IMG/VR virus record: IMGVR_UViG_3300040811_001959
Length of the DNA stretch: 64,000 nucleotides
Source: a virus
Taxonomy: Duplodnaviria; Caudoviricetes
Reading direction: 5' to 3' (one strand)
The translations under genes and the position numbers were made by a program. Positions within the stretch are counted from its first letter, which is position 1; each line of letters begins with the position of its first letter. The notes under the pieces were generated by a model. That model ran no database searches and was not told where the DNA came from. It worked only from the letters and a program-made list of their open reading frames with translations. This document shows positions 1 through 64,000 of the stretch, piece by piece.

Positions 1-330
1 GGCAGTTACATCAGTTCCGCCGCTTGTGGACATTGACTCACTGTAGCGTACACGCAATGTATGGATTTGTCCTACTGGACCTGTCATTGGTTGAACACCA
101 ACAATTTCGTTAGCTATAACGGTTGGCATTACTCTTCTAATAACTGGTAAAATTACTCTGTTTAGGGTAGCAATATTACCTGCTGCTGTACTTCCAGCGG
201 TTGCACTTTCAACCAAATACTTTCTTGTATTTTCCAAAGTCGTTGCCATGACGCTTTTTTTCGTGCCTTGTAGGCCTTCTAGAAGTGCAGCTCTAGTATC
301 CTGCCAGCGACTCTCTAATAATTCTGACAT
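1..330 (-). CDS. gp23: Major capsid protein (T4 gp23-like), N-terminal part; runs off the window's left edge
   Basis: Not in the ORF track; translated by hand from ATG at 330: MSELLESRWQDTRAALLEGL...LNRVILPVIRRVMPTVIANEIVGVQPMTGPVGQIHTLRVRY. The 'P.IRR.MP..IA....GVQPMTGP.G.I..LR..Y' motif is typical of gp23. It follows gp21 and gp22 and has an AGGAG ribosome-binding site. Confidence 0.95.
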   Translation of the reverse strand, partial: MSELLESRWQDTRAALLEGLQGTKKSVMATTLENTRKYLVESATAGSTAAGNIATLNRVILPVIRRVMPTVIANEIVGVQPMTGPVGQIHTLRVRYSESMSTSGGTDVTA

Positions 331-343
331 CTCTTATTTCTCC

Positions 344-1438
344 TTAATTAAGTCCTGCAAGTCTACGAATGTCAATGACATTATCCCTTGCACCAGTTGT
401 CATATCTTGTTTTTGTATTTTATTGCCTGTTACTTCTTTGCCTTCTGTTATAATTGCCTTTTTTTGCTCTGGTTTTTTACCGTCAATTACGGTTGGTAAA
501 TATCTTTCAAAAGAATTTTGTAGTCTATCTGTTTGTACACTTTCTAATAAATCAAGCATAAGCTCTTTTTGTGCTTTATTTAAAGGTTCTACTAATCCAG
601 AAATAATTTTATTCCTGTTAATAGATTCATTTAGACTTTTTACTTCTTTTTGCTTTTTCTGTGTAGCAATTTTAGCTTGCTCAAGAATTTTCTTGGCTTC
701 TATTAATTGCTTGTTTTTAATATCAACAACTTTTAATAGTTTAGATGTTTCAGATTTTTCATTGAGATAGCTATTGCCATACTCAGCTGCAAATGCTTCA
801 AACAATCGTCTACCAAAGTCATTTTTTCGTGCAGTGTGAATATCTTCTTTTAATTGATGAATTTCTTTATTAAGAACTTTATCAACTAATGTAGATACTT
901 TGTTTGCACTTGTTTCTACAAACTTTGTTTTAATCTTCTTGAAATGTCCTTTAGCTTCTCTAACAAGTCTTACTTTAGTTTCAGCTAAATCTTTCTTATC
1001 AATTTGGAACTCTTTAATTTCTGATGCTAGACTTTCGATAATAAAATCTTCTAACATTCTAAATTTGTCCGCCATTGTTTTTTGATCTTCGTGTAATTCT
1101 CTAACTTCTTTTACTAAACTTTGTGTTACAAAATGCTTCATTACAGAGGCATTTTCTTTCATAGCTCTAGTATATTTGGTTTTTGCTTCAATAAGTTGCT
1201 TGCGATCTTCAACTAGTTCAGCCATTTCAGCTTCTAGTTTTTCGCTTACCATTCTATCTACAGCTTCTACCATTAAGCCTTTATCGTGCTCGTATTTTTG
1301 AGCAAATTCCTCACGAAGTTCAGCAGTAACACTTAGGCGATTTTCTTTCACCTTTGCGTTCCATGCTTCTTCAATTTCCTGGCGCACATCTTCTGAAACT
1401 ACGTTGTTCTCAAAAAGTGTTTTTAGTGCATCCAACAT
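344..1438 (-). CDS. gp22: Prohead core scaffold protein (T4 gp22-like)
   Basis: 364-aa coiled-coil protein rich in E/K, lying between the protease and major capsid genes in T4 order 21-22-23. Confidence 0.85.
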   Translation of the reverse strand: MLDALKTLFENNVVSEDVRQEIEEAWNAKVKENRLSVTAELREEFAQKYEHDKGLMVEAVDRMVSEKLEAEMAELVEDRKQLIEAKTKYTRAMKENASVMKHFVTQSLVKEVRELHEDQKTMADKFRMLEDFIIESLASEIKEFQIDKKDLAETKVRLVREAKGHFKKIKTKFVETSANKVSTLVDKVLNKEIHQLKEDIHTARKNDFGRRLFEAFAAEYGNSYLNEKSETSKLLKVVDIKNKQLIEAKKILEQAKIATQKKQKEVKSLNESINRNKIISGLVEPLNKAQKELMLDLLESVQTDRLQNSFERYLPTVIDGKKPEQKKAIITEGKEVTGNKIQKQDMTTGARDNVIDIRRLAGLN

Positions 1439-1451
1439 TATTATTCTCCTA

Positions 1452-2075
1452 TTATTGGAGTCGATTGATCATATTGATCAATGATTCTTTTAAGTACTTT
1501 TGTGCCTTTTTATCTTCTTTAGTTGCCTGTGCTAATTCATATGCCTTATATCCACCTCTTGTATTCATTAAATGTTCGTATATAGGAGTCGGATACGCAC
1601 CAGGTGCGCTAGGTTGTGCTACAACATCTACTGTAATAATTTCAAAATCACTTACATTTCCGCTTCCGTCTTCTGATACATTTCCTGACCCTCTACTTGA
1701 AACTCCTAGCTTAACTCCGCTTTCTAGCATTGTTCTTACTAATTGTCCCATAGGCGTTGGAAGGATTTTCATTTTTCCGTAGCCATTTGGACCGTCCATC
1801 CACATTTCAGTTATCATGTGACTAACACGATCCAAATTGACTGTGAGGCCTTCTGGATGATCTACTTCACCGAGAACACTATATCCACCTTGTATCTGCT
1901 CGCTGAGAGTTTTGACAGCCCTGCCAATTTCATTTACAGGATAAACACGCTGGTTTGCGTTGCGTACTCCGCCTTGTATACAAATTCCTTTCATAAACAA
2001 GTCTTTCCCTTCGTTGGCATTCTCAACGATAACTCCTGCTTGGTCAAAGGTCAAATGCTCTCGTAGTAAATTCAT
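1452..2075 (-). CDS. gp21: Prohead maturation protease (T4 gp21-like)
   Basis: Motifs GICIQGGVRNANQRVYP, LGEVDHP (catalytic His), NLDRVSH, GVSSRGSG (catalytic Ser) and DVVAQPSAPGAY. Confidence 0.95.
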   Translation of the reverse strand: MNLLREHLTFDQAGVIVENANEGKDLFMKGICIQGGVRNANQRVYPVNEIGRAVKTLSEQIQGGYSVLGEVDHPEGLTVNLDRVSHMITEMWMDGPNGYGKMKILPTPMGQLVRTMLESGVKLGVSSRGSGNVSEDGSGNVSDFEIITVDVVAQPSAPGAYPTPIYEHLMNTRGGYKAYELAQATKEDKKAQKYLKESLINMINRLQ

Positions 2076-2088
2076 CTATAAGTCCTTA

Positions 2089-3273
2089 TTATTTTGCTCT
2101 CTTTGGAGCACCGTTTAATGGGCTTCCGGCACCTTTGTCTGATGACTCTGGTTTACCTTTTCTTTCAGCACCATGTCCTGTAGAGTTTGCTTTCATTGCC
2201 GGAGCTTTTTTATTTCCTGGTACATTAACATTACCTGTATTCATGTCTTTTGGATTTTGATCACTTACTGGGTTACCATGTAAATTACCTTTATTCGCTT
2301 CAACACCTGACTCTGTTCCGCCTTTTAATATGTTTGCTGTAGTACCACCCATATCATTTTTTCCAGCTACTGGTGACTTTGTATTTGTACCATTGTCGCC
2401 CATTTTGCCATATTGATGATATTGCTCGCCGCCTACTTTATTAACATATTCTCGCATAAGTTCTGCTTGACTCAAGTTTTTTCTTGACTCATAGTTAAAA
2501 TTTTCTTCAGGCATTTCCTCTTCTTCGTCGCCCATATCCATGTCGCCTTCTTCGTCGCCCATATCCATGTCGCCTTCTTCGTCGCCCATATCCATGTCGC
2601 CTTCTTCGTCATCCATGCCCATTTCACCTTCTTCGCCGGCTAGCATTTGCTCAAACTCTGCTTTAAGATCGGCTAATTCTGCTTCAAGATCTTTAATATC
2701 ATCTTGTGTTACAGGTTCGTCACCGTCCATGTCAGCATCCATATCCATATCGCCTTCTTCGTCATCCATGTCCATTTCCATGTCATCGCCTGCGTCTCCG
2801 CCCATCATTCCCATGTCCATGTCCATTTCTGGTTCGCCTTCAACTTCAAATTCGTCTAAATTAAAGTTTTCATCAACTTCTTCGTCGTCTGATTCGTCAA
2901 CTTCTTCGTCGTCTGATTCATCGACTTCTTCGTCGTCTTCTTCTTTTGATTCGTCTAATTCGTCGTCGTCTGATTCATCAACTTCTTCGTCGTCTGATTC
3001 GTCAACTTCTTCGTCGTCTGATTCATCAACTTCTTCGTCGTCTGATTCGTCAACTTCTTCGTCTTGCTCTTCTTGTAACAAATTTTCATAAATTTGTCTT
3101 GATTTTTCTACTACAATCTCATGGAATAGATCTTCTGCTTTTGCAGTATCTTCGTTTACAAGATATTCTAGCATTTGCTGGAATTTATCTCGGCTTTCAT
3201 TTATTTTCTTTTTAGGCGCAACTTTTTTGTTAACGCTTTCTTTTACTTGTTTTCTTGTTCTTTTTTGTGCCAT
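2089..3273 (-). CDS. Highly acidic, low-complexity prohead/internal core protein
   Basis: 394 aa with long D/E/M-rich repeats, directly upstream of gp21, where T4 places its core proteins gp67/gp68. Function is inferred from position only. Confidence 0.6.
   Translation of the reverse strand: MAQKRTRKQVKESVNKKVAPKKKINESRDKFQQMLEYLVNEDTAKAEDLFHEIVVEKSRQIYENLLQEEQDEEVDESDDEEVDESDDEEVDESDDEEVDESDDDELDESKEEDDEEVDESDDEEVDESDDEEVDENFNLDEFEVEGEPEMDMDMGMMGGDAGDDMEMDMDDEEGDMDMDADMDGDEPVTQDDIKDLEAELADLKAEFEQMLAGEEGEMGMDDEEGDMDMGDEEGDMDMGDEEGDMDMGDEEEEMPEENFNYESRKNLSQAELMREYVNKVGGEQYHQYGKMGDNGTNTKSPVAGKNDMGGTTANILKGGTESGVEANKGNLHGNPVSDQNPKDMNTGNVNVPGNKKAPAMKANSTGHGAERKGKPESSDKGAGSPLNGAPKRAK
2521..2617. 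repeat. 27-nt coding tandem repeat (about 3.5 copies) encoding MGDEEGDMD
   Basis: Unit ttcttcgtcgcccatatccatgtcgcc at 2521, 2548 and 2575, with a partial copy at 2602. Confidence 0.95.
2870..3063. repeat. 24-nt coding tandem repeat encoding (D)EEVDESD, about 7 copies with one degenerate interruption
   Basis: Unit tc(a/g)tcaacttcttcgtcgtctgat is repeated; the protein reads EEVDESDD x4, ELDESKEEDD, EEVDESDD x2, EEVDE. Confidence 0.95.
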
Positions 3274-3370
3274 TGATTACTCCTATAAATTTACCAGATG
3301 GTAAGGCTGTCATAATAGTATTTACTTAAAATGTTTAAAAAGGTGCTTAAAAGATGTCAAAATGTTGTTT

Positions 3371-4080
3371 TTATGTTAAGCTATATGTTTTTTTAAAAAA
3401 TTCTTTATCTACGTTTTGAAAATTATCTAATTTTTCTAAGTCTTCGGGAGTATAGTTACCTTTATCAATAACCCTTTTAAAGATGACATCAGGGTTTTCT
3501 TTTATTACAGTTTTTGTTTGTCTTGCCCAGTTACCAAAAAATGTAGCACTATCTGAACTTTTTTTGTAGTTAGGAGTATTAGCGTAAATATTATTAAATT
3601 TTTTACCGTTGTCTAATCCTTTATAGTCAAACCCTAATATAAATATTTCTTTCCATTTATGTTGAACTGCTAACCATAATGCGGTAGGACCACTACTCCA
3701 TCCTTTGCTTGGTTGAAAAAAATTAAAATTATTCATTCTTTCGTATGCCCTATTAGGATTAGTCCAAACTTCATGTTTATTTTGATAACCTGATTTGTTA
3801 ATTTCTAGAATCATTTTTGCATCAACAGCTACTAGATACTCAGGCGAAAATTCTCTATACAACGCATTACAACCATAGATAACGCCTACATTTGAAAGTT
3901 CTTCTAATACAATATTTCGCCTAGAGTTTCCGTTACCTAATACAAAAGCAACTTGATGGGTCTTATTTTGAGATGGTTTTATAAAAAAATTTCTTTTTTT
4001 TTTTGATTTTTTGCTATTCTACGTTGTTCTCTTATGAGTTTAAATTCTTCTTTAGTGTATAATGATTTATCAATTTTCAC
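3371..4080 (-). CDS. GT42/Maf (DUF115)-fold CMP-sugar transferase-like protein, split by a one-base frameshift at an A11 tract
   Basis: GTG at 4080 overlaps the upstream TGA and reads MKIDKSLYTKEEF...KNQKKKEIFL to a stop at 3979-3981. The -1 frame continues without its own start through VAFVLGNGNSR, IYGCNALYR and SSGPTALWLAVQHKWKEIFILGFDY. These resemble the Campylobacter CstII motifs IIAGNGPS, FRCNQFY and TSG...GYKEIYLSGIDF. One extra A gives a 236-aa ORF; the track shows only 3371..3862. Confidence 0.7.
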
Positions 4081-4334
4081 ACTAACCCTTCGCCTGCTGC
4101 AGCCGCTTGGGCAGCCATTCCGTACATTTGTCTTACAAATTCAATCTCATTAGCCTTTTCTTTATCATGGAGTTCTGCTGCTTTCCTAGCACGATTTATC
4201 TGTTTAAGTGTTAATCTTGTTTTTCTAGTGTCATCTAGATCAACAACAGATTTGTCATACTGCGGTTCGTACCTATCGTCTTCGTTAGGCTCCATGGTTT
4301 CTTTGTCATAATAAAATAATTCACGTAGTATCAT
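4077..4334 (-). CDS. Small hypothetical head-module protein (85 aa)
   Basis: Likely start is ATG at 4334 (MILRELFYYD...), just downstream of a TATAAATA late promoter at 4339-4346. The track's 4424 start lies inside the portal gene. Confidence 0.75.
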   Translation of the reverse strand: MILRELFYYDKETMEPNEDDRYEPQYDKSVVDLDDTRKTRLTLKQINRARKAAELHDKEKANEIEFVRQMYGMAAQAAAAGEGLV

Positions 4335-4338
4335 ACTG

Positions 4339-4346
4339 TATTTATA
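4339..4346 (-). promoter_or_regulatory. T4-type late promoter TATAAATA
   Basis: Exact reverse complement (tatttata) overlapping the portal stop codon, just upstream of ATG 4334. Confidence 0.7.
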
Positions 4347-6096
4347 CCGTTGGTGCGGCTCCTGTATCTGCTGGTGCGGTTTCTGCTCCTGGTTCTGGCA
4401 CAGTTGCACTTGTTGGAGGTTCACCTTCGCCTCCGTCTTCCATTCCTTCGATATCTGCTATGTCTTCAGCACCGCCAATATCCGCAGATATTCCTGCTCC
4501 GCTAATTCCTACACCACGCATTTCAGCTGACGCATCTCCTCCGCCGGGTTGTAGTGTTTCATCATTCTCTTCTCGCCAAAGCCGTTCATTTTCTGCAATT
4601 TCTTCTTCACTTAATCCTAGATATCTTTTTAATGCAAAACGATTAGCAATAAATGGTATAGCTTGTATTTGTCCAAACGTACCAATCCTTTGTGTATCAA
4701 GTTCAGATTGTCTATATGCTGCAAAATTTTGTGGAGGACAAAACTTAATATCAAACATTGCAGTATCTATATTAACACCTTTTTCTAGTAAATATCTTTT
4801 AAATTCTTGATCAAATTCTTCTATCAACAAGTTTTGTAAACGTTCGCAATAGGTATTAAATCTCAATTCTTGTATGTAAGCTGTGCCTACTCTACCGTCG
4901 TTGTATTGAGCATTGCTATCGTCAGCACCGGTGGGTAGGTAACTGCTAGGTATACGTAAGCCTCTTACTAATTTATTTGTAAAGTAACGTAGGTCATCTA
5001 TCTCGCCTAGATTAGTTCCGCCTGGCAATGTTTCAACTTTACTGCCTCTACCTTCTGCAGTTTGAGGAAAAAAGTAATCTTCGTTGATTGACAGAGGATT
5101 ATAGCTACTGTCTATGACGTTTGTTCCTCCTCCTGTCTTGGATGGTATTCTCCGCTGATGGATTTCCGTTTTGACACGCTCAACAAACTGCATTGCAAGA
5201 TGGCTAGGCATGTTACCCACATCAACATAAAAAACTCTTCTCTCAGGTGCTCTTTGCACTCTGTAAATTATAATTGCATCTTCTAGTAATTCTTTTTGTT
5301 TGTAAACTTTGAAAATACTTTCTAATAAACTGTTACCGAAAGGAAAATTCTCATCTAATCCTTCGCTTAAACTAATGTGTAGAATATGATCTGCATTTAC
5401 TGCAATCTCTTCTTGTTCAAGCATAAATCTCGAGCCACCTTGGGTTGGATTCGTTGGTCCAACCATTCCCCTAGCACCGCCTGTTAAGTAACCTGTTCCG
5501 CCTCCAGTTACACTACCATTTGTTTGCAAAGGTTGTGTTGCAACAAGATCTTTAAAATTTAAAGCTACATCTTGTACGATGTATTGCTCAGGTTCTTTGC
5601 CTTCACTTTCGTTAACTATTATACGATTTACTTTTGCAGGATCAACATAAAATAATTTTTTTGTTTCCGGATCTCTTAAGAAAAAAGTATCGCCATATTT
5701 GAATGTATTCCTTACAATTCTAAACATTCTCGTTTCAAATTCTTGGAGTTTATACCATTGTTTTAGGTATTCGCTTAGGATTTGTACTTCGGTGTTTGTA
5801 GCATTCTTATAAAATTTAAATTCAAAATGGGTATCATTCTTTTTATTTTTTTGCGTACAAAATTCCGCAAGGATATCAAGTGCAGCATTTACTTCTGAAT
5901 CCATATCCATAGTATTGTACTGTCCATATCTTTCTACACGATTAGGAGCTCCAGTATAGATATCTGGTAAGAACGAATTATAATTTGATCTTGCTGGTCC
6001 AGGTTTATTTGAAAATTCTCTCCCGCTAATAGGACTTTGCGATTCAGTTCGTGACCCAGCTTTATTTACTGGTGTAAAATATTTTTTCCAACTCAT
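4342..6096 (-). CDS. gp20: Portal vertex protein (T4 gp20-like)
   Basis: Motifs LLEDAIIIYRVQRAPERRVFYVDVGNMP, EDYFFPQTAEGRGSKVETLPGG, LGEIDDLRYF and ELRFNTYCERLQ, characteristic of gp20. Confidence 0.95.
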   Translation of the reverse strand: MSWKKYFTPVNKAGSRTESQSPISGREFSNKPGPARSNYNSFLPDIYTGAPNRVERYGQYNTMDMDSEVNAALDILAEFCTQKNKKNDTHFEFKFYKNATNTEVQILSEYLKQWYKLQEFETRMFRIVRNTFKYGDTFFLRDPETKKLFYVDPAKVNRIIVNESEGKEPEQYIVQDVALNFKDLVATQPLQTNGSVTGGGTGYLTGGARGMVGPTNPTQGGSRFMLEQEEIAVNADHILHISLSEGLDENFPFGNSLLESIFKVYKQKELLEDAIIIYRVQRAPERRVFYVDVGNMPSHLAMQFVERVKTEIHQRRIPSKTGGGTNVIDSSYNPLSINEDYFFPQTAEGRGSKVETLPGGTNLGEIDDLRYFTNKLVRGLRIPSSYLPTGADDSNAQYNDGRVGTAYIQELRFNTYCERLQNLLIEEFDQEFKRYLLEKGVNIDTAMFDIKFCPPQNFAAYRQSELDTQRIGTFGQIQAIPFIANRFALKRYLGLSEEEIAENERLWREENDETLQPGGGDASAEMRGVGISGAGISADIGGAEDIADIEGMEDGGEGEPPTSATVPEPGAETAPADTGAAPTV

Positions 6097-6113
6097 TTTT
6101 TATTAAATTCCTA

Positions 6114-8645
6114 TTAAGCAAAGGTCGAATTTGATCTGATTTCTTCTAAATTTCTCTTGTATAAGTTCATTGTTTGTGTATTTATGCCAATTAGTGCTAT
6201 AACATTATTATTGAGACTTACTAACTGTTTTTCCATATTATTTTCTGTTGGTTGGTCACCGGCTAATGTTGTAGGTCCTTCCAGTTGTCCAATTAATTGT
6301 CCTATCTGCATGCTTAGAGTATCTATGCTTTTTTGTAAAGTATTTGATTGTCCTTGTATATTATCTGCTAAATTTTTAACATTTAAATTTGCATCTGCAA
6401 CAGGATCTTTAGGCATGCTTGCAACTTCTAGTTGAGGTGGTTCTGTTCCAACTTGTGAATAATCTTTTGTATAAGTTGCTCGCATTTGTAAGGCTAGATC
6501 TTGTATCTTATCAAATGATTCAGATCCATTTTCTTCAATAATTTTTTGGAAGTCTTCAAAATTAGGAGTTCCTGCTACTAAATCGTTAAAAACAGTTTTC
6601 ATTTCAGGTCCAAGACTTGCTACTTGTTCCTTTATACTATTCTGTTCTGCTGTCTTTGCTTGATCTTCTTTTTCAAAACTTGACATTAGATTTGCTATTT
6701 CTGTTACTTCCGATGGTTGATCTTTTACCTTAACATTTGCTTCGGCTACCGTTGGAGGTTGATTTAGTCCTTTGGTTTCAGCTTTTGATAGCTCTATAAT
6801 TTTTCCAAGTTGGTCTATTGATAGATTATTATCTAACCATTCTAGCAAAGGTTGCCAAAAATCATCGTTATTTTCAATACCGTATGTAGGTTCTGTGGCA
6901 GGATTTTCTTGTACCTGTGTTTCTATTTGTTGAACAGTTTCTTCTTTCTTTTGCTGAAGCTGTTGTTCTCTTTCCTTTATTCTAGCATCGCCTAAATTTT
7001 TAAGTTCCTCATAAATTTTAAGATCTGTGTCAGTGGCTTCTAAGTTTAGATCATCAAAAAATTTAGCTCCTAGCTGCTCTCTTATGTCTGCTTTCTTTTG
7101 AGTATCACCTGCTCCAAGCTTCATATATTCATTATATTTTTCTATATCCTTTTCTGTTATATCATATAATTTTTTTTGCTCTTCGCTTAATGAATTTAGC
7201 GCAGCACCAATGTCATCTTTAAAGAAAGGCAAATCGCCTATTTTGTTATACACATTATCTACTAAATCTCCTGCAGTGTTAGTATTTCTTGACATGGTAT
7301 TAGCTGTACGACCTAAATTGACATCTTGATTCGCAAGGGTGTCTCCTACATTTTCTTGGAATCGTGTAGCTGCATCTGTTGCTTGTTTTCCAGCTTGATC
7401 ATATATTTGCTTCATATTAGTACCGGCTACTAAACCAGATGCTTCGTCGGTGACCCTTTGAATAGAATTAGCAACTGCTTTGTTCCATGCATCAAGGAAA
7501 GTTACACTTTCGCCGGTGGTTGCTTTTAAGTCATCCATGTTGCCACGTACTGCGTCAATTATTGGACCCATTTCGGATAAAGCATCAGCCTGCCCTTTAG
7601 CCACATCACTAACCTGAGATAATGTTGCAATAGTTAATCCCATTTCGCTTTGTGCAAATTCTGCTCCTTTTGCAGCCGCTTCTTCTGTCAATCTCTGTGC
7701 TTCTTCAACATCTCCTGCTTTTGTAGCCTGTGCCGCTTTTACCAATAGATTATAAGCTTCTCCGTTTACAGCCGCAAAATTTTGTGTTGCTTCGGACATA
7801 GGAACACCTGTTTGAATTAAGTCATCTAACAAGTCCTGCATTACTTTTGGAGATTTTTGTAAAGCAGTTTGAGCTTCAGTGTAAGCTGATGCTACATTTG
7901 CACCAGCAGCACCTGCTTGTTTTTCTGCTTTCATTAAAGCAGCCCTTGTTGCTCCGTCACGTAAACGAGCGCTTTGCTCGTCCTGCATTTGTTTTGCACT
8001 CTTACCAGTCAACGCTGATATGACTTTTAATTGTTTTGCATATTCAGCAGCTTGGGCAACTTCTTGTTGGGCTGTCATTTGTGCCATCCTGTTACTTCTC
8101 TGTTGAGTAGCAAGATATCGTGTTGTAAATTCAGTTGCTTCGTCGATAGAATAACCTAGATTCATAAACTGATTTATGATTGCACTCTGTCCTTGGTTTG
8201 AATCGTTTAACGCTTTGCCGTATTCGCCTATACGCTTTGTTCCTTGACTTACACCTCCAGCAAATGCAGCGAGCTGCTGGCTATTTTCTTGAGCAAATCT
8301 TGTAAATTGGTCAATACTCATCCTTGATTCGTTAAACGAGGAACGCAATTCAAATATGCTTCCAGAAAGTCCTGCTCCTGATTTAGCAAGTGTGTTGTAC
8401 ATATTATTTGTTTCACCTATGTACTCAGTTGCTACATTTAATGCCGAGCCAAGCATACCTAACGCCGAGCCAAGCACAGGAATACTGCCGGCTGTATCTC
8501 TAAATGTCTTAGCCATATCATCAGCTGACACTGTACCTGCCCTAAGGGCTCCGTTCAAGGTTCCTAAACTATTTGAAACACCGTTTATACTATCTTTAAG
8601 GGCTTTTAAAGCCTCATCTGAAAGTTGCTTTGCTTCATCTGCCAT
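6114..8645 (-). CDS. Putative tail tape-measure/hub protein (gp29-like)
   Basis: 843-aa helical protein rich in A/Q/E with a tape-measure-like N-terminal half; adjacent to the gp26/gp51-like chaperones; own late promoter at 8685-8692. Confidence 0.6.
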   Translation of the reverse strand: MADEAKQLSDEALKALKDSINGVSNSLGTLNGALRAGTVSADDMAKTFRDTAGSIPVLGSALGMLGSALNVATEYIGETNNMYNTLAKSGAGLSGSIFELRSSFNESRMSIDQFTRFAQENSQQLAAFAGGVSQGTKRIGEYGKALNDSNQGQSAIINQFMNLGYSIDEATEFTTRYLATQQRSNRMAQMTAQQEVAQAAEYAKQLKVISALTGKSAKQMQDEQSARLRDGATRAALMKAEKQAGAAGANVASAYTEAQTALQKSPKVMQDLLDDLIQTGVPMSEATQNFAAVNGEAYNLLVKAAQATKAGDVEEAQRLTEEAAAKGAEFAQSEMGLTIATLSQVSDVAKGQADALSEMGPIIDAVRGNMDDLKATTGESVTFLDAWNKAVANSIQRVTDEASGLVAGTNMKQIYDQAGKQATDAATRFQENVGDTLANQDVNLGRTANTMSRNTNTAGDLVDNVYNKIGDLPFFKDDIGAALNSLSEEQKKLYDITEKDIEKYNEYMKLGAGDTQKKADIREQLGAKFFDDLNLEATDTDLKIYEELKNLGDARIKEREQQLQQKKEETVQQIETQVQENPATEPTYGIENNDDFWQPLLEWLDNNLSIDQLGKIIELSKAETKGLNQPPTVAEANVKVKDQPSEVTEIANLMSSFEKEDQAKTAEQNSIKEQVASLGPEMKTVFNDLVAGTPNFEDFQKIIEENGSESFDKIQDLALQMRATYTKDYSQVGTEPPQLEVASMPKDPVADANLNVKNLADNIQGQSNTLQKSIDTLSMQIGQLIGQLEGPTTLAGDQPTENNMEKQLVSLNNNVIALIGINTQTMNLYKRNLEEIRSNSTFA

Positions 8646-8671
8646 TAATCAAACTCCTAAAAAATTGGATG

Positions 8672-8692
8672 TGTAAATATATTATATTTATA
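8672..8692. promoter_or_regulatory. Divergent pair of late-promoter motifs: TATAAATA on minus (8685-8692) and tgTAAATA on plus (8672-8679)
   Basis: Inverted repeat taaatat-att-atattta (8674-8690) in the 56-bp gap between the tape-measure-like and gp26-like genes. Confidence 0.65.
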
Positions 8693-8701
8693 GGAAAATC
8701 T

Positions 8702-9544
8702 ATGCCAAGTTTTTTAGAACAGTTTAAAAGACAACCAAAAATATTTGTTAATTTACCCAGTCAAGGTGCTTTTTATAATAATGATATAATTGAAAATAAT
8801 AAGATTACTGATATACCAGTATATGGAATGAATACTATGGACGAACTGGTGCTGAAGACACCAGATGCATTATTTTCAGGAGAAGCAACTGCAAGGATTT
8901 TAAAAAGTTGCATTCCTAGTGTGTTAGATCCGTGGAAACTGATCAACACGGATGTTGATTTCTTCTTAATTGCTATAAGGGTAGCAAGTTATGGAGAAAA
9001 ATTACCAGTAACAACAGTGTGTCCATCGTGTGAAACATCAACAGATAGTGATTTAAATTTATCAAGATTGCTTTCTCATTATGACGATATAAATGGTTAT
9101 ACCACTGTAAATTATAACGGTCTTATAATTACTGTTAGATCAATTACCTACCAAAGTGCAACTGAAATTAGCAAAGAAAACTATGTGAATGAAAAAAGTT
9201 TGTTGAACATTACAACATCAAATGCACTTAGTGATGAACAAAAAGATAAACAAAAGCAGACGATTTACGATCATATGACACGGGTGAATTTTAAAAGTAT
9301 ATTACAGCATATAGACAATATTTCCGACGGAGAAAATATAGAAAAAGATCCAATTGAAATTAATAATTTCTTTGCTGATGCGGACAGAGATTTATTTGAA
9401 TTATTGGCATCTACTATTAAAAAATTAAATAAAGAATGGGAAATGCCTGACATGTCAGTGATTTGTTCTAATGAAGATTGTAAAAAAAGCTATAAGAGTA
9501 AAATTACCATAGACTACAGTACTTTTTTCGCCGCCAGATCCTAA
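8702..9544 (+). CDS. gp26: T4 gp26-like baseplate hub assembly / tail chaperone (short 'G' form, 280 aa)
   Basis: Likely start is ATG 8702 (MPSFLEQF). Motifs LPSQG..Y, MNTMDEL.LKTPDAL, DVDFFLIAIR.ASYG, CPSC and CSNEDC; ends STFFAARS*. Confidence 0.75.
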   Translation: MPSFLEQFKRQPKIFVNLPSQGAFYNNDIIENNKITDIPVYGMNTMDELVLKTPDALFSGEATARILKSCIPSVLDPWKLINTDVDFFLIAIRVASYGEKLPVTTVCPSCETSTDSDLNLSRLLSHYDDINGYTTVNYNGLIITVRSITYQSATEISKENYVNEKSLLNITTSNALSDEQKDKQKQTIYDHMTRVNFKSILQHIDNISDGENIEKDPIEINNFFADADRDLFELLASTIKKLNKEWEMPDMSVICSNEDCKKSYKSKITIDYSTFFAARS

Positions 9545-16710: not shown

Positions 16711-18999
16711 ATGGCTGATACAGATATACAAGTAGTCTCAAATAACACAGGAGGAAATGGTGAATCAGCCGCAACAATTAATATTGACAGTAATGACGAT
16801 AGGTTAACTGCTCAGCCTACATTACCTTTTCCAAATGAATTAGATGATTTTGTCAGTTATAATTATATTTTTACCTTAAGTGCTTTAACAGATGAGGAAA
16901 CATCTGCACCAAATGAAACTTATAGGAAATCGGATCCTAAGATAGTTATTTTAAGATCTGGAGGAGGTGCAGACGGTGTTGATACACCTCCAGAAGCGGC
17001 ACTTGGTAAAGTTGAGTATTTTATAGATAATGTAGAAATTAATAGTTTGATAACTCATAATAGGAAAACTAAACAATCAAATGCAACAAGTATTTCTTTC
17101 AATGTTACTGAACCTTATAGTATGGGACTTTTTTTACAAGAATTAAAAGTAGCAGCTCAAAAGGCGAGAGGAGAAATGTCAAATTATCTCGAAGCTCCTT
17201 TTTTATTAACTGTTGAATTTAAAGGATGGGACAGTGATGGAAATTATTTAGAAAAAAAACATCTACGCAGGTTGCTGCCCTTTAAATTTGTTGATATTAA
17301 TTTTAATGTAACCGAAGGTGGTAGTGTTTACAATATAAAAGCAATACCGTGGACTGAACAAGGACAATTAGACGAAGTACAGGCATTAAAAGCTGATGTA
17401 AAATTAACTGGTAGAACAGTAAAAGAAATTTTGCAAACAGGAGCAGATAGTTTGCATTCTATTATTAATTCTCGAGAGCAAGAGCGTAGACGCAAAGGCG
17501 AAATAACAACAGCAAATGAATATGTAATAATTTTTCCTAAAGAAGCGACAGATTCTACATTTAAAGTAGGAGAAGTTGCTGATAATGATGGAACAAAAAC
17601 AACATCATTATATTATAAAAGTCCAGGTGCTTTAAAAACAACTAATTTGTATCAGTCTTCTGTATATGAAAAAGATACTGCAAGTTTAGGAGAATTTGTT
17701 GATGATTTAGATAATCCAGATCAGACAATTTTGGGTGTAACAGTTAATAGGAGTAATCTAGGAGAAATAGCAAGAACATTTGCAGAATCAGCTGAAACAA
17801 ATAATGCAATTGGTAAGGGAAAACTTGTTGATTCATTTTTAGATGGAACAAAAAAACCTTTTGGCAGACCAAGATTTACCGAATTAGATGACAAAGATGG
17901 AATTTTTGAAAGAGGAAAAATACAGGTAAGTGACAATTTATCTACTTTAACTTTTAAAACCGGAACAACGATACAAGAAATTATAGAAGAAGTAGTTATT
18001 TTAAGCGATTATGGTCGCACAATTGCAGATGCAAAGCCGGACGGATATGGAATGATACCTTGGTTCAGGGTCGATGTAGAAGTTTATAATTTAAAAGATA
18101 CACCGCAAGAAATTAACACAGGAAAACCTCCAAGGTTGTATGTTTACAGGGTTGTACCGTATAAAGCCCATATAAGTAGATACCAGTCTAGTTCAGAACC
18201 TAGTATTACGGCTGCATTACGAAAGCAATGTGCAAAAGAATATAATTATATTTTTACAGGTGTAAATGATAATGTACTTGAATTTGATATTAATTTTAAT
18301 AAAGCATTCTATCTTGCAGCCCAACCGTTTGGCGGAATAGATAAAGGTAGTATAAAAAGTGACGAGGAAGATGCAAGGGCAGGTGTCTCGACACAAAAAC
18401 ACAGACCACCTGTGCCGGGTAATATTGCTACAGATTCTTCGTCAGGAAGTAAATCGACAGAAGAAAGTCCAAAAACACAAACAGGATCAGTAGGCGGAGG
18501 GCAACCAGACAAACTTAGCACAGGAGTTGCAAGAGATTTTAACGATGCTCTTCTTAATAGTCCAGTTGATTTAGTAAACACAACTATGACTATTTGGGGT
18601 GATCCTTATTTTATAACTGATAGTGGGTATGGTAATTTCCATGCAATACCTAGTCAAGAGTTTATAAATGTAAATGAGGACGGAACAATGAATTATCAAG
18701 ATAGTGAAGTGCATATTATTGTAAATTTTAGAACACCGTTTGATACAAACGCTGATAATGGATTTATGGATTTCAATGGTGTTGGCTTAGAAGATACTGC
18801 TGCATATAGTGGTATATATCAGGTTATATCAGTTGTACATAGTTTTGCCGAAGGAAAATTTACACAAAAGTTAAAAATGATTAGGATAAGAAATCAAGAA
18901 GGAGTTGATACAAAACAAAAAGCAGATCCTGAAAAAGGCATAATGAGAGGATTAGATGAATTTGAACAATCTATAATTAATTCTGGAGGTTATTTGTAA
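16711..18999 (+). CDS. Baseplate hub protein (gp27 / phage late control D-like)
   Basis: 762 aa between the gp53-like and gp5-like genes; C-terminal 'MTIWGDPYF...YSGIYQVISVVHSF.EGKFTQ.L' hub motif. Confidence 0.6.
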   Translation: MADTDIQVVSNNTGGNGESAATINIDSNDDRLTAQPTLPFPNELDDFVSYNYIFTLSALTDEETSAPNETYRKSDPKIVILRSGGGADGVDTPPEAALGKVEYFIDNVEINSLITHNRKTKQSNATSISFNVTEPYSMGLFLQELKVAAQKARGEMSNYLEAPFLLTVEFKGWDSDGNYLEKKHLRRLLPFKFVDINFNVTEGGSVYNIKAIPWTEQGQLDEVQALKADVKLTGRTVKEILQTGADSLHSIINSREQERRRKGEITTANEYVIIFPKEATDSTFKVGEVADNDGTKTTSLYYKSPGALKTTNLYQSSVYEKDTASLGEFVDDLDNPDQTILGVTVNRSNLGEIARTFAESAETNNAIGKGKLVDSFLDGTKKPFGRPRFTELDDKDGIFERGKIQVSDNLSTLTFKTGTTIQEIIEEVVILSDYGRTIADAKPDGYGMIPWFRVDVEVYNLKDTPQEINTGKPPRLYVYRVVPYKAHISRYQSSSEPSITAALRKQCAKEYNYIFTGVNDNVLEFDINFNKAFYLAAQPFGGIDKGSIKSDEEDARAGVSTQKHRPPVPGNIATDSSSGSKSTEESPKTQTGSVGGGQPDKLSTGVARDFNDALLNSPVDLVNTTMTIWGDPYFITDSGYGNFHAIPSQEFINVNEDGTMNYQDSEVHIIVNFRTPFDTNADNGFMDFNGVGLEDTAAYSGIYQVISVVHSFAEGKFTQKLKMIRIRNQEGVDTKQKADPEKGIMRGLDEFEQSIINSGGYL

Positions 19000-21005
19000 T
19001 GGCAAGTCAAGGATCTCGTACCCAATATTCTAGGGGGTCTAAACCAACCTGGATGACAGGAGTCGGCCCTTATGTAGGTAGGGTTACAAATCATTTAGAT
19101 ACAGAATACATGGGTTCAATCGAAGTTGAAATTTTAAAAACAACAGAAGCTGGTAGTCCAGGAGAAAGTACTGGATATTATATACCTTGTTCATACGTAA
19201 GTCCATTTATGGGTAATACTCCACGAAAAGGAGTTGGAAACAATCCTGGTTATGATTATACGCAAAAAAGTTATGGTTTTTGGGGAGTTCCTCCTGATTT
19301 GAATGTAAAAGTTCTAGTATTAATGGCAGAAAATAACTTTGGATATGGTTTTTGGATAGGTTGTTTGCAAGACAAATATATGAATTTTATGATGCCAGGT
19401 AATGCATCAACAACTTATAGTAACGACCCAGATGGAAAATATACTGGTAAGATTGTTCCTGTTGGCGAATACAATAAAGTACTAGAAACAGGAACAGGTA
19501 ATGATCCTACTCAATACATAAAATCTGTAGATAAAGATAGAGCCGATATATTAGAGCATCAGGGTTTAACCAAATGGGATGATAATATTGTAGACCAAAC
19601 TCGAGGAACGACTACTTCTAGTGCTAGAAGAGAGGTTCCTAGTATGGTTTTAGGAATCAGTAGTCCAGGACACCCTGATAGACGTAGTGGTAAACCTAAG
19701 GCTAGATATGGAGAAAAGTTTGGCGAAACAAATATTCCTTTTAGTAGATTAGGTGGCACAAGTTTTGTAATGGATGACGGCGATGAAAAAATTCTAAGGA
19801 AAAAACCTGCAAACACTGATCCTCCTGAATATGCTTACGTAGAAAAAAGAGAAACTGACGGAGATGTTGCTTTACCGCATAATGAACTTACGAGATGGCG
19901 CACACGAACTGGTCATCAAATAGTAATGCATAATACAGAAGATTTAATCTACATAATTAACGCCCAAGGCAATGCATGGATTGAATTAACAAGTAATGGA
20001 AAAATTGACATTTACACAGATGATAGTGTTAGTATACATTCTGAAACTGATTTTAATTTGAAAGCAAATAGAGATATCAACTTAGAAGCCTCTGGTAATG
20101 TCAATATTAAAGCTAGAGAGCAAATGCGTTTAGAATCTGGCAATGCTACCCATTGGAAAGTTGGTACAGCAGAAGTTAAAAAAGATCCTGCACTGAGACC
20201 TGAGTTAGGTATTAAGAACGAAGACGGAACATGGAAATGGAATAGTTTTGAAGATTTACCAACGGTAGAACAACCAGGTGATAATTTGTATATAGATGTA
20301 AGTAGAGATGTATATTGGAAGGTAGGAACTCATCCTAAATTAGGGGATTTTAAATTAGAAATTTCTCAAGATAGTCATACAACTGTTGATAGAGATTTTT
20401 TCTTGTTAGCAAAAAATAATATCCATCAGCATTCAAATAAGGCAACGTTCCATCTAGCTGATACAACTTTTGATCAAAAGTCTGGAGATGATTTTAAACA
20501 GTTTACATCTAAAAATATGCATATAAAAGCAGGTTTAAATATGCGAATTTATGCAGATACAACAGCAGTTTTAAAATCAAAAGTTTGTTACATAACAGCA
20601 ATGAATACTAATCATATAAAAGCAGGTAATATTAATTATGTAACGGCTGGTGCAAGTAATGAATATAATGCACCTATTAATAATATGAGTAAGCTGCAAT
20701 ATTTTGGAAGCGGATCAGCTAAAGGATCAAATGGTATTACAGCGGATACTGCAGAACCTGCAATTGATGCATTGTTACCTGAATGTGCTCATCATACTTT
20801 TATACCAATACGTATTCCTATGCACGAACCGTATTACAGCCATGAAAATTTAGAACCTAAAACATTTTATCCAGATAAAACAGATAGTACAATATCAATT
20901 GACGATGCGTGTGAATTTGCAATAAAATACGAACAAGAAGAAATAAAGACTCCTCTAATATTTAACGGAGGAGCTCAAGACGATACATTTAAGAAAGGTA
21001 AATGA
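18999..21005 (+). CDS. gp5: Baseplate central spike (gp5/VgrG-like OB fold plus beta-helix), no lysozyme domain
   Basis: N-terminal OB-fold motifs (GRVTNHLD..YMG.IEV, YGFWGVPPD...VLV.......GFWIGC), then RTRTGHQI..H..E and beta-strand repeats; directly upstream of gp25. Confidence 0.75.
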   Translation: MASQGSRTQYSRGSKPTWMTGVGPYVGRVTNHLDTEYMGSIEVEILKTTEAGSPGESTGYYIPCSYVSPFMGNTPRKGVGNNPGYDYTQKSYGFWGVPPDLNVKVLVLMAENNFGYGFWIGCLQDKYMNFMMPGNASTTYSNDPDGKYTGKIVPVGEYNKVLETGTGNDPTQYIKSVDKDRADILEHQGLTKWDDNIVDQTRGTTTSSARREVPSMVLGISSPGHPDRRSGKPKARYGEKFGETNIPFSRLGGTSFVMDDGDEKILRKKPANTDPPEYAYVEKRETDGDVALPHNELTRWRTRTGHQIVMHNTEDLIYIINAQGNAWIELTSNGKIDIYTDDSVSIHSETDFNLKANRDINLEASGNVNIKAREQMRLESGNATHWKVGTAEVKKDPALRPELGIKNEDGTWKWNSFEDLPTVEQPGDNLYIDVSRDVYWKVGTHPKLGDFKLEISQDSHTTVDRDFFLLAKNNIHQHSNKATFHLADTTFDQKSGDDFKQFTSKNMHIKAGLNMRIYADTTAVLKSKVCYITAMNTNHIKAGNINYVTAGASNEYNAPINNMSKLQYFGSGSAKGSNGITADTAEPAIDALLPECAHHTFIPIRIPMHEPYYSHENLEPKTFYPDKTDSTISIDDACEFAIKYEQEEIKTPLIFNGGAQDDTFKKGK

Positions 21006-21448
21006 TGAATCTTACAAATCTTTATAAAGATATTACAATAAAAAATGCTAACAAAACGCAAAGATTTAAACCAGGATCAAAAACTTATCGTGGTATAAGC
21101 ACCATCAATAGTGCTACAAATTCACAATTATACGATCTTGCATTAATTAAGCAAGATATTATAAATCATTTTCATATTAGACAAGGAGAAAAGTTATCTG
21201 ATCCTACATTTGGTACAATTTTATGGGATATTTTGTTTGAACCTTTAACTCCACAATTAAGAAATTTAATAATTGATAATGTAAACAGAATAATTAGAAG
21301 TGACCCAAGGGTTAAAATGGCAAGTGTAATTGTAGATGAATATGAAAGTGGAATACAAGTTGAGTGTGATTTGATTTACCTTCCTTATAATATACAGGAC
21401 AAAATGAGATTAGCATTTGATCGCAGAGCTGGATTTTTATCATCGTAA
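21002..21448 (+). CDS. gp25: Baseplate wedge subunit (gp25-like)
   Basis: LIKQDIINHF.IRQGEKL.DP.FGT.LWD.LFEP...I...DPRV motif. Confidence 0.9.
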   Translation: MMNLTNLYKDITIKNANKTQRFKPGSKTYRGISTINSATNSQLYDLALIKQDIINHFHIRQGEKLSDPTFGTILWDILFEPLTPQLRNLIIDNVNRIIRSDPRVKMASVIVDEYESGIQVECDLIYLPYNIQDKMRLAFDRRAGFLSS

Positions 21449-21453
21449 AATGC

Positions 21454-21476
21454 GTATTTAATTTGCAAATAAATAC
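21454..21476. promoter_or_regulatory. Near-perfect palindrome containing the late-promoter motif aATAAATA (21468-21475) upstream of gp6
   Basis: gtattta-a-tttgcaaa-taaatac; followed by AAGGA and ATG 21492. Confidence 0.5.
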
Positions 21477-21491
21477 ATAAAAGGATTTAAT

Positions 21492-24400
21492 ATGGCATCA
21501 ACTGATAGACAAAATAGATTATTAGTAGCCGAAGACTGGAAAAGAATATACCAAAGTTATACAAGTGCAGAATTTCAAAGTTATGATTTTGACAGTCTTC
21601 GCAGGGTAATGATAAATTATCTAAGAGAAAAGTATCCTGAAGATTTTAATGATTATATTGAAAGTTCAGAATATATAGCGTTAATTGACTTAATTGCATT
21701 CTTAGGACAAAATTTATCTTTTAGGATTGATTTAAATGCTAGAGAAAACTTTTTAGAGTTAGCCGAGCGTAGAGAAAGTGTATTACGATTAGCAAGATTA
21801 CTAAGTTATAGTCCTAAAAGAAATATTTGTGCAAATGGATTATTGAAAATAACTAGTGTAAGAACAACAGAAAGCATTATTGATTCTAACAATCTAAATT
21901 TAGAAGGGCAAAATATTATATGGAATGACCCTAGTAATAATAACTGGTATGAGCAGTACATTAGAGTGTTAAATGCTGCATTTGATGTCAATAATAAATT
22001 TGGACAACCGTATAAAAGTGATACAATTAATAATTTATTAACAGAAAGATATAGAGTAAATTCATCGCAAACAGGATTACCTATTTTTAATTTTGCAAAA
22101 TCTATCGATGGTCAGACAGTCAGATTTGAAATAGTTCCTGTTGATTTTTCAAACGATATTATTGAAAAAGCACCTTTACCAGGAGATAAATTTAGCCTTT
22201 TATACAGAGAAGATGGTATAGGACCTGCTAGTATTAATACTGGATTTTTCGTTATGTTTAAACAAGGTACTTTAGATCAAGGAAATTTTACAGTAGAAAG
22301 TCCAAATGCTAATCAAATTGTAACTATAGATTCCATTAATATAAACAATGACGATGTATGGTTATATTCACTAAATGCAGATACTTCAATAAATGAATTA
22401 TGGACAAAAGTTGATGCAATTGAAGGAAACAATATAATTTATAATGATGTCGGAAAAGATATAAGGAATATTTATTCTGTATTAACCAGGGTTAATGACA
22501 GGATTAGTTTAATTTTTTCAGATGGAACTTTTGGTGCGCTTCCTCAAGGTAATTTTAGAGTTTATTATCGCACAAGTAGAAATTCAAATTTAGTAATAAA
22601 TCCGAGAGATATGTTAGGCATTGGTATTTCAATTGATTATACAAGTGCGAGCCAAAAAATTGAAACTTTAAATTTAGTTTTAGAATTACAGTATACAGTT
22701 GATAATGCGTCTATAGCAGAGTCTAATGATTCAATAAAGCAAAGAGCGCCTATGAGTTATTATACACAAAATCGGTTAATTACAGCAGAAGATTATCAGA
22801 TTGGACCATTATTAGCAAGTACAAAAATTGTAAAAACTAAAAGTATTAACAGGTTATCATCTGGCATTTCACGATATATTGATTTGAAAGATGCAACAGG
22901 AAAATATAGTAAAACAAATTTATTTGCTACAGACGGAATTTTATATAAAGAAATTTTTACAAAAAAATTTAATTTTACTTTTGAAACAGATTTAGATATT
23001 GAAAAAGTTTTACTAAATCAAGTCAATCCTTTGTTAAATGCAACACAAACGAAAAATTATTATTTTCATGTAGTTGCTGCTATTCCATATGTAGATCAAG
23101 GGTTGACTTGGGTAGATGTTTATAATGATGTAAATTACTTTACAGGGTATTTACAAAATAGCAACAATATTAGACAAGTTTTAGGAACTTTTACCCAGTC
23201 TATTTTAAAATTTATTAGGCCTAATAGTTTGTTAAAATTTGTACCGCCTAACGGTATGCATTTTGATCCAGATGGAAATTTAAAGATTGGTCAAGCAGAT
23301 TATAAAAATTCAACAAACTATAAATGGGTTAAATGTATAAAATTTGAAAATGACGGTACTAACGAGCTAGATAATGGCGATGGTCCAGTTTTATTAAATG
23401 ATTTTATTCCTACTGGTGCAATATTAGCAGAAATTAGACCTTTTGTATCTCAAATACTTACTGATGATGTAAAAAAAGAAGTAGTGTCATTAATCTTAGC
23501 TTATCAAACATTTGGTTTACGATTTGATAGAGGCACTGCTAAATGGCAAATTATTAAAGAAGAAAATTTAAATGTTGTAGATAACTATAATGAAGGAAAA
23601 GCAGGCGACATAACTGGCCAGAAATTAGATTCAACATGGATAATAAAATTTACAACATCGAGAGAGATATATGATGTTGAGCACAGAGCTGCTAGGTACA
23701 TATTTGAAAGCGAAAACGAAGTAAATTTTTATTTTGACGAGTCGGATAAAATTTATGATAACAGAACTGGAAAAATTATCAAAGATAAAATCTCAGTTCT
23801 GTCAATTAATACTTTGCCTTTTTATAATGATCAACAGGGAACAGAAAATTTTACACAAGATTTCAATTGGCAAATTATGGAATCCTATAGAGATGAATTA
23901 GGATATGTAACGAGTGATAAAGTTGCAGTTGAGTTTTTTGACAGTGACGATGACGGAATATCAGATGATGAAAGTATGTTTGAGGAGATTGTAAATCCTA
24001 GTTATAACAATGGATTAAATTCTTTTGTATTTCAAGAAAAATATCTTTCGGTAAATGGAGTAGAGAGATATAAGCATTTTCCTAATAATAATAATGAAAT
24101 CATAGTTTTACAAACAAAAAATAATGTAGGACCGCTAAGTCAATATGATAATAATCAAATATTTTATTACATTGATACAAATATTTTTCAAAAATTTAAT
24201 AAAAATCTAAATTTACTTGATACAATAGTTGATTATAAAGCATTTTTAGGTAGAAATAATTTAAAGTTTCAATATGAACACGCAGCTGATCAATCTGCAC
24301 GTATCGATCCAAGTCAAACAAACATTGTTGATGTTTACGTGTTAACTTCAGATTATGATACTCAATTTAGAAAATATTTGAATAATACTATTACAACAAA

Positions 24401-24923
24401 ACCGTTACCATTATCAAGTGACCAACTTTATGTAAGTTATGGTACCCAATTAAATTCTATTAAATCAATTACAGATGAACTAATATATCATCCTGCCAAA
24501 TATAGAATAATTTTTGGAAGTAAAGCAGACGAGACATTGCAGGTAATATTTAAAGTAATAAAAAATACTGAATTAGTGTTAAATGATAATGAAGTAAAGT
24601 CTAGAATAGTAACTTATATAAATCAATTCTTTTCTTTAACAAATTGGGATTTTGGAGAAACATTTTATTTTTCCGAATTATCAGCTTACATAATTAAAGA
24701 AATGGCTCCGGATATTACAACATTATTAATAGTTCCAGTTCAAATTGAACAAGTATATGGAAGTCTTTATCAAATAAAATGCGAAGATGACGAATTGTTA
24801 ATTAGTGGAGCAACAGTAAGCGATATAGAAATTATTGATGAAATTAGTGCAGATAAAATTAAAGCAACTGGAGCAGTTGTTGTTAGTTCTTATTCAGCAA
24901 ACACAGGAATACAGTCTTCATAA
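21492..24923 (+). CDS. gp6: Baseplate wedge protein (gp6-like, extended, 1143 aa)
   Basis: DFDSLR..MINYL...YPEDFNDYIESSE..ALID.IA, ENFLE.AERRESVLRLA..L.Y, and ES..SIK..AP..Y.TQNR.ITAEDY motifs. Confidence 0.9.
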   Translation: MASTDRQNRLLVAEDWKRIYQSYTSAEFQSYDFDSLRRVMINYLREKYPEDFNDYIESSEYIALIDLIAFLGQNLSFRIDLNARENFLELAERRESVLRLARLLSYSPKRNICANGLLKITSVRTTESIIDSNNLNLEGQNIIWNDPSNNNWYEQYIRVLNAAFDVNNKFGQPYKSDTINNLLTERYRVNSSQTGLPIFNFAKSIDGQTVRFEIVPVDFSNDIIEKAPLPGDKFSLLYREDGIGPASINTGFFVMFKQGTLDQGNFTVESPNANQIVTIDSININNDDVWLYSLNADTSINELWTKVDAIEGNNIIYNDVGKDIRNIYSVLTRVNDRISLIFSDGTFGALPQGNFRVYYRTSRNSNLVINPRDMLGIGISIDYTSASQKIETLNLVLELQYTVDNASIAESNDSIKQRAPMSYYTQNRLITAEDYQIGPLLASTKIVKTKSINRLSSGISRYIDLKDATGKYSKTNLFATDGILYKEIFTKKFNFTFETDLDIEKVLLNQVNPLLNATQTKNYYFHVVAAIPYVDQGLTWVDVYNDVNYFTGYLQNSNNIRQVLGTFTQSILKFIRPNSLLKFVPPNGMHFDPDGNLKIGQADYKNSTNYKWVKCIKFENDGTNELDNGDGPVLLNDFIPTGAILAEIRPFVSQILTDDVKKEVVSLILAYQTFGLRFDRGTAKWQIIKEENLNVVDNYNEGKAGDITGQKLDSTWIIKFTTSREIYDVEHRAARYIFESENEVNFYFDESDKIYDNRTGKIIKDKISVLSINTLPFYNDQQGTENFTQDFNWQIMESYRDELGYVTSDKVAVEFFDSDDDGISDDESMFEEIVNPSYNNGLNSFVFQEKYLSVNGVERYKHFPNNNNEIIVLQTKNNVGPLSQYDNNQIFYYIDTNIFQKFNKNLNLLDTIVDYKAFLGRNNLKFQYEHAADQSARIDPSQTNIVDVYVLTSDYDTQFRKYLNNTITTKPLPLSSDQLYVSYGTQLNSIKSITDELIYHPAKYRIIFGSKADETLQVIFKVIKNTELVLNDNEVKSRIVTYINQFFSLTNWDFGETFYFSELSAYIIKEMAPDITTLLIVPVQIEQVYGSLYQIKCEDDELLISGATVSDIEIIDEISADKIKATGAVVVSSYSANTGIQSS

Positions 24924-24935
24924 TAAGGATAGTTA

Positions 24936-27900
24936 ATGGCGTATAAAGATAATCAAACAGATCCAGCATTACCGGCAGATAATTTACCTAGACGAGAAAC
25001 AGTAAATCATTTACCTAAATATTTTAGGACAGATTTTAATAAAAAATTTTTAAATGCTACATTAGATCAAATGGTTCAACCTGGTGTTGTTGAAAAAATA
25101 AACGGTTTTTATGGTAAAAAAAATGCAAAAGCTTTTGATGCAAATGACAATTATATAAATGATATAACACCAGATAGACAAAATTATCAGTTAGAACCAA
25201 TTACTATATCTAAAGATAATTTAAACAATATTAATTTTTTTGCAGATTATAATGATTATATTAATTTCATTAAAATTAGACATGGAAATTTAGATCATAG
25301 TGTTCTTAACAGTCAAGAATATTATTCATGGAATCCCCATATCAATTGGGATAAATTCATAAATTTTAGAGAATATTATTGGTTACCAAACGGACCAGAA
25401 ACAATTACTATTTCTGGTCAATCAAAAGAAGTAGTAAGTGAATATACTGTAAGTTTGCGCGATAATGATGATAATTTTACATATATTTTTACTCCAGATG
25501 GATTGACAAATAATCCTAGTCTTACTTTATATAGAGGACAAACTTATAGGTTTGATGTAAATACGCCAAATTATCCTATCGCATTTGTTTCAAGAATAAC
25601 ATTTACACCAGGAGAAGAAATTGATGCTGAATATAATTCATCTTTAATTTATACTAATGGTATTAAAAAAATAGACAGAGATGGCTTAGAAATTACAGCT
25701 GATTTTGTTGACGATGGCATAATAGAGTTTGTTGTTCCTGAAGTAGCACCTGATAATCTTTTTTATATTTCTAAAGATGATCCAAATTTGTCTGGTATTA
25801 TAAAAATATTTGATGTTGTAGAAAATACTGAAATAAATGTAGATAAAGAAATTTTAGGAAAAAAGTCATATTTAACAAGCGGTGGCTTTCATTTATCAAA
25901 TGGAATGAAGATAGAATTTGCAGGAAATGTTTTTCCAGAAGAATTTAGTACTGGAGAATATTATGTAGAAGGTGTCGGAGAGAAAATTGAGCTTATAGAC
26001 ACAAATAGATTAAAATTGTCTAGTTTATTTGTAGATGATTTAGAAATACCGTTTGATGATAACGGGTTTGATCAATATCCATACAGTGAAGCTTTAGGAT
26101 ATGCTGTAAGTAAAGATTATATAACAATTAATAGAAGTTCAATAGATGGAAATTTGTGGAGCAAGTACAACCGATGGTTTCATATTGACGTTATAGAACA
26201 ATCATTAAAAATTAATAATCAAGCAATTGAAATAAATCAAAATTTAAGGGCAAAAAGACCAATAATTGAATTTGAAAAAAACTTAAAATTGTTTGAGTTT
26301 GGAACAGTTGCAAAAAATGATGTTTGGTTAGTAGATGACGTAACAACAGATGTTTTTTCTACAATAGAAGGAAGTATTGGTTATAATATTGACGGAGTTG
26401 ATTTAACTGAAGGTATTAGGATTCTTTTTTTAGCTGACAATGATATTTTAGTTAAAGGCAAAATTTTTAAAGTAAAATTTATTACAGTTAACAATAATAC
26501 TCAAATTACACTTATTGAAGAACCTGATACTAATCCAATTGAAAATGAGAATGTATTAGTAAGAGAAGGAAAAACATATAAAAGTAAATCATTGTATTAT
26601 GACGGAAATGAGTGGAAGATTTGTCAACAAAAAAATAATGTTAATCAAGCTCCACTATTTGATATGTATGATTACAATGGAGTGGCATTTACTGATTCAA
26701 ATGTGTATCCGTTTTCACAATTTAGTGGAAATAAAATTTTTAGTTATAAAGAAAGCTCTAATACAATTGACGTTGAATTAGGGTTTGGGTTATCCTATAG
26801 AAATATTGTTAATAGTGGCGATATAATATTTGAATTCAATTTATTACAAGATAGTTTTCCATTTACAAATAATAATAATCTAGTTACTGAAGTAAAAACT
26901 GATATTGGATTTTTAAGAAAATACAGTAGTTTAACTGATTATGTGTCTGTGAATGGGTGGTCAACTGCTAGTACTAAAACACAACAAGTTGTAATTAGAC
27001 AATATGTAGTAGAAGATGTAACAAATTTATTTGAAATAGATGTGTATGATAATTATATTGATGATAAAGAATTATGGTTACGAGTTTATGTTAATGGAAA
27101 TATAAAAGAGCTTGATAAAGATTATTTTTTAGAAAGAAATGTAAATGATGATCTGTTTATTAATTTTGTTATACCTATAAAATTAAAAGATAATATTATT
27201 ATAAAAACAAAATATAAAAGTATAAAAAATGATAACGGATATTATGAATTACCTTATAGTTTAGAAAGAAATCCTTTAAATGAAAACGTTACAGATTTTA
27301 CTCTTGGCGAAGTTATAGATCACGGTTCTACTATTGTAGAAGAAAGTACATCATTTAGAGGAAAATTTCCTGGAAAAAGTAATTTACGAGATTTAGGTAA
27401 TTTATCTATTTATGGCAGGAAATTTTTAAAACATACCTGTCCATTAAATTTGTCAATCTATCATTTATTAGATAAAGATGTAAACGTGTTAGCCGCTATT
27501 GATAATGCAAACGATTTATACGGAAAATTTAAAAGACAATTTGTAGAAATAGCTAATGATTTAGGTTACAATGGACCAATTAAAGAGCATGTTGATTTAA
27601 TATTAGATGAATATACAAAAGGAAAAAACAATAAAGATCCTTATTTTTTCAGTGATATGGCTGCCAGTAAAGGGGTAATTGTTTACAAAGAAATAATAGT
27701 TGATACTGATCAAAGGTATTTTCAATTGTCTAAAATACATAATAACAATATGTTGGGTAATAAAGCAGTCAGCGTTTATAGAAATGGTAAACAATTGATC
27801 TATGGTCAGGATTATACTTTTAACACTGAAGGATTTGTTGATTTTTTTGGATTTAAAAAAGTTGACGATATTATAGAAATATGTGAGTATGACAATACCA

Positions 27901-30900
27901 ATGGATCATATATACCACCTACTCCTACGAAATTAGGTTTGTATCCTAAATATATTCCAGAAATTTTTATAGATAATACAAATAATAGTTTTATTACTGA
28001 AGAAAATAAAGGACCATATAAATTTTATGGACTGCAAAAAAATGAGCCAAATGACGAAGATATATTAGGATGGTTTTATCCTCTATATTTAGATTATGAT
28101 TTAGCTTGTATTTCTGATGAAAACAATGAATGTGTTATTATAACTTTTGCTGGGTTAAATCGTGTTTTTTATATGCCTAAATCTGATCAAAATAAAGGAG
28201 CACAAGATTCTATCTATTTTGACGAATGGAACGAAGGAAATGTCTACATACAAGGTCATGACGGTAGTTTAGTTTATGCATATAAAGATTTTCGAGATGA
28301 ATTAATTTTAGAAATAGAAAAAAGAATTTATAACAATATTAAAATAAATTATGATACAAATTTGTTTGATATAAATGAAATAATTCCTGGTCGTTATAGA
28401 AATACTAATATAACAAGAAGCAGCTTAAATGATCCATTAATTAGTGACTTTATAAAATGGACAAGATTTATAAATGTTGAATATGCTATGCATCAGTATT
28501 TTGATGTTAATAATAGTTTTACTTACAATTATAACGGAAGCAAGTTAGATAATTACGAAGTGTCTCCTGGGTGGTGGAGACAAATTTATACATACCTTTT
28601 TGATACTGATAGACCACACACGCATCCATGGGAAATGCTAGGATTTAGTATTAAACCAATATGGTGGGATGATCAATATGGAAGTTACCCATATACCTCA
28701 GACAATTTATTAATGTGGTCAGATATAGAAAAAGGCATAATTAGACAGCCTAATTTTTTTATCAATAAAAAATATACAAGACCAGGCTTAACAAAAATTA
28801 TTCCTGTTGATAACAAAGGAAATTTAGTAAGTCCTTCTAAATCTGGTGTAATTAAATATTATGATAAAAAATTAGTTAAAAAATCTTTTGTATTTGGTGA
28901 CGGGTCTCCTGTTGAAACAGTTTGGAGAAGATCGAGTAATTATAGATTTAGTTTGATAAAAAGTTTGATACTTTGTAAGCCTAGTTATGTATTTGGAACA
29001 GGGTTCGATAGGGCTAATCAAGTTAGGAATGATTCAGAGCAGATTATTTATTTGCCTACACAAAACCATTTTAGGTTACAAGATTTAGTTTTTCCATATG
29101 TAGAAAATGAAAATTTTTACACAAGTGGTCTTATTAATTATATTGCAGAAAATCAAAATACTTTATTTTTTAATAATTATGAAAATTATAGAAACATTTT
29201 AGTATCTCTAAATAATCAAATTTCATTTAAAGTTGGAGGATTTACCGATAAAGATAAATTTAAATTAATTTTAGATAGTAGAACACCTTTAAATGAAGGA
29301 AATGTTTTTATTCCATTAGAAAATTATGATATTTTGTTCTTAAAAAGTTATCCTATAGATGAATATGTATATAGTGGTGTTGTAATTGAAAAACAAGCCG
29401 AAGGATGGTATATTAGCGGTTATGACACAGCTTATTCTAAATTTAAATACATTCCGATAATACCGAGAGATGCTGATACAACAATAAATGTAGGAGGTAT
29501 AAGCAAGTCATATGTTACATGGGAAGCTGGTAAAACATATGCAATTGACGCTATAGTAAAAGTTGGTGATGATAGTTTTTATAGATGTAAAATTACGCAT
29601 GTAAGTGGTGATAATTTTGATAATTCTAAATTTGTAACTTTGCCTAGATTACCTATTGTTGGTGGAGTTGATGCAAAAACTAGGAGATATTTTTCACAAA
29701 ATGTCGAAGAATTATCTTACGGAACGTTATTATATGATATACAAGAGGTTGTTGATTTTTTGTATGGTTATGGTCATTATTTAAAAACAGTTGGATTTAC
29801 ATTTGATAGATTTGTAGAAAGCCAGTTAGAAGTTGCAGATTGGAGCTATGCAGTAAAACAATTTTTATTTTGGACAACTCAAAATTGGGGTGCAGGTTCT
29901 TTAATTACAGTGAGTCCAGGTGCAGATAGATTAAATTTTTCTACAAATTATGGAAGTGTTGGTAATGTAATAGATACTTCCCAAGGTTATTCTATATATA
30001 AAGCTGATGGAACAGTGATTAAAACGTCAGAGGTAAACTTTAATAGAGATAATGATAATAATTTTAGTGTAACAACTACAGGTAATGATGGTATTTATTT
30101 TATTAGAATACCCACTAATTATGCAGAGCATGTAGTTATTATAGATGATAGAACAGAATTTAATGATATAATATATGAAAAAAATTCAGGATATAGGCAA
30201 GAAAGAATTAAGGTAATAGGTTATAGAACAAATGCATGGAAAGGATCACTAGATATTCCAGGTTTCTTTTATGATGACGCAAAAGTTAAAGAATGGCAAC
30301 AATATGTAGCATATAATGTAGGAGATATTGTAAAATATAAAGAATTTTATTTTGTAGCTAAAAATAAAATTGATGCAGTTGAGAATTTTGATTTTACGGA
30401 TTGGAAAAAACTTGATACCTTAAAAGAAGCTGGATTGTACACTAATTTTGATTATAGGATAGAACAGTTTAAAGATTTTTATGATTTAGATAGTGATAAT
30501 TTAGATGTAGAACAACAAAAAATGGCTCAACATTTAATTGGTTATCAAAAAAGGAATTATTTACAGAATATTATTAATAATGATGTAAGCCAATTTAAAT
30601 TTTATCAAGGGTTTATACAAGATAAAGGTTCTAAAAATTCGCTTACAAAGCTATTTGATGTTTTAGCAAGTGCAGATAAAGATAGTTTAGAATTTTATGA
30701 AGAATGGGCAATTAGGCAAGGAGTTTACGGTGCTGTAGATAATTTTTATGAATTTGATTTTAAATTAAATGAATCAAAATTTAGATTAACTCCTCAACCT
30801 GTTGAAATAAATGTTAACAATAAAGATAATATAGATTTAATTTATAGAATAAATCCAACTGAAGCATATTTTAGTGACGGTAATAGTTCTTCACCGTTTC

Positions 30901-33900
30901 CGTCTTTCAATAATACAAAAACTTATGTAAAACATGCAGGTTATGTTTCTCCTAGTGATGTAGATTATACACTTGCAGATTATACAGATTTGTTAAAAGT
31001 AAATTTAAATGATATTAAAGTAAACGAATATTTTTGGATAGGTAATGATCCAAATGGTTGGAATATATATCAATATAAAAATTATAATAAATTTATCAAA
31101 TTTGAGGTCATCGGTACAGACAACCTTGCCTTAGAATTTGAATTTGATATAGAAGATGATTTTCAAATAGGACAAATAGTCGGTGTAAGTAATGTAGAAA
31201 AAATTACATTTGTTGGGCAAGATTCTACAGTAATTGCTAATGATTATGTAAGTTCTTTTTCAGGCGTTTTTCAAATTACGGATATTCAGATTAATAAGAT
31301 TATATGTGCATTAACTGATCTAGCATTATTAGTCCAGATTAATACAGACTCTTTACAAGGCGATACAACTGGAATAGTAAGTATTTTTTCGTCTGTTAGG
31401 GTTTCTAATTTACAAGGATTAGAACAGTTAGTGTTAAAAGATTATCAATTAAATAAGAAAATTTGGGTAGACGAAGATGCTGATAAAAATTGGAGTGTAT
31501 ATCAAATTAATCACGAGTTTAAACTTTCTACCTCTGTAACAAATCCTGCAAAAAATATTACATCGTTTGGAAACAAAATTAGTATTAATGATAGAAATAC
31601 AGTGTTAGCAATAGCAGATCCTTTACAAAATGACGGAATTGTTTATGTTTATACAAGGCCTAGTATAAATCAAAATTGGAAATTATTTCAAATATTATCA
31701 CCTGAAGAACCAGATAGCGAGTCGTTTAACATTGGTGATAGTGAGGAAAATGCAGGAATTATTTTTGTTATAACAAATAATAGTGTAGAAAATATAAATT
31801 TAGTATACAAAAATGGTGAAAAAATAAATGAAGCAAATTATAGCATTAATGTAGAGAATAATCAAGTAATAATGACATCTGCTATTTTAGCAGATGATAC
31901 TATAACAATATCTTTCCTTAAACACATCATACCTTATAAATTTGGAGCAAGTCTTGATGTAGAAAATAACAGCAATCATATAATTGTTGGCGCACCGGAT
32001 GCATCTTATTTAAAAACTAGAATAAAAGGAACTTTTGATCCTACTATGAATTATAGTTCAGGAGATATTGTAAATTATGAAGTTCAGGATATTGGAGTAA
32101 AAAATTATTATAGGGCATTAGTTGATATATTACCAGAATCTTCTGCTCAAGAATTTAACGCTTTTTTTAATTATAGTAAATGGTTGTATGATAATAATTT
32201 ATATTTTGAAAATTCTTACAGTTTTCCATTGTTATTTACAGGAACATACAACGAGAGAGAAGAGACTACTGATCATCTTATTATTAGAATTCCATCTACA
32301 GTTTATAATGGTATTAAAGTAGATGATCAAATAGTTTTACACTGGAACACCCTTACAAATGCCAATCAAACCCAATTAGAATTAGTAGAAAGACAGCCCT
32401 TTGATGGATTATACAGTCAAATTGATAATGTTTTCTTGAATAATAAACATACGATATTGTATAAATTTAGTAAAATTATAAAAGTTGCCAACTCTGCAAT
32501 ATCATTAAGCAAAGGGCAGCAAATAAGTTCTACTACAGCTAATGCAGAAATAGAGCAGGCAATTAGTATTGGAAACTCAAATGATTTTATAATCTATTTA
32601 AAAAATATACAAGGAAGTCTATTACAAGTTGATTCAATAAAGGTTGGTATACAAATAGTTGGAAACTATGAATTAATTGCGCCCTTAGAAGAAGAATCTA
32701 TCGTACAAGATGAGTTTGCTGGATTTATTGCAATATCGACTCCGGCATATACTACAACATATAATAGAACTGATTCAGGTAGAGGATTAATAATTAGAGA
32801 ATTAATTACAGAAAAAAGTCCAGATCAAAATTTAATTTATAGTAACATATTAGAATATGATAATGCTAGTTTGATTAGGATATTGAGTTATGAAGATTAT
32901 AATTTAAATAATTTAGGAGAATATAATCCTATTACTAAAAATTTACGATATTTTTTGATTAGGGCTTCAAAAACATTAACAGATACTTACGTAGATGACT
33001 CGATTAATTTTTATTTTAATCAATTACCTAAAACTGTCTCTGTCTTAAAAGTTAGGAATACAAGATTTACAACTAAACCTGTTGTTGTAAAAGGTGAAAC
33101 ACTTAGACAAAAAAATAATAGTCTTGCTACTGTGACTATTTTTAGTGATACAGTTGAAATAGATCCTGCAACAATTAATTTTTCTAATCCTGTATATCTT
33201 ATACAAGTTCAAAATGTAAGCGAAACTTCTTTTAATTTTATAGATGATCTTGTTGGTTCTGAGAGTGGTGAATTATTTTGTAGACCTATAGAGGAACCTG
33301 TTGTACCTAAATTAGATACTTTAGAAGAAATAGGATTAAACACAAATTTACTCATTAATAATAATCTTGATATATGGAATACATGGGATGGATATATTAT
33401 ATATCAAGAAAATAGAACCGATTCAAACGGTTTACCATATGTACCATATGCAAAGTATATAGAAGATGGCATAAATTTAACGTCGTTTGATGGCAACAAT
33501 CCAAATGAAAGAGTCGGTCAAACTATTAGAGAAATTAATGAATCAGGAAATCCTACAAATAATACAGCAGAGGTAATGTATGTACAACGGATTGGAAATA
33601 ACAGGTTGATTTTATTTGTTAATAATGTGCAAGGTAATTGGAGGTTAGGACAAGATCAAGATCAACCTGCTCAATTACAAATGGATGCTCACCCAACCGG
33701 ACAAGATATTTTTTCACGACTTAATATTTTCAATTTTGACAGAGAATTTGGAGTTTCAGTTAATGTTATTTTACCAAGTGAAGATGTAGGTAAATTTTTT
33801 GTAATTGATTACGGATCAGAAATACAAGCAATTTTTGATCAAGTTACAGCACAACCAAAAAATATTTTGATTAATCAAGAATATTGGTTTTTTAATAATG

Positions 33901-36900
33901 AATCGATACAAGGTCTACCTAGATTAGCTGCTTATCCTAATAACAATTCTGTTGTTTGGGAAAGGATATATAGTTTGTCAATTGATGACACTGGTACAGC
34001 GTCAACTTATGAAAAAGAAGGTGTAGTATTTGTTTATAAAAAAATTGGAGCAAAATATCAATTAGTAAAAAGGTTGTTGGGTCCTGATAGACAAAATAAT
34101 TATAAATGGGGCAGTAATTTAAAAATTGGAAATTTTCAAAATGTTTCAAAAACATTTATACTTGCTGATAATCCAAAACGTTTATATTTTGTAAAAGATG
34201 GAAATGATAATGGTATTGTTTATAATTGGGACTACGCTACAAATAAGAAATATAAAGGAGTGTATAATGAAAACGAAACATACTTTACTGGAGATATTGT
34301 ATTTGTTCCTCGTAATGTAACAGAAAATGTATTTTCAAGTGATATAGGAATTTTTGATGGAACTTTGTTTGAATCATTAACCAATGGATCTGTAAATGTT
34401 TTAAAAAATAACAGTTATGAAATAAATACCGATTACTGGAAATTAGCCGATGAATTAATTGATTATGTTGGTTTTGTACCAAACAATTCTGGTAATGTGC
34501 AGTTAGACTCTACCGACATAAGCACATTATCTGTTGATGGTCTTATAAAATTTGGTTTAAATTTTGATATAAGTGATAATGCAGAAGTTTTAGCTGTATT
34601 AATAAAATATGATAATACTAACAAAAATAAAATAAGCATTTTCCGAAATGATCAAGGTTATTATAGATTCAGTCAGATAATAGAAGCAGACACTCCTGAA
34701 ATAGAGTTTGGTTATAGTTTTGCTTTAAGCAGCGATGGTAACACTTTAGCAATAGGTGCTCCCTTATTTGATACAAAAAGAATAAATGTTGGTAAGGTGT
34801 ATGTTTACAAATTAGAAAATACAAAATTTGTTTTGAAGCAAGAATTGTCTAGTCCAAATAATGAAATTGAAGAAATGTTTGGAATAACAGTAGATATAAA
34901 TGATAATTTAATTGCTGTAGGAAGTGCTAATGCAGACATTAAAGTAGAAACAACGTATGATAGTAATGATACAATTTTTGATAACGGACTGACAACTTTT
35001 AAGTATACAAAGTCTGACAAAGGAGCCATATTTGTTTATGATGATATAAATGGACATTACGTGTACGGTAATAAAATTATCTATGATAACCCGTATGCTA
35101 ATTCTTATGATCTTGGAGAAAATTTTGTATTAAAAAATAAATTTTTGTATGTTTCTGATCCTAATTATACAAATGAAAATGGTACTATCGGATATGTTTT
35201 AAATTATTCTAACATAGAAAATAAATTATACGATAATATAAGTAGGCAAAAACAAACAGTTGATTTATCAAAAGTAAAGAAAATTTTCCTGTATAATACA
35301 AAAACTAAAGAAATAATAAAATATTTAGATTACGTAGATGTATTACAAGGAAAATTACCAGGTCCTGCTGAACAAAATATATCATATAAATTATATTATG
35401 ATCCTGCAATTTACTCAACAGGAGGATCTTCTGTAGTAGTTGATCCAACGACAGCATGGACGACAGAAAATGTTGGAAAAATTTGGTGGGATTTAAGCAC
35501 AGTAAAATATTACTATCCTTATATAAACGACATATCGTTTTCTACTAATTTTTGGAATAAGCAATTTTTAAATACTAATGTAGATTTATATGAATGGGTA
35601 GAAAGTCCATTACTTCCATTAGATTGGAACGAATTGTCAGAAACTAATGAAGGATATAGTTTAGGAATTACAGGTAGAGCAAAGTATACTGACTCATATA
35701 CAGAAAAATCAATTTACAACAATGTTACTGATAGAATAGAAAAAAAGTATTACTTTTGGGTAAAAGATGCCAAAAATATACCAGATTTAGATAACCGGAC
35801 AATTAGTGCATACAAACTTCAAACATTAATGAAAGACCCATTAAACGAAGGGTACGAATTTGTTTCTCTTATTAGTGATAATGAATTTGCAATTTATAAT
35901 TGTGAAAAATTCTTAAATGATAAGGATGTAGCAATCAGTTTTCAAATATATAAAGATACTGATCAACGCATAAACACTCATTTTCATTATGATATAATTA
36001 CAGAAGATATTGAAACAAATAAAATAAAAGAAAATTTATCTGTAAAATGGATTGATAGTCTAGTAGGATATGATTTGTATGGTAGGTCTATTCCTGATAT
36101 ATCTATAGGTGAGAAATATCGATATGGCAATTTAACAGAACCAAGGCAAAGTTGGTTTGTTAATAGGCAACAAGCATTAAAAGAATATGTTCAACGTATA
36201 AATCGAGTACTTAAAGAAAATTTAATAGTTGATTCAAAAAATTTAAAAAATTTATATTTAAAAGATGAATATCCTTTAGAATCATCTAACCAATACGATT
36301 TAATTGTAGATAATTTAGATGCATTAAATTTATATGGTATTGCAAAAGCTGAACAGGCAAGCATAGATATTACGGTTGAAAATGGAAAAGTTGTAAGTGC
36401 GAGGATAATAAATCCGGGTCGAGGTTATATAAAAACTCCTACATTTACAGTTATTGGACAAGGATCTAATCTTGAATTAAATTTTACACTTAATGCTATC
36501 GGATCTATAGTTAATGTTGATATTGTAAATGCAGGAGAAAATTATAACAATAACGCTAGTGTAGAAATTAGAAAATTTACTGCATTGGTGTTAAATGATG
36601 AAACTATAAATGGTAAATGGGCATTATACGAAAGAAATTATACTGCTAATTCTTGGAATAGGGTTAGAAGTCAAGGATACGATACAAGAGCATATTGGAA
36701 ATTTATAGATTGGTATAGTACTGGTTATGACAGTACAACTCCTATAAATTTTATAATAGATTTTTCTTATCAATTAAATTCTATCAATGATACAATAGGA
36801 AATATTGTAAAAATTAATACTATAGGATCAGGTGGATGGTTGCTACTTAAAAAGGTTGATAATCAAGATAATGTTGACTATTCAATTAATTATGAAACTA

Positions 36901-39900
36901 TTGGACGAGAAAATGGTACAATTGAATTTTTAAATACATTGTATGATCCGTATGCAGCCTATTATAATTTTGATTTAAAAAGTTTTGATATTAGTTTTTA
37001 TGACGATCTTCCAACCACAGAGGTAAGAATTATTGCTAATGCAATCAAAGATGATATTTTTGTAGATGATTTAGCTATAGAATATAATCGTTTATTTTTT
37101 GCAGCTATTAGATATGTTTTATCAGAGCAAGGTTATGTTGATTGGTTGTTTAAAACAAGTTTTATAAGAGTAAAACATAATGTAGGTAATTTACGTAAAG
37201 ATGTAACTTTTAACAATGATAATTTACCAAGTTATGAGGACTATGTCAACGAAGTAAAGCCTTACAAGACAAAAATTAGAGAATATATAAGTTCTTATGA
37301 AAAAATTGACAATAATCCATTATTAACAGCAGATTTTGATTTGGCACCTGCATATGTTGATAGAGATAAAAGGATATTACCACAACAGATTAAAGTCTTT
37401 GGAGATGTTTTGTATGGAGTATCCGACGAACATATGACTTATCCTAATAAAAATTGGTTAGATAATTGTTATTATGTAGTAACAGACATAAAAATATCTT
37501 ATTCTGGGTATGGATATAAAACAGTTCCTACTGTTAGATTCGAAGGCGGCGGTGGTAGTGGCGTTAAAGCAGTTGCATTTTTAGGTGAAAATGGATCAAT
37601 TGTAAACATAGAAGTTATAGACGAAGGTTCGGGATACTTGCAAGCGCCGCAAATTTATATTGATGGCGAAACATATAACGATTTTGCTCCTGCTAGGGTA
37701 AGTGTTATTTTAGGTAAACCTCTTGTACGTAGTACGTTAACAAAAATAAAATTTGATAGGATAGCAAAGACAATTTTTTATAGTAATATCGATGAATCTT
37801 ATACAGAAATAACTTCAGGATCAAAATATATATTTGATTTATACTGGCCAATGTCTTTATTGCCAAAAGATGTAAATGTGTACGTAAACGGAGAAAAACT
37901 GTTGTTTAGTAGATATAAGTATGAAAATGTATTAGATAATACCAAGTCATACACTAGGTATCTAGGTAGAGTAACATTGGTAGATGTGCCTAGCAATTAT
38001 TCTGAGGTGAAAATTGAGTATAAAAAAGATATTAATTTATTGCCAGCTTTAGATAGGTTAAATTATTATTATTCACCTATAGAAAATCAATTTGGAAATA
38101 CTCCTAATCAGTTGTTAGACGGTATCGATTACGGAGGTGTTGAAGTTAAAAGTTTTGGATTTGGTAATACAACCGGATGGGATTCGCATGCATTTTTTGT
38201 TAATCAATATGATACATATGATACAACATTTGAAGACCATGTAAACACAGTTGGTAAAAATTTACTGTATAACAGCAATATAGGATATAAGATTCAAATA
38301 AATTGGACAAATTTTGCAAAGGCAGTTAATGCTTTAGTAAAAGGAGACAGTGTTGAAATTGATAATCATACATTGTTCTATTCAATATTTAATGTAAACC
38401 AATTAGGAGAACCTGTAACAGATCCTTTAGATGGTACAAGTATTTTAAATGTACTAGATGAATTAGTATCAGAACTGGTACTTGACCAAAACGGAAATGT
38501 TGTTTTAGATGAAAACGGCGATGCTTCGTATCAGTTAACACCAAGAATTACAATACGTAGTGTTGAACAAATATTGTTATATGGATTGAATAGTGTTGAT
38601 TTAGAAGAACTTGCAATATACAATATTGAAACACAAATAATTCCAATTATATCTACATTAACCGGAAGTCAGGTTGAAAATTTAATAAATGAAACAAATT
38701 CAGTTTTAAATGATGTAAAATTAATTTTTAAAACACCGTTAGAAGAAAATGTCCAGTATAATGTTTATTATAATGGATTAAGGATAGATGATATTAATTT
38801 TGTAACTGATCCAACTAATATAACTAATCCTAATGCTACACTTGCTACAATAATAGGCGACGGTTTACAGCAAGAATTGATTTTAAGAGATATAGTTTCT
38901 GATTATCAAACAGATGATGTTGTGATACTACGTAAACCTACAAGCGATGGTAGTTTTTTACCTACTGATTTGGATTATGATACATTACTTGTTGGAGGAA
39001 ATTTAGATTATACCAATGCTAAAGGAATAGAATCAGCAGATATTGTTGTAGATGGAGATAATTTTGTAACGCATACTACATCAAAAGGACCTGAAGAAAA
39101 TGTTCCTGGTTTAGTTCAAGATACATTAGATATAAAAGTTTATGAAAGACCAATTGTAGGATCTTCTAATATTTTCTCCATGAATTATATAACAGATGGA
39201 ATTAACAACACTTACAATATTGGAAATTATCCTTTATCTGCAAGAAATTTAATTGTAAAAATTGACAAAGAAATAGTAACTAATTATTCTGTGAATTCTA
39301 ACAAAACAATTACATTTAATACCTTATTACCTGCTGGTAAACGTGTTAATATAACAACATTAGATTACAGTGGTTTTGATGTGTTAGATGTTGATACAAT
39401 TGAATGTATATTGTCTACGAATATCTTTGTTGTGAATGCAAGATGGGAAGAAAATTTACAAAGTGAAGTATCTGTAAATGGAAAAGAAATAGACTATGTA
39501 ATTGTGCCTTCTAATACAGAGTTTAGCGATAGTAGTAATAATATTTTAATAAAGTTTGGAAAAAACATAAATGTAGGCGATGTTGTACGTTATGTAATTT
39601 ATTCAAATAAAGAAGGACAAGAAAAACAAAAATTTAGCACAACATATATAGATAATTTTATAGCCGATGGCAGTACTAATATATTTGAATTAACTAAATT
39701 ACCAGAATTGCAACAACCTGCTGAATGGTATACTATGGTTTTAGTAAATAATAAATTGTTAAATCCAGGTTATACAGAAACATTTATTTTAACAGATAGT
39801 AGAGAATATAATTTGAAATTGCATCAAGTTCCTTTGAGGACTGTAAGTTTTTATCAATTAAGGGTGTTTTTAAATGAAAGAGAATTAAAACATACAGACG

Positions 39901-41501
39901 AATGGACTTATAGTGCTGCAGAATCTTTTGATCCTTTAATACCAGATGATCAGCAAGTAGGAAGTATTGTATATCTTGTTGAAGGTATTGGCAACATTGG
40001 AGATACATTACGCATTTATATTAATGCATGGGAAGACAGTGTAGAGTCCGGCGGTGATTATAGATATGGGTACTATGAAAATGGCGAATTTACAGGAACT
40101 CCTGGAGTGTTGCACATCAATAAACCTTTAAACGAAGGAGACCTAATTAAAGTCTATCAATTTAGCAATCATGATAGTCAAAGGATTGATTGGCAAAGTT
40201 TTGATATGGTTGAAAGGACAAAATTAAGTCCTGGGAATATTGATCAAAGTTATACAAATATTGTTACAGATTTAAATCAAATTTACGTTGCATTTACTTT
40301 GCAAAGTGATAAATTTTACGCAATTTATAGGAATGGGTTTAGGGTAGATGATCAATTTTATGGTACTACTACCCAAGGTAATCAAGCAGCAGAAATTCAA
40401 ACACCTATTGGTAATGGTACAAATTATTTAAATTTTAATGAAATAGGATTAAATGTTTTAGCTGGCGATATTGTAAAAGTTGAAGAAATAAATGCTCAAA
40501 TTAATATAGACCAAGATTCGCAAAATTATTATGAATTTAAACAATTACGTAATGGATTGATTCCTTTAAATTATCCTGCTGTAACAGATAGTTATGTGTT
40601 TGTAGCTGTAAATGGAAAAATGTTGCATGCCAGTATTGATTACTATGTTACAACTGATAAAATGCATGTAAAATTAGCGCAACCTTTGCTAGAGGACGAT
40701 GTTGTACAAACAATACATTTTAGTAATCCGCAACAAACAAAGAAATTTGCATGGAGACAGTTTACTGATATACTTAATAGGAATCATTATAGCATTATAG
40801 ACGGGCAAAAGAATGTTAGATTAAGACAAGATTTACATTGGTATGACAAAGTAATTGTTGTTGATAACGAGGAAGCATTACCTGCTCCTACTTTAGAAAG
40901 TAAGTATCCTGGTGTAATATTTATAAATGGCGAAAGGATAGAGTATAGAGCAAGACATGGTAATATATTACAACATTTAAGAAGAGGAACATTAGGAACA
41001 GGTGTAAAAGATATATATTATTCTGGAACAGAAATTTATGATCAATCAATTGATAAGCTTTTACCTTATAAAGATGAAACAATTGTTGTAAATATAGTAG
41101 CAGATGGCAATTCGAATGAATTTACATTAGATTTTGTGGCTAATTCTGTTAACGAGTTTGAAGTTTTTGTAGGAGGTGTAAGACTTAGAAAAACTCCTTT
41201 AGAATCATATGAACTTGACACTGTAAACAGAATAAATTATGGAACAAACAATGAACATATATCACAGGACTCTCCCGAAGGAGATGTAACATTACCTCCT
41301 GAATTTGTTTTAGAAAAAAATATTTTGCGTTTAACAAAAATAGACGAAGTTGGAAACAATGTTTATCCCTCAGCAGGAACAGTTATAACCATAATTAGAA
41401 AAATTGGAAAAATATGGACAGAAGCAGGACAAAAGTTAGTTGATAGCGAATCGCCTATTAGTAGAATGATTAGATCAGTTGAAGCTGATTTACCAAGATA
41501 A
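24936..41501 (+). CDS. Giant (5521 aa) multidomain baseplate/virion structural protein, in the gp7 position
   Basis: Single uninterrupted 16.6-kb ORF after gp6. The N-terminus 'LP.YF.T..NKKFL.ATLDQ..QPG' is wedge-like. It contains FG-GAP-type propeller blades, CBM5/12-like repeats and glycine-turn repeats. Confidence 0.75.
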   Translation: MAYKDNQTDPALPADNLPRRETVNHLPKYFRTDFNKKFLNATLDQMVQPGVVEKINGFYGKKNAKAFDANDNYINDITPDRQNYQLEPITISKDNLNNINFFADYNDYINFIKIRHGNLDHSVLNSQEYYSWNPHINWDKFINFREYYWLPNGPETITISGQSKEVVSEYTVSLRDNDDNFTYIFTPDGLTNNPSLTLYRGQTYRFDVNTPNYPIAFVSRITFTPGEEIDAEYNSSLIYTNGIKKIDRDGLEITADFVDDGIIEFVVPEVAPDNLFYISKDDPNLSGIIKIFDVVENTEINVDKEILGKKSYLTSGGFHLSNGMKIEFAGNVFPEEFSTGEYYVEGVGEKIELIDTNRLKLSSLFVDDLEIPFDDNGFDQYPYSEALGYAVSKDYITINRSSIDGNLWSKYNRWFHIDVIEQSLKINNQAIEINQNLRAKRPIIEFEKNLKLFEFGTVAKNDVWLVDDVTTDVFSTIEGSIGYNIDGVDLTEGIRILFLADNDILVKGKIFKVKFITVNNNTQITLIEEPDTNPIENENVLVREGKTYKSKSLYYDGNEWKICQQKNNVNQAPLFDMYDYNGVAFTDSNVYPFSQFSGNKIFSYKESSNTIDVELGFGLSYRNIVNSGDIIFEFNLLQDSFPFTNNNNLVTEVKTDIGFLRKYSSLTDYVSVNGWSTASTKTQQVVIRQYVVEDVTNLFEIDVYDNYIDDKELWLRVYVNGNIKELDKDYFLERNVNDDLFINFVIPIKLKDNIIIKTKYKSIKNDNGYYELPYSLERNPLNENVTDFTLGEVIDHGSTIVEESTSFRGKFPGKSNLRDLGNLSIYGRKFLKHTCPLNLSIYHLLDKDVNVLAAIDNANDLYGKFKRQFVEIANDLGYNGPIKEHVDLILDEYTKGKNNKDPYFFSDMAASKGVIVYKEIIVDTDQRYFQLSKIHNNNMLGNKAVSVYRNGKQLIYGQDYTFNTEGFVDFFGFKKVDDIIEICEYDNTNGSYIPPTPTKLGLYPKYIPEIFIDNTNNSFITEENKGPYKFYGLQKNEPNDEDILGWFYPLYLDYDLACISDENNECVIITFAGLNRVFYMPKSDQNKGAQDSIYFDEWNEGNVYIQGHDGSLVYAYKDFRDELILEIEKRIYNNIKINYDTNLFDINEIIPGRYRNTNITRSSLNDPLISDFIKWTRFINVEYAMHQYFDVNNSFTYNYNGSKLDNYEVSPGWWRQIYTYLFDTDRPHTHPWEMLGFSIKPIWWDDQYGSYPYTSDNLLMWSDIEKGIIRQPNFFINKKYTRPGLTKIIPVDNKGNLVSPSKSGVIKYYDKKLVKKSFVFGDGSPVETVWRRSSNYRFSLIKSLILCKPSYVFGTGFDRANQVRNDSEQIIYLPTQNHFRLQDLVFPYVENENFYTSGLINYIAENQNTLFFNNYENYRNILVSLNNQISFKVGGFTDKDKFKLILDSRTPLNEGNVFIPLENYDILFLKSYPIDEYVYSGVVIEKQAEGWYISGYDTAYSKFKYIPIIPRDADTTINVGGISKSYVTWEAGKTYAIDAIVKVGDDSFYRCKITHVSGDNFDNSKFVTLPRLPIVGGVDAKTRRYFSQNVEELSYGTLLYDIQEVVDFLYGYGHYLKTVGFTFDRFVESQLEVADWSYAVKQFLFWTTQNWGAGSLITVSPGADRLNFSTNYGSVGNVIDTSQGYSIYKADGTVIKTSEVNFNRDNDNNFSVTTTGNDGIYFIRIPTNYAEHVVIIDDRTEFNDIIYEKNSGYRQERIKVIGYRTNAWKGSLDIPGFFYDDAKVKEWQQYVAYNVGDIVKYKEFYFVAKNKIDAVENFDFTDWKKLDTLKEAGLYTNFDYRIEQFKDFYDLDSDNLDVEQQKMAQHLIGYQKRNYLQNIINNDVSQFKFYQGFIQDKGSKNSLTKLFDVLASADKDSLEFYEEWAIRQGVYGAVDNFYEFDFKLNESKFRLTPQPVEINVNNKDNIDLIYRINPTEAYFSDGNSSSPFPSFNNTKTYVKHAGYVSPSDVDYTLADYTDLLKVNLNDIKVNEYFWIGNDPNGWNIYQYKNYNKFIKFEVIGTDNLALEFEFDIEDDFQIGQIVGVSNVEKITFVGQDSTVIANDYVSSFSGVFQITDIQINKIICALTDLALLVQINTDSLQGDTTGIVSIFSSVRVSNLQGLEQLVLKDYQLNKKIWVDEDADKNWSVYQINHEFKLSTSVTNPAKNITSFGNKISINDRNTVLAIADPLQNDGIVYVYTRPSINQNWKLFQILSPEEPDSESFNIGDSEENAGIIFVITNNSVENINLVYKNGEKINEANYSINVENNQVIMTSAILADDTITISFLKHIIPYKFGASLDVENNSNHIIVGAPDASYLKTRIKGTFDPTMNYSSGDIVNYEVQDIGVKNYYRALVDILPESSAQEFNAFFNYSKWLYDNNLYFENSYSFPLLFTGTYNEREETTDHLIIRIPSTVYNGIKVDDQIVLHWNTLTNANQTQLELVERQPFDGLYSQIDNVFLNNKHTILYKFSKIIKVANSAISLSKGQQISSTTANAEIEQAISIGNSNDFIIYLKNIQGSLLQVDSIKVGIQIVGNYELIAPLEEESIVQDEFAGFIAISTPAYTTTYNRTDSGRGLIIRELITEKSPDQNLIYSNILEYDNASLIRILSYEDYNLNNLGEYNPITKNLRYFLIRASKTLTDTYVDDSINFYFNQLPKTVSVLKVRNTRFTTKPVVVKGETLRQKNNSLATVTIFSDTVEIDPATINFSNPVYLIQVQNVSETSFNFIDDLVGSESGELFCRPIEEPVVPKLDTLEEIGLNTNLLINNNLDIWNTWDGYIIYQENRTDSNGLPYVPYAKYIEDGINLTSFDGNNPNERVGQTIREINESGNPTNNTAEVMYVQRIGNNRLILFVNNVQGNWRLGQDQDQPAQLQMDAHPTGQDIFSRLNIFNFDREFGVSVNVILPSEDVGKFFVIDYGSEIQAIFDQVTAQPKNILINQEYWFFNNESIQGLPRLAAYPNNNSVVWERIYSLSIDDTGTASTYEKEGVVFVYKKIGAKYQLVKRLLGPDRQNNYKWGSNLKIGNFQNVSKTFILADNPKRLYFVKDGNDNGIVYNWDYATNKKYKGVYNENETYFTGDIVFVPRNVTENVFSSDIGIFDGTLFESLTNGSVNVLKNNSYEINTDYWKLADELIDYVGFVPNNSGNVQLDSTDISTLSVDGLIKFGLNFDISDNAEVLAVLIKYDNTNKNKISIFRNDQGYYRFSQIIEADTPEIEFGYSFALSSDGNTLAIGAPLFDTKRINVGKVYVYKLENTKFVLKQELSSPNNEIEEMFGITVDINDNLIAVGSANADIKVETTYDSNDTIFDNGLTTFKYTKSDKGAIFVYDDINGHYVYGNKIIYDNPYANSYDLGENFVLKNKFLYVSDPNYTNENGTIGYVLNYSNIENKLYDNISRQKQTVDLSKVKKIFLYNTKTKEIIKYLDYVDVLQGKLPGPAEQNISYKLYYDPAIYSTGGSSVVVDPTTAWTTENVGKIWWDLSTVKYYYPYINDISFSTNFWNKQFLNTNVDLYEWVESPLLPLDWNELSETNEGYSLGITGRAKYTDSYTEKSIYNNVTDRIEKKYYFWVKDAKNIPDLDNRTISAYKLQTLMKDPLNEGYEFVSLISDNEFAIYNCEKFLNDKDVAISFQIYKDTDQRINTHFHYDIITEDIETNKIKENLSVKWIDSLVGYDLYGRSIPDISIGEKYRYGNLTEPRQSWFVNRQQALKEYVQRINRVLKENLIVDSKNLKNLYLKDEYPLESSNQYDLIVDNLDALNLYGIAKAEQASIDITVENGKVVSARIINPGRGYIKTPTFTVIGQGSNLELNFTLNAIGSIVNVDIVNAGENYNNNASVEIRKFTALVLNDETINGKWALYERNYTANSWNRVRSQGYDTRAYWKFIDWYSTGYDSTTPINFIIDFSYQLNSINDTIGNIVKINTIGSGGWLLLKKVDNQDNVDYSINYETIGRENGTIEFLNTLYDPYAAYYNFDLKSFDISFYDDLPTTEVRIIANAIKDDIFVDDLAIEYNRLFFAAIRYVLSEQGYVDWLFKTSFIRVKHNVGNLRKDVTFNNDNLPSYEDYVNEVKPYKTKIREYISSYEKIDNNPLLTADFDLAPAYVDRDKRILPQQIKVFGDVLYGVSDEHMTYPNKNWLDNCYYVVTDIKISYSGYGYKTVPTVRFEGGGGSGVKAVAFLGENGSIVNIEVIDEGSGYLQAPQIYIDGETYNDFAPARVSVILGKPLVRSTLTKIKFDRIAKTIFYSNIDESYTEITSGSKYIFDLYWPMSLLPKDVNVYVNGEKLLFSRYKYENVLDNTKSYTRYLGRVTLVDVPSNYSEVKIEYKKDINLLPALDRLNYYYSPIENQFGNTPNQLLDGIDYGGVEVKSFGFGNTTGWDSHAFFVNQYDTYDTTFEDHVNTVGKNLLYNSNIGYKIQINWTNFAKAVNALVKGDSVEIDNHTLFYSIFNVNQLGEPVTDPLDGTSILNVLDELVSELVLDQNGNVVLDENGDASYQLTPRITIRSVEQILLYGLNSVDLEELAIYNIETQIIPIISTLTGSQVENLINETNSVLNDVKLIFKTPLEENVQYNVYYNGLRIDDINFVTDPTNITNPNATLATIIGDGLQQELILRDIVSDYQTDDVVILRKPTSDGSFLPTDLDYDTLLVGGNLDYTNAKGIESADIVVDGDNFVTHTTSKGPEENVPGLVQDTLDIKVYERPIVGSSNIFSMNYITDGINNTYNIGNYPLSARNLIVKIDKEIVTNYSVNSNKTITFNTLLPAGKRVNITTLDYSGFDVLDVDTIECILSTNIFVVNARWEENLQSEVSVNGKEIDYVIVPSNTEFSDSSNNILIKFGKNINVGDVVRYVIYSNKEGQEKQKFSTTYIDNFIADGSTNIFELTKLPELQQPAEWYTMVLVNNKLLNPGYTETFILTDSREYNLKLHQVPLRTVSFYQLRVFLNERELKHTDEWTYSAAESFDPLIPDDQQVGSIVYLVEGIGNIGDTLRIYINAWEDSVESGGDYRYGYYENGEFTGTPGVLHINKPLNEGDLIKVYQFSNHDSQRIDWQSFDMVERTKLSPGNIDQSYTNIVTDLNQIYVAFTLQSDKFYAIYRNGFRVDDQFYGTTTQGNQAAEIQTPIGNGTNYLNFNEIGLNVLAGDIVKVEEINAQINIDQDSQNYYEFKQLRNGLIPLNYPAVTDSYVFVAVNGKMLHASIDYYVTTDKMHVKLAQPLLEDDVVQTIHFSNPQQTKKFAWRQFTDILNRNHYSIIDGQKNVRLRQDLHWYDKVIVVDNEEALPAPTLESKYPGVIFINGERIEYRARHGNILQHLRRGTLGTGVKDIYYSGTEIYDQSIDKLLPYKDETIVVNIVADGNSNEFTLDFVANSVNEFEVFVGGVRLRKTPLESYELDTVNRINYGTNNEHISQDSPEGDVTLPPEFVLEKNILRLTKIDEVGNNVYPSAGTVITIIRKIGKIWTEAGQKLVDSESPISRMIRSVEADLPR

Positions 41502-41504
41502 ATA
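41497..41504 (+). promoter_or_regulatory. Late-promoter motif gATAAATA
   Basis: Overlaps the giant ORF's stop codon, about 18 nt before ATG 41522. Confidence 0.5.
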
Positions 41505-41521
41505 TATACATAGGATTTATT

Positions 41522-42136
41522 ATGAATGATATTTTAAAAGAAAAGTACGGAATTTTAGTCGAAGGATACATTAAAATTTTTGATCCTGAAAGTAAAGAAG
41601 TTTACATAGATAAACGTAATGCAATTCATTATGAGAACATGAGTATTGCATTAGCTCAAAGTATGGCAAATTCAGGTACGGGATTTTTATATCAGATGGT
41701 ATTTGGTAATGGAGGAACAAGTGTTGATCCTACAGGTATAATAACATATCTAACACCAAATAGCACAGGAGTTAATGCAAGTCTGTATAATCAAACCTTT
41801 AGCAAAGTAATTGACGAGAGCAGTATTAATAATAAGGATCCTTTTAGGAATAAAACTGAAATTAGGCATGTAAGTGGAACAAATTATACAGATTTGATTG
41901 TTTCTTGTTTATTAGATTATGGCGAACCTGAGGGTCAAGATGCCTTTGATACCGCTGCAACTGCCGACAGTTTGTATGTTTTTGACGAGTTAGGCTTGCA
42001 GAGTTATAATCCAAATGGAGAAGGAATGCTAGTTACCCATGTCATTTTCCATCCTGTTCAAAAAAGCCTCAATAGATTAATACAGATTGATTACACCGTA
42101 AGAATACAAAGCCTATCAGGAATGTTAGGGGAATAA
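41522..42136 (+). CDS. Virion structural protein (baseplate/fibre-attachment, gp8-position)
   Basis: 204 aa, beta-rich (FGNGGT.VD..G.I.Y.TPN, FDELGL, THVIFHPVQKSLNR.IQIDYTVRI); between the giant wedge protein and the fibres. Confidence 0.55.
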   Translation: MNDILKEKYGILVEGYIKIFDPESKEVYIDKRNAIHYENMSIALAQSMANSGTGFLYQMVFGNGGTSVDPTGIITYLTPNSTGVNASLYNQTFSKVIDESSINNKDPFRNKTEIRHVSGTNYTDLIVSCLLDYGEPEGQDAFDTAATADSLYVFDELGLQSYNPNGEGMLVTHVIFHPVQKSLNRLIQIDYTVRIQSLSGMLGE

Positions 42137-42140
42137 TATT

Positions 42141-44246
42141 ATGCCATATGAAATAAAATTTACAGACTATGTTAATAAATTACAGATTGTTGTAGAAGAT
42201 AATACTATCAATAATGAAACATCATTAAAATTGCCTGGCAGGAATACAACATCTTATGGTACAATAATTGCAGAAAATTTTTTACACTTGCTTGAAAATT
42301 TTGCATCAACATCTGCACCAAGTGTGCCGGTAGAAGGGCAAATATGGTATGATTCATCTGTTGATATTGAACAATTAAAAGTATATAATGGCGTAAATTG
42401 GGTTCCAGCTAATGGTGTGAATAAATCTGTTGCAAAACCAAATTTTGCTCAAGAGGGAGATCTTTGGATTGATAGAGAGAATTTACAGCTTTACATGTAC
42501 ACCGAAGCAAGTTCTTGGGTTCTTATCGGACCAGAGTTTAGTGAAGGTTTAATTACTGGCGCAACTCCACGAGTAACTCTCGGTATAGATAATTTAAATT
42601 ATAATTTTTTACAAATTGATGTAAATTCATCTCCTGTTGCTATCATATCTAATAAAGAATTTACTCCAAAAGCAAAAATTGATGGTTTTACTACTATATA
42701 TCCTGGTATGAATTTATCAACAAAAAAATTAGCAGGTGAAAACAATTTAAAATACATAGGGACAGCAGAAAAAGCAGAAGCATTATATGTTGCTAATGAA
42801 GTTGTACCAGCAGGAAATTTTTTGCGAGCAGATAAAGTTAACACAACCTCGTTTGCAATAAATGTTTTAAATAATGACGGAGTAAATTTTGGTATTAATA
42901 ATGAATTTACTGTTGGTATAGATGGAACAAATGCAGTTCTAAAAAATAATGTTTCAGGTTCTGCAATTGCTATAAAAACAAGATTTGGCGGATTATATAG
43001 TACTGTAATGACAGTTGATTCAAGCAAGAAAGTTGGCATTAATACAAGTAATCCTGATGTTGAATTAGAAATTTCAGGAGATTTAAAATTAAGTATACCA
43101 GTAGATAATCCAAATAAAGGTAAATTAATTGTAAGTAATGTAGAAGATAGTAATAGTTTGATTAACACAGGATCAATTGTAACCTATGGCGGAATTGGCA
43201 TAGCTAAAAGTGTTTCAATTGGTGGCAATTTGTATATGCCTAATACCGAAACAAGTATAATTGAAGTAAATAAAGTTCTACCTGCTAAGGATGCAGATGA
43301 ATTAATTGGAACGCAGGAATCTTATCTTGGTAGTGAGACTTTAAGGTATAACGGAATATTTGCAAAACGTTTTTATGGAGATTTAGAAGGTAATGTTACT
43401 GGTTCAGTAACAGGTAGGGCAGGTTCTGCAAATAAATTAGCAAAGTCATCGGCATTTTCTTTTATAGGCGATTTAGAGATAGATGCCGAAAGTAATAATA
43501 ACGAAACTACAGTGTCTTTTACCGGAACCGGTGAAGCTGTAATATTTCCGGTAAGCATTGCAAAAGAATTTATTGGTAATAAAGCCGAAGTAGAAACTAC
43601 TCAAATCGACGATGAAGTTTTATTGAATAGAATTAGAGAAGATATCGGGCTTAAAAAGATTAGTGTAGAAAATTTATTAGCAAGTGTTCCAATAATGCCA
43701 ATAGGAACGATTGTTCCTTATGCAGGAAAATCAGCACCAACTGGTTGGTTATTGTGCAATGGACAACAGGTAAGAGTTACTGATTATGAAAGATTGTTTG
43801 CAATAATTAAATATACATACTTAGCCCAAGAACTTGTAACATTAGGGTTTTTTGCCGTTCCAGACCTAAGAGGTAGATTTCCGTTAGGAGTTCATAATAT
43901 GGGAAATTTGATTCCAACAGATACAAGAATTACAAATCCAATCGCTGAACAATTAGGCGCAACAAGCGGAACAGAAACAAAAGTTTTATCAAAAGAAAAT
44001 TTACCAGATCACGAACATTCTTTGCAATACCAAGATCACAATTTTTATGCAGTTAATCAACAAGACTTCTTTGTTCAGGATAGTGCGATAAAAGATTATC
44101 CTTATTATGAACAAATAGGCCAAGATACAGGTTATGCTGTTGATAAAACTTCAGGAATTGAAACCCAAGAAACTACAATTTTTAGCCAACCTTTTGACGT
44201 AATGAATCCGTTTTTGGTTTTAAATTATATTATATATGCAGGATAA
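42141..44246 (+). CDS. Baseplate-attached fibre protein with C-terminal phage tail-collar domain (paralog 1)
   Basis: N-terminal module shared with the next two genes (ENF..LLENFA...P..P..GQ.WYD). Collar motif MPIGTIVPYAGKSAPTGWLLCNGQ...VPDLRGRFPLG near the C-terminus. Confidence 0.75.
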   Translation: MPYEIKFTDYVNKLQIVVEDNTINNETSLKLPGRNTTSYGTIIAENFLHLLENFASTSAPSVPVEGQIWYDSSVDIEQLKVYNGVNWVPANGVNKSVAKPNFAQEGDLWIDRENLQLYMYTEASSWVLIGPEFSEGLITGATPRVTLGIDNLNYNFLQIDVNSSPVAIISNKEFTPKAKIDGFTTIYPGMNLSTKKLAGENNLKYIGTAEKAEALYVANEVVPAGNFLRADKVNTTSFAINVLNNDGVNFGINNEFTVGIDGTNAVLKNNVSGSAIAIKTRFGGLYSTVMTVDSSKKVGINTSNPDVELEISGDLKLSIPVDNPNKGKLIVSNVEDSNSLINTGSIVTYGGIGIAKSVSIGGNLYMPNTETSIIEVNKVLPAKDADELIGTQESYLGSETLRYNGIFAKRFYGDLEGNVTGSVTGRAGSANKLAKSSAFSFIGDLEIDAESNNNETTVSFTGTGEAVIFPVSIAKEFIGNKAEVETTQIDDEVLLNRIREDIGLKKISVENLLASVPIMPIGTIVPYAGKSAPTGWLLCNGQQVRVTDYERLFAIIKYTYLAQELVTLGFFAVPDLRGRFPLGVHNMGNLIPTDTRITNPIAEQLGATSGTETKVLSKENLPDHEHSLQYQDHNFYAVNQQDFFVQDSAIKDYPYYEQIGQDTGYAVDKTSGIETQETTIFSQPFDVMNPFLVLNYIIYAG

Positions 44247-44254
44247 TTAAAAAA

Positions 44255-46273
44255 ATGAGTTATAGAATAAATCGCACTGACGGTGAATTATTAATTGATT
44301 TAACAGATGGTATTATAGATAGTAGTGCAACTGATTTAGTATTAATTGGTAGGAATTATAAAGGTTTTGGTGAATGGGTAAATGAAAATTTTGTTAAATT
44401 GTTAGAAAATTTTGCGTCAACATCACAACCGCCGCATCCTTTGACTGGGCAATTATGGTATGATAAAAGTGTAGGTAGATTAAAAATTTTTAACGGATCG
44501 TCATTTAGATCTGCAACAGGAACTATAGTAAATTCTTCTCTTCCAAACGATTTAATTGAAGGTGACATTTGGATTGATAATAAAAATAATAGATTATATC
44601 TATATGACGGGACAGACCTAACTCTAGTTGGTCCTACGTACGATGCAGGTCAAGGAAAAACAGGTTTTGAATCTCGCACACAAATTGATGTGAATAACGT
44701 ATCTAGAACGGTATTATTGATGTATTTAGGCGGCGTATTATATGGAATATACTCGCCTGAACAAATGTTAATTCCTTATCAGTATAGTATAAATGGTTTA
44801 GAAGCCGATCAAAATGACACCCAAAATCCCAAAAGACAGCGATTGAAAAAAGGATTTAATTTAGCTAGGCCTAGTATTGAAACAGGCACAGAAGGTTTTT
44901 GGTATCACGGAACTGCTGTTAATGCAAAGTATTTAATTGATAATAACGGAAATAAAAAAACAAGTGTTAGCTTTTTGCCAACAGATGGAAATGGAGAAAC
45001 AACAGGCAGTTTAAAAATAAAAAATAGTTCAGGTTTAACAATTGCAAAAGGAGATAAACCATTTGTTGAATTTAAAATTATAGGAACAACAGTTTTTGTT
45101 CAAAATTTAGAAATAAATGGTGATTATGGAGTACGTGTAAAAAATAGCCAATTTCCTAATAATTATTTAGATGCATTTAAGATAGACTCTTCTTTGTATA
45201 AAATAAGTTTATGGCCTGGGTTGCCTACAAATTTATTAAGCACAACACCTAGTTTAGACATGTATGGAGATCTGAATGTAACAGGAAATATTTCTGTTGA
45301 AGGTAGTTTAAGTGTACAAGGCGACTTAACATATATCAATTCGCAAGATTTACAAATAGAAGATAAAACAATAGAATTGGCAGTAAGTTCTAATGGTGTA
45401 AATTTGCCAGACGTTGATTTAGATGGTGGTGGCATAGTATTAAAAGGATCCGAAGGCGATAAAACGTTACTTTATAATGATTCTTTAAAAGCATGGGCAA
45501 CAAATCAAAATATTCACCTTGAAGTTAGTGTTGATAATCCTACTCCGTCGATAAAAATAGACGGAAAAACAATCTTAACTGAAACTGAATTACAATACGT
45601 TACAACAGCCGCAGATTTAACTTCGGTTGGAACTTTAACAAGTTTAACAGTTGATGATATAAACATTGATTCAGCAGCTATAACAAGGATAAATGGCACA
45701 GGAATTACAATAGATTCAAATGGCGGCAATATTGATGTAAGCAATGAAAACATAGTAAATTTAAAAACCCAGGTATGGCCCGCAACATATTCAAATCCTG
45801 ATATGCGGAATTGGGCATCTACAATAGAATATGTTGACAGGGCAGTACAAGGCAAAGAAATATTATTATCAATTGATATCAATGGATTGATCATTGACGG
45901 TGATCCCGATAATACTCCTTTTTATGAAGGAACAATTGATAATATAAGACAGGTATTGAATTATATGTTACCTATTGAAGAATCATTGATAGGAACACGG
46001 GTAAAAATATTAGGAACTAGGATAAAAGATATTACTGCTGTATTTGGAATAACAGTTTCTGAAGAAGATGATACAGTTTTACAAAAATCAAGGGTATCAG
46101 TACGAAATGTTGATAATAGTTCAACAGTTTCGGTAATACAAGACATAGTTAGTAACCCTGCATTTGCAGGAACAACTACTAATATAGATATAGAAATTGA
46201 AAGATTTATATATTCTTATCAAAGCGACGGATTGCGTTGGAATAATACCGGAGTAATTAGGGTTACAGTTTAA
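44255..46273 (+). CDS. Fibre/baseplate protein (paralog 2)
   Basis: Same N-terminal module (GRNYKGFGEWVNENFVKLLENFA); later VEGSLSVQG...IEDKTIEL...GGGIVLKG beta-repeats typical of fibres. Confidence 0.7.
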   Translation: MSYRINRTDGELLIDLTDGIIDSSATDLVLIGRNYKGFGEWVNENFVKLLENFASTSQPPHPLTGQLWYDKSVGRLKIFNGSSFRSATGTIVNSSLPNDLIEGDIWIDNKNNRLYLYDGTDLTLVGPTYDAGQGKTGFESRTQIDVNNVSRTVLLMYLGGVLYGIYSPEQMLIPYQYSINGLEADQNDTQNPKRQRLKKGFNLARPSIETGTEGFWYHGTAVNAKYLIDNNGNKKTSVSFLPTDGNGETTGSLKIKNSSGLTIAKGDKPFVEFKIIGTTVFVQNLEINGDYGVRVKNSQFPNNYLDAFKIDSSLYKISLWPGLPTNLLSTTPSLDMYGDLNVTGNISVEGSLSVQGDLTYINSQDLQIEDKTIELAVSSNGVNLPDVDLDGGGIVLKGSEGDKTLLYNDSLKAWATNQNIHLEVSVDNPTPSIKIDGKTILTETELQYVTTAADLTSVGTLTSLTVDDINIDSAAITRINGTGITIDSNGGNIDVSNENIVNLKTQVWPATYSNPDMRNWASTIEYVDRAVQGKEILLSIDINGLIIDGDPDNTPFYEGTIDNIRQVLNYMLPIEESLIGTRVKILGTRIKDITAVFGITVSEEDDTVLQKSRVSVRNVDNSSTVSVIQDIVSNPAFAGTTTNIDIEIERFIYSYQSDGLRWNNTGVIRVTV

Positions 46274-46287
46274 GATTAGGAAATTAA

Positions 46288-47847
46288 ATGGCGTATATTA
46301 TCAATACATATAACAACGCACAATTAGCAATTGTGCAGGATGGAACAATAGATCAAACTACTGATTTAAAATTGGTAGGAAAAAATTATGCAGGGTATGG
46401 AGAAATACAAAATGAAAATTTTGTTTTTTTATTAGAAAATTTTGCCGGCTTGACTGAACCACCGAAGGCAATTGTAGGGCAAATTTGGTTTGATACTGCA
46501 AATAGTAAATTAAAATTTTATGATGGATTTCAATGGAGGATTGCAGGCGGTGCATTTACTTCTGATGAACAACCTGCTGGATTAAGTATAGGAGATTTTT
46601 GGTGGGATACAAACAATGAACAATTATATGCATATAATGGAACTGAATGGATATTAATAGGACCTCAAGGTATTGGCGAAGGAGTAACGCAATTTCAAAG
46701 TAGAGAAATTAAAGATAGTGTAAGTCCATTTCCATTACGACCTGTTATAGTAAGTATTGTCGATGATGAAATTATACATATAATAAGTTCTATAGATTTT
46801 ACTATTCATCCTGACGAACAAACAAATTATCCTGGTTTTGATAAAATCCATCAAGGATTAACATTAAAAAATACGATTAATTCAACAAATGGAGTTACAA
46901 GCACTCAGCATAGATGGTGGGGAACAGCTTCAAACTCGGATAGATTAGATGGATTAACGGCAGATAAATTTATACAAATAGCAGATCCAAGTTTTGATTT
47001 TGAAGTAAGTTTTGCCGATGCTGGTATAAAGATTGGCAATGATAACGATTTACGGATTAGGATTGTAAATGATAATGTAGCTAATTTTGCAAATGAACAA
47101 GGCACAGAAATGATTTTCCAGGTGCTAGATGAAAATTTACAAATTGCAATGCCACTTAGATTTAAAGCTGATGCTGTTTTACCTGGATATGTAAGTAATT
47201 ATACGAACCCAAATATTTTTTCTGGAACAAGGAATGTAGATATTGGAGCAGACTCTAATAAATTTATCAATGTCTATGCAAATAATTTTCGAGGTGTTGC
47301 TGACAGTGCTGATTTATTAAAAGGAAGATATATAGATTCTAATAGTGATCCTGCAACAGAGTATATGGAAGCTAATGTGAGTCATGTTGCAAATACTAGA
47401 ACCATTGTAGTAAGAGATCATACAGGAACTATCCAAGGTACATTGTTTGATGGAACTGCTACAGCGGCACAATATGCAGATTTAGCTGAAAATTATGCAT
47501 CAGATAAAGATTATGAACCTGGAACAGTGCTTGTAATAGGAGGAACCGCAGAAGTAACAGAATCTGCTGAATATTGTAGCACAAAGGTTGCAGGCGTTGT
47601 ATCTACAAATCCTGCTTATCTAATGAATAAAGAATGTGCAGGTGTAGCAGTTGCTTTAAAAGGCAGGGTTCCTTGTAAAGTAGTTGGAAAAACGAAAAAA
47701 GGAGATTTTTTAATTACATCACACATTGTTGGAGTTGCAACGGCTGCTGATACAATGTCTGCAATGCCTCATTCGGCTTGTATAATAGGAAAATCACTAG
47801 AGGAAAAAAATTCAGACGAGATTGGGATTATTGAAATTTTTATATAA
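46288..47847 (+). CDS. Fibre/spike protein (paralog 3) with C-terminal intramolecular-chaperone (peptidase G2-like) domain
   Basis: Shared N-terminal module. C-terminus AQYADLAENY..D..YEPGTVLVIGG...VAGVVSTNPAYLMN...VALKGRVPCKVVG..KKGD.L.TS...GVA. Confidence 0.7.
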   Translation: MAYIINTYNNAQLAIVQDGTIDQTTDLKLVGKNYAGYGEIQNENFVFLLENFAGLTEPPKAIVGQIWFDTANSKLKFYDGFQWRIAGGAFTSDEQPAGLSIGDFWWDTNNEQLYAYNGTEWILIGPQGIGEGVTQFQSREIKDSVSPFPLRPVIVSIVDDEIIHIISSIDFTIHPDEQTNYPGFDKIHQGLTLKNTINSTNGVTSTQHRWWGTASNSDRLDGLTADKFIQIADPSFDFEVSFADAGIKIGNDNDLRIRIVNDNVANFANEQGTEMIFQVLDENLQIAMPLRFKADAVLPGYVSNYTNPNIFSGTRNVDIGADSNKFINVYANNFRGVADSADLLKGRYIDSNSDPATEYMEANVSHVANTRTIVVRDHTGTIQGTLFDGTATAAQYADLAENYASDKDYEPGTVLVIGGTAEVTESAEYCSTKVAGVVSTNPAYLMNKECAGVAVALKGRVPCKVVGKTKKGDFLITSHIVGVATAADTMSAMPHSACIIGKSLEEKNSDEIGIIEIFI

Positions 47848-47850
47848 ATA
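47843..47850 (+). promoter_or_regulatory. T4-type late promoter TATAAATA heading the fibre-to-glycosyltransferase operon
   Basis: Exact consensus overlapping the stop of paralog 3, followed by AGGAG and ATG 47875. Confidence 0.75.
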
Positions 47851-47874
47851 ACACATAATATAGGAGTTTTTTTG

Positions 47875-48804
47875 ATGGTCACACTTTCAACAGGAGTTTC
47901 ATCAGGAGGATCAATTGATGCAGCTAATTATAACTTATTACAAACTGAAGTAGCACAAATTTTAGGAACTGGGTCAGGCGATAAAGGGTATGGACAAGCA
48001 TTAAGTAGCAGTCAAGTCACAGCAAATGATATTGTTCAAGGTGTAGACGGAGACTTAGTTACAGCAGCACAAATGGATTACTTGCGATCTGATATTGAAA
48101 AATGTTGGAAGCATCAAGTTTCGACGGGATTTGCATTAGGTGATATATCTCCTGGAGATTGGATCACGGCTGGGTCAGCAAGTACAAGTGGCGCATATAA
48201 TCAATATTTTTCGTATGTGACCAGTATTGTTAATAACAGATTATTGTTAGCAACTGGACAGTATACTGATACTTTACAGCAGAATAATTCTGTTCCTATT
48301 AACTGGACATCGCAGAGATCTGCAGAATATACAGTAGATTTTGGAACTGCAGAAGCAATGCGATTCTTTTTTAACTCAGGCGGTCAAATTCAGTTTACAT
48401 GGTCAACAGGTAATTCAGGAACAGGGGCATCTGCTAGTAAAAATATAAGTTGGGCAAATTTCTTAAACACGGTTCCATACACGTCTACCTATGCAACATA
48501 TACAAATTATACTTCTAGTTGGGTAGCAAAAATAAACACTGGAGTAGGTGGTTCAGGGGTTTACGCTGAAAATAAAGCAATTCTATATGTAAGACTTATA
48601 GATAGTAATACAACCATTGCTTATCAATGGGTTTTACAAGATCTTGATACAGGCGACGATACTACGCCAAATGACGGTTGGAATTATAAAACTGATGAAC
48701 CAGTTACATTGCCTATTAATTGTAGACTAACAACTAGAACTGCAACTGGAAGTTATGTATCACGAACTGCACCAACTGCATCCAATACTTCTCCATGGTC
48801 TTAA
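47875..48804 (+). CDS. Putative virion structural protein (S/T/G-rich, fibre/whisker-like)
   Basis: 309 aa from ATG 47875; GYGQ.L.S..V, F.....RFFFNSGG.I patterns; late promoter and strong ribosome-binding site upstream. Confidence 0.55.
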   Translation: MVTLSTGVSSGGSIDAANYNLLQTEVAQILGTGSGDKGYGQALSSSQVTANDIVQGVDGDLVTAAQMDYLRSDIEKCWKHQVSTGFALGDISPGDWITAGSASTSGAYNQYFSYVTSIVNNRLLLATGQYTDTLQQNNSVPINWTSQRSAEYTVDFGTAEAMRFFFNSGGQIQFTWSTGNSGTGASASKNISWANFLNTVPYTSTYATYTNYTSSWVAKINTGVGGSGVYAENKAILYVRLIDSNTTIAYQWVLQDLDTGDDTTPNDGWNYKTDEPVTLPINCRLTTRTATGSYVSRTAPTASNTSPWS

Positions 48805-49152
48805 GTGGATGATAAATTACAAAAAGCATTAGAATTTTCTAATTATCTAATTACATTTAACGAACAAAAAACTGTATTACAAGAACATTTTAAAGATAAT
48901 ATAGTTTACTACTATAATGGCGCTAAGTTTACTATTACATTAGAATTGTTGAGTTATTGCAAATCTTGTGTTGATAGTAATAGGCATAGTGAAATTTTAG
49001 TTGATGATAATTGTATACCTTTTAAAATTGATATTGCACCATTTTATTTTTCTATTTTAAATTTGTATAATGATTCAAAAGAAAAGTATTTTGAAGAATA
49101 TTCAAAGTTGATTAAATCACGAACAGTAAAAACTATTGTAGACTATGAGTAA
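48805..49152 (+). CDS. Hypothetical protein (possible fibre assembly chaperone)
   Basis: 115 aa; GTG start immediately after the previous TAA. Function is inferred from position only. Confidence 0.5.
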   Translation: MDDKLQKALEFSNYLITFNEQKTVLQEHFKDNIVYYYNGAKFTITLELLSYCKSCVDSNRHSEILVDDNCIPFKIDIAPFYFSILNLYNDSKEKYFEEYSKLIKSRTVKTIVDYE

Positions 49153-49975
49153 AGGCATTTTACTCTTTGCTTTCAATAATAAAATTGATTATATAAAACA
49201 GGCATGTTTTTTTGCAATAACAGCAAAAGAATTTTTAAACTTACCTGTGAGCGTTGTAACTGATGATATTTCATATGCATCTAAGTTTGAAAAATATTTT
49301 GATAAAATAGTTCTTTTTGACAATCTAAAAGAAACTAATTATAAAGTTTATTTTAATGGTACAAGTTCTGAAAAATTAAATTTTAAAAATTCGGCTAGAT
49401 GCCATTCATATGATTTAACTCCTTATAATGAAACTTTAGTAATAGATACTGATGTATTATTAGGCAATAAGATTTTCCGCGAATGTTATAATTCAATTGG
49501 TGATTTTTTAATTTATGATATTGCTTATTTTTTAAATGATATTAAAGGCGCTGAAATAGAATATTGTAATGATGTAGGAATAAAGTTTTATTGGGCTACG
49601 GCATTTTTCTTTAGGAAAACTATAGAAAATAAAATATTTTTTGATTTACTAAAGCATATTCAAGATAATTGGAATCATTACAGATTTAATTATAAAATAG
49701 ATCAAACATATTTTAGGAATGATTATGCATTTAGTATTGCAATTCATATTATGAATGGTTTTGGTATAGGAAATTTTGCTAATCCTATGCCTGGAAAACT
49801 TTATTTTTTATCAGATAGAGAATATATTGTTGATTATAACAAAAATAGTTTTTTATTTTTATTACAAGATAAATTGACAGAACAATATTTTTTAAGTAGA
49901 ACGAAAAATTTTAATGTACATGTATTAAATAAATTCAGTTTAGATAAAATTGTAAATAAAAATATCAATGAATAA
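49145..49975 (+). CDS. GT-A fold glycosyltransferase (paralog A)
   Basis: GILLFA....DY.KQA......K..L.LPVS.VT, YDLTPYNETLVIDTD (DxD motif), FRND.AFSIA.H. Confidence 0.75.
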   Translation: MSKGILLFAFNNKIDYIKQACFFAITAKEFLNLPVSVVTDDISYASKFEKYFDKIVLFDNLKETNYKVYFNGTSSEKLNFKNSARCHSYDLTPYNETLVIDTDVLLGNKIFRECYNSIGDFLIYDIAYFLNDIKGAEIEYCNDVGIKFYWATAFFFRKTIENKIFFDLLKHIQDNWNHYRFNYKIDQTYFRNDYAFSIAIHIMNGFGIGNFANPMPGKLYFLSDREYIVDYNKNSFLFLLQDKLTEQYFLSRTKNFNVHVLNKFSLDKIVNKNINE

Positions 49976-50777
49976 TGGTTTTTTAATTTATGCATCAGGT
50001 ATTGACTACATAAAACAAGCCTATCTGTGTGGACTAAGTATAAAAAAATGTAATAATTATCCAATTTCTCTTGTTACAACAGATGATACTTATATTACAG
50101 AAAAAATTAAAAATTTTTTTGATAAAATTATTATTGTTCTACCGGATTTAAATCATCGTTATCATATCAGTAATAGGTCGTCTTTGTATTTTTTATCTCC
50201 ATATGAAAATACAATTGTTTTTGATAGTGATACAATTATATTAGAAAATTTTGATAAAAAATGGCAAGAATTATATGATCAAAATTTCATATACTATCCT
50301 ACAGATGCATTTACGTATAGAAATGTCAAGGTAACAAATGATTTTTATAGGAAAGCATTTGTTGATAATAATTTGCCTAATATTTACACAGGTTGTTATT
50401 TTTTTAAAAAATGTAATGAAAGCGATAAATTTTATAGCTTATTAAAAATAGTTGCAGATAATTGGCCTGAATTTTACAAAATATATTTAGGCAAGGATAA
50501 ATTAAATTTACCTAGTATGGATATTTTGACAGCTATTACAGATAAAATGTTAAAAGTAAATAGTATTAAACAAAAATCTTTTTTTAAATTTATTCATATG
50601 AAAAATAGAATTCAAGACTGGAAAATTAATGCAAATTCATGGTTAGATACAATTCCTTATTATATTAATGATGATAGTGAATTATTTGTCGGAAACCATA
50701 AACAGAGTGGAGTATTTCATTATGTTATTAATGATTTTTGTAACGATTTTATAATTGATACATTTGAAAAATTATGA
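49968..50777 (+). CDS. GT-A fold glycosyltransferase (paralog B)
   Basis: GFLIYA.G.DY.KQAYL..LSIK....YPISLVT, LSPYENTIVFDSD (DxD motif), LPNIYTG.YFFKK; clearly paralogous to the previous gene. Confidence 0.75.
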   Translation: MNNGFLIYASGIDYIKQAYLCGLSIKKCNNYPISLVTTDDTYITEKIKNFFDKIIIVLPDLNHRYHISNRSSLYFLSPYENTIVFDSDTIILENFDKKWQELYDQNFIYYPTDAFTYRNVKVTNDFYRKAFVDNNLPNIYTGCYFFKKCNESDKFYSLLKIVADNWPEFYKIYLGKDKLNLPSMDILTAITDKMLKVNSIKQKSFFKFIHMKNRIQDWKINANSWLDTIPYYINDDSELFVGNHKQSGVFHYVINDFCNDFIIDTFEKL

Positions 50778-51304
50778 ACTTTTACGTTTCTTATTTTGCA
50801 GATTCAAAAGAAGTCTGGCAATTTAGCAATGTACAGCCAGATAGTGATGATTTTATTGTAATTAATAAAATAGAAGATTTAGGAGGATTAGACGTAAGGA
50901 AAGATTGTATAACAAATTACAAAGTTAATTATGATAGTTTATTTGACAAATATTATATAACAAGTAAAGTAGATGTAAGTAAAAATACTAGTTTTATAGA
51001 AATTAAAGAATTTGTGTATGCAGATATATTTATTGTTCAAGATTTTAAATCAAATAAATGGAAATTTATTTTATCAGATCAATGCCAAATAGATGATAAT
51101 CCTGAAAAATTATATTTTTCAATATGTCAAAATAATAATCCTAATATTTTAATTAGATTAATTGAAATTAATTTTGATACTTTATATTATAGTAAAGAAA
51201 TATTATTTCCTTTTCAGTATGAAATTGAAAATGATAAGGAAAAAATAAGTATTTTTACGCACTATACTTCAATTAACTATTCTTATAAAAAAAATTATGA
51301 ATAA
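50774..51304 (+). CDS. Hypothetical protein
   Basis: 176-aa ORF overlapping both neighbours (translational coupling); no recognisable motif. Confidence 0.6.
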   Translation: MNFYVSYFADSKEVWQFSNVQPDSDDFIVINKIEDLGGLDVRKDCITNYKVNYDSLFDKYYITSKVDVSKNTSFIEIKEFVYADIFIVQDFKSNKWKFILSDQCQIDDNPEKLYFSICQNNNPNILIRLIEINFDTLYYSKEILFPFQYEIENDKEKISIFTHYTSINYSYKKNYE

Positions 51305-53843
51305 TATATTTAAAATTGCAGAACATGATGTAATTTTTTTGTCTTATGACGAACCAAATGCTGAAAAGAACTATGCAGATTTATTAACAAAAATACCCTG
51401 GGCTAAACGAATACACGGGGTACATGGTTCAGATTCTGCACATAAAGAATGTGCAAAGATAAGTGAAACAGAAAGATTAATAGTTATAGACGGTGATAAT
51501 ATTGTTGATAGTAATTTTGTAAACGAGGAAATAAAATTTAAAAAAAATGTTGATATAACAAAAAATGTAATCAGTTGGCCAGGTAGGAATATTATCAATG
51601 GGTTAATATATGGTAATGGTGGTATAAAATGTTGGCATAAGCAAACTTTACTAGATATAAAGACGCATGAAAATGCCGATCCAGATAACATACATGCACA
51701 GGTTGATTTTTGTTGGGATATAGAATATATTACAATGCAAAAGTCTATGAGTGTTGTAGAAAATAACTTTACACCTCAACAAGCATGGCGAGCTGGCTTT
51801 AGAGAAGGTGTGAAAATGTGTTTATTAGAAGGTGTTAAACCGTCTATAGAAGAATTTAATAAAATACATTGGAAAAATTTGCATAGATTATACATATGGT
51901 GTATGACAGGACAAGATGTAAAAAATGGAATATATGCTATATTAGGCGCTAGGCAAGGTTTGTACAAGACTATGTGTACCGATTGGAATTTTATAAATGT
52001 TAGAGATTTTGCTTATTTAAATTCTTTATGGAATGACGAATTAGCAGGTATAGATGAAGATAGTGCTGTTGATCTCGCACAACAGGTCGGAGATAAAATT
52101 AAACAGCATTTAGATATACCTATTTCTAGCTTGCCATTAAGCGTAGATCAAAGCAAATTTTATAAAACTACATTTACAAATAGCGTTAGACCAAAGCATC
52201 CTTCGTTAGCTACTGATAAAGAAACAGCAAGTTATGATATTGTAATGATAACATATAATGAATTAAATGGTACAGAAAATTACAATAGATTAAAAGACAG
52301 ATTTACAAATGTAAAAAGGATTCATAAAGTAAAAGGAATACATCAAGCTCATATAGCAGCCGCAGAGATATGCGAGACTGATATGATGTGGGTAGTAGAT
52401 GGTGATGCAGAAATTGTAGAAGATTTTTGTTTTGATTATATAGTTCCTGATAATGAAAAACAATTTGTACATGTTTGGCGCAGTCGAAATCCTATAAATG
52501 ATCTAGAATATGGGTATGGTGGAGTAAAATTGTTACCTACAGATATGACACGTAATATGGATTTATCAAAACCCGATATGACTACAAGCATAAGTAGACA
52601 TTTTAAGAAAATGAATGAAGTAAGTAATTACACTAGATTTAATACAGATGAATTTACTACCTGGCGTAGTGCGTTTAGAGAGTGTTGTAAGTTAGCAAGT
52701 GCAGTAATTGATAGACAAAAGCAAAAAGAAACAGATGAAAGATTAGAACGTTGGTGCAGTGATTATGGAAAAGATAGACCATTTGGAGAAGATGCAATCA
52801 AAGGCGCTAATCAAGGTAAAGAATATGGCATTAAAAATTGTGGAGATATTGAAGAATTATCAAAAATAAATGATTTTGATTGGTTAAAAATTAAATTTCA
52901 AGAATTTAACAATGTAAAAGTAGATAGTATAAATGTTCCTAAAGAAGTAAATAAAAATATTGAATTTTTACATGGTTTACACGAGTATTGTTTATATAAA
53001 TCTGAAAAAAAAGTTGCAGAAAATATAGATTATGTTTTAAATATTGCTTATTCTAATGATCCAGTTAGAGCTATTATAAATTATTTTTTGCCTAAAGCAA
53101 TGTATAATTCTTTAGAGCAAGGAACGTTAATTGATGATTTAATTTTATACTGTTTGACTAATAATGATGGAAAAAACACTAGATATTTTAGATTTGTGAG
53201 AGATTTTGTAAAAAAAGGAAAAAATTTAAAAATTTTGTCTGATGCATTTAGTCGTAGTCAAATGCGTAGTAAAATTTGGTTAGTTGACGAATTATCTAAA
53301 ATTAATAAAAATTTTGATAACATAGTTTTATTAGCAGGATGGTATGGTCAGTTAATTGATTTATTTGGAAATCAAAGTATAAATGAAATTACTTTTGCAA
53401 AATTTAGAAATATAGAACTTGACAAAGATTGTTGTTTAGAAAGTGATTACAATTTTAATTTACGTAGATTAGAGGGTCATAAAGTTAAAGCAATAAATGT
53501 AGATATTAATAATCTTACCCTACATGAAAATGGTTATGAATGGGAAATTGAAAATTTTAAAACTGAAGAAAAATATTTAGAGAAATTTTTACCAGATTTA
53601 ATAATTAACACAAGCTCAGAACATATGACAACAGAATGGTTCAATCAAATACGTTTTAAAAAATGGACAAAAAAACCTCTGGTTGTTATCCAAAATAATA
53701 ATTTTTTCGGAATACCTGAACATGTAAACTGTGTACATAGTATTGATCATATGAAAAAAGTATTTCCTATGGAAAAAATATTATTCGAAGGAGAATTACA
53801 ACTTAAAGGATATAAACGTGTTATGTTAATAGGGTATGCATGA
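51297..53843 (+). CDS. Fusion of two tandem GT-A-like domains and a C-terminal SAM-dependent methyltransferase-like domain
   Basis: Internal duplication: DVIFLSYDE..AH..CA..SET...IDGDN..YGNGGIK..WRAGFREGVK versus DIVMITYNE..AH..AA..CET..VDGDA..YGYGGVK..WRSAFRECCK. C-terminus has IVLLAGWYG...DLIINTSSEHM...QNNN (Rossmann methyltransferase-like). Confidence 0.7.
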   Translation: MNNIFKIAEHDVIFLSYDEPNAEKNYADLLTKIPWAKRIHGVHGSDSAHKECAKISETERLIVIDGDNIVDSNFVNEEIKFKKNVDITKNVISWPGRNIINGLIYGNGGIKCWHKQTLLDIKTHENADPDNIHAQVDFCWDIEYITMQKSMSVVENNFTPQQAWRAGFREGVKMCLLEGVKPSIEEFNKIHWKNLHRLYIWCMTGQDVKNGIYAILGARQGLYKTMCTDWNFINVRDFAYLNSLWNDELAGIDEDSAVDLAQQVGDKIKQHLDIPISSLPLSVDQSKFYKTTFTNSVRPKHPSLATDKETASYDIVMITYNELNGTENYNRLKDRFTNVKRIHKVKGIHQAHIAAAEICETDMMWVVDGDAEIVEDFCFDYIVPDNEKQFVHVWRSRNPINDLEYGYGGVKLLPTDMTRNMDLSKPDMTTSISRHFKKMNEVSNYTRFNTDEFTTWRSAFRECCKLASAVIDRQKQKETDERLERWCSDYGKDRPFGEDAIKGANQGKEYGIKNCGDIEELSKINDFDWLKIKFQEFNNVKVDSINVPKEVNKNIEFLHGLHEYCLYKSEKKVAENIDYVLNIAYSNDPVRAIINYFLPKAMYNSLEQGTLIDDLILYCLTNNDGKNTRYFRFVRDFVKKGKNLKILSDAFSRSQMRSKIWLVDELSKINKNFDNIVLLAGWYGQLIDLFGNQSINEITFAKFRNIELDKDCCLESDYNFNLRRLEGHKVKAINVDINNLTLHENGYEWEIENFKTEEKYLEKFLPDLIINTSSEHMTTEWFNQIRFKKWTKKPLVVIQNNNFFGIPEHVNCVHSIDHMKKVFPMEKILFEGELQLKGYKRVMLIGYA

Positions 53844-54067
53844 ATTTAGAAAATTTTAGTCTAAGAAAGCTACAAAAAGAAAGTTCTCGTGCGTTAGCTA
53901 CAATAGAAGCAACAAATAATAATATATACCAATTTAATAAGAATGCACATCACGATAGTCAAAATTGGTATAAAACTGTAATTAAATGGTATGTAAAAGA
54001 ATATGGAGGATTACCCAGTGAAGTAGGTCCTGGAAAAGAGATCAAGCTTTTAACAGAAAATGTATAA
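53840..54067 (+). CDS. Small hypothetical protein (75 aa)
   Basis: ATGA overlap with the upstream gene and 8-nt overlap with the downstream radical SAM gene. Confidence 0.6.
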   Translation: MNLENFSLRKLQKESSRALATIEATNNNIYQFNKNAHHDSQNWYKTVIKWYVKEYGGLPSEVGPGKEIKLLTENV

Positions 54068-55127
54068 TTACAAAGATATAAAAACAATTCATTTAGAAAT
54101 AACACAAAATTGTCAAGCTTCATGTCCTATGTGTGATAGGAATCAAAACGGCGGTGCATTAAATCCTCACATAAACTTAGATGAATTAACAATTAATGAT
54201 GTAAAAAATATATTCACACCGGATTTTATTTCTCAATTATCTACAATGTATATGTGCGGTAATTTAGGCGATCCTATTGTTGCTCGTGATACATTAGAGG
54301 TTTTTGAATATTTTAGGAGTAATAATCCTAAAATGTGGTTAAGTATGAACACAAATGCAGGAGCTAGAGATGAGAATTGGTGGCAAGAGCTTGCTAAAAT
54401 TTATGGCAGGATGGGAGCTGTTATTTTTAGTGTAGACGGCCTACAGGATACTAATCATATTTATAGGCAAGGTGTAGTTTGGGAAAATGTAGAACGGTCT
54501 ATGCGTAGCTTTACAAGTGCAGGAGGAAGAGGACGTTGGGACTTTTTAATTTTTGATCATAACCAACATCAAGTAGAAGAAGCGGAGCGTTTAAGTAAAG
54601 AATGGGGTTTTGAAAAATTTATTAAGAAAAAAACTGGAAGATTTGTAACCGCAAATGTTGAAGCAAAGGAAACACATCAAGCAGTAAATAAAAAAGGTAA
54701 AAAAACTGCCGAACTTGCAAAACCCAAAGACGAATTTCAAAATACTGCTGTAAAAAAGTTGCCTACAATATTAGAAAAGTATGGAAGTATGGACAGCTAT
54801 TATGATGTTGTTCCGATAAATTGTAAAGTAAAAAATGAAGGCAGTTTATTTATAACAGCAGAAGGTTTAGCTCTACCTTGTTGTTGGACAGCTGGCCGGA
54901 TGTATAAATGGTGGCATGAAGATCCTAAAACAGAACAGATTTGGCATTTTATTAAAGATAAATCGTTAATTGATGCAAAAAAAGGCCTGAAAAAAGTTTT
55001 TGAATCAAGTGTTTTTAAAGATATCGAAAATAGTTGGAGTAAAAAAAATTGCAAAGAAGGAAAATTAAAAGTTTGTGCAATTAAATGCGGAAAAGAATTT
55101 GATCCTTTTACTGCTCAATTTAAATAG
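54060..55127 (+). CDS. Radical SAM enzyme with C-terminal SPASM/twitch-type domain
   Basis: CQASCPMC (CxxxCxxC), MCGNLGDP, NTNAG, FSVDG; C-terminal CKV...GLALPCCW...C..GKLKVCAIKCG. Confidence 0.9.
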   Translation: MYNYKDIKTIHLEITQNCQASCPMCDRNQNGGALNPHINLDELTINDVKNIFTPDFISQLSTMYMCGNLGDPIVARDTLEVFEYFRSNNPKMWLSMNTNAGARDENWWQELAKIYGRMGAVIFSVDGLQDTNHIYRQGVVWENVERSMRSFTSAGGRGRWDFLIFDHNQHQVEEAERLSKEWGFEKFIKKKTGRFVTANVEAKETHQAVNKKGKKTAELAKPKDEFQNTAVKKLPTILEKYGSMDSYYDVVPINCKVKNEGSLFITAEGLALPCCWTAGRMYKWWHEDPKTEQIWHFIKDKSLIDAKKGLKKVFESSVFKDIENSWSKKNCKEGKLKVCAIKCGKEFDPFTAQFK

Positions 55128-55130
55128 TAT

Positions 55131-56399
55131 ATGTGTGGATTTTATTTTACGAATATAAAACCTAAAAATTTTTATTTTTTAGATGTTATATCAAGAGGTT
55201 TAGATTATTGTGTTTTTGACTCCAATGATTATTTTGCTATACAAAGCGTGTTGCCTTGTGTTAATACAATAGATTTTACAATTTATGAAAGTAAAGAATA
55301 TTTGTTTTTATATACAGGAGAAATTTACAATTATGATAGGAATTTTAATTCAGACACAGAAATGTTTTTTTATGATTTAATCCATAATAGAAATATTTCT
55401 AATTATAATGGTATGTATGCTTATGTGTTATACAATAAAAAAACAAAAAATATAAAATATGGCAGAGATAAAACAGGACAAATTCCCTTATTTGTTTATA
55501 ATAAAGCAGGACAAATTATTATATCTAACACAATTAAAAGTATTGTTAAATCAATATCTCCAAGTTTGAATACAAATAGTTTGTTATTATGGAAAAAATC
55601 TAAACATTATATATTTAATGAGACACCTTGGCAAGATATATATCTAGTTCCTCCGTCAAGTACTGAAAGACTTGTTAACTCTAAAAAGACAATCAAAGAA
55701 ACATTTCAAGAATTACAATTAGATTATGTATCAAAATTATCTGCTGCATCTATAAATAGTGGCGGTGTAGATAGTGGTATTGTTAGTAAATGGTTTGGAC
55801 AATTTGAAGTTGCAATCAATCATGTTGGCAAAGACTTTGTAAGTAATAAATTATCTTTTGCATTTGATGTAGAAGAAGACGAATGGATAGATTATGTAAA
55901 TAATTTTATTCAAGATGTGTATCTTTTTCCTTACACGTGGAGTTGGGTAGGTTATTATATTTTAGGTAAAAAATTGCAAAAAAAAATTAATATTTTATAC
56001 ACTGGCGAAGGAGCAGATGAAATATTTGGCGGTTATCCAGGATATGCAAAAGGTGAGAGAACTCCTTACTCTGATTATTTTCCGATTTATGGGAAAAATT
56101 TTTTAGTAGAAAATAAGTTAAGTGATCAAAAATATTTTATACCAATTGCTACTATGGGAGCAAACTTAGCATTGGGTAATTTTTGTATAGAGGCAAGATC
56201 TCCATTCCTAGACAGACGTTTTTTGAATAATAAAAATTATTACAAAGAAAATGATAAGAAAATTTTGAAAGAATATTACAAAGAATTGTATAAAAAAGAT
56301 TATTCAGCGAAGCAAGGATTTGCTGGATTTCCAGATGAGTATGGAAAAAATACAAGTTGGAAAGATGCATGTTTTGAACAGTTAAAAACACTTATTTAA
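55131..56399 (+). CDS. Asparagine-synthetase-like (AsnB family) glutamine amidotransferase
   Basis: N-terminal MCG (Ntn nucleophile Cys), SRGLD, GEIYN, GMYAYV, RD..G..PLF, PP-loop SGGVDS, TGEGADEIFGGY and EARSPFLD. Confidence 0.85.
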   Translation: MCGFYFTNIKPKNFYFLDVISRGLDYCVFDSNDYFAIQSVLPCVNTIDFTIYESKEYLFLYTGEIYNYDRNFNSDTEMFFYDLIHNRNISNYNGMYAYVLYNKKTKNIKYGRDKTGQIPLFVYNKAGQIIISNTIKSIVKSISPSLNTNSLLLWKKSKHYIFNETPWQDIYLVPPSSTERLVNSKKTIKETFQELQLDYVSKLSAASINSGGVDSGIVSKWFGQFEVAINHVGKDFVSNKLSFAFDVEEDEWIDYVNNFIQDVYLFPYTWSWVGYYILGKKLQKKINILYTGEGADEIFGGYPGYAKGERTPYSDYFPIYGKNFLVENKLSDQKYFIPIATMGANLALGNFCIEARSPFLDRRFLNNKNYYKENDKKILKEYYKELYKKDYSAKQGFAGFPDEYGKNTSWKDACFEQLKTLI

Positions 56400-56417
56400 T
56401 AATTAGGAATATCAATT

Positions 56418-57089
56418 ATGTCAAAAGGTAAAGTTACAGCATTTATTCCTTGTAGAAAAGGAAGTACACGGTTAGGATTTGATAAACAATTAAGTTTATT
56501 TGCAAATACTACAACATTACTAGATATAAAAGTACAGCAACTTTTAGAAGCAAAAAAAATAGATAATGTTGTGCTTTCTACTGACGATGAAAAAATTTTT
56601 GAAAAGTTTAATAATATTGATAGAGTTTCTGTTTTTGAAAGAGATAAAAAATTTTTAGAACTAACAGATGCAAATCATTTTGCAGATATAGCAGTTTCGC
56701 ATATAAACGAAGGAAATATTTTAATAACTCATTGTACAGTACCTTTTTTTTCTAGATATGACGATGTAATTACATTTTTTAATGAAAACAATTTAGAATG
56801 TGTTATAACTGGTCGTAAAGTTGGCCATATGGTAGTAGAAAATAATAAGATAGTAAATTGGGATATACAAAACAAAGGAGTTTGGCCACAAACTCAAAAA
56901 TTACCGAATTGGTTTGAATTTTGTACTGCTGTAGAACCTCTTATGAGTTTTGATTTAATGAATAATTTAAGAAGTAGATTAAGTAATAAAATAAGTATTT
57001 TTGAAGTAAATGATTTAGAAGCATTTGATATAGATTATTTAGAACAATGGCGTATTGCAGAAGAGATATGGAAAGCAAAGCAGAAATAA
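56418..57089 (+). CDS. Acylneuraminate/KDO-type cytidylyltransferase (NeuA/CMAS family)
   Basis: AFIPCRKGSTRL..K......LL, LSTDDE, HCTVPF, and C-terminal FDIDYLEQWRIAE. Confidence 0.85.
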   Translation: MSKGKVTAFIPCRKGSTRLGFDKQLSLFANTTTLLDIKVQQLLEAKKIDNVVLSTDDEKIFEKFNNIDRVSVFERDKKFLELTDANHFADIAVSHINEGNILITHCTVPFFSRYDDVITFFNENNLECVITGRKVGHMVVENNKIVNWDIQNKGVWPQTQKLPNWFEFCTAVEPLMSFDLMNNLRSRLSNKISIFEVNDLEAFDIDYLEQWRIAEEIWKAKQK

Positions 57090-57856
57090 ATTTTTTTAAT
57101 AAAATTTTTAAAATAGGGTTTACTGATCCTTCTTTTAAAAAAGTAAGTTTTGATTATGCTGATTGGTGTACTTGGTTAGATAAACACGATGTTTACTTAG
57201 CTAAAATTATGCCAAATACTATAGATTCTATGCATGATTATTTTTATAAAAATAAATATTATCCAAAAAATTTTTACAATAATGATTTTACTTTTTTTAA
57301 TAGCTTACGCACAGAAGACGCACAAGATAAAATAAATAAAGTAATAATTAATGCAATTAGTTTGCGATTGCAACCTGTTTTCAGTCCGCCTATAGTACAT
57401 TATCATTTAAATTGGTTGCATCCAGGTAAAACGCTGGTAAGGGCTGCGGGTTTAATTAATAGGGCATGCCCTTGTTTGTTTATTGTAGAAAAAGGTGTTA
57501 TAGTAAAAAATAAATCTTTCATACTTAAAAAACAATTACATAATTTAGAAGAAATTTTATCTTTATATAATGGAAATGAAACATTAGGATCTTTTTTTCA
57601 AAAAAATAATAAGGTAATTTTACAATTGCAATCTTTTACAGGGCATTATGATAAAAAAGATAAAAATAATTGGATTGAATATCCTAAAAATTTAAATTGG
57701 AATGCATATTGGGATTATCTTGAAAAGTTAACAAAAAATTATAATACAGATCAAATTATTAAATTTATTCATAAAGTTTCAAATAGGACTGTAGTGTTGC
57801 ATAATTACCCTAAAGTATTTCCTAAGGCTTTTATTTTTAATAATTTTTTTGAATAA
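57068..57856 (+). CDS. Hypothetical protein, HPG-x-T motif (paralog 1)
   Basis: Likely start ATG 57068 (MESKAEINFF), overlapping the cytidylyltransferase end; motif PP.....WLHPGKTLVRAAGL. Confidence 0.6.
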   Translation: MESKAEINFFNKIFKIGFTDPSFKKVSFDYADWCTWLDKHDVYLAKIMPNTIDSMHDYFYKNKYYPKNFYNNDFTFFNSLRTEDAQDKINKVIINAISLRLQPVFSPPIVHYHLNWLHPGKTLVRAAGLINRACPCLFIVEKGVIVKNKSFILKKQLHNLEEILSLYNGNETLGSFFQKNNKVILQLQSFTGHYDKKDKNNWIEYPKNLNWNAYWDYLEKLTKNYNTDQIIKFIHKVSNRTVVLHNYPKVFPKAFIFNNFFE

Positions 57857-57876
57857 TTTGAAAAATTAATATAGGA

Positions 57877-58737
57877 ATGGATATAAAAATTTTAAAAAAA
57901 AGATTAAACGAACAATTTTATAAAGAGTATGACAGATATATCTTGCCTTATTATAAATTAACAGGAATAAAAGAAGATAAACAAAAAAGTTTTCGTGAAT
58001 ACATGCATACTTTTGTTGATAATAAGGTTGATTTAGTTAGATATGATAATTTAGATTGGTATCCAGATAATCGTTATGTTCGAACCAGATCGTATTATAA
58101 TCAGTGGATAAATTTTTTTGCAGCAAATGATTTAAACTTTTTTAAAGTTTTTAAAGATGAAGCTTGTCATAGGCACGCAAGGCAACATATAGAACTTTCC
58201 TGTGACTTATTAACAAATGAACCTACAGTTTTTCCTGTACGTATATTACCTGAGAGAGTTCATCCAGGTAATACTTTGATTAGGGCTTGTAAATTTTTGC
58301 AAAAGCCTTTGACTGTTTTAAGGGTGAGTTCTAAAGAATTTGTTGATAATGGAATAATAATTAAAGAATGTAAGTCTTTAGATGATATACAGCAATGTTA
58401 TGGCGATAAAAAAATCTTTGCTTGGTTTTATAACAAACAAAAAACGTATGGTTTACAAGTAGTGGTATTTCATTCAAATTGGACACAATTTGATGAAAAT
58501 GGAAATTTAAGATGGAGAAGTGATTTTAAATTAGATGGAAAATCAATATATCCTTTGCACAAATTTTTAGATTATTTAATTGATCAAACAAATTCTTTAA
58601 AAAAATGCCAAAAAATACAGTTTACTTACAGTGGTAAAAATTATACGTTAAACAATCCTATTAATAAACAATTGTCTAGAAAGATTTTTTTAGATGCTAT
58701 TAAATGGGGAAATCAAAATTTAACATCAAATTGGTAA
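57877..58737 (+). CDS. Hypothetical protein, HPG-x-T motif (paralog 2)
   Basis: Motif FP.....RVHPGNTLIRACKFL and downstream K..L..I...Y.....F..FY.K....LQ, similar to the preceding ORF. Confidence 0.6.
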   Translation: MDIKILKKRLNEQFYKEYDRYILPYYKLTGIKEDKQKSFREYMHTFVDNKVDLVRYDNLDWYPDNRYVRTRSYYNQWINFFAANDLNFFKVFKDEACHRHARQHIELSCDLLTNEPTVFPVRILPERVHPGNTLIRACKFLQKPLTVLRVSSKEFVDNGIIIKECKSLDDIQQCYGDKKIFAWFYNKQKTYGLQVVVFHSNWTQFDENGNLRWRSDFKLDGKSIYPLHKFLDYLIDQTNSLKKCQKIQFTYSGKNYTLNNPINKQLSRKIFLDAIKWGNQNLTSNW

Positions 58738-58781
58738 CTTAACTTTTTATATTATCACAAATTAATTAACAAATTGTATTA

Positions 58782-58792
58782 TATAATAAGTA
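58782..58792 (+). promoter_or_regulatory. Possible promoter (TATAAT at 58782-58787 and/or late-like ATAAGTA at 58786-58792)
   Basis: In a 59-nt AT-rich gap just before ATG 58797; no good -35 box at correct spacing. Confidence 0.3.
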
Positions 58793-58796
58793 CAGT

Positions 58797-60188
58797 ATGG
58801 CAAAAGTATCTAATACATTTTGTATCCTTCCATGGGTACATTTAAGCACAAGACCAGACGGCTCTATGAGAGTTTGTTGCACAGCAAATGCAAGTTCAGT
58901 TGGACCTACTAATGATAAAGAATATGGAGGACAAATTGGTATTTTAAAAACTGAAGATGGCAAACCTAATAATTTAAATGTAAGTGATTTTGTAAGCAGC
59001 TGGAACAGTACATATATGAAAAATGTACGAAAACAAATGTTAAATGGAGAAATACCACCTAGTTGTATAAAATGCTTCAAGGAAGAAGAAGCAGGACATA
59101 ATAGCAAAAGAATGTGGGAAACACGGTATTGGAGCGAAAGAGTAAATGTTGATAAATTAATTGCAGATACAAATGCGGACGGAAGTGTTCCTCCACAACT
59201 TACATATATTGATTTGAGATTTGGAACTAAATGTCAACTTGCTTGTGTGATGTGTTCACCACATGATAGTTCTGGTTGGATAAATGATTGGCAAGCAATA
59301 TATCCGCAAATAGAAAATGTTTCTTTAAAAGAAACTATGCAATGGAAAGACAAAGGTAGTTATAATGGTAGTAGTTATAACTGGCATAAAAATAATCCAA
59401 TATTTTGGGATCAGTTCTATGAACAAATTCCTAATATGCAACAAATATATTTTGCAGGAGGCGAGAGTTTAATCATTGAAGAACATTATGATATATTAGA
59501 ACAGTGTATAAAACAGGGTTATGCAAAAGATTTAGAATTACGTTATAATTCAAATGGGGTCGAATGGAGAGATGATTTATTTGATCTATGGAAAGAATTT
59601 AAATTAGTAAGATTTCATTATAGTGTTGATAGCATTAAAGAAATGAATGACTATATTAGATATCCTAGTCAATGGAATAGAACTGAAGAAGTATTTCATT
59701 TGTTAGATACTGAGACTAGCAATAATGTAGAAGTTACAATAGCTTGTGCGGTCCAAGCTTTAAATATATTTTATATACCTGATTTTATAAAATGGAAACT
59801 ACAGCAAAAATTTAACAAAGTAAATATGTGGCCTTTTGGTGCAGGTGGTGTAAATTATCATTTTGTTTATCATCCTCCGCATCTAAACGTTAAAATATTG
59901 CCAAAATGGTTTAAAGAAAAATGTCGTAAAAAGTATGAAGAGTTTTATCCCTGGTGGGAAGAGAACTGGGAATTAGGAATTCCTGCTTGGTATAAAGGAA
60001 AAGTTCAATATGCTGATTGGCGTAATGCCGGTTACGGAATTAGTAGATTAGAAGGAATGCTTCAATTTATGGAGTCGGAAGATTGGAGTTTAAGATTGCC
60101 AGAAACACGAGAATTTTTACAAAAGTGTAATAAACAAAGGAATTTAGATTTTAATACAATCTTTCCAGACATGGATAAGGTGTTTTAA
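58797..60188 (+). CDS. Radical SAM enzyme with N-terminal twitch/SPASM-like domain
   Basis: N-terminal FCILPWVHL....DG..RVCC ... C.KCF.EE..G..S.R, then IDLRFGTKCQLACVMC, FAGGES, YNSNG and SVDS. Confidence 0.9.
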   Translation: MAKVSNTFCILPWVHLSTRPDGSMRVCCTANASSVGPTNDKEYGGQIGILKTEDGKPNNLNVSDFVSSWNSTYMKNVRKQMLNGEIPPSCIKCFKEEEAGHNSKRMWETRYWSERVNVDKLIADTNADGSVPPQLTYIDLRFGTKCQLACVMCSPHDSSGWINDWQAIYPQIENVSLKETMQWKDKGSYNGSSYNWHKNNPIFWDQFYEQIPNMQQIYFAGGESLIIEEHYDILEQCIKQGYAKDLELRYNSNGVEWRDDLFDLWKEFKLVRFHYSVDSIKEMNDYIRYPSQWNRTEEVFHLLDTETSNNVEVTIACAVQALNIFYIPDFIKWKLQQKFNKVNMWPFGAGGVNYHFVYHPPHLNVKILPKWFKEKCRKKYEEFYPWWEENWELGIPAWYKGKVQYADWRNAGYGISRLEGMLQFMESEDWSLRLPETREFLQKCNKQRNLDFNTIFPDMDKVF

Positions 60189-60210
60189 AAAATTAAAGAT
60201 TAAGGAAAAA

Positions 60211-61023
60211 ATGTTTATTTTTCGTAAAAAGGATAAAAATGTCCCAGATAAAAATGTCTCAGATATAAAGTATCTAGATAAAAAAATTAGGATATATGGA
60301 TGTAGTTTTACTTATGGAGTATGGCAAAAATATACAAAAGATGGAGCCCCACTATCACCACACACTGAGTCTTGGACAGGTTTTTTTGCAAAATTACTTC
60401 CTGAATACCAAATTATAAATTATGCTACACCGGGTTGCAGTGTAAAATGGGTGACTTATTTGTTTAATAAATTTAAAAAAAAATATCCAAATGATATACA
60501 CATTACTCAAATACCACTTTTAGGAAGGCATAATTGGTGGGAAGATGATTTATCTATTGAAGATATATACACGCCTTACAAGTATGAAGATATACCAAAT
60601 TTAACAAAACATCGGCGAAATCACCGATATAGTCACCAACTATCTCCTTCAATACTTGAAAATTCTCAGCATTTTATACGCCCGTTTCGTATATGGACTA
60701 AACAAGAAATATCACGCTGGGGCAAAATGTATTTTGGTGGATTGGTTAATTTGGATCTTGAATTTATGGTTTGGTCATATTTTTTATATGATCATGCTGA
60801 TTTTGCTTTTCATCAAAAAGGCCTCCAAGATTTTCCTGGCATGCTGAAAAGCGATAGTGATTATAAAAAACAAAATTTTATTTCTTTTTGGAATGCAATT
60901 GAACAAGAGCCAAGCTTAACAACTTACCTAGATTATATAGTAGACGATGGACATCATTTAAATCCAGTAGCATTAGAATTTCAAGCTAATTGGGTATATC
61001 AAAATATAAAAAATTTATTATAA
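60211..61023 (+). CDS. SGNH/GDSL-hydrolase-fold protein (acyltransferase/esterase-like)
   Basis: Block I IYGCSFTYG, block II NYATPGCS and block V DDGHHLN (DxxH). Confidence 0.7.
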   Translation: MFIFRKKDKNVPDKNVSDIKYLDKKIRIYGCSFTYGVWQKYTKDGAPLSPHTESWTGFFAKLLPEYQIINYATPGCSVKWVTYLFNKFKKKYPNDIHITQIPLLGRHNWWEDDLSIEDIYTPYKYEDIPNLTKHRRNHRYSHQLSPSILENSQHFIRPFRIWTKQEISRWGKMYFGGLVNLDLEFMVWSYFLYDHADFAFHQKGLQDFPGMLKSDSDYKKQNFISFWNAIEQEPSLTTYLDYIVDDGHHLNPVALEFQANWVYQNIKNLL

Positions 61024-61025
61024 TT

Positions 61026-61931
61026 ATGGAAAGAGAAAAGCGAAGATATCCTTTTGTACGGATAAACAATGAAGAAGAAATTGCGAATCATAAACATTAT
61101 TTTTTAGATTACGAGCATCATCTAGTAGATTTAAAAAATATTAATGTAATTCATGATATAGCATCTAAGTTACAGCCTGTTCGCACAGAAGAGGATGTGT
61201 TTACTAAGGAAGAACTAGATTGGATTTATGGTTTTGCATTTAGTAGGTGTAACACTGTAAGGAATAATGATAATGGAACAATTTTTGTAAGTGGCAATTT
61301 ACAAGGAGTTTATGAAAAATTTAAAGATAAAATTAATTACCTAATTCCAGGAGCAGATAAATCTCCAGTAGTAGGAGGAAATTATTTTATTACTCCTACT
61401 CAGTATGGGTTGCATAATGACAGTACAAGAGAAAATGACTGGAAAGATAGTTTAAAATTTATGGCAATAGATGGTAATATTAGGAAATATGTACCATGGA
61501 GAAATATAATTATTCCAATTTTTACAGGACCAGCTGATATCGAATCGCATGCTATATTTTTTAAACAAAGGCACATTGATTATGCTCATGTATATCATCA
61601 TGGCGTGAATCCTAACAAGAAAATTGCAACAACGTATCCAATTGTAAAAGATTATAGCACAATTAAGTTCCATTTATTAGGAAATCTTATACAAGAAGGA
61701 GAAAAAAATCTTGTTCCTTACGATAAAGAACATCATGAAAAATATTTATATTATACTCCCTATAAAAGATTAACAGGACTCGAAGTAGAATCAACAGTAA
61801 TGTGGAAACCTGGTTGCCCTATTGTTTTTGATGCTTTTCAACTACACGCAACTAATAAAGGATTTGAAAATAAAATGTGGGATTTAAAAATGGGGTTACT
61901 ATTAACATTTTTACGTAAAGTTGATATATAG
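61026..61931 (+). CDS. 2OG-Fe(II) oxygenase-like protein
   Basis: Likely start ATG 61026. HxD motif YGLHND, distal His in FDAFQLHAT, and terminal K.GLLLTF strand. Confidence 0.6.
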   Translation: MEREKRRYPFVRINNEEEIANHKHYFLDYEHHLVDLKNINVIHDIASKLQPVRTEEDVFTKEELDWIYGFAFSRCNTVRNNDNGTIFVSGNLQGVYEKFKDKINYLIPGADKSPVVGGNYFITPTQYGLHNDSTRENDWKDSLKFMAIDGNIRKYVPWRNIIIPIFTGPADIESHAIFFKQRHIDYAHVYHHGVNPNKKIATTYPIVKDYSTIKFHLLGNLIQEGEKNLVPYDKEHHEKYLYYTPYKRLTGLEVESTVMWKPGCPIVFDAFQLHATNKGFENKMWDLKMGLLLTFLRKVDI

Positions 61932-61935
61932 TCAA

Positions 61936-64000
61936 ATGAATAATATTAATGAAAAAATAATTTGTCCTGCAGTATGGGATCATTTATGTGTTAATACAAA
62001 TGGCCATAACAGATTATGTTGTAATTCTAAAACTAGAGATTCCGATACATTTTTGTACAATCTTGATAATCATTGGAACAAATATAGACTTGATATTAAA
62101 CAGCAAATGTTAGCAGGTATTAAACCAAAAGAATGCAATTCTTGTTGGGATAAAGAGAAGAATAATATTACTAGTTTAAGAGAAACATTAGTAGAAAGAT
62201 ATAAGTTTTATAATTGGTGGGATGATTTTGTAAACTCTATTAACATTCATAAAAAGTATCCTACAGAATGGGATTTAAAATTAGGAAATTTTTGTAATCT
62301 TAGTTGTAGAATGTGTAACAGTTATAGCAGCAGTAAATATGCAACTGAATTAAAAAAAATATACAAAGAAACTGGATATGATTATGGTATAGATCCAAAT
62401 GAAAGATATTTTGAACAATTAGAATGGTATAATTCAGATCTTTTTTATGACATTTTTAAAAAATCAGTAGATAATGGTTTAAAAGCCATTAAATTTACAG
62501 GAGGAGAACCATTGATGGTGCCTAATGTAAAAAAAATGATAGATTATTGCATTAAAACCAATGTAGCTAAAAATGTAGAATTAAAAATTATTACCAATGC
62601 TACGCTTTTAGATGATGAATGGGTTGATAAATTTAAGAATTTTAAAGATGTGATTTTAAATTGTTCAGTTGATGGAGTTGGTGATATTTTTGAGTATATA
62701 AGACATCCTGCAAGTTGGGATACAGTTTATAAAAATTTGAATAATCTTAAAGAAATAAAAACAAAAAATATAGTTTTTACAATTTCTTTCACTATGCAAA
62801 TTTATAATATATTGCAATTACAAAAAATGATTATGTTAAGGAGAGAATTAAATGCACAAACTGTAAATGTAATACCTTTATCTGAGCCAAATTATTTTGA
62901 TGCAAAAAATGCTCCGTTATTTTTAAAAAAACAAGCTATAGAACAAATTGATGGTATAGTAACAAAAAATCATTTCGAAGAAAGATTTGTAAACAATGCC
63001 AGAAGTAAAATTAACCAACAAGCTGATTCTAATGTTAACCAACTTTACAGTAAGTTAGTAAGTATTACCGAGCTTAAAGATAAGTATAAAAATCAAGATA
63101 TATATAGTACTGAATTAGGTGAGGTTTTTTTGAAAATAAAACAAATTGCAGAAAATGTAGATACAAATACTAAAAAAATTGGGAAGACATTTTGTGTCTT
63201 ACCTTGGACTCATATAGCAACAAACTCAAATGGTAATCTTAGAGTTTGTTGTAATTCTGTATCCGGTAAAAATTTAATAAGGAAACCTAATGACGAGCCT
63301 TATAAGATATATAAGAAGGGAGAAGTAGTAGAAGCGTGGAATAGTGATTACTATAAAAATTTGAGGAAGCAATTTTTAAATGACGAAGTGCCTGACATAT
63401 GCACAAGATGTTTTGATTTAGAAAAAAATGGCGTAAAAAGTCCAAGAAATGGATGGAATGAAAATTACTATGACGAAAATGCATTATATGAAGAAAATGC
63501 ACCATTCAAAATAAAATATGTAGATATAAGATTAGGAAATCTTTGCAATTTAAAATGTAGGATGTGTAATCCCTATTCTAGTAATCAATGGGTAAAAGAA
63601 TGGAAATTATTAGAAAAAGATTTTTTAGATACTGAGTTAGATAGACTTGAACAATTGAACTGGCCAGAAAAATCTGCATTATGGGATAATTTAAAATTAG
63701 TTGCAAACGATGTTGTTATGATTTATCTTACTGGAGGAGAACCTACTATAATAAAAGAACAACATAAATTATTAGATTATTTTTTAGATAACAATTTAGC
63801 AAAGAATGTTAAATTAAAATATAATACTAATCTAACAAATATTCCGCATCATTTATTAGATAAATGGAAAAAATTTAAAAATGTTCAAGTAAATTGTTCC
63901 ATTGATGCTATTGGATCATTGGATAGATACATTAGGTATCCGAGTGATTGGAATACTATTGCAGAAAATTTTCAAATTGTAAAAAATTTAGAAAATTGCA
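61936..64000 (+). CDS. Tandem double twitch-radical SAM fusion protein; runs off the window's right edge
   Basis: Not in the track. Translated by hand with no stop from ATG 61936 to 64000 (>688 aa). Module 1 has ICPAVW.HL..RLCC and CNLSCRMC (62293-62316) with FTGGEP. Module 2 has FCVLPWTHI..RVCC (from 63190) and CNLKCRMC (63544-63567) with LTGGEP. Confidence 0.9.
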   Translation, partial: MNNINEKIICPAVWDHLCVNTNGHNRLCCNSKTRDSDTFLYNLDNHWNKYRLDIKQQMLAGIKPKECNSCWDKEKNNITSLRETLVERYKFYNWWDDFVNSINIHKKYPTEWDLKLGNFCNLSCRMCNSYSSSKYATELKKIYKETGYDYGIDPNERYFEQLEWYNSDLFYDIFKKSVDNGLKAIKFTGGEPLMVPNVKKMIDYCIKTNVAKNVELKIITNATLLDDEWVDKFKNFKDVILNCSVDGVGDIFEYIRHPASWDTVYKNLNNLKEIKTKNIVFTISFTMQIYNILQLQKMIMLRRELNAQTVNVIPLSEPNYFDAKNAPLFLKKQAIEQIDGIVTKNHFEERFVNNARSKINQQADSNVNQLYSKLVSITELKDKYKNQDIYSTELGEVFLKIKQIAENVDTNTKKIGKTFCVLPWTHIATNSNGNLRVCCNSVSGKNLIRKPNDEPYKIYKKGEVVEAWNSDYYKNLRKQFLNDEVPDICTRCFDLEKNGVKSPRNGWNENYYDENALYEENAPFKIKYVDIRLGNLCNLKCRMCNPYSSNQWVKEWKLLEKDFLDTELDRLEQLNWPEKSALWDNLKLVANDVVMIYLTGGEPTIIKEQHKLLDYFLDNNLAKNVKLKYNTNLTNIPHHLLDKWKKFKNVQVNCSIDAIGSLDRYIRYPSDWNTIAENFQIVKNLENC

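Follow-up and report, generated by a model that had tools for sequence, protein, structure and literature searches.

An uncultured marine jumbo phage carries, directly behind its tail-fibre genes, a cassette that may well serve to glycosylate and tailor a fibre-associated virion protein in the cytoplasm late in infection, with a logic closest to that of the chlorovirus protein A064R; we hold this reading with moderate confidence. The cassette is common in aquatic phages and, to our knowledge, no earlier study has addressed a fibre-linked cassette of this kind. The earlier note on the window (the whole stretch of 64,000 nucleotides analysed here) had proposed a late pathway that makes a tailored sugar for virion proteins. 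Sugar building and transfer, and the link to the fibre operon, have stood up: the former is supported by four GT-A domains and recurring nucleotide-sugar enzymes, and the latter by synteny in other phages, the position of the element TATAAATA and consistent co-occurrence. The proposed chemistry and acceptor were not substantiated.

The cassette and its link to the tail-fibre genes

The phage appears, from its sequence, to belong to a T4-core jumbo phage lineage; its portal is about 52% identical to those of PA5oct, Atu_ph07 and their kin. The cassette lies in a same-strand (+), overlap-coupled run of genes that extends from 47843 to the window end and continues for at least 8.6 kb past it. Between 48804 and 55131, neighbouring genes either abut or share 4-8 nt, intergenic gaps after 55131 are at most 59 nt, and a terminator scan of the + strand yielded no convincing candidate. 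The fibre genes and the conserved core are organized as follows.

42141..47847, + strand: three paralogous tail-fibre genes (42141, 44255 and 46288) with PHROG tail-fibre/collar matches and a Pfam Collar domain
47843-47850, + strand: TATAAATA, T4-type late-promoter-like element overlapping the stop codon of the fibre gene 46288-47847
47875..48804, + strand: 47872-family protein, 309 aa, candidate fibre-associated virion protein and glycan acceptor
48805..49152, + strand: 115-aa conserved protein that always precedes the GT8-like pair
49145..49975, + strand: GT8/glycogenin-like GT-A glycosyltransferase 1 (DxD = DTD), 36% identical to RsoM2USA ORF353
49968..50777, + strand: GT8/glycogenin-like GT-A glycosyltransferase 2 (DxD = DSD), paralogue of 49145, 32% identical to RsoM2USA ORF352
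50774..51304, + strand: variable 176-aa protein, matched in only 24 of 81 loci
51297..53843, + strand: 848-aa fusion of a GT-A (1-310), a paralogous GT-A (311-548) and a candidate MT-like (about 620-848) domain
53840..54067, + strand: 75-aa protein, whose gene always comes immediately before the 54060 radical SAM gene
54060..55127, + strand: radical SAM protein with CxxxCxxC and a Cys-rich SPASM/twitch-like C-terminal region (PHROG 21308, E 2e-18)

The core order (three fibres, 47872 family, 115-aa protein, two GT8-like proteins, GT-A, one or more radical SAMs, GT-A, MT-like, 75-aa protein, SPASM radical SAM) recurs in about 70 of 80 IMG/VR loci, with proteins only 25-60% identical, and in the cultured Ralstonia jumbo phage RsoM2USA (ORF355-347), the sole match among 50,697 phage records. 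In the relatives and in RsoM2USA, the three parts of 51297 are separate genes with radical SAM genes interposed. When the 47872 family served as an independent search seed, the cassette followed in 19 of 19 informative loci, meaning those with enough downstream DNA. The three fibre proteins share an N-terminal domain of about 90 aa, which also aligns with RsoM2USA ORF355, and their genes form the upstream portion of the conserved module. Among the small proteins, 48805 is present in 80 of 81 loci (mean column identity 60%; 37% identical to RsoM2USA ORF354), and the slot of 50774 is filled in relatives by proteins of different sizes, including the product of a 432-aa gene in the related locus L076. 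The 75-aa protein is very strongly conserved (mean column identity 77%) and may be a partner or substrate of the adjacent radical SAM enzyme.

The element TATAAATA is followed by the ribosome-binding site TAGGAG and the ATG at 47875. The motif is not enriched across the window (9 observed vs 19 expected), yet its position is meaningful. The minus strand has a second copy at 8685, about 40 nt ahead of a further structural gene that has an identical ribosome-binding site; in related loci, 32 of 50 + strand copies are found no more than 80 nt ahead of a fibre or cassette gene, against a background expectation of about 0.003 per upstream window, and 20 of these 32 precede 47872-like genes, divergent relatives included. 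The cassette is probably joined to the tail-fibre module and co-transcribed late with the fibres. In one metatranscriptome, the fibre genes, 47872 and 54060 are represented by nearly identical fragments, a weak signal for which DNA carry-over is possible.

The 47872-family protein, which is found immediately after the fibres in 73 of 81 loci, contains 24% Ser+Thr. Its AF2 model (pLDDT 78) consists of an N-terminal helical bundle and a C-terminal beta-sandwich without a clear fold match, and Pfam and PHROG searches returned no match. RsoM2USA ORF355, which has a fibre-type N-terminus, weakly matches the 47872 domain (E 0.003) and, together with the synteny, suggests a structural role. The weakness of this match and the lack of a recognizable structural fold or family count against our main reading, as does the finding that the RsoM2USA counterpart is not among the ten abundant virion bands of that phage. 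Mass spectrometry places the products of ORF356 and ORF361, which neighbour ORF355, in the virion (PMC8504454).

Several claims of the earlier note on this region can thus be judged. The overlapping, coupled ORFs followed by a close co-oriented run agree with our coordinates and layout, and the late promoter at 47843 is indeed represented by TATAAATA, with its position conserved before 47872-like genes. The "structural gene" call for 47872 is backed by synteny and the weak ORF355 match, not by a family or fold match. The 16 kb that the note viewed as a single pathway comprises a conserved core, 47872-55127, and a lineage-variable extension.

Glycosyltransferases and tailoring enzymes

The profile of the 49145/49968 family matches glycogenin (E 7e-6) over about 105 residues of the N-terminal nucleotide-binding half, including the DxD motif, and glycogenins are its only PDB matches. 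The motif is invariant in the family (D101 and D103 in 49145). Single members show weak Glyco_transf_8 and Mannosyl_trans3 matches, with GT8 below the Pfam threshold.

The two GT-A domains of 51297 are paralogous to each other (31% identity, E 1e-19), which brings the cassette to four GT-A domains, all with an invariant DxD. The AF2 model of this protein (pLDDT 90) aligns with many GT-A enzymes (VIA-align Z 8-10; 94 chains), and the closest solved folds detected by Foldseek include ThuS, SunS and domain 1 of PBCV-1 A064R. The matches to peptide-directed glycosyltransferases are no better than those to other GT-A enzymes, which counts against the main reading. The C-terminal MT-like domain has no PDB or Pfam match, with only weak language-model and Spermine_synth hints.

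Beyond the core, the window contains the following genes.

55131..56399, + strand: short AsnB-type glutamine amidotransferase, 422 aa, with a Cys2 nucleophile and an SGGVDS PP-loop
56418..57089, + strand: CTP_transf_3 cytidylyltransferase of the CMP-Kdo / CMP-nonulosonate synthetase family (Pfam 38.1 bits vs cut-off 22.6)
57047..58737, + strand: two distant paralogues, 57047-57856 and 57877-58737 (22% mutual identity, E 4e-9)
58797..60188, + strand: N-terminal-twitch radical SAM protein (NF033640, 410 bits vs cut-off 170)
60211..61023, + strand: predicted SGNH/GDSL-like (DUF6071-like) esterase or acyltransferase fold, from Atlas feature and structure leads, with GxS and DxxH-like motifs
61026..61931, + strand: predicted 2OG-Fe(II) oxygenase-like (DUF6445-like) protein, from Atlas leads, with an HxD...H pattern
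61936..64000, + strand: double N-terminal-twitch radical SAM protein (NF033640, 566 bits vs cut-off 170, two stretches)

The complete 61936 protein comprises 806 aa and extends past the window end, where it is followed, all on the + strand, by genes for a 461-aa protein, an AspH-like 210-aa protein, a 389-aa radical SAM protein, and 412-aa and 205-aa proteins. The core enzyme 54060 scores 27.2 bits against Pfam Radical_SAM, just under the cut-off. The amidotransferase exceeds the Pfam cut-offs for both GATase_7 (41.5 bits) and Asn_synthase (36.9 bits); this protein and 56418, which weakly matches PseF and KdsB (NCBIfam), are far below the NCBIfam equivalog cut-offs. The amidotransferase, the cytidylyltransferase, 57047, 57877 and 60211 have no counterparts in the 80 related loci. 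The AsnB and a 57877-like gene reappear inside the same cassette in a second lineage: an AsnB copy that is 69% identical is present in L180-L182 and adjoins the 57877-like gene in L180. The 57047/57877 family is rare (5 clusters). In the related loci L012 and L014, homologues of 61026 come after radical SAM genes of the 58797-like type. Nucleotide-sugar enzymes recur, with CTP_transf_3 here, UDP-glucose/GDP-mannose dehydrogenase in L076 and UDPGP in a bacterial array.

With respect to the enzymes, the earlier note fared well. Both of its GT-A transferases are glycogenin/GT8-like by the profile match and the invariant DxD; all four radical SAM modules were recovered, three of them as NF033640 (58797 and both halves of 61936); and the Pfam scores uphold the AsnB-type amidotransferase and, at the level of the cytidylyltransferase family, the CMP-sugar synthetase. 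In its GT-GT-methyltransferase fusion, the duplicated GT-A domain is borne out by paralogy and the AF2 fold, and the methyltransferase is not, having no PDB or Pfam match. The SGNH and 2OG-Fe(II) calls find support in Atlas leads and sequence motifs; a Pfam search with 60211 gave no match.

Proposed mechanism and alternative explanations

We infer the acceptor, the sugars, the order of the steps and the role of the radical SAM enzymes as follows. The two retaining-type, glycogenin/GT8-like GT-A enzymes and their 115-aa partner would place the priming sugar on a phage protein. The recipient would most likely be either the Ser/Thr-rich 47872-family protein, whose gene lies just before theirs, or the fibres. 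Elongation of the glycan would fall to the duplicated GT2-like GT-A domains and capping to the MT-like domain. The radical SAM proteins (one SPASM-type, and the NF033640 N-twitch array), 2OG/AspH oxygenases, SGNH protein, AsnB and cytidylyltransferase would provide unusual sugars or tailor them, or would introduce additional changes into the protein. No protein reaches transmembrane-like hydrophobicity (maximum KD19 1.56) and every cassette protein is predicted to be soluble, so that glycan assembly would be cytoplasmic, on a folded or folding virion protein ahead of virion assembly, as chloroviruses do with their capsid protein. We know of no precedent in protein glycosylation for such large radical SAM arrays; the chemistry may therefore differ, which counts against this reading.

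The radical SAM enzymes could instead be the centre of a RiPP-like maturation of a phage protein (47872 family or 53840), in which the SPASM/N-twitch enzymes and AspH/P4H-type oxygenases would cross-link, epimerise or hydroxylate, with glycosylation secondary or one of several modifications. The SPASM/twitch enzymes score against many peptide maturases (NCBIfam), AspH-type and 2OG-FeII_Oxy_3-type oxygenases are present in the cluster and in relatives, and the related locus L180 has up to about 10 radical SAM genes; the conservation of 53840 and its fixed place upstream of 54060 point the same way. We nevertheless consider such maturation rather unlikely, given that 53840 is conserved uniformly, with no leader/core split and no Cys, that no RRE, protease or exporter was recognized, and that glycosyltransferases and nucleotide-sugar enzymes constantly accompany the arrays, including those in bacteria. 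It also seems unlikely that the product is a glycan or glycoconjugate located elsewhere than on the virion, either through remodelling of the host envelope (receptor masking or superinfection exclusion), as the earlier note had suggested as an alternative, or as a cytoplasmic or secreted polysaccharide. Surface-glycan loci typically encode AsnB-type and cytidylyltransferase enzymes, and both families match here; moreover, the GT-A/MT-like/radical SAM sets of Bdellovibrionota are found among GT2 genes with a TMEM260/PMT-like membrane protein, which suggests envelope glycan synthesis in those bacteria and counts against glycosylation of a virion protein. Against host-surface remodelling, neither the 47.8-64 kb region nor the genes seen beyond it encode a membrane protein, lipid-carrier transferase, priming phosphotransferase, flippase, polymerase or ligase, and the cassette has a late-type promoter and shows strict linkage to the fibre genes and the 47872 family.

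Clusters for aminoglycoside and nucleoside antibiotics have a similar set of enzymes, and BlsE-type and other sugar-acting radical SAM families are among the weak NCBIfam matches, so a small-molecule natural product, for example sugar- or nucleoside-derived and made by radical SAM, glycosyltransferase, amidotransferase, cytidylyltransferase, oxygenase and acyl-transfer steps, merits consideration. The cluster has no transporter or resistance gene, is conserved beside structural genes with a late promoter, and its GT8-like pair and 48805 always come after the 47872 family, all of which makes this explanation improbable. Radical SAM and amidotransferase enzymes also occur in some base-modification pathways, and the DNA-glycosylating glycosyltransferases of phages are diverse according to work cited in PMC12619734. 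Decoration of phage DNA bases by the transferases and tailoring enzymes is nonetheless very improbable: the cluster has no nucleotide-metabolism, hydroxymethylase, kinase or DpdA-like gene, the cassette is part of the late structural operon and occurs together with fibre genes, and the bacterial homologues belong to glycan-type loci.

Related systems

Glycosylation of a fibre-associated virion protein would have its closest analogue in PBCV-1 A064R, a soluble cytoplasmic GT, GT, methyltransferase protein that builds and caps the capsid glycan (PMC9614988). Like 51297, A064R is a virus-encoded multi-domain transferase with the GT-GT-MT order, and a Foldseek search with the phage GT-A domain recovers domain 1 of A064R (probability 0.99-1.0, E about 1e-3), with a sequence identity of only about 15%. 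Domain 2 of A064R comes from another GT family, whereas the two phage domains are mutually paralogous; its methyltransferase is established and that of 51297 is only a candidate; A064R is expressed early, in contrast to the late-type promoter of the phage cassette; and the host here is bacterial. The GT8-like enzymes and the many radical SAMs are absent from chloroviruses.

We know of no radical SAM arrays in the virion glycosylation of mycobacteriophages. Glycosyltransferases of these phages, an unrelated lineage, modify virion proteins at C-termini, with capsid and tail tube rather than fibres as the reported targets (Freeman et al. 2023 as cited in PMC12619734). SunS and ThuS, top Foldseek matches of the phage GT-A, combine a GT-A with a helical domain and glycosylate peptides directly; many other GT-A enzymes score just as well as these marginal matches (E 6.5e-4, Z about 9), and the phage cassette has no glycocin-like precursor or exporter. 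In Skp1 hydroxyproline glycosylation, a prolyl hydroxylase acts together with soluble glycosyltransferases that include a glycogenin-like GT8 enzyme. The phage system is similar in its soluble enzymes, in the glycogenin match, which is confined to about 105 residues and falls under the Pfam GT8 threshold, and in the prolyl-hydroxylase-type 2OG oxygenases in the cassettes of relatives; self-glycosylation and hydroxyproline acceptors are features of the reference systems. Surface- and flagellin-glycan loci (WbpS/PseA amidotransferases, NeuA/PseF/KdsB cytidylyltransferases) share Pfam-level families with the cassette. They differ in that the phage amidotransferase and cytidylyltransferase miss the equivalog level and are lineage-variable, outside the conserved core, and neither the window nor the 8.6 kb beyond it yielded a NeuB/PseI-type synthase.

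Bdellovibrionota chromosomes carry the enzymatic half alone, within arrays of 13-25 NF033640 genes. There, 58797-like proteins are 60-62%, 54060-like proteins 43-49%, and GT-A and MT-like proteins 34-40% identical to those of the phage, and AspH-like, PP-loop amidotransferase-like, 2OG and nucleotide-sugar enzymes are encoded alongside. Unlike the phage cassette, these arrays are surrounded by GT2 genes and a membrane protein gene and have no fibre genes, 47872 family, 48805 or GT8-like pair. The GT8-like genes, 48805 and 47872 are found on phage-type contigs only, whereas the GT-A/MT-like/radical SAM half is also present in Bdellovibrionota, a distribution that would fit two joined modules, one for acceptor and priming that is specific to phages and one for elongation and tailoring that is shared.

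Genomic setting and layout of the cassette

The window carries T4-type core genes, namely those for the portal, gp46/47-like nuclease subunits, the baseplate wedge and hub, and three tail-fibre paralogues. Among the head genes, the ORF at 3371-3862 (-) matched only phrog_30607, a PHROG of unknown function. The portal shares about 52% identity with the portals of the PA5oct, Atu_ph07 and Phosso group of jumbo phages, and a contig of ~274 kb carries one of the cluster proteins; therefore, the window belongs to an uncultured T4-core jumbo phage. Near-identical DNA was found in metagenomes of estuaries, seawater and marine plankton, sampled in at least 15 studies. A megablast search of the whole region gave no match among GenBank phages, and the nearest virus record, a 16-kb fragment, lacks the cluster. 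Long contigs from independent sequencing runs span both the junction of the fibre, 47872 and GT8-like genes and the 54.7-64 kb stretch, so the arrangement is not an assembly artefact.

The cluster part of the window is low in G+C (about 28%), and every ORF of any size from 47872 to the window end lies on the + strand. The gene junctions from 48804 to 55131 abut or overlap by 4-8 nt, and the gaps further on do not exceed 59 nt. Coupled genes on the same strand continue beyond the window end, starting with the remainder of an 806-aa double radical SAM protein and also encoding a 461-aa protein, an AspH-type hydroxylase, another radical SAM protein and two more genes. Single-protein searches of Pfam, PHROGs and NCBIfam yielded nothing for 11 of the 16 ORFs, and none of the cluster proteins contains a transmembrane-like segment. 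A search of IMG/VR with the first GT8-like protein identified at least 158 related contigs, of which 80 loci were kept; all window proteins were then compared with the kept loci by tblastn, and matches were counted out of 81 loci.

Genes of the cassette (start or coordinates, strand, description) and loci with a tblastn match
47875-48804, +, 309-aa protein of the 47872 family; 73/81
48805, +, 115-aa protein; 80/81
49145, +, first GT8-like protein; 81/81
49968, +, second GT8-like protein; 81/81
50774, +, variable 176-aa slot protein
51297, +, 848-aa fusion of two GT-A domains and a methyltransferase-like (MT-like) domain; 72/81
53840-54067, +, 75-aa protein; 16/81 (many contigs stop before the distal genes)
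54060, +, radical SAM protein; 22/81 (many contigs stop before the distal genes)
55131, +, 422-aa AsnB-type protein; no match
56418, +, CTP_transf_3 family cytidylyltransferase; no match
57047 and 57877, +, paralogue pair; no match
58797, +, NF033640 radical SAM protein; 53/81
60211, +, SGNH/DUF6071-like protein; no match
61026, +, 2OG/DUF6445-like protein
61921, +, ORF near the window end; 61/81
61936, +, radical SAM protein with two NF033640 halves

The earlier note had placed a consensus late promoter at 47843, and the comparison with other copies bears this out. The T4-type element TATAAATA is present there, overlapping the stop codon of the third fibre gene and followed by a ribosome-binding site and the ATG at 47875. 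Across the whole window the octamer is depleted, with 9 copies observed vs 19 expected. A second copy is intergenic (8685-8692, minus strand), ~40 nt upstream of a structural 843-aa gene (6114-8645), and is followed by a TAGGAG ribosome-binding site at a spacing identical to that of the 47843 copy. In the 81 related loci, 32 of the 50 + strand copies are located at most 80 nt upstream of a fibre or cassette gene, the background being about 0.003 per upstream window, and 20 of the 32 directly precede 47872-like genes; in several relatives in which the downstream protein is only 30-40% identical, the octamer is again found at the end of the preceding fibre gene, at its stop codon. From its placement, we take the copy at 47843 to be a real late-type promoter element. 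A perfect octamer precedes only 17% of the 47872-like genes, and transcription of the cassette by read-through from the fibre operon is possible. Fragments nearly identical to the fibre genes, 47872 and 54060 occur in a marsh metatranscriptome; these contig-level RNA fragments are compatible with expression of the cassette but do not prove it.

Predicted glycosyltransferases, radical SAM proteins and tailoring enzymes

Taken singly, 49145 and 49968 have no Pfam match. The profile of their 56-member family matches only glycogenins in the PDB (19 sequences, E 7e-6 to 4e-5), with an alignment limited to residues 4-107, that is, the nucleotide-binding half including the DxD motif; D101 and D103 are invariant in the 56 sequences and align with the glycogenin DxD. 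Two of the 56 members singly match Pfam Glyco_transf_8 (best E 5e-4) and six weakly match Mannosyl_trans3, in all cases under the curated cut-offs. Thus classified by profile, the two proteins appear to be CAZy GT8/glycogenin-like, and retaining transfer to a protein side chain is a prediction only.

The two GT-A domains of the 848-aa protein 51297 are paralogues (31% identity, E 1e-19). The AF2 model of domain 1 (pLDDT 90, pTM 0.89) shows a GT-A fold followed by a C-terminal helical domain. VIA-align matched this model to 94 PDB chains with Z of at least 8, all of which are GT-A or nucleotidyltransferase folds (best match: Z 10.2, rmsd 3.0, 137 residues), and Foldseek ranked ThuS and SunS (peptide S-glycosyltransferases), RmlT and TarP (teichoic-acid enzymes) and PBCV-1 A064R (domain 1) at the top; GT2 clusters in AFDB match the model as well. 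The DxD motif takes the form DGD, with D65 and D67 invariant in 34 sequences spanning both domains. At the sequence level, 51297 itself has no Pfam GT2 match, Glycos_transf_2 or Glyco_tranf_2_3 is detected in only 4 of 34 relatives (E 0.009-0.05), and a profile search of PDB sequences with the GT-A domain gave nothing.

The C-terminal domain of 51297 contains conserved AGWYG (G-rich), FDID, INTSxEH and LQSNN motifs along with conserved acidic residues. It has no match in the PDB by profile search or, for 11 members, in Pfam, and two large homologue searches, one of them started from a bacterial member, led to no named family; the MT-like family comprises at least 5,918 proteins, every named one of which is annotated as hypothetical. 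Two weak, independent hints make a class I methyltransferase fold plausible and, on balance, the assignment that we favor: Methyltransf_31 appears in 21% of one Atlas cluster, and one of 11 members matches Spermine_synth (E 0.003). Of the GT-GT-methyltransferase fusion proposed previously, the paired glycosyltransferase part is thus upheld by the DGD motif, paralogy and predicted fold, whereas the methyltransferase part is not borne out by any PDB or Pfam match. In most relatives, including L005, L013, L076 and ORF350, ORF348 and ORF347 of the Ralstonia phage RsoM2USA, the GT-A, GT-A and MT-like domains are separate proteins, with radical SAM genes between them; they are fused here and in a few other loci (L012, L014, L086), and here the radical SAM genes are located downstream. 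Judging from this comparison of gene orders, the 848-aa ORF is the product of gene fusion and rearrangement inside the cassette.

The four radical SAM modules named in the earlier note were all recovered, one in 54060 and the others in 58797 and both halves of 61936. The latter two proteins score 410 and 566 bits, respectively, against NF033640 (cut-off 170), an N-twitch radical SAM family for which our literature search found nothing and which, to our knowledge, has no known function. Both have the CxxxCxxC motif and an N-terminal Cys cluster; C146, C150, C153, C90 and C93 are invariant in 17 family sequences, and the N-terminal C9, C27 and C28 in a closer set of seven. The 54060 protein contains the CxxxCxxC motif and matches PHROG 21308 (E 2e-18), scoring 27.2 bits against Pfam Radical_SAM, under the cut-off of 29.5; its C-terminus is Cys-rich and has no Pfam SPASM match. 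Always immediately upstream of the 54060-type gene is 53840, whose 75-aa product (mean column identity 77%) exceeds every enzyme of the cassette in conservation and contains neither Cys nor a leader/core pattern; the two may form a partner-enzyme or substrate-enzyme pair.

The AsnB-type protein 55131 has the MCG N-terminus, with the Ntn nucleophile Cys2, and the SGGVDS motif of the PP-loop, and matches GATase_7 (41.5 bits, cut-off 25) and Asn_synthase (36.9 bits, cut-off 21). It is short, and reaches only 76.7 bits against TIGR01536 (cut-off 267), with the remaining equivalogs far below their cut-offs; the family assignment made earlier holds, but the NCBIfam equivalogs give no orthology to asparagine synthetase, WbpS or a lasso cyclase. 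The case of the putative CMP-sugar synthetase 56418 is similar, in that membership in CTP_transf_3 is secure (38.1 bits vs the Pfam cut-off of 22.6) but the PseF, KdsB or NeuA specificity is not recovered, no equivalog cut-off being reached (PseF 26.9 bits, cut-off 205.7; KdsB ~24 bits, cut-off at least 193). A complete nonulosonic-acid pathway was rejected because neither the window nor the following 8.6 kb showed a NeuB/PseI-type synthase. Neither 60211 nor 61026 has a Pfam match. Language-model and structure leads, together with visible motifs, suggest that 60211 is SGNH/DUF6071-like (Atlas features score 0.96 against viral SGNH/DUF6071 clusters, and a low-confidence Atlas model gives TM about 0.5 against Lipase_GDSL clusters; GCS and DDGHH motifs) and that 61026 is 2OG/DUF6445-like (Atlas DUF6445 and 2OG-FeII_Oxy_3 clusters, score 0.92-0.96, TM 0.44-0.49; HND and a distal His). 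The 57047 and 57877 proteins are distant paralogues from a rare family.

Distribution among phages and bacteria

The conserved gene order among the relatives starts with a phrog_11259 protein, three fibre paralogues, one or two 47872-like genes, 48805 and the two GT8-like genes, proceeds through the variable slot, a GT-A gene, one to five N-twitch radical SAM genes, the second GT-A gene and the MT-like gene, and ends with 53840 followed by the 54060-type radical SAM gene. The genes for the AsnB-type protein, the cytidylyltransferase, 57047, 57877 and 60211 are unmatched in the related loci and therefore represent a lineage-variable extension. A search seeded with the AsnB-type protein revealed a second lineage (L180-L182) that has the same cassette with about 10 radical SAM genes, and in which a 57877-like gene, the AsnB gene (69% identity) and a 58797-like radical SAM gene (80% identity) occur together. 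Insertions in other relatives include a UDP-glucose/GDP-mannose dehydrogenase, a DUF6071 protein and a 2OG-FeII_Oxy_3 oxygenase. In the related locus L076, a 2OG-FeII_Oxy_3 protein of the prolyl-hydroxylase type (8971-9591) is encoded between the 47872-like genes and 48805, and a UDP-glucose/GDP-mannose dehydrogenase (17199-18422) just before the second GT-A gene.

Among 50,697 GenBank phage records, the cassette is present only in the cultured Ralstonia jumbo phage RsoM2USA, in which ORF354-ORF347 encode, in the same order, the 48805 protein, the GT8-like pair, GT-A, an N-twitch radical SAM protein, GT-A and the MT-like protein, at 26-41% identity and all annotated as hypothetical. ORF355 of this phage, likewise annotated as hypothetical, has a fibre-type N-terminal domain and a weak match to the 47872 domain (E 0.003).

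A scan with the GT-A profile of one genome per prokaryotic species detected 76 loci that fall into three groups. The first consists of contigs with fibres and the full cassette under assorted MAG names, which are almost certainly mis-binned jumbo-phage contigs; among them are L082/L090 (PBPT01000016.1, 335 kb, 'Neomarinimicrobiota'), L084/L085 ('Rickettsiales'), L088 ('Bifidobacterium'), L092 ('Fischerella') and L119 ('Pacearchaeota'). In the third group, Rhodobacterales and a few others, the GT-A gene is found alone. The second group comprises Bdellovibrionota chromosomes with the GT-A domain(s), the MT-like domain, and 58797-like (60-62% identity) and 54060-like (43-49%) radical SAM proteins; these chromosomes carry no fibre, 47872, 48805 or GT8-like genes. 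Because the Bdellovibrionota share the enzyme genes without the phage half, the elongation and tailoring half is common to these phages and predatory bacteria, and the 47872/48805/GT8-like half is phage-specific and linked to the fibres. The neighbors in one Halobacteriovoraceae locus are three GT2 genes and genes for another radical SAM protein, an AspH-like protein, an FAD amine oxidase, a PP-loop (QueC/Asn-synthase-like) protein and a weakly PMT/TMEM260-like membrane protein.

Three Bdellovibrionota genomes contain 13, 15 and 25 NF033640 matches, many in tight arrays (G006:C1:745-776 kb, L189 and L190; G002:C9, L191 and L192; G003:C1, L193). One 30-kb stretch holds ~14 copies, interspersed with genes for a UDPGP-type sugar-1-phosphate nucleotidyltransferase and a 2OG oxygenase and with many genes that have no Pfam match or were unscanned. 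These arrays are an uncharacterised bacterial system in its own right.

Candidate acceptor and predicted function

Since GT-A domains are always present and nucleotide-sugar enzymes recur, the cassette is read most economically as a glycan pathway. A virion protein is favored as the acceptor by four features, namely that all of the proteins are soluble, that lipid-carrier machinery is absent, that the promoter is of the late type, and that the cassette is strictly linked to the fibre genes and the 47872 family. We give glycosylation and tailoring of virion proteins about an even chance. The radical SAM genes could also be the center of a protein-maturation system, which overlaps the main reading and has to accommodate the constant GT-A genes; as an account in its own right, it is unlikely. 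A glycan elsewhere than on the virion, although homologues of several of the enzymes lie apart from any fibre gene in the Bdellovibrionota, has a smaller chance still, the four features pointing to the virion. The linkage to the fibres has equally to be weighed against a small molecule as the product, which we consider improbable, and against modification of DNA, which is very improbable; the remainder is left to something else.

For virion-protein glycosylation, the 47872-family protein is the first candidate acceptor. An independent seed from a 47872 subfamily recovered 25 loci, and the cassette is present in all 19 that have enough downstream DNA; a tblastn search of cultured phages with the 47872 protein gave no match. 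The family has a Ser+Thr content of 16-27%, and the model combines a helical N-terminus with a C-terminal beta-sandwich, as is common in fibre tips. Fold searches with the model returned only generic beta-sandwich or helical matches (Z at most 6.7), and hence we claim no fold family. A Ser/Thr-rich C-terminal tail as the glycosylation site of the family was discarded because the C-terminal enrichment is inconsistent across members.

More tentatively, the cassette might be viewed as a phage 'post-translational tailoring factory' in which a phage-specific priming module (the 47872-family fibre-tip protein, 48805 and the glycogenin-like glycosyltransferases) is joined to a tailoring module shared with Bdellovibrionota. 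The NF033640 arrays would carry out successive radical reactions on the glycan bound to the protein, or directly on the protein, to give a hypermodified fibre surface that varies between lineages and either determines host range or protects the virion. If true, this would provide the first function for NF033640 and the first radical-SAM-dependent virion modification.

We know of very few systems in which virions are glycosylated by phage-encoded enzymes, those of mycobacteriophages and, among giant viruses, chloroviruses. In both, virion glycosylation affects antigenicity and stability. Virus-encoded virion glycosylation is thus a kind already known, and the NF033640 radical SAM array is the unprecedented component. 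No description of the cassette was found in the literature searched; a cyanophage paper that mentions radical SAM proteins and glycosyltransferases deals with a different gene set. A WbdA/WbdD-like polymerase-terminator logic was dismissed given the lack of lipid-carrier machinery and the separate genes for the three domains in most relatives. The closest worked-out precedent is the chlorovirus PBCV-1, whose A064R, a soluble three-domain protein (GT, GT, methyltransferase), builds and caps a capsid-protein glycan (PMC9614988). The similarity of A064R to 51297 amounts to 15% identity over ~130 residues of domain 1 only, with no homology beyond the GT-A fold, and domain 2 of 51297 is paralogous to domain 1, unlike in A064R (PMC9614988).

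The cassette is abundant in estuarine and marine metagenomes and almost absent from cultured phages (one among 50,697 records). If the fibre proteins are modified, this is relevant to how marine jumbo phages recognize their hosts and to how variable their receptor-binding structures are. The cassette also offers a route to the function of NF033640, a family with 13-25 copies per genome in predatory Bdellovibrionota. RsoM2USA is a cultured system in which the prediction is directly testable, and two neighbors of its cassette, ORF356 and ORF361, have been detected in virions by mass spectrometry (PMC8504454). In the window, a single 5,521-aa ORF (24936-41501, +) separates the baseplate wedge gene from the fibre module; the counterpart position in RsoM2USA is occupied by ORF361, a virion protein of 2,541 aa.
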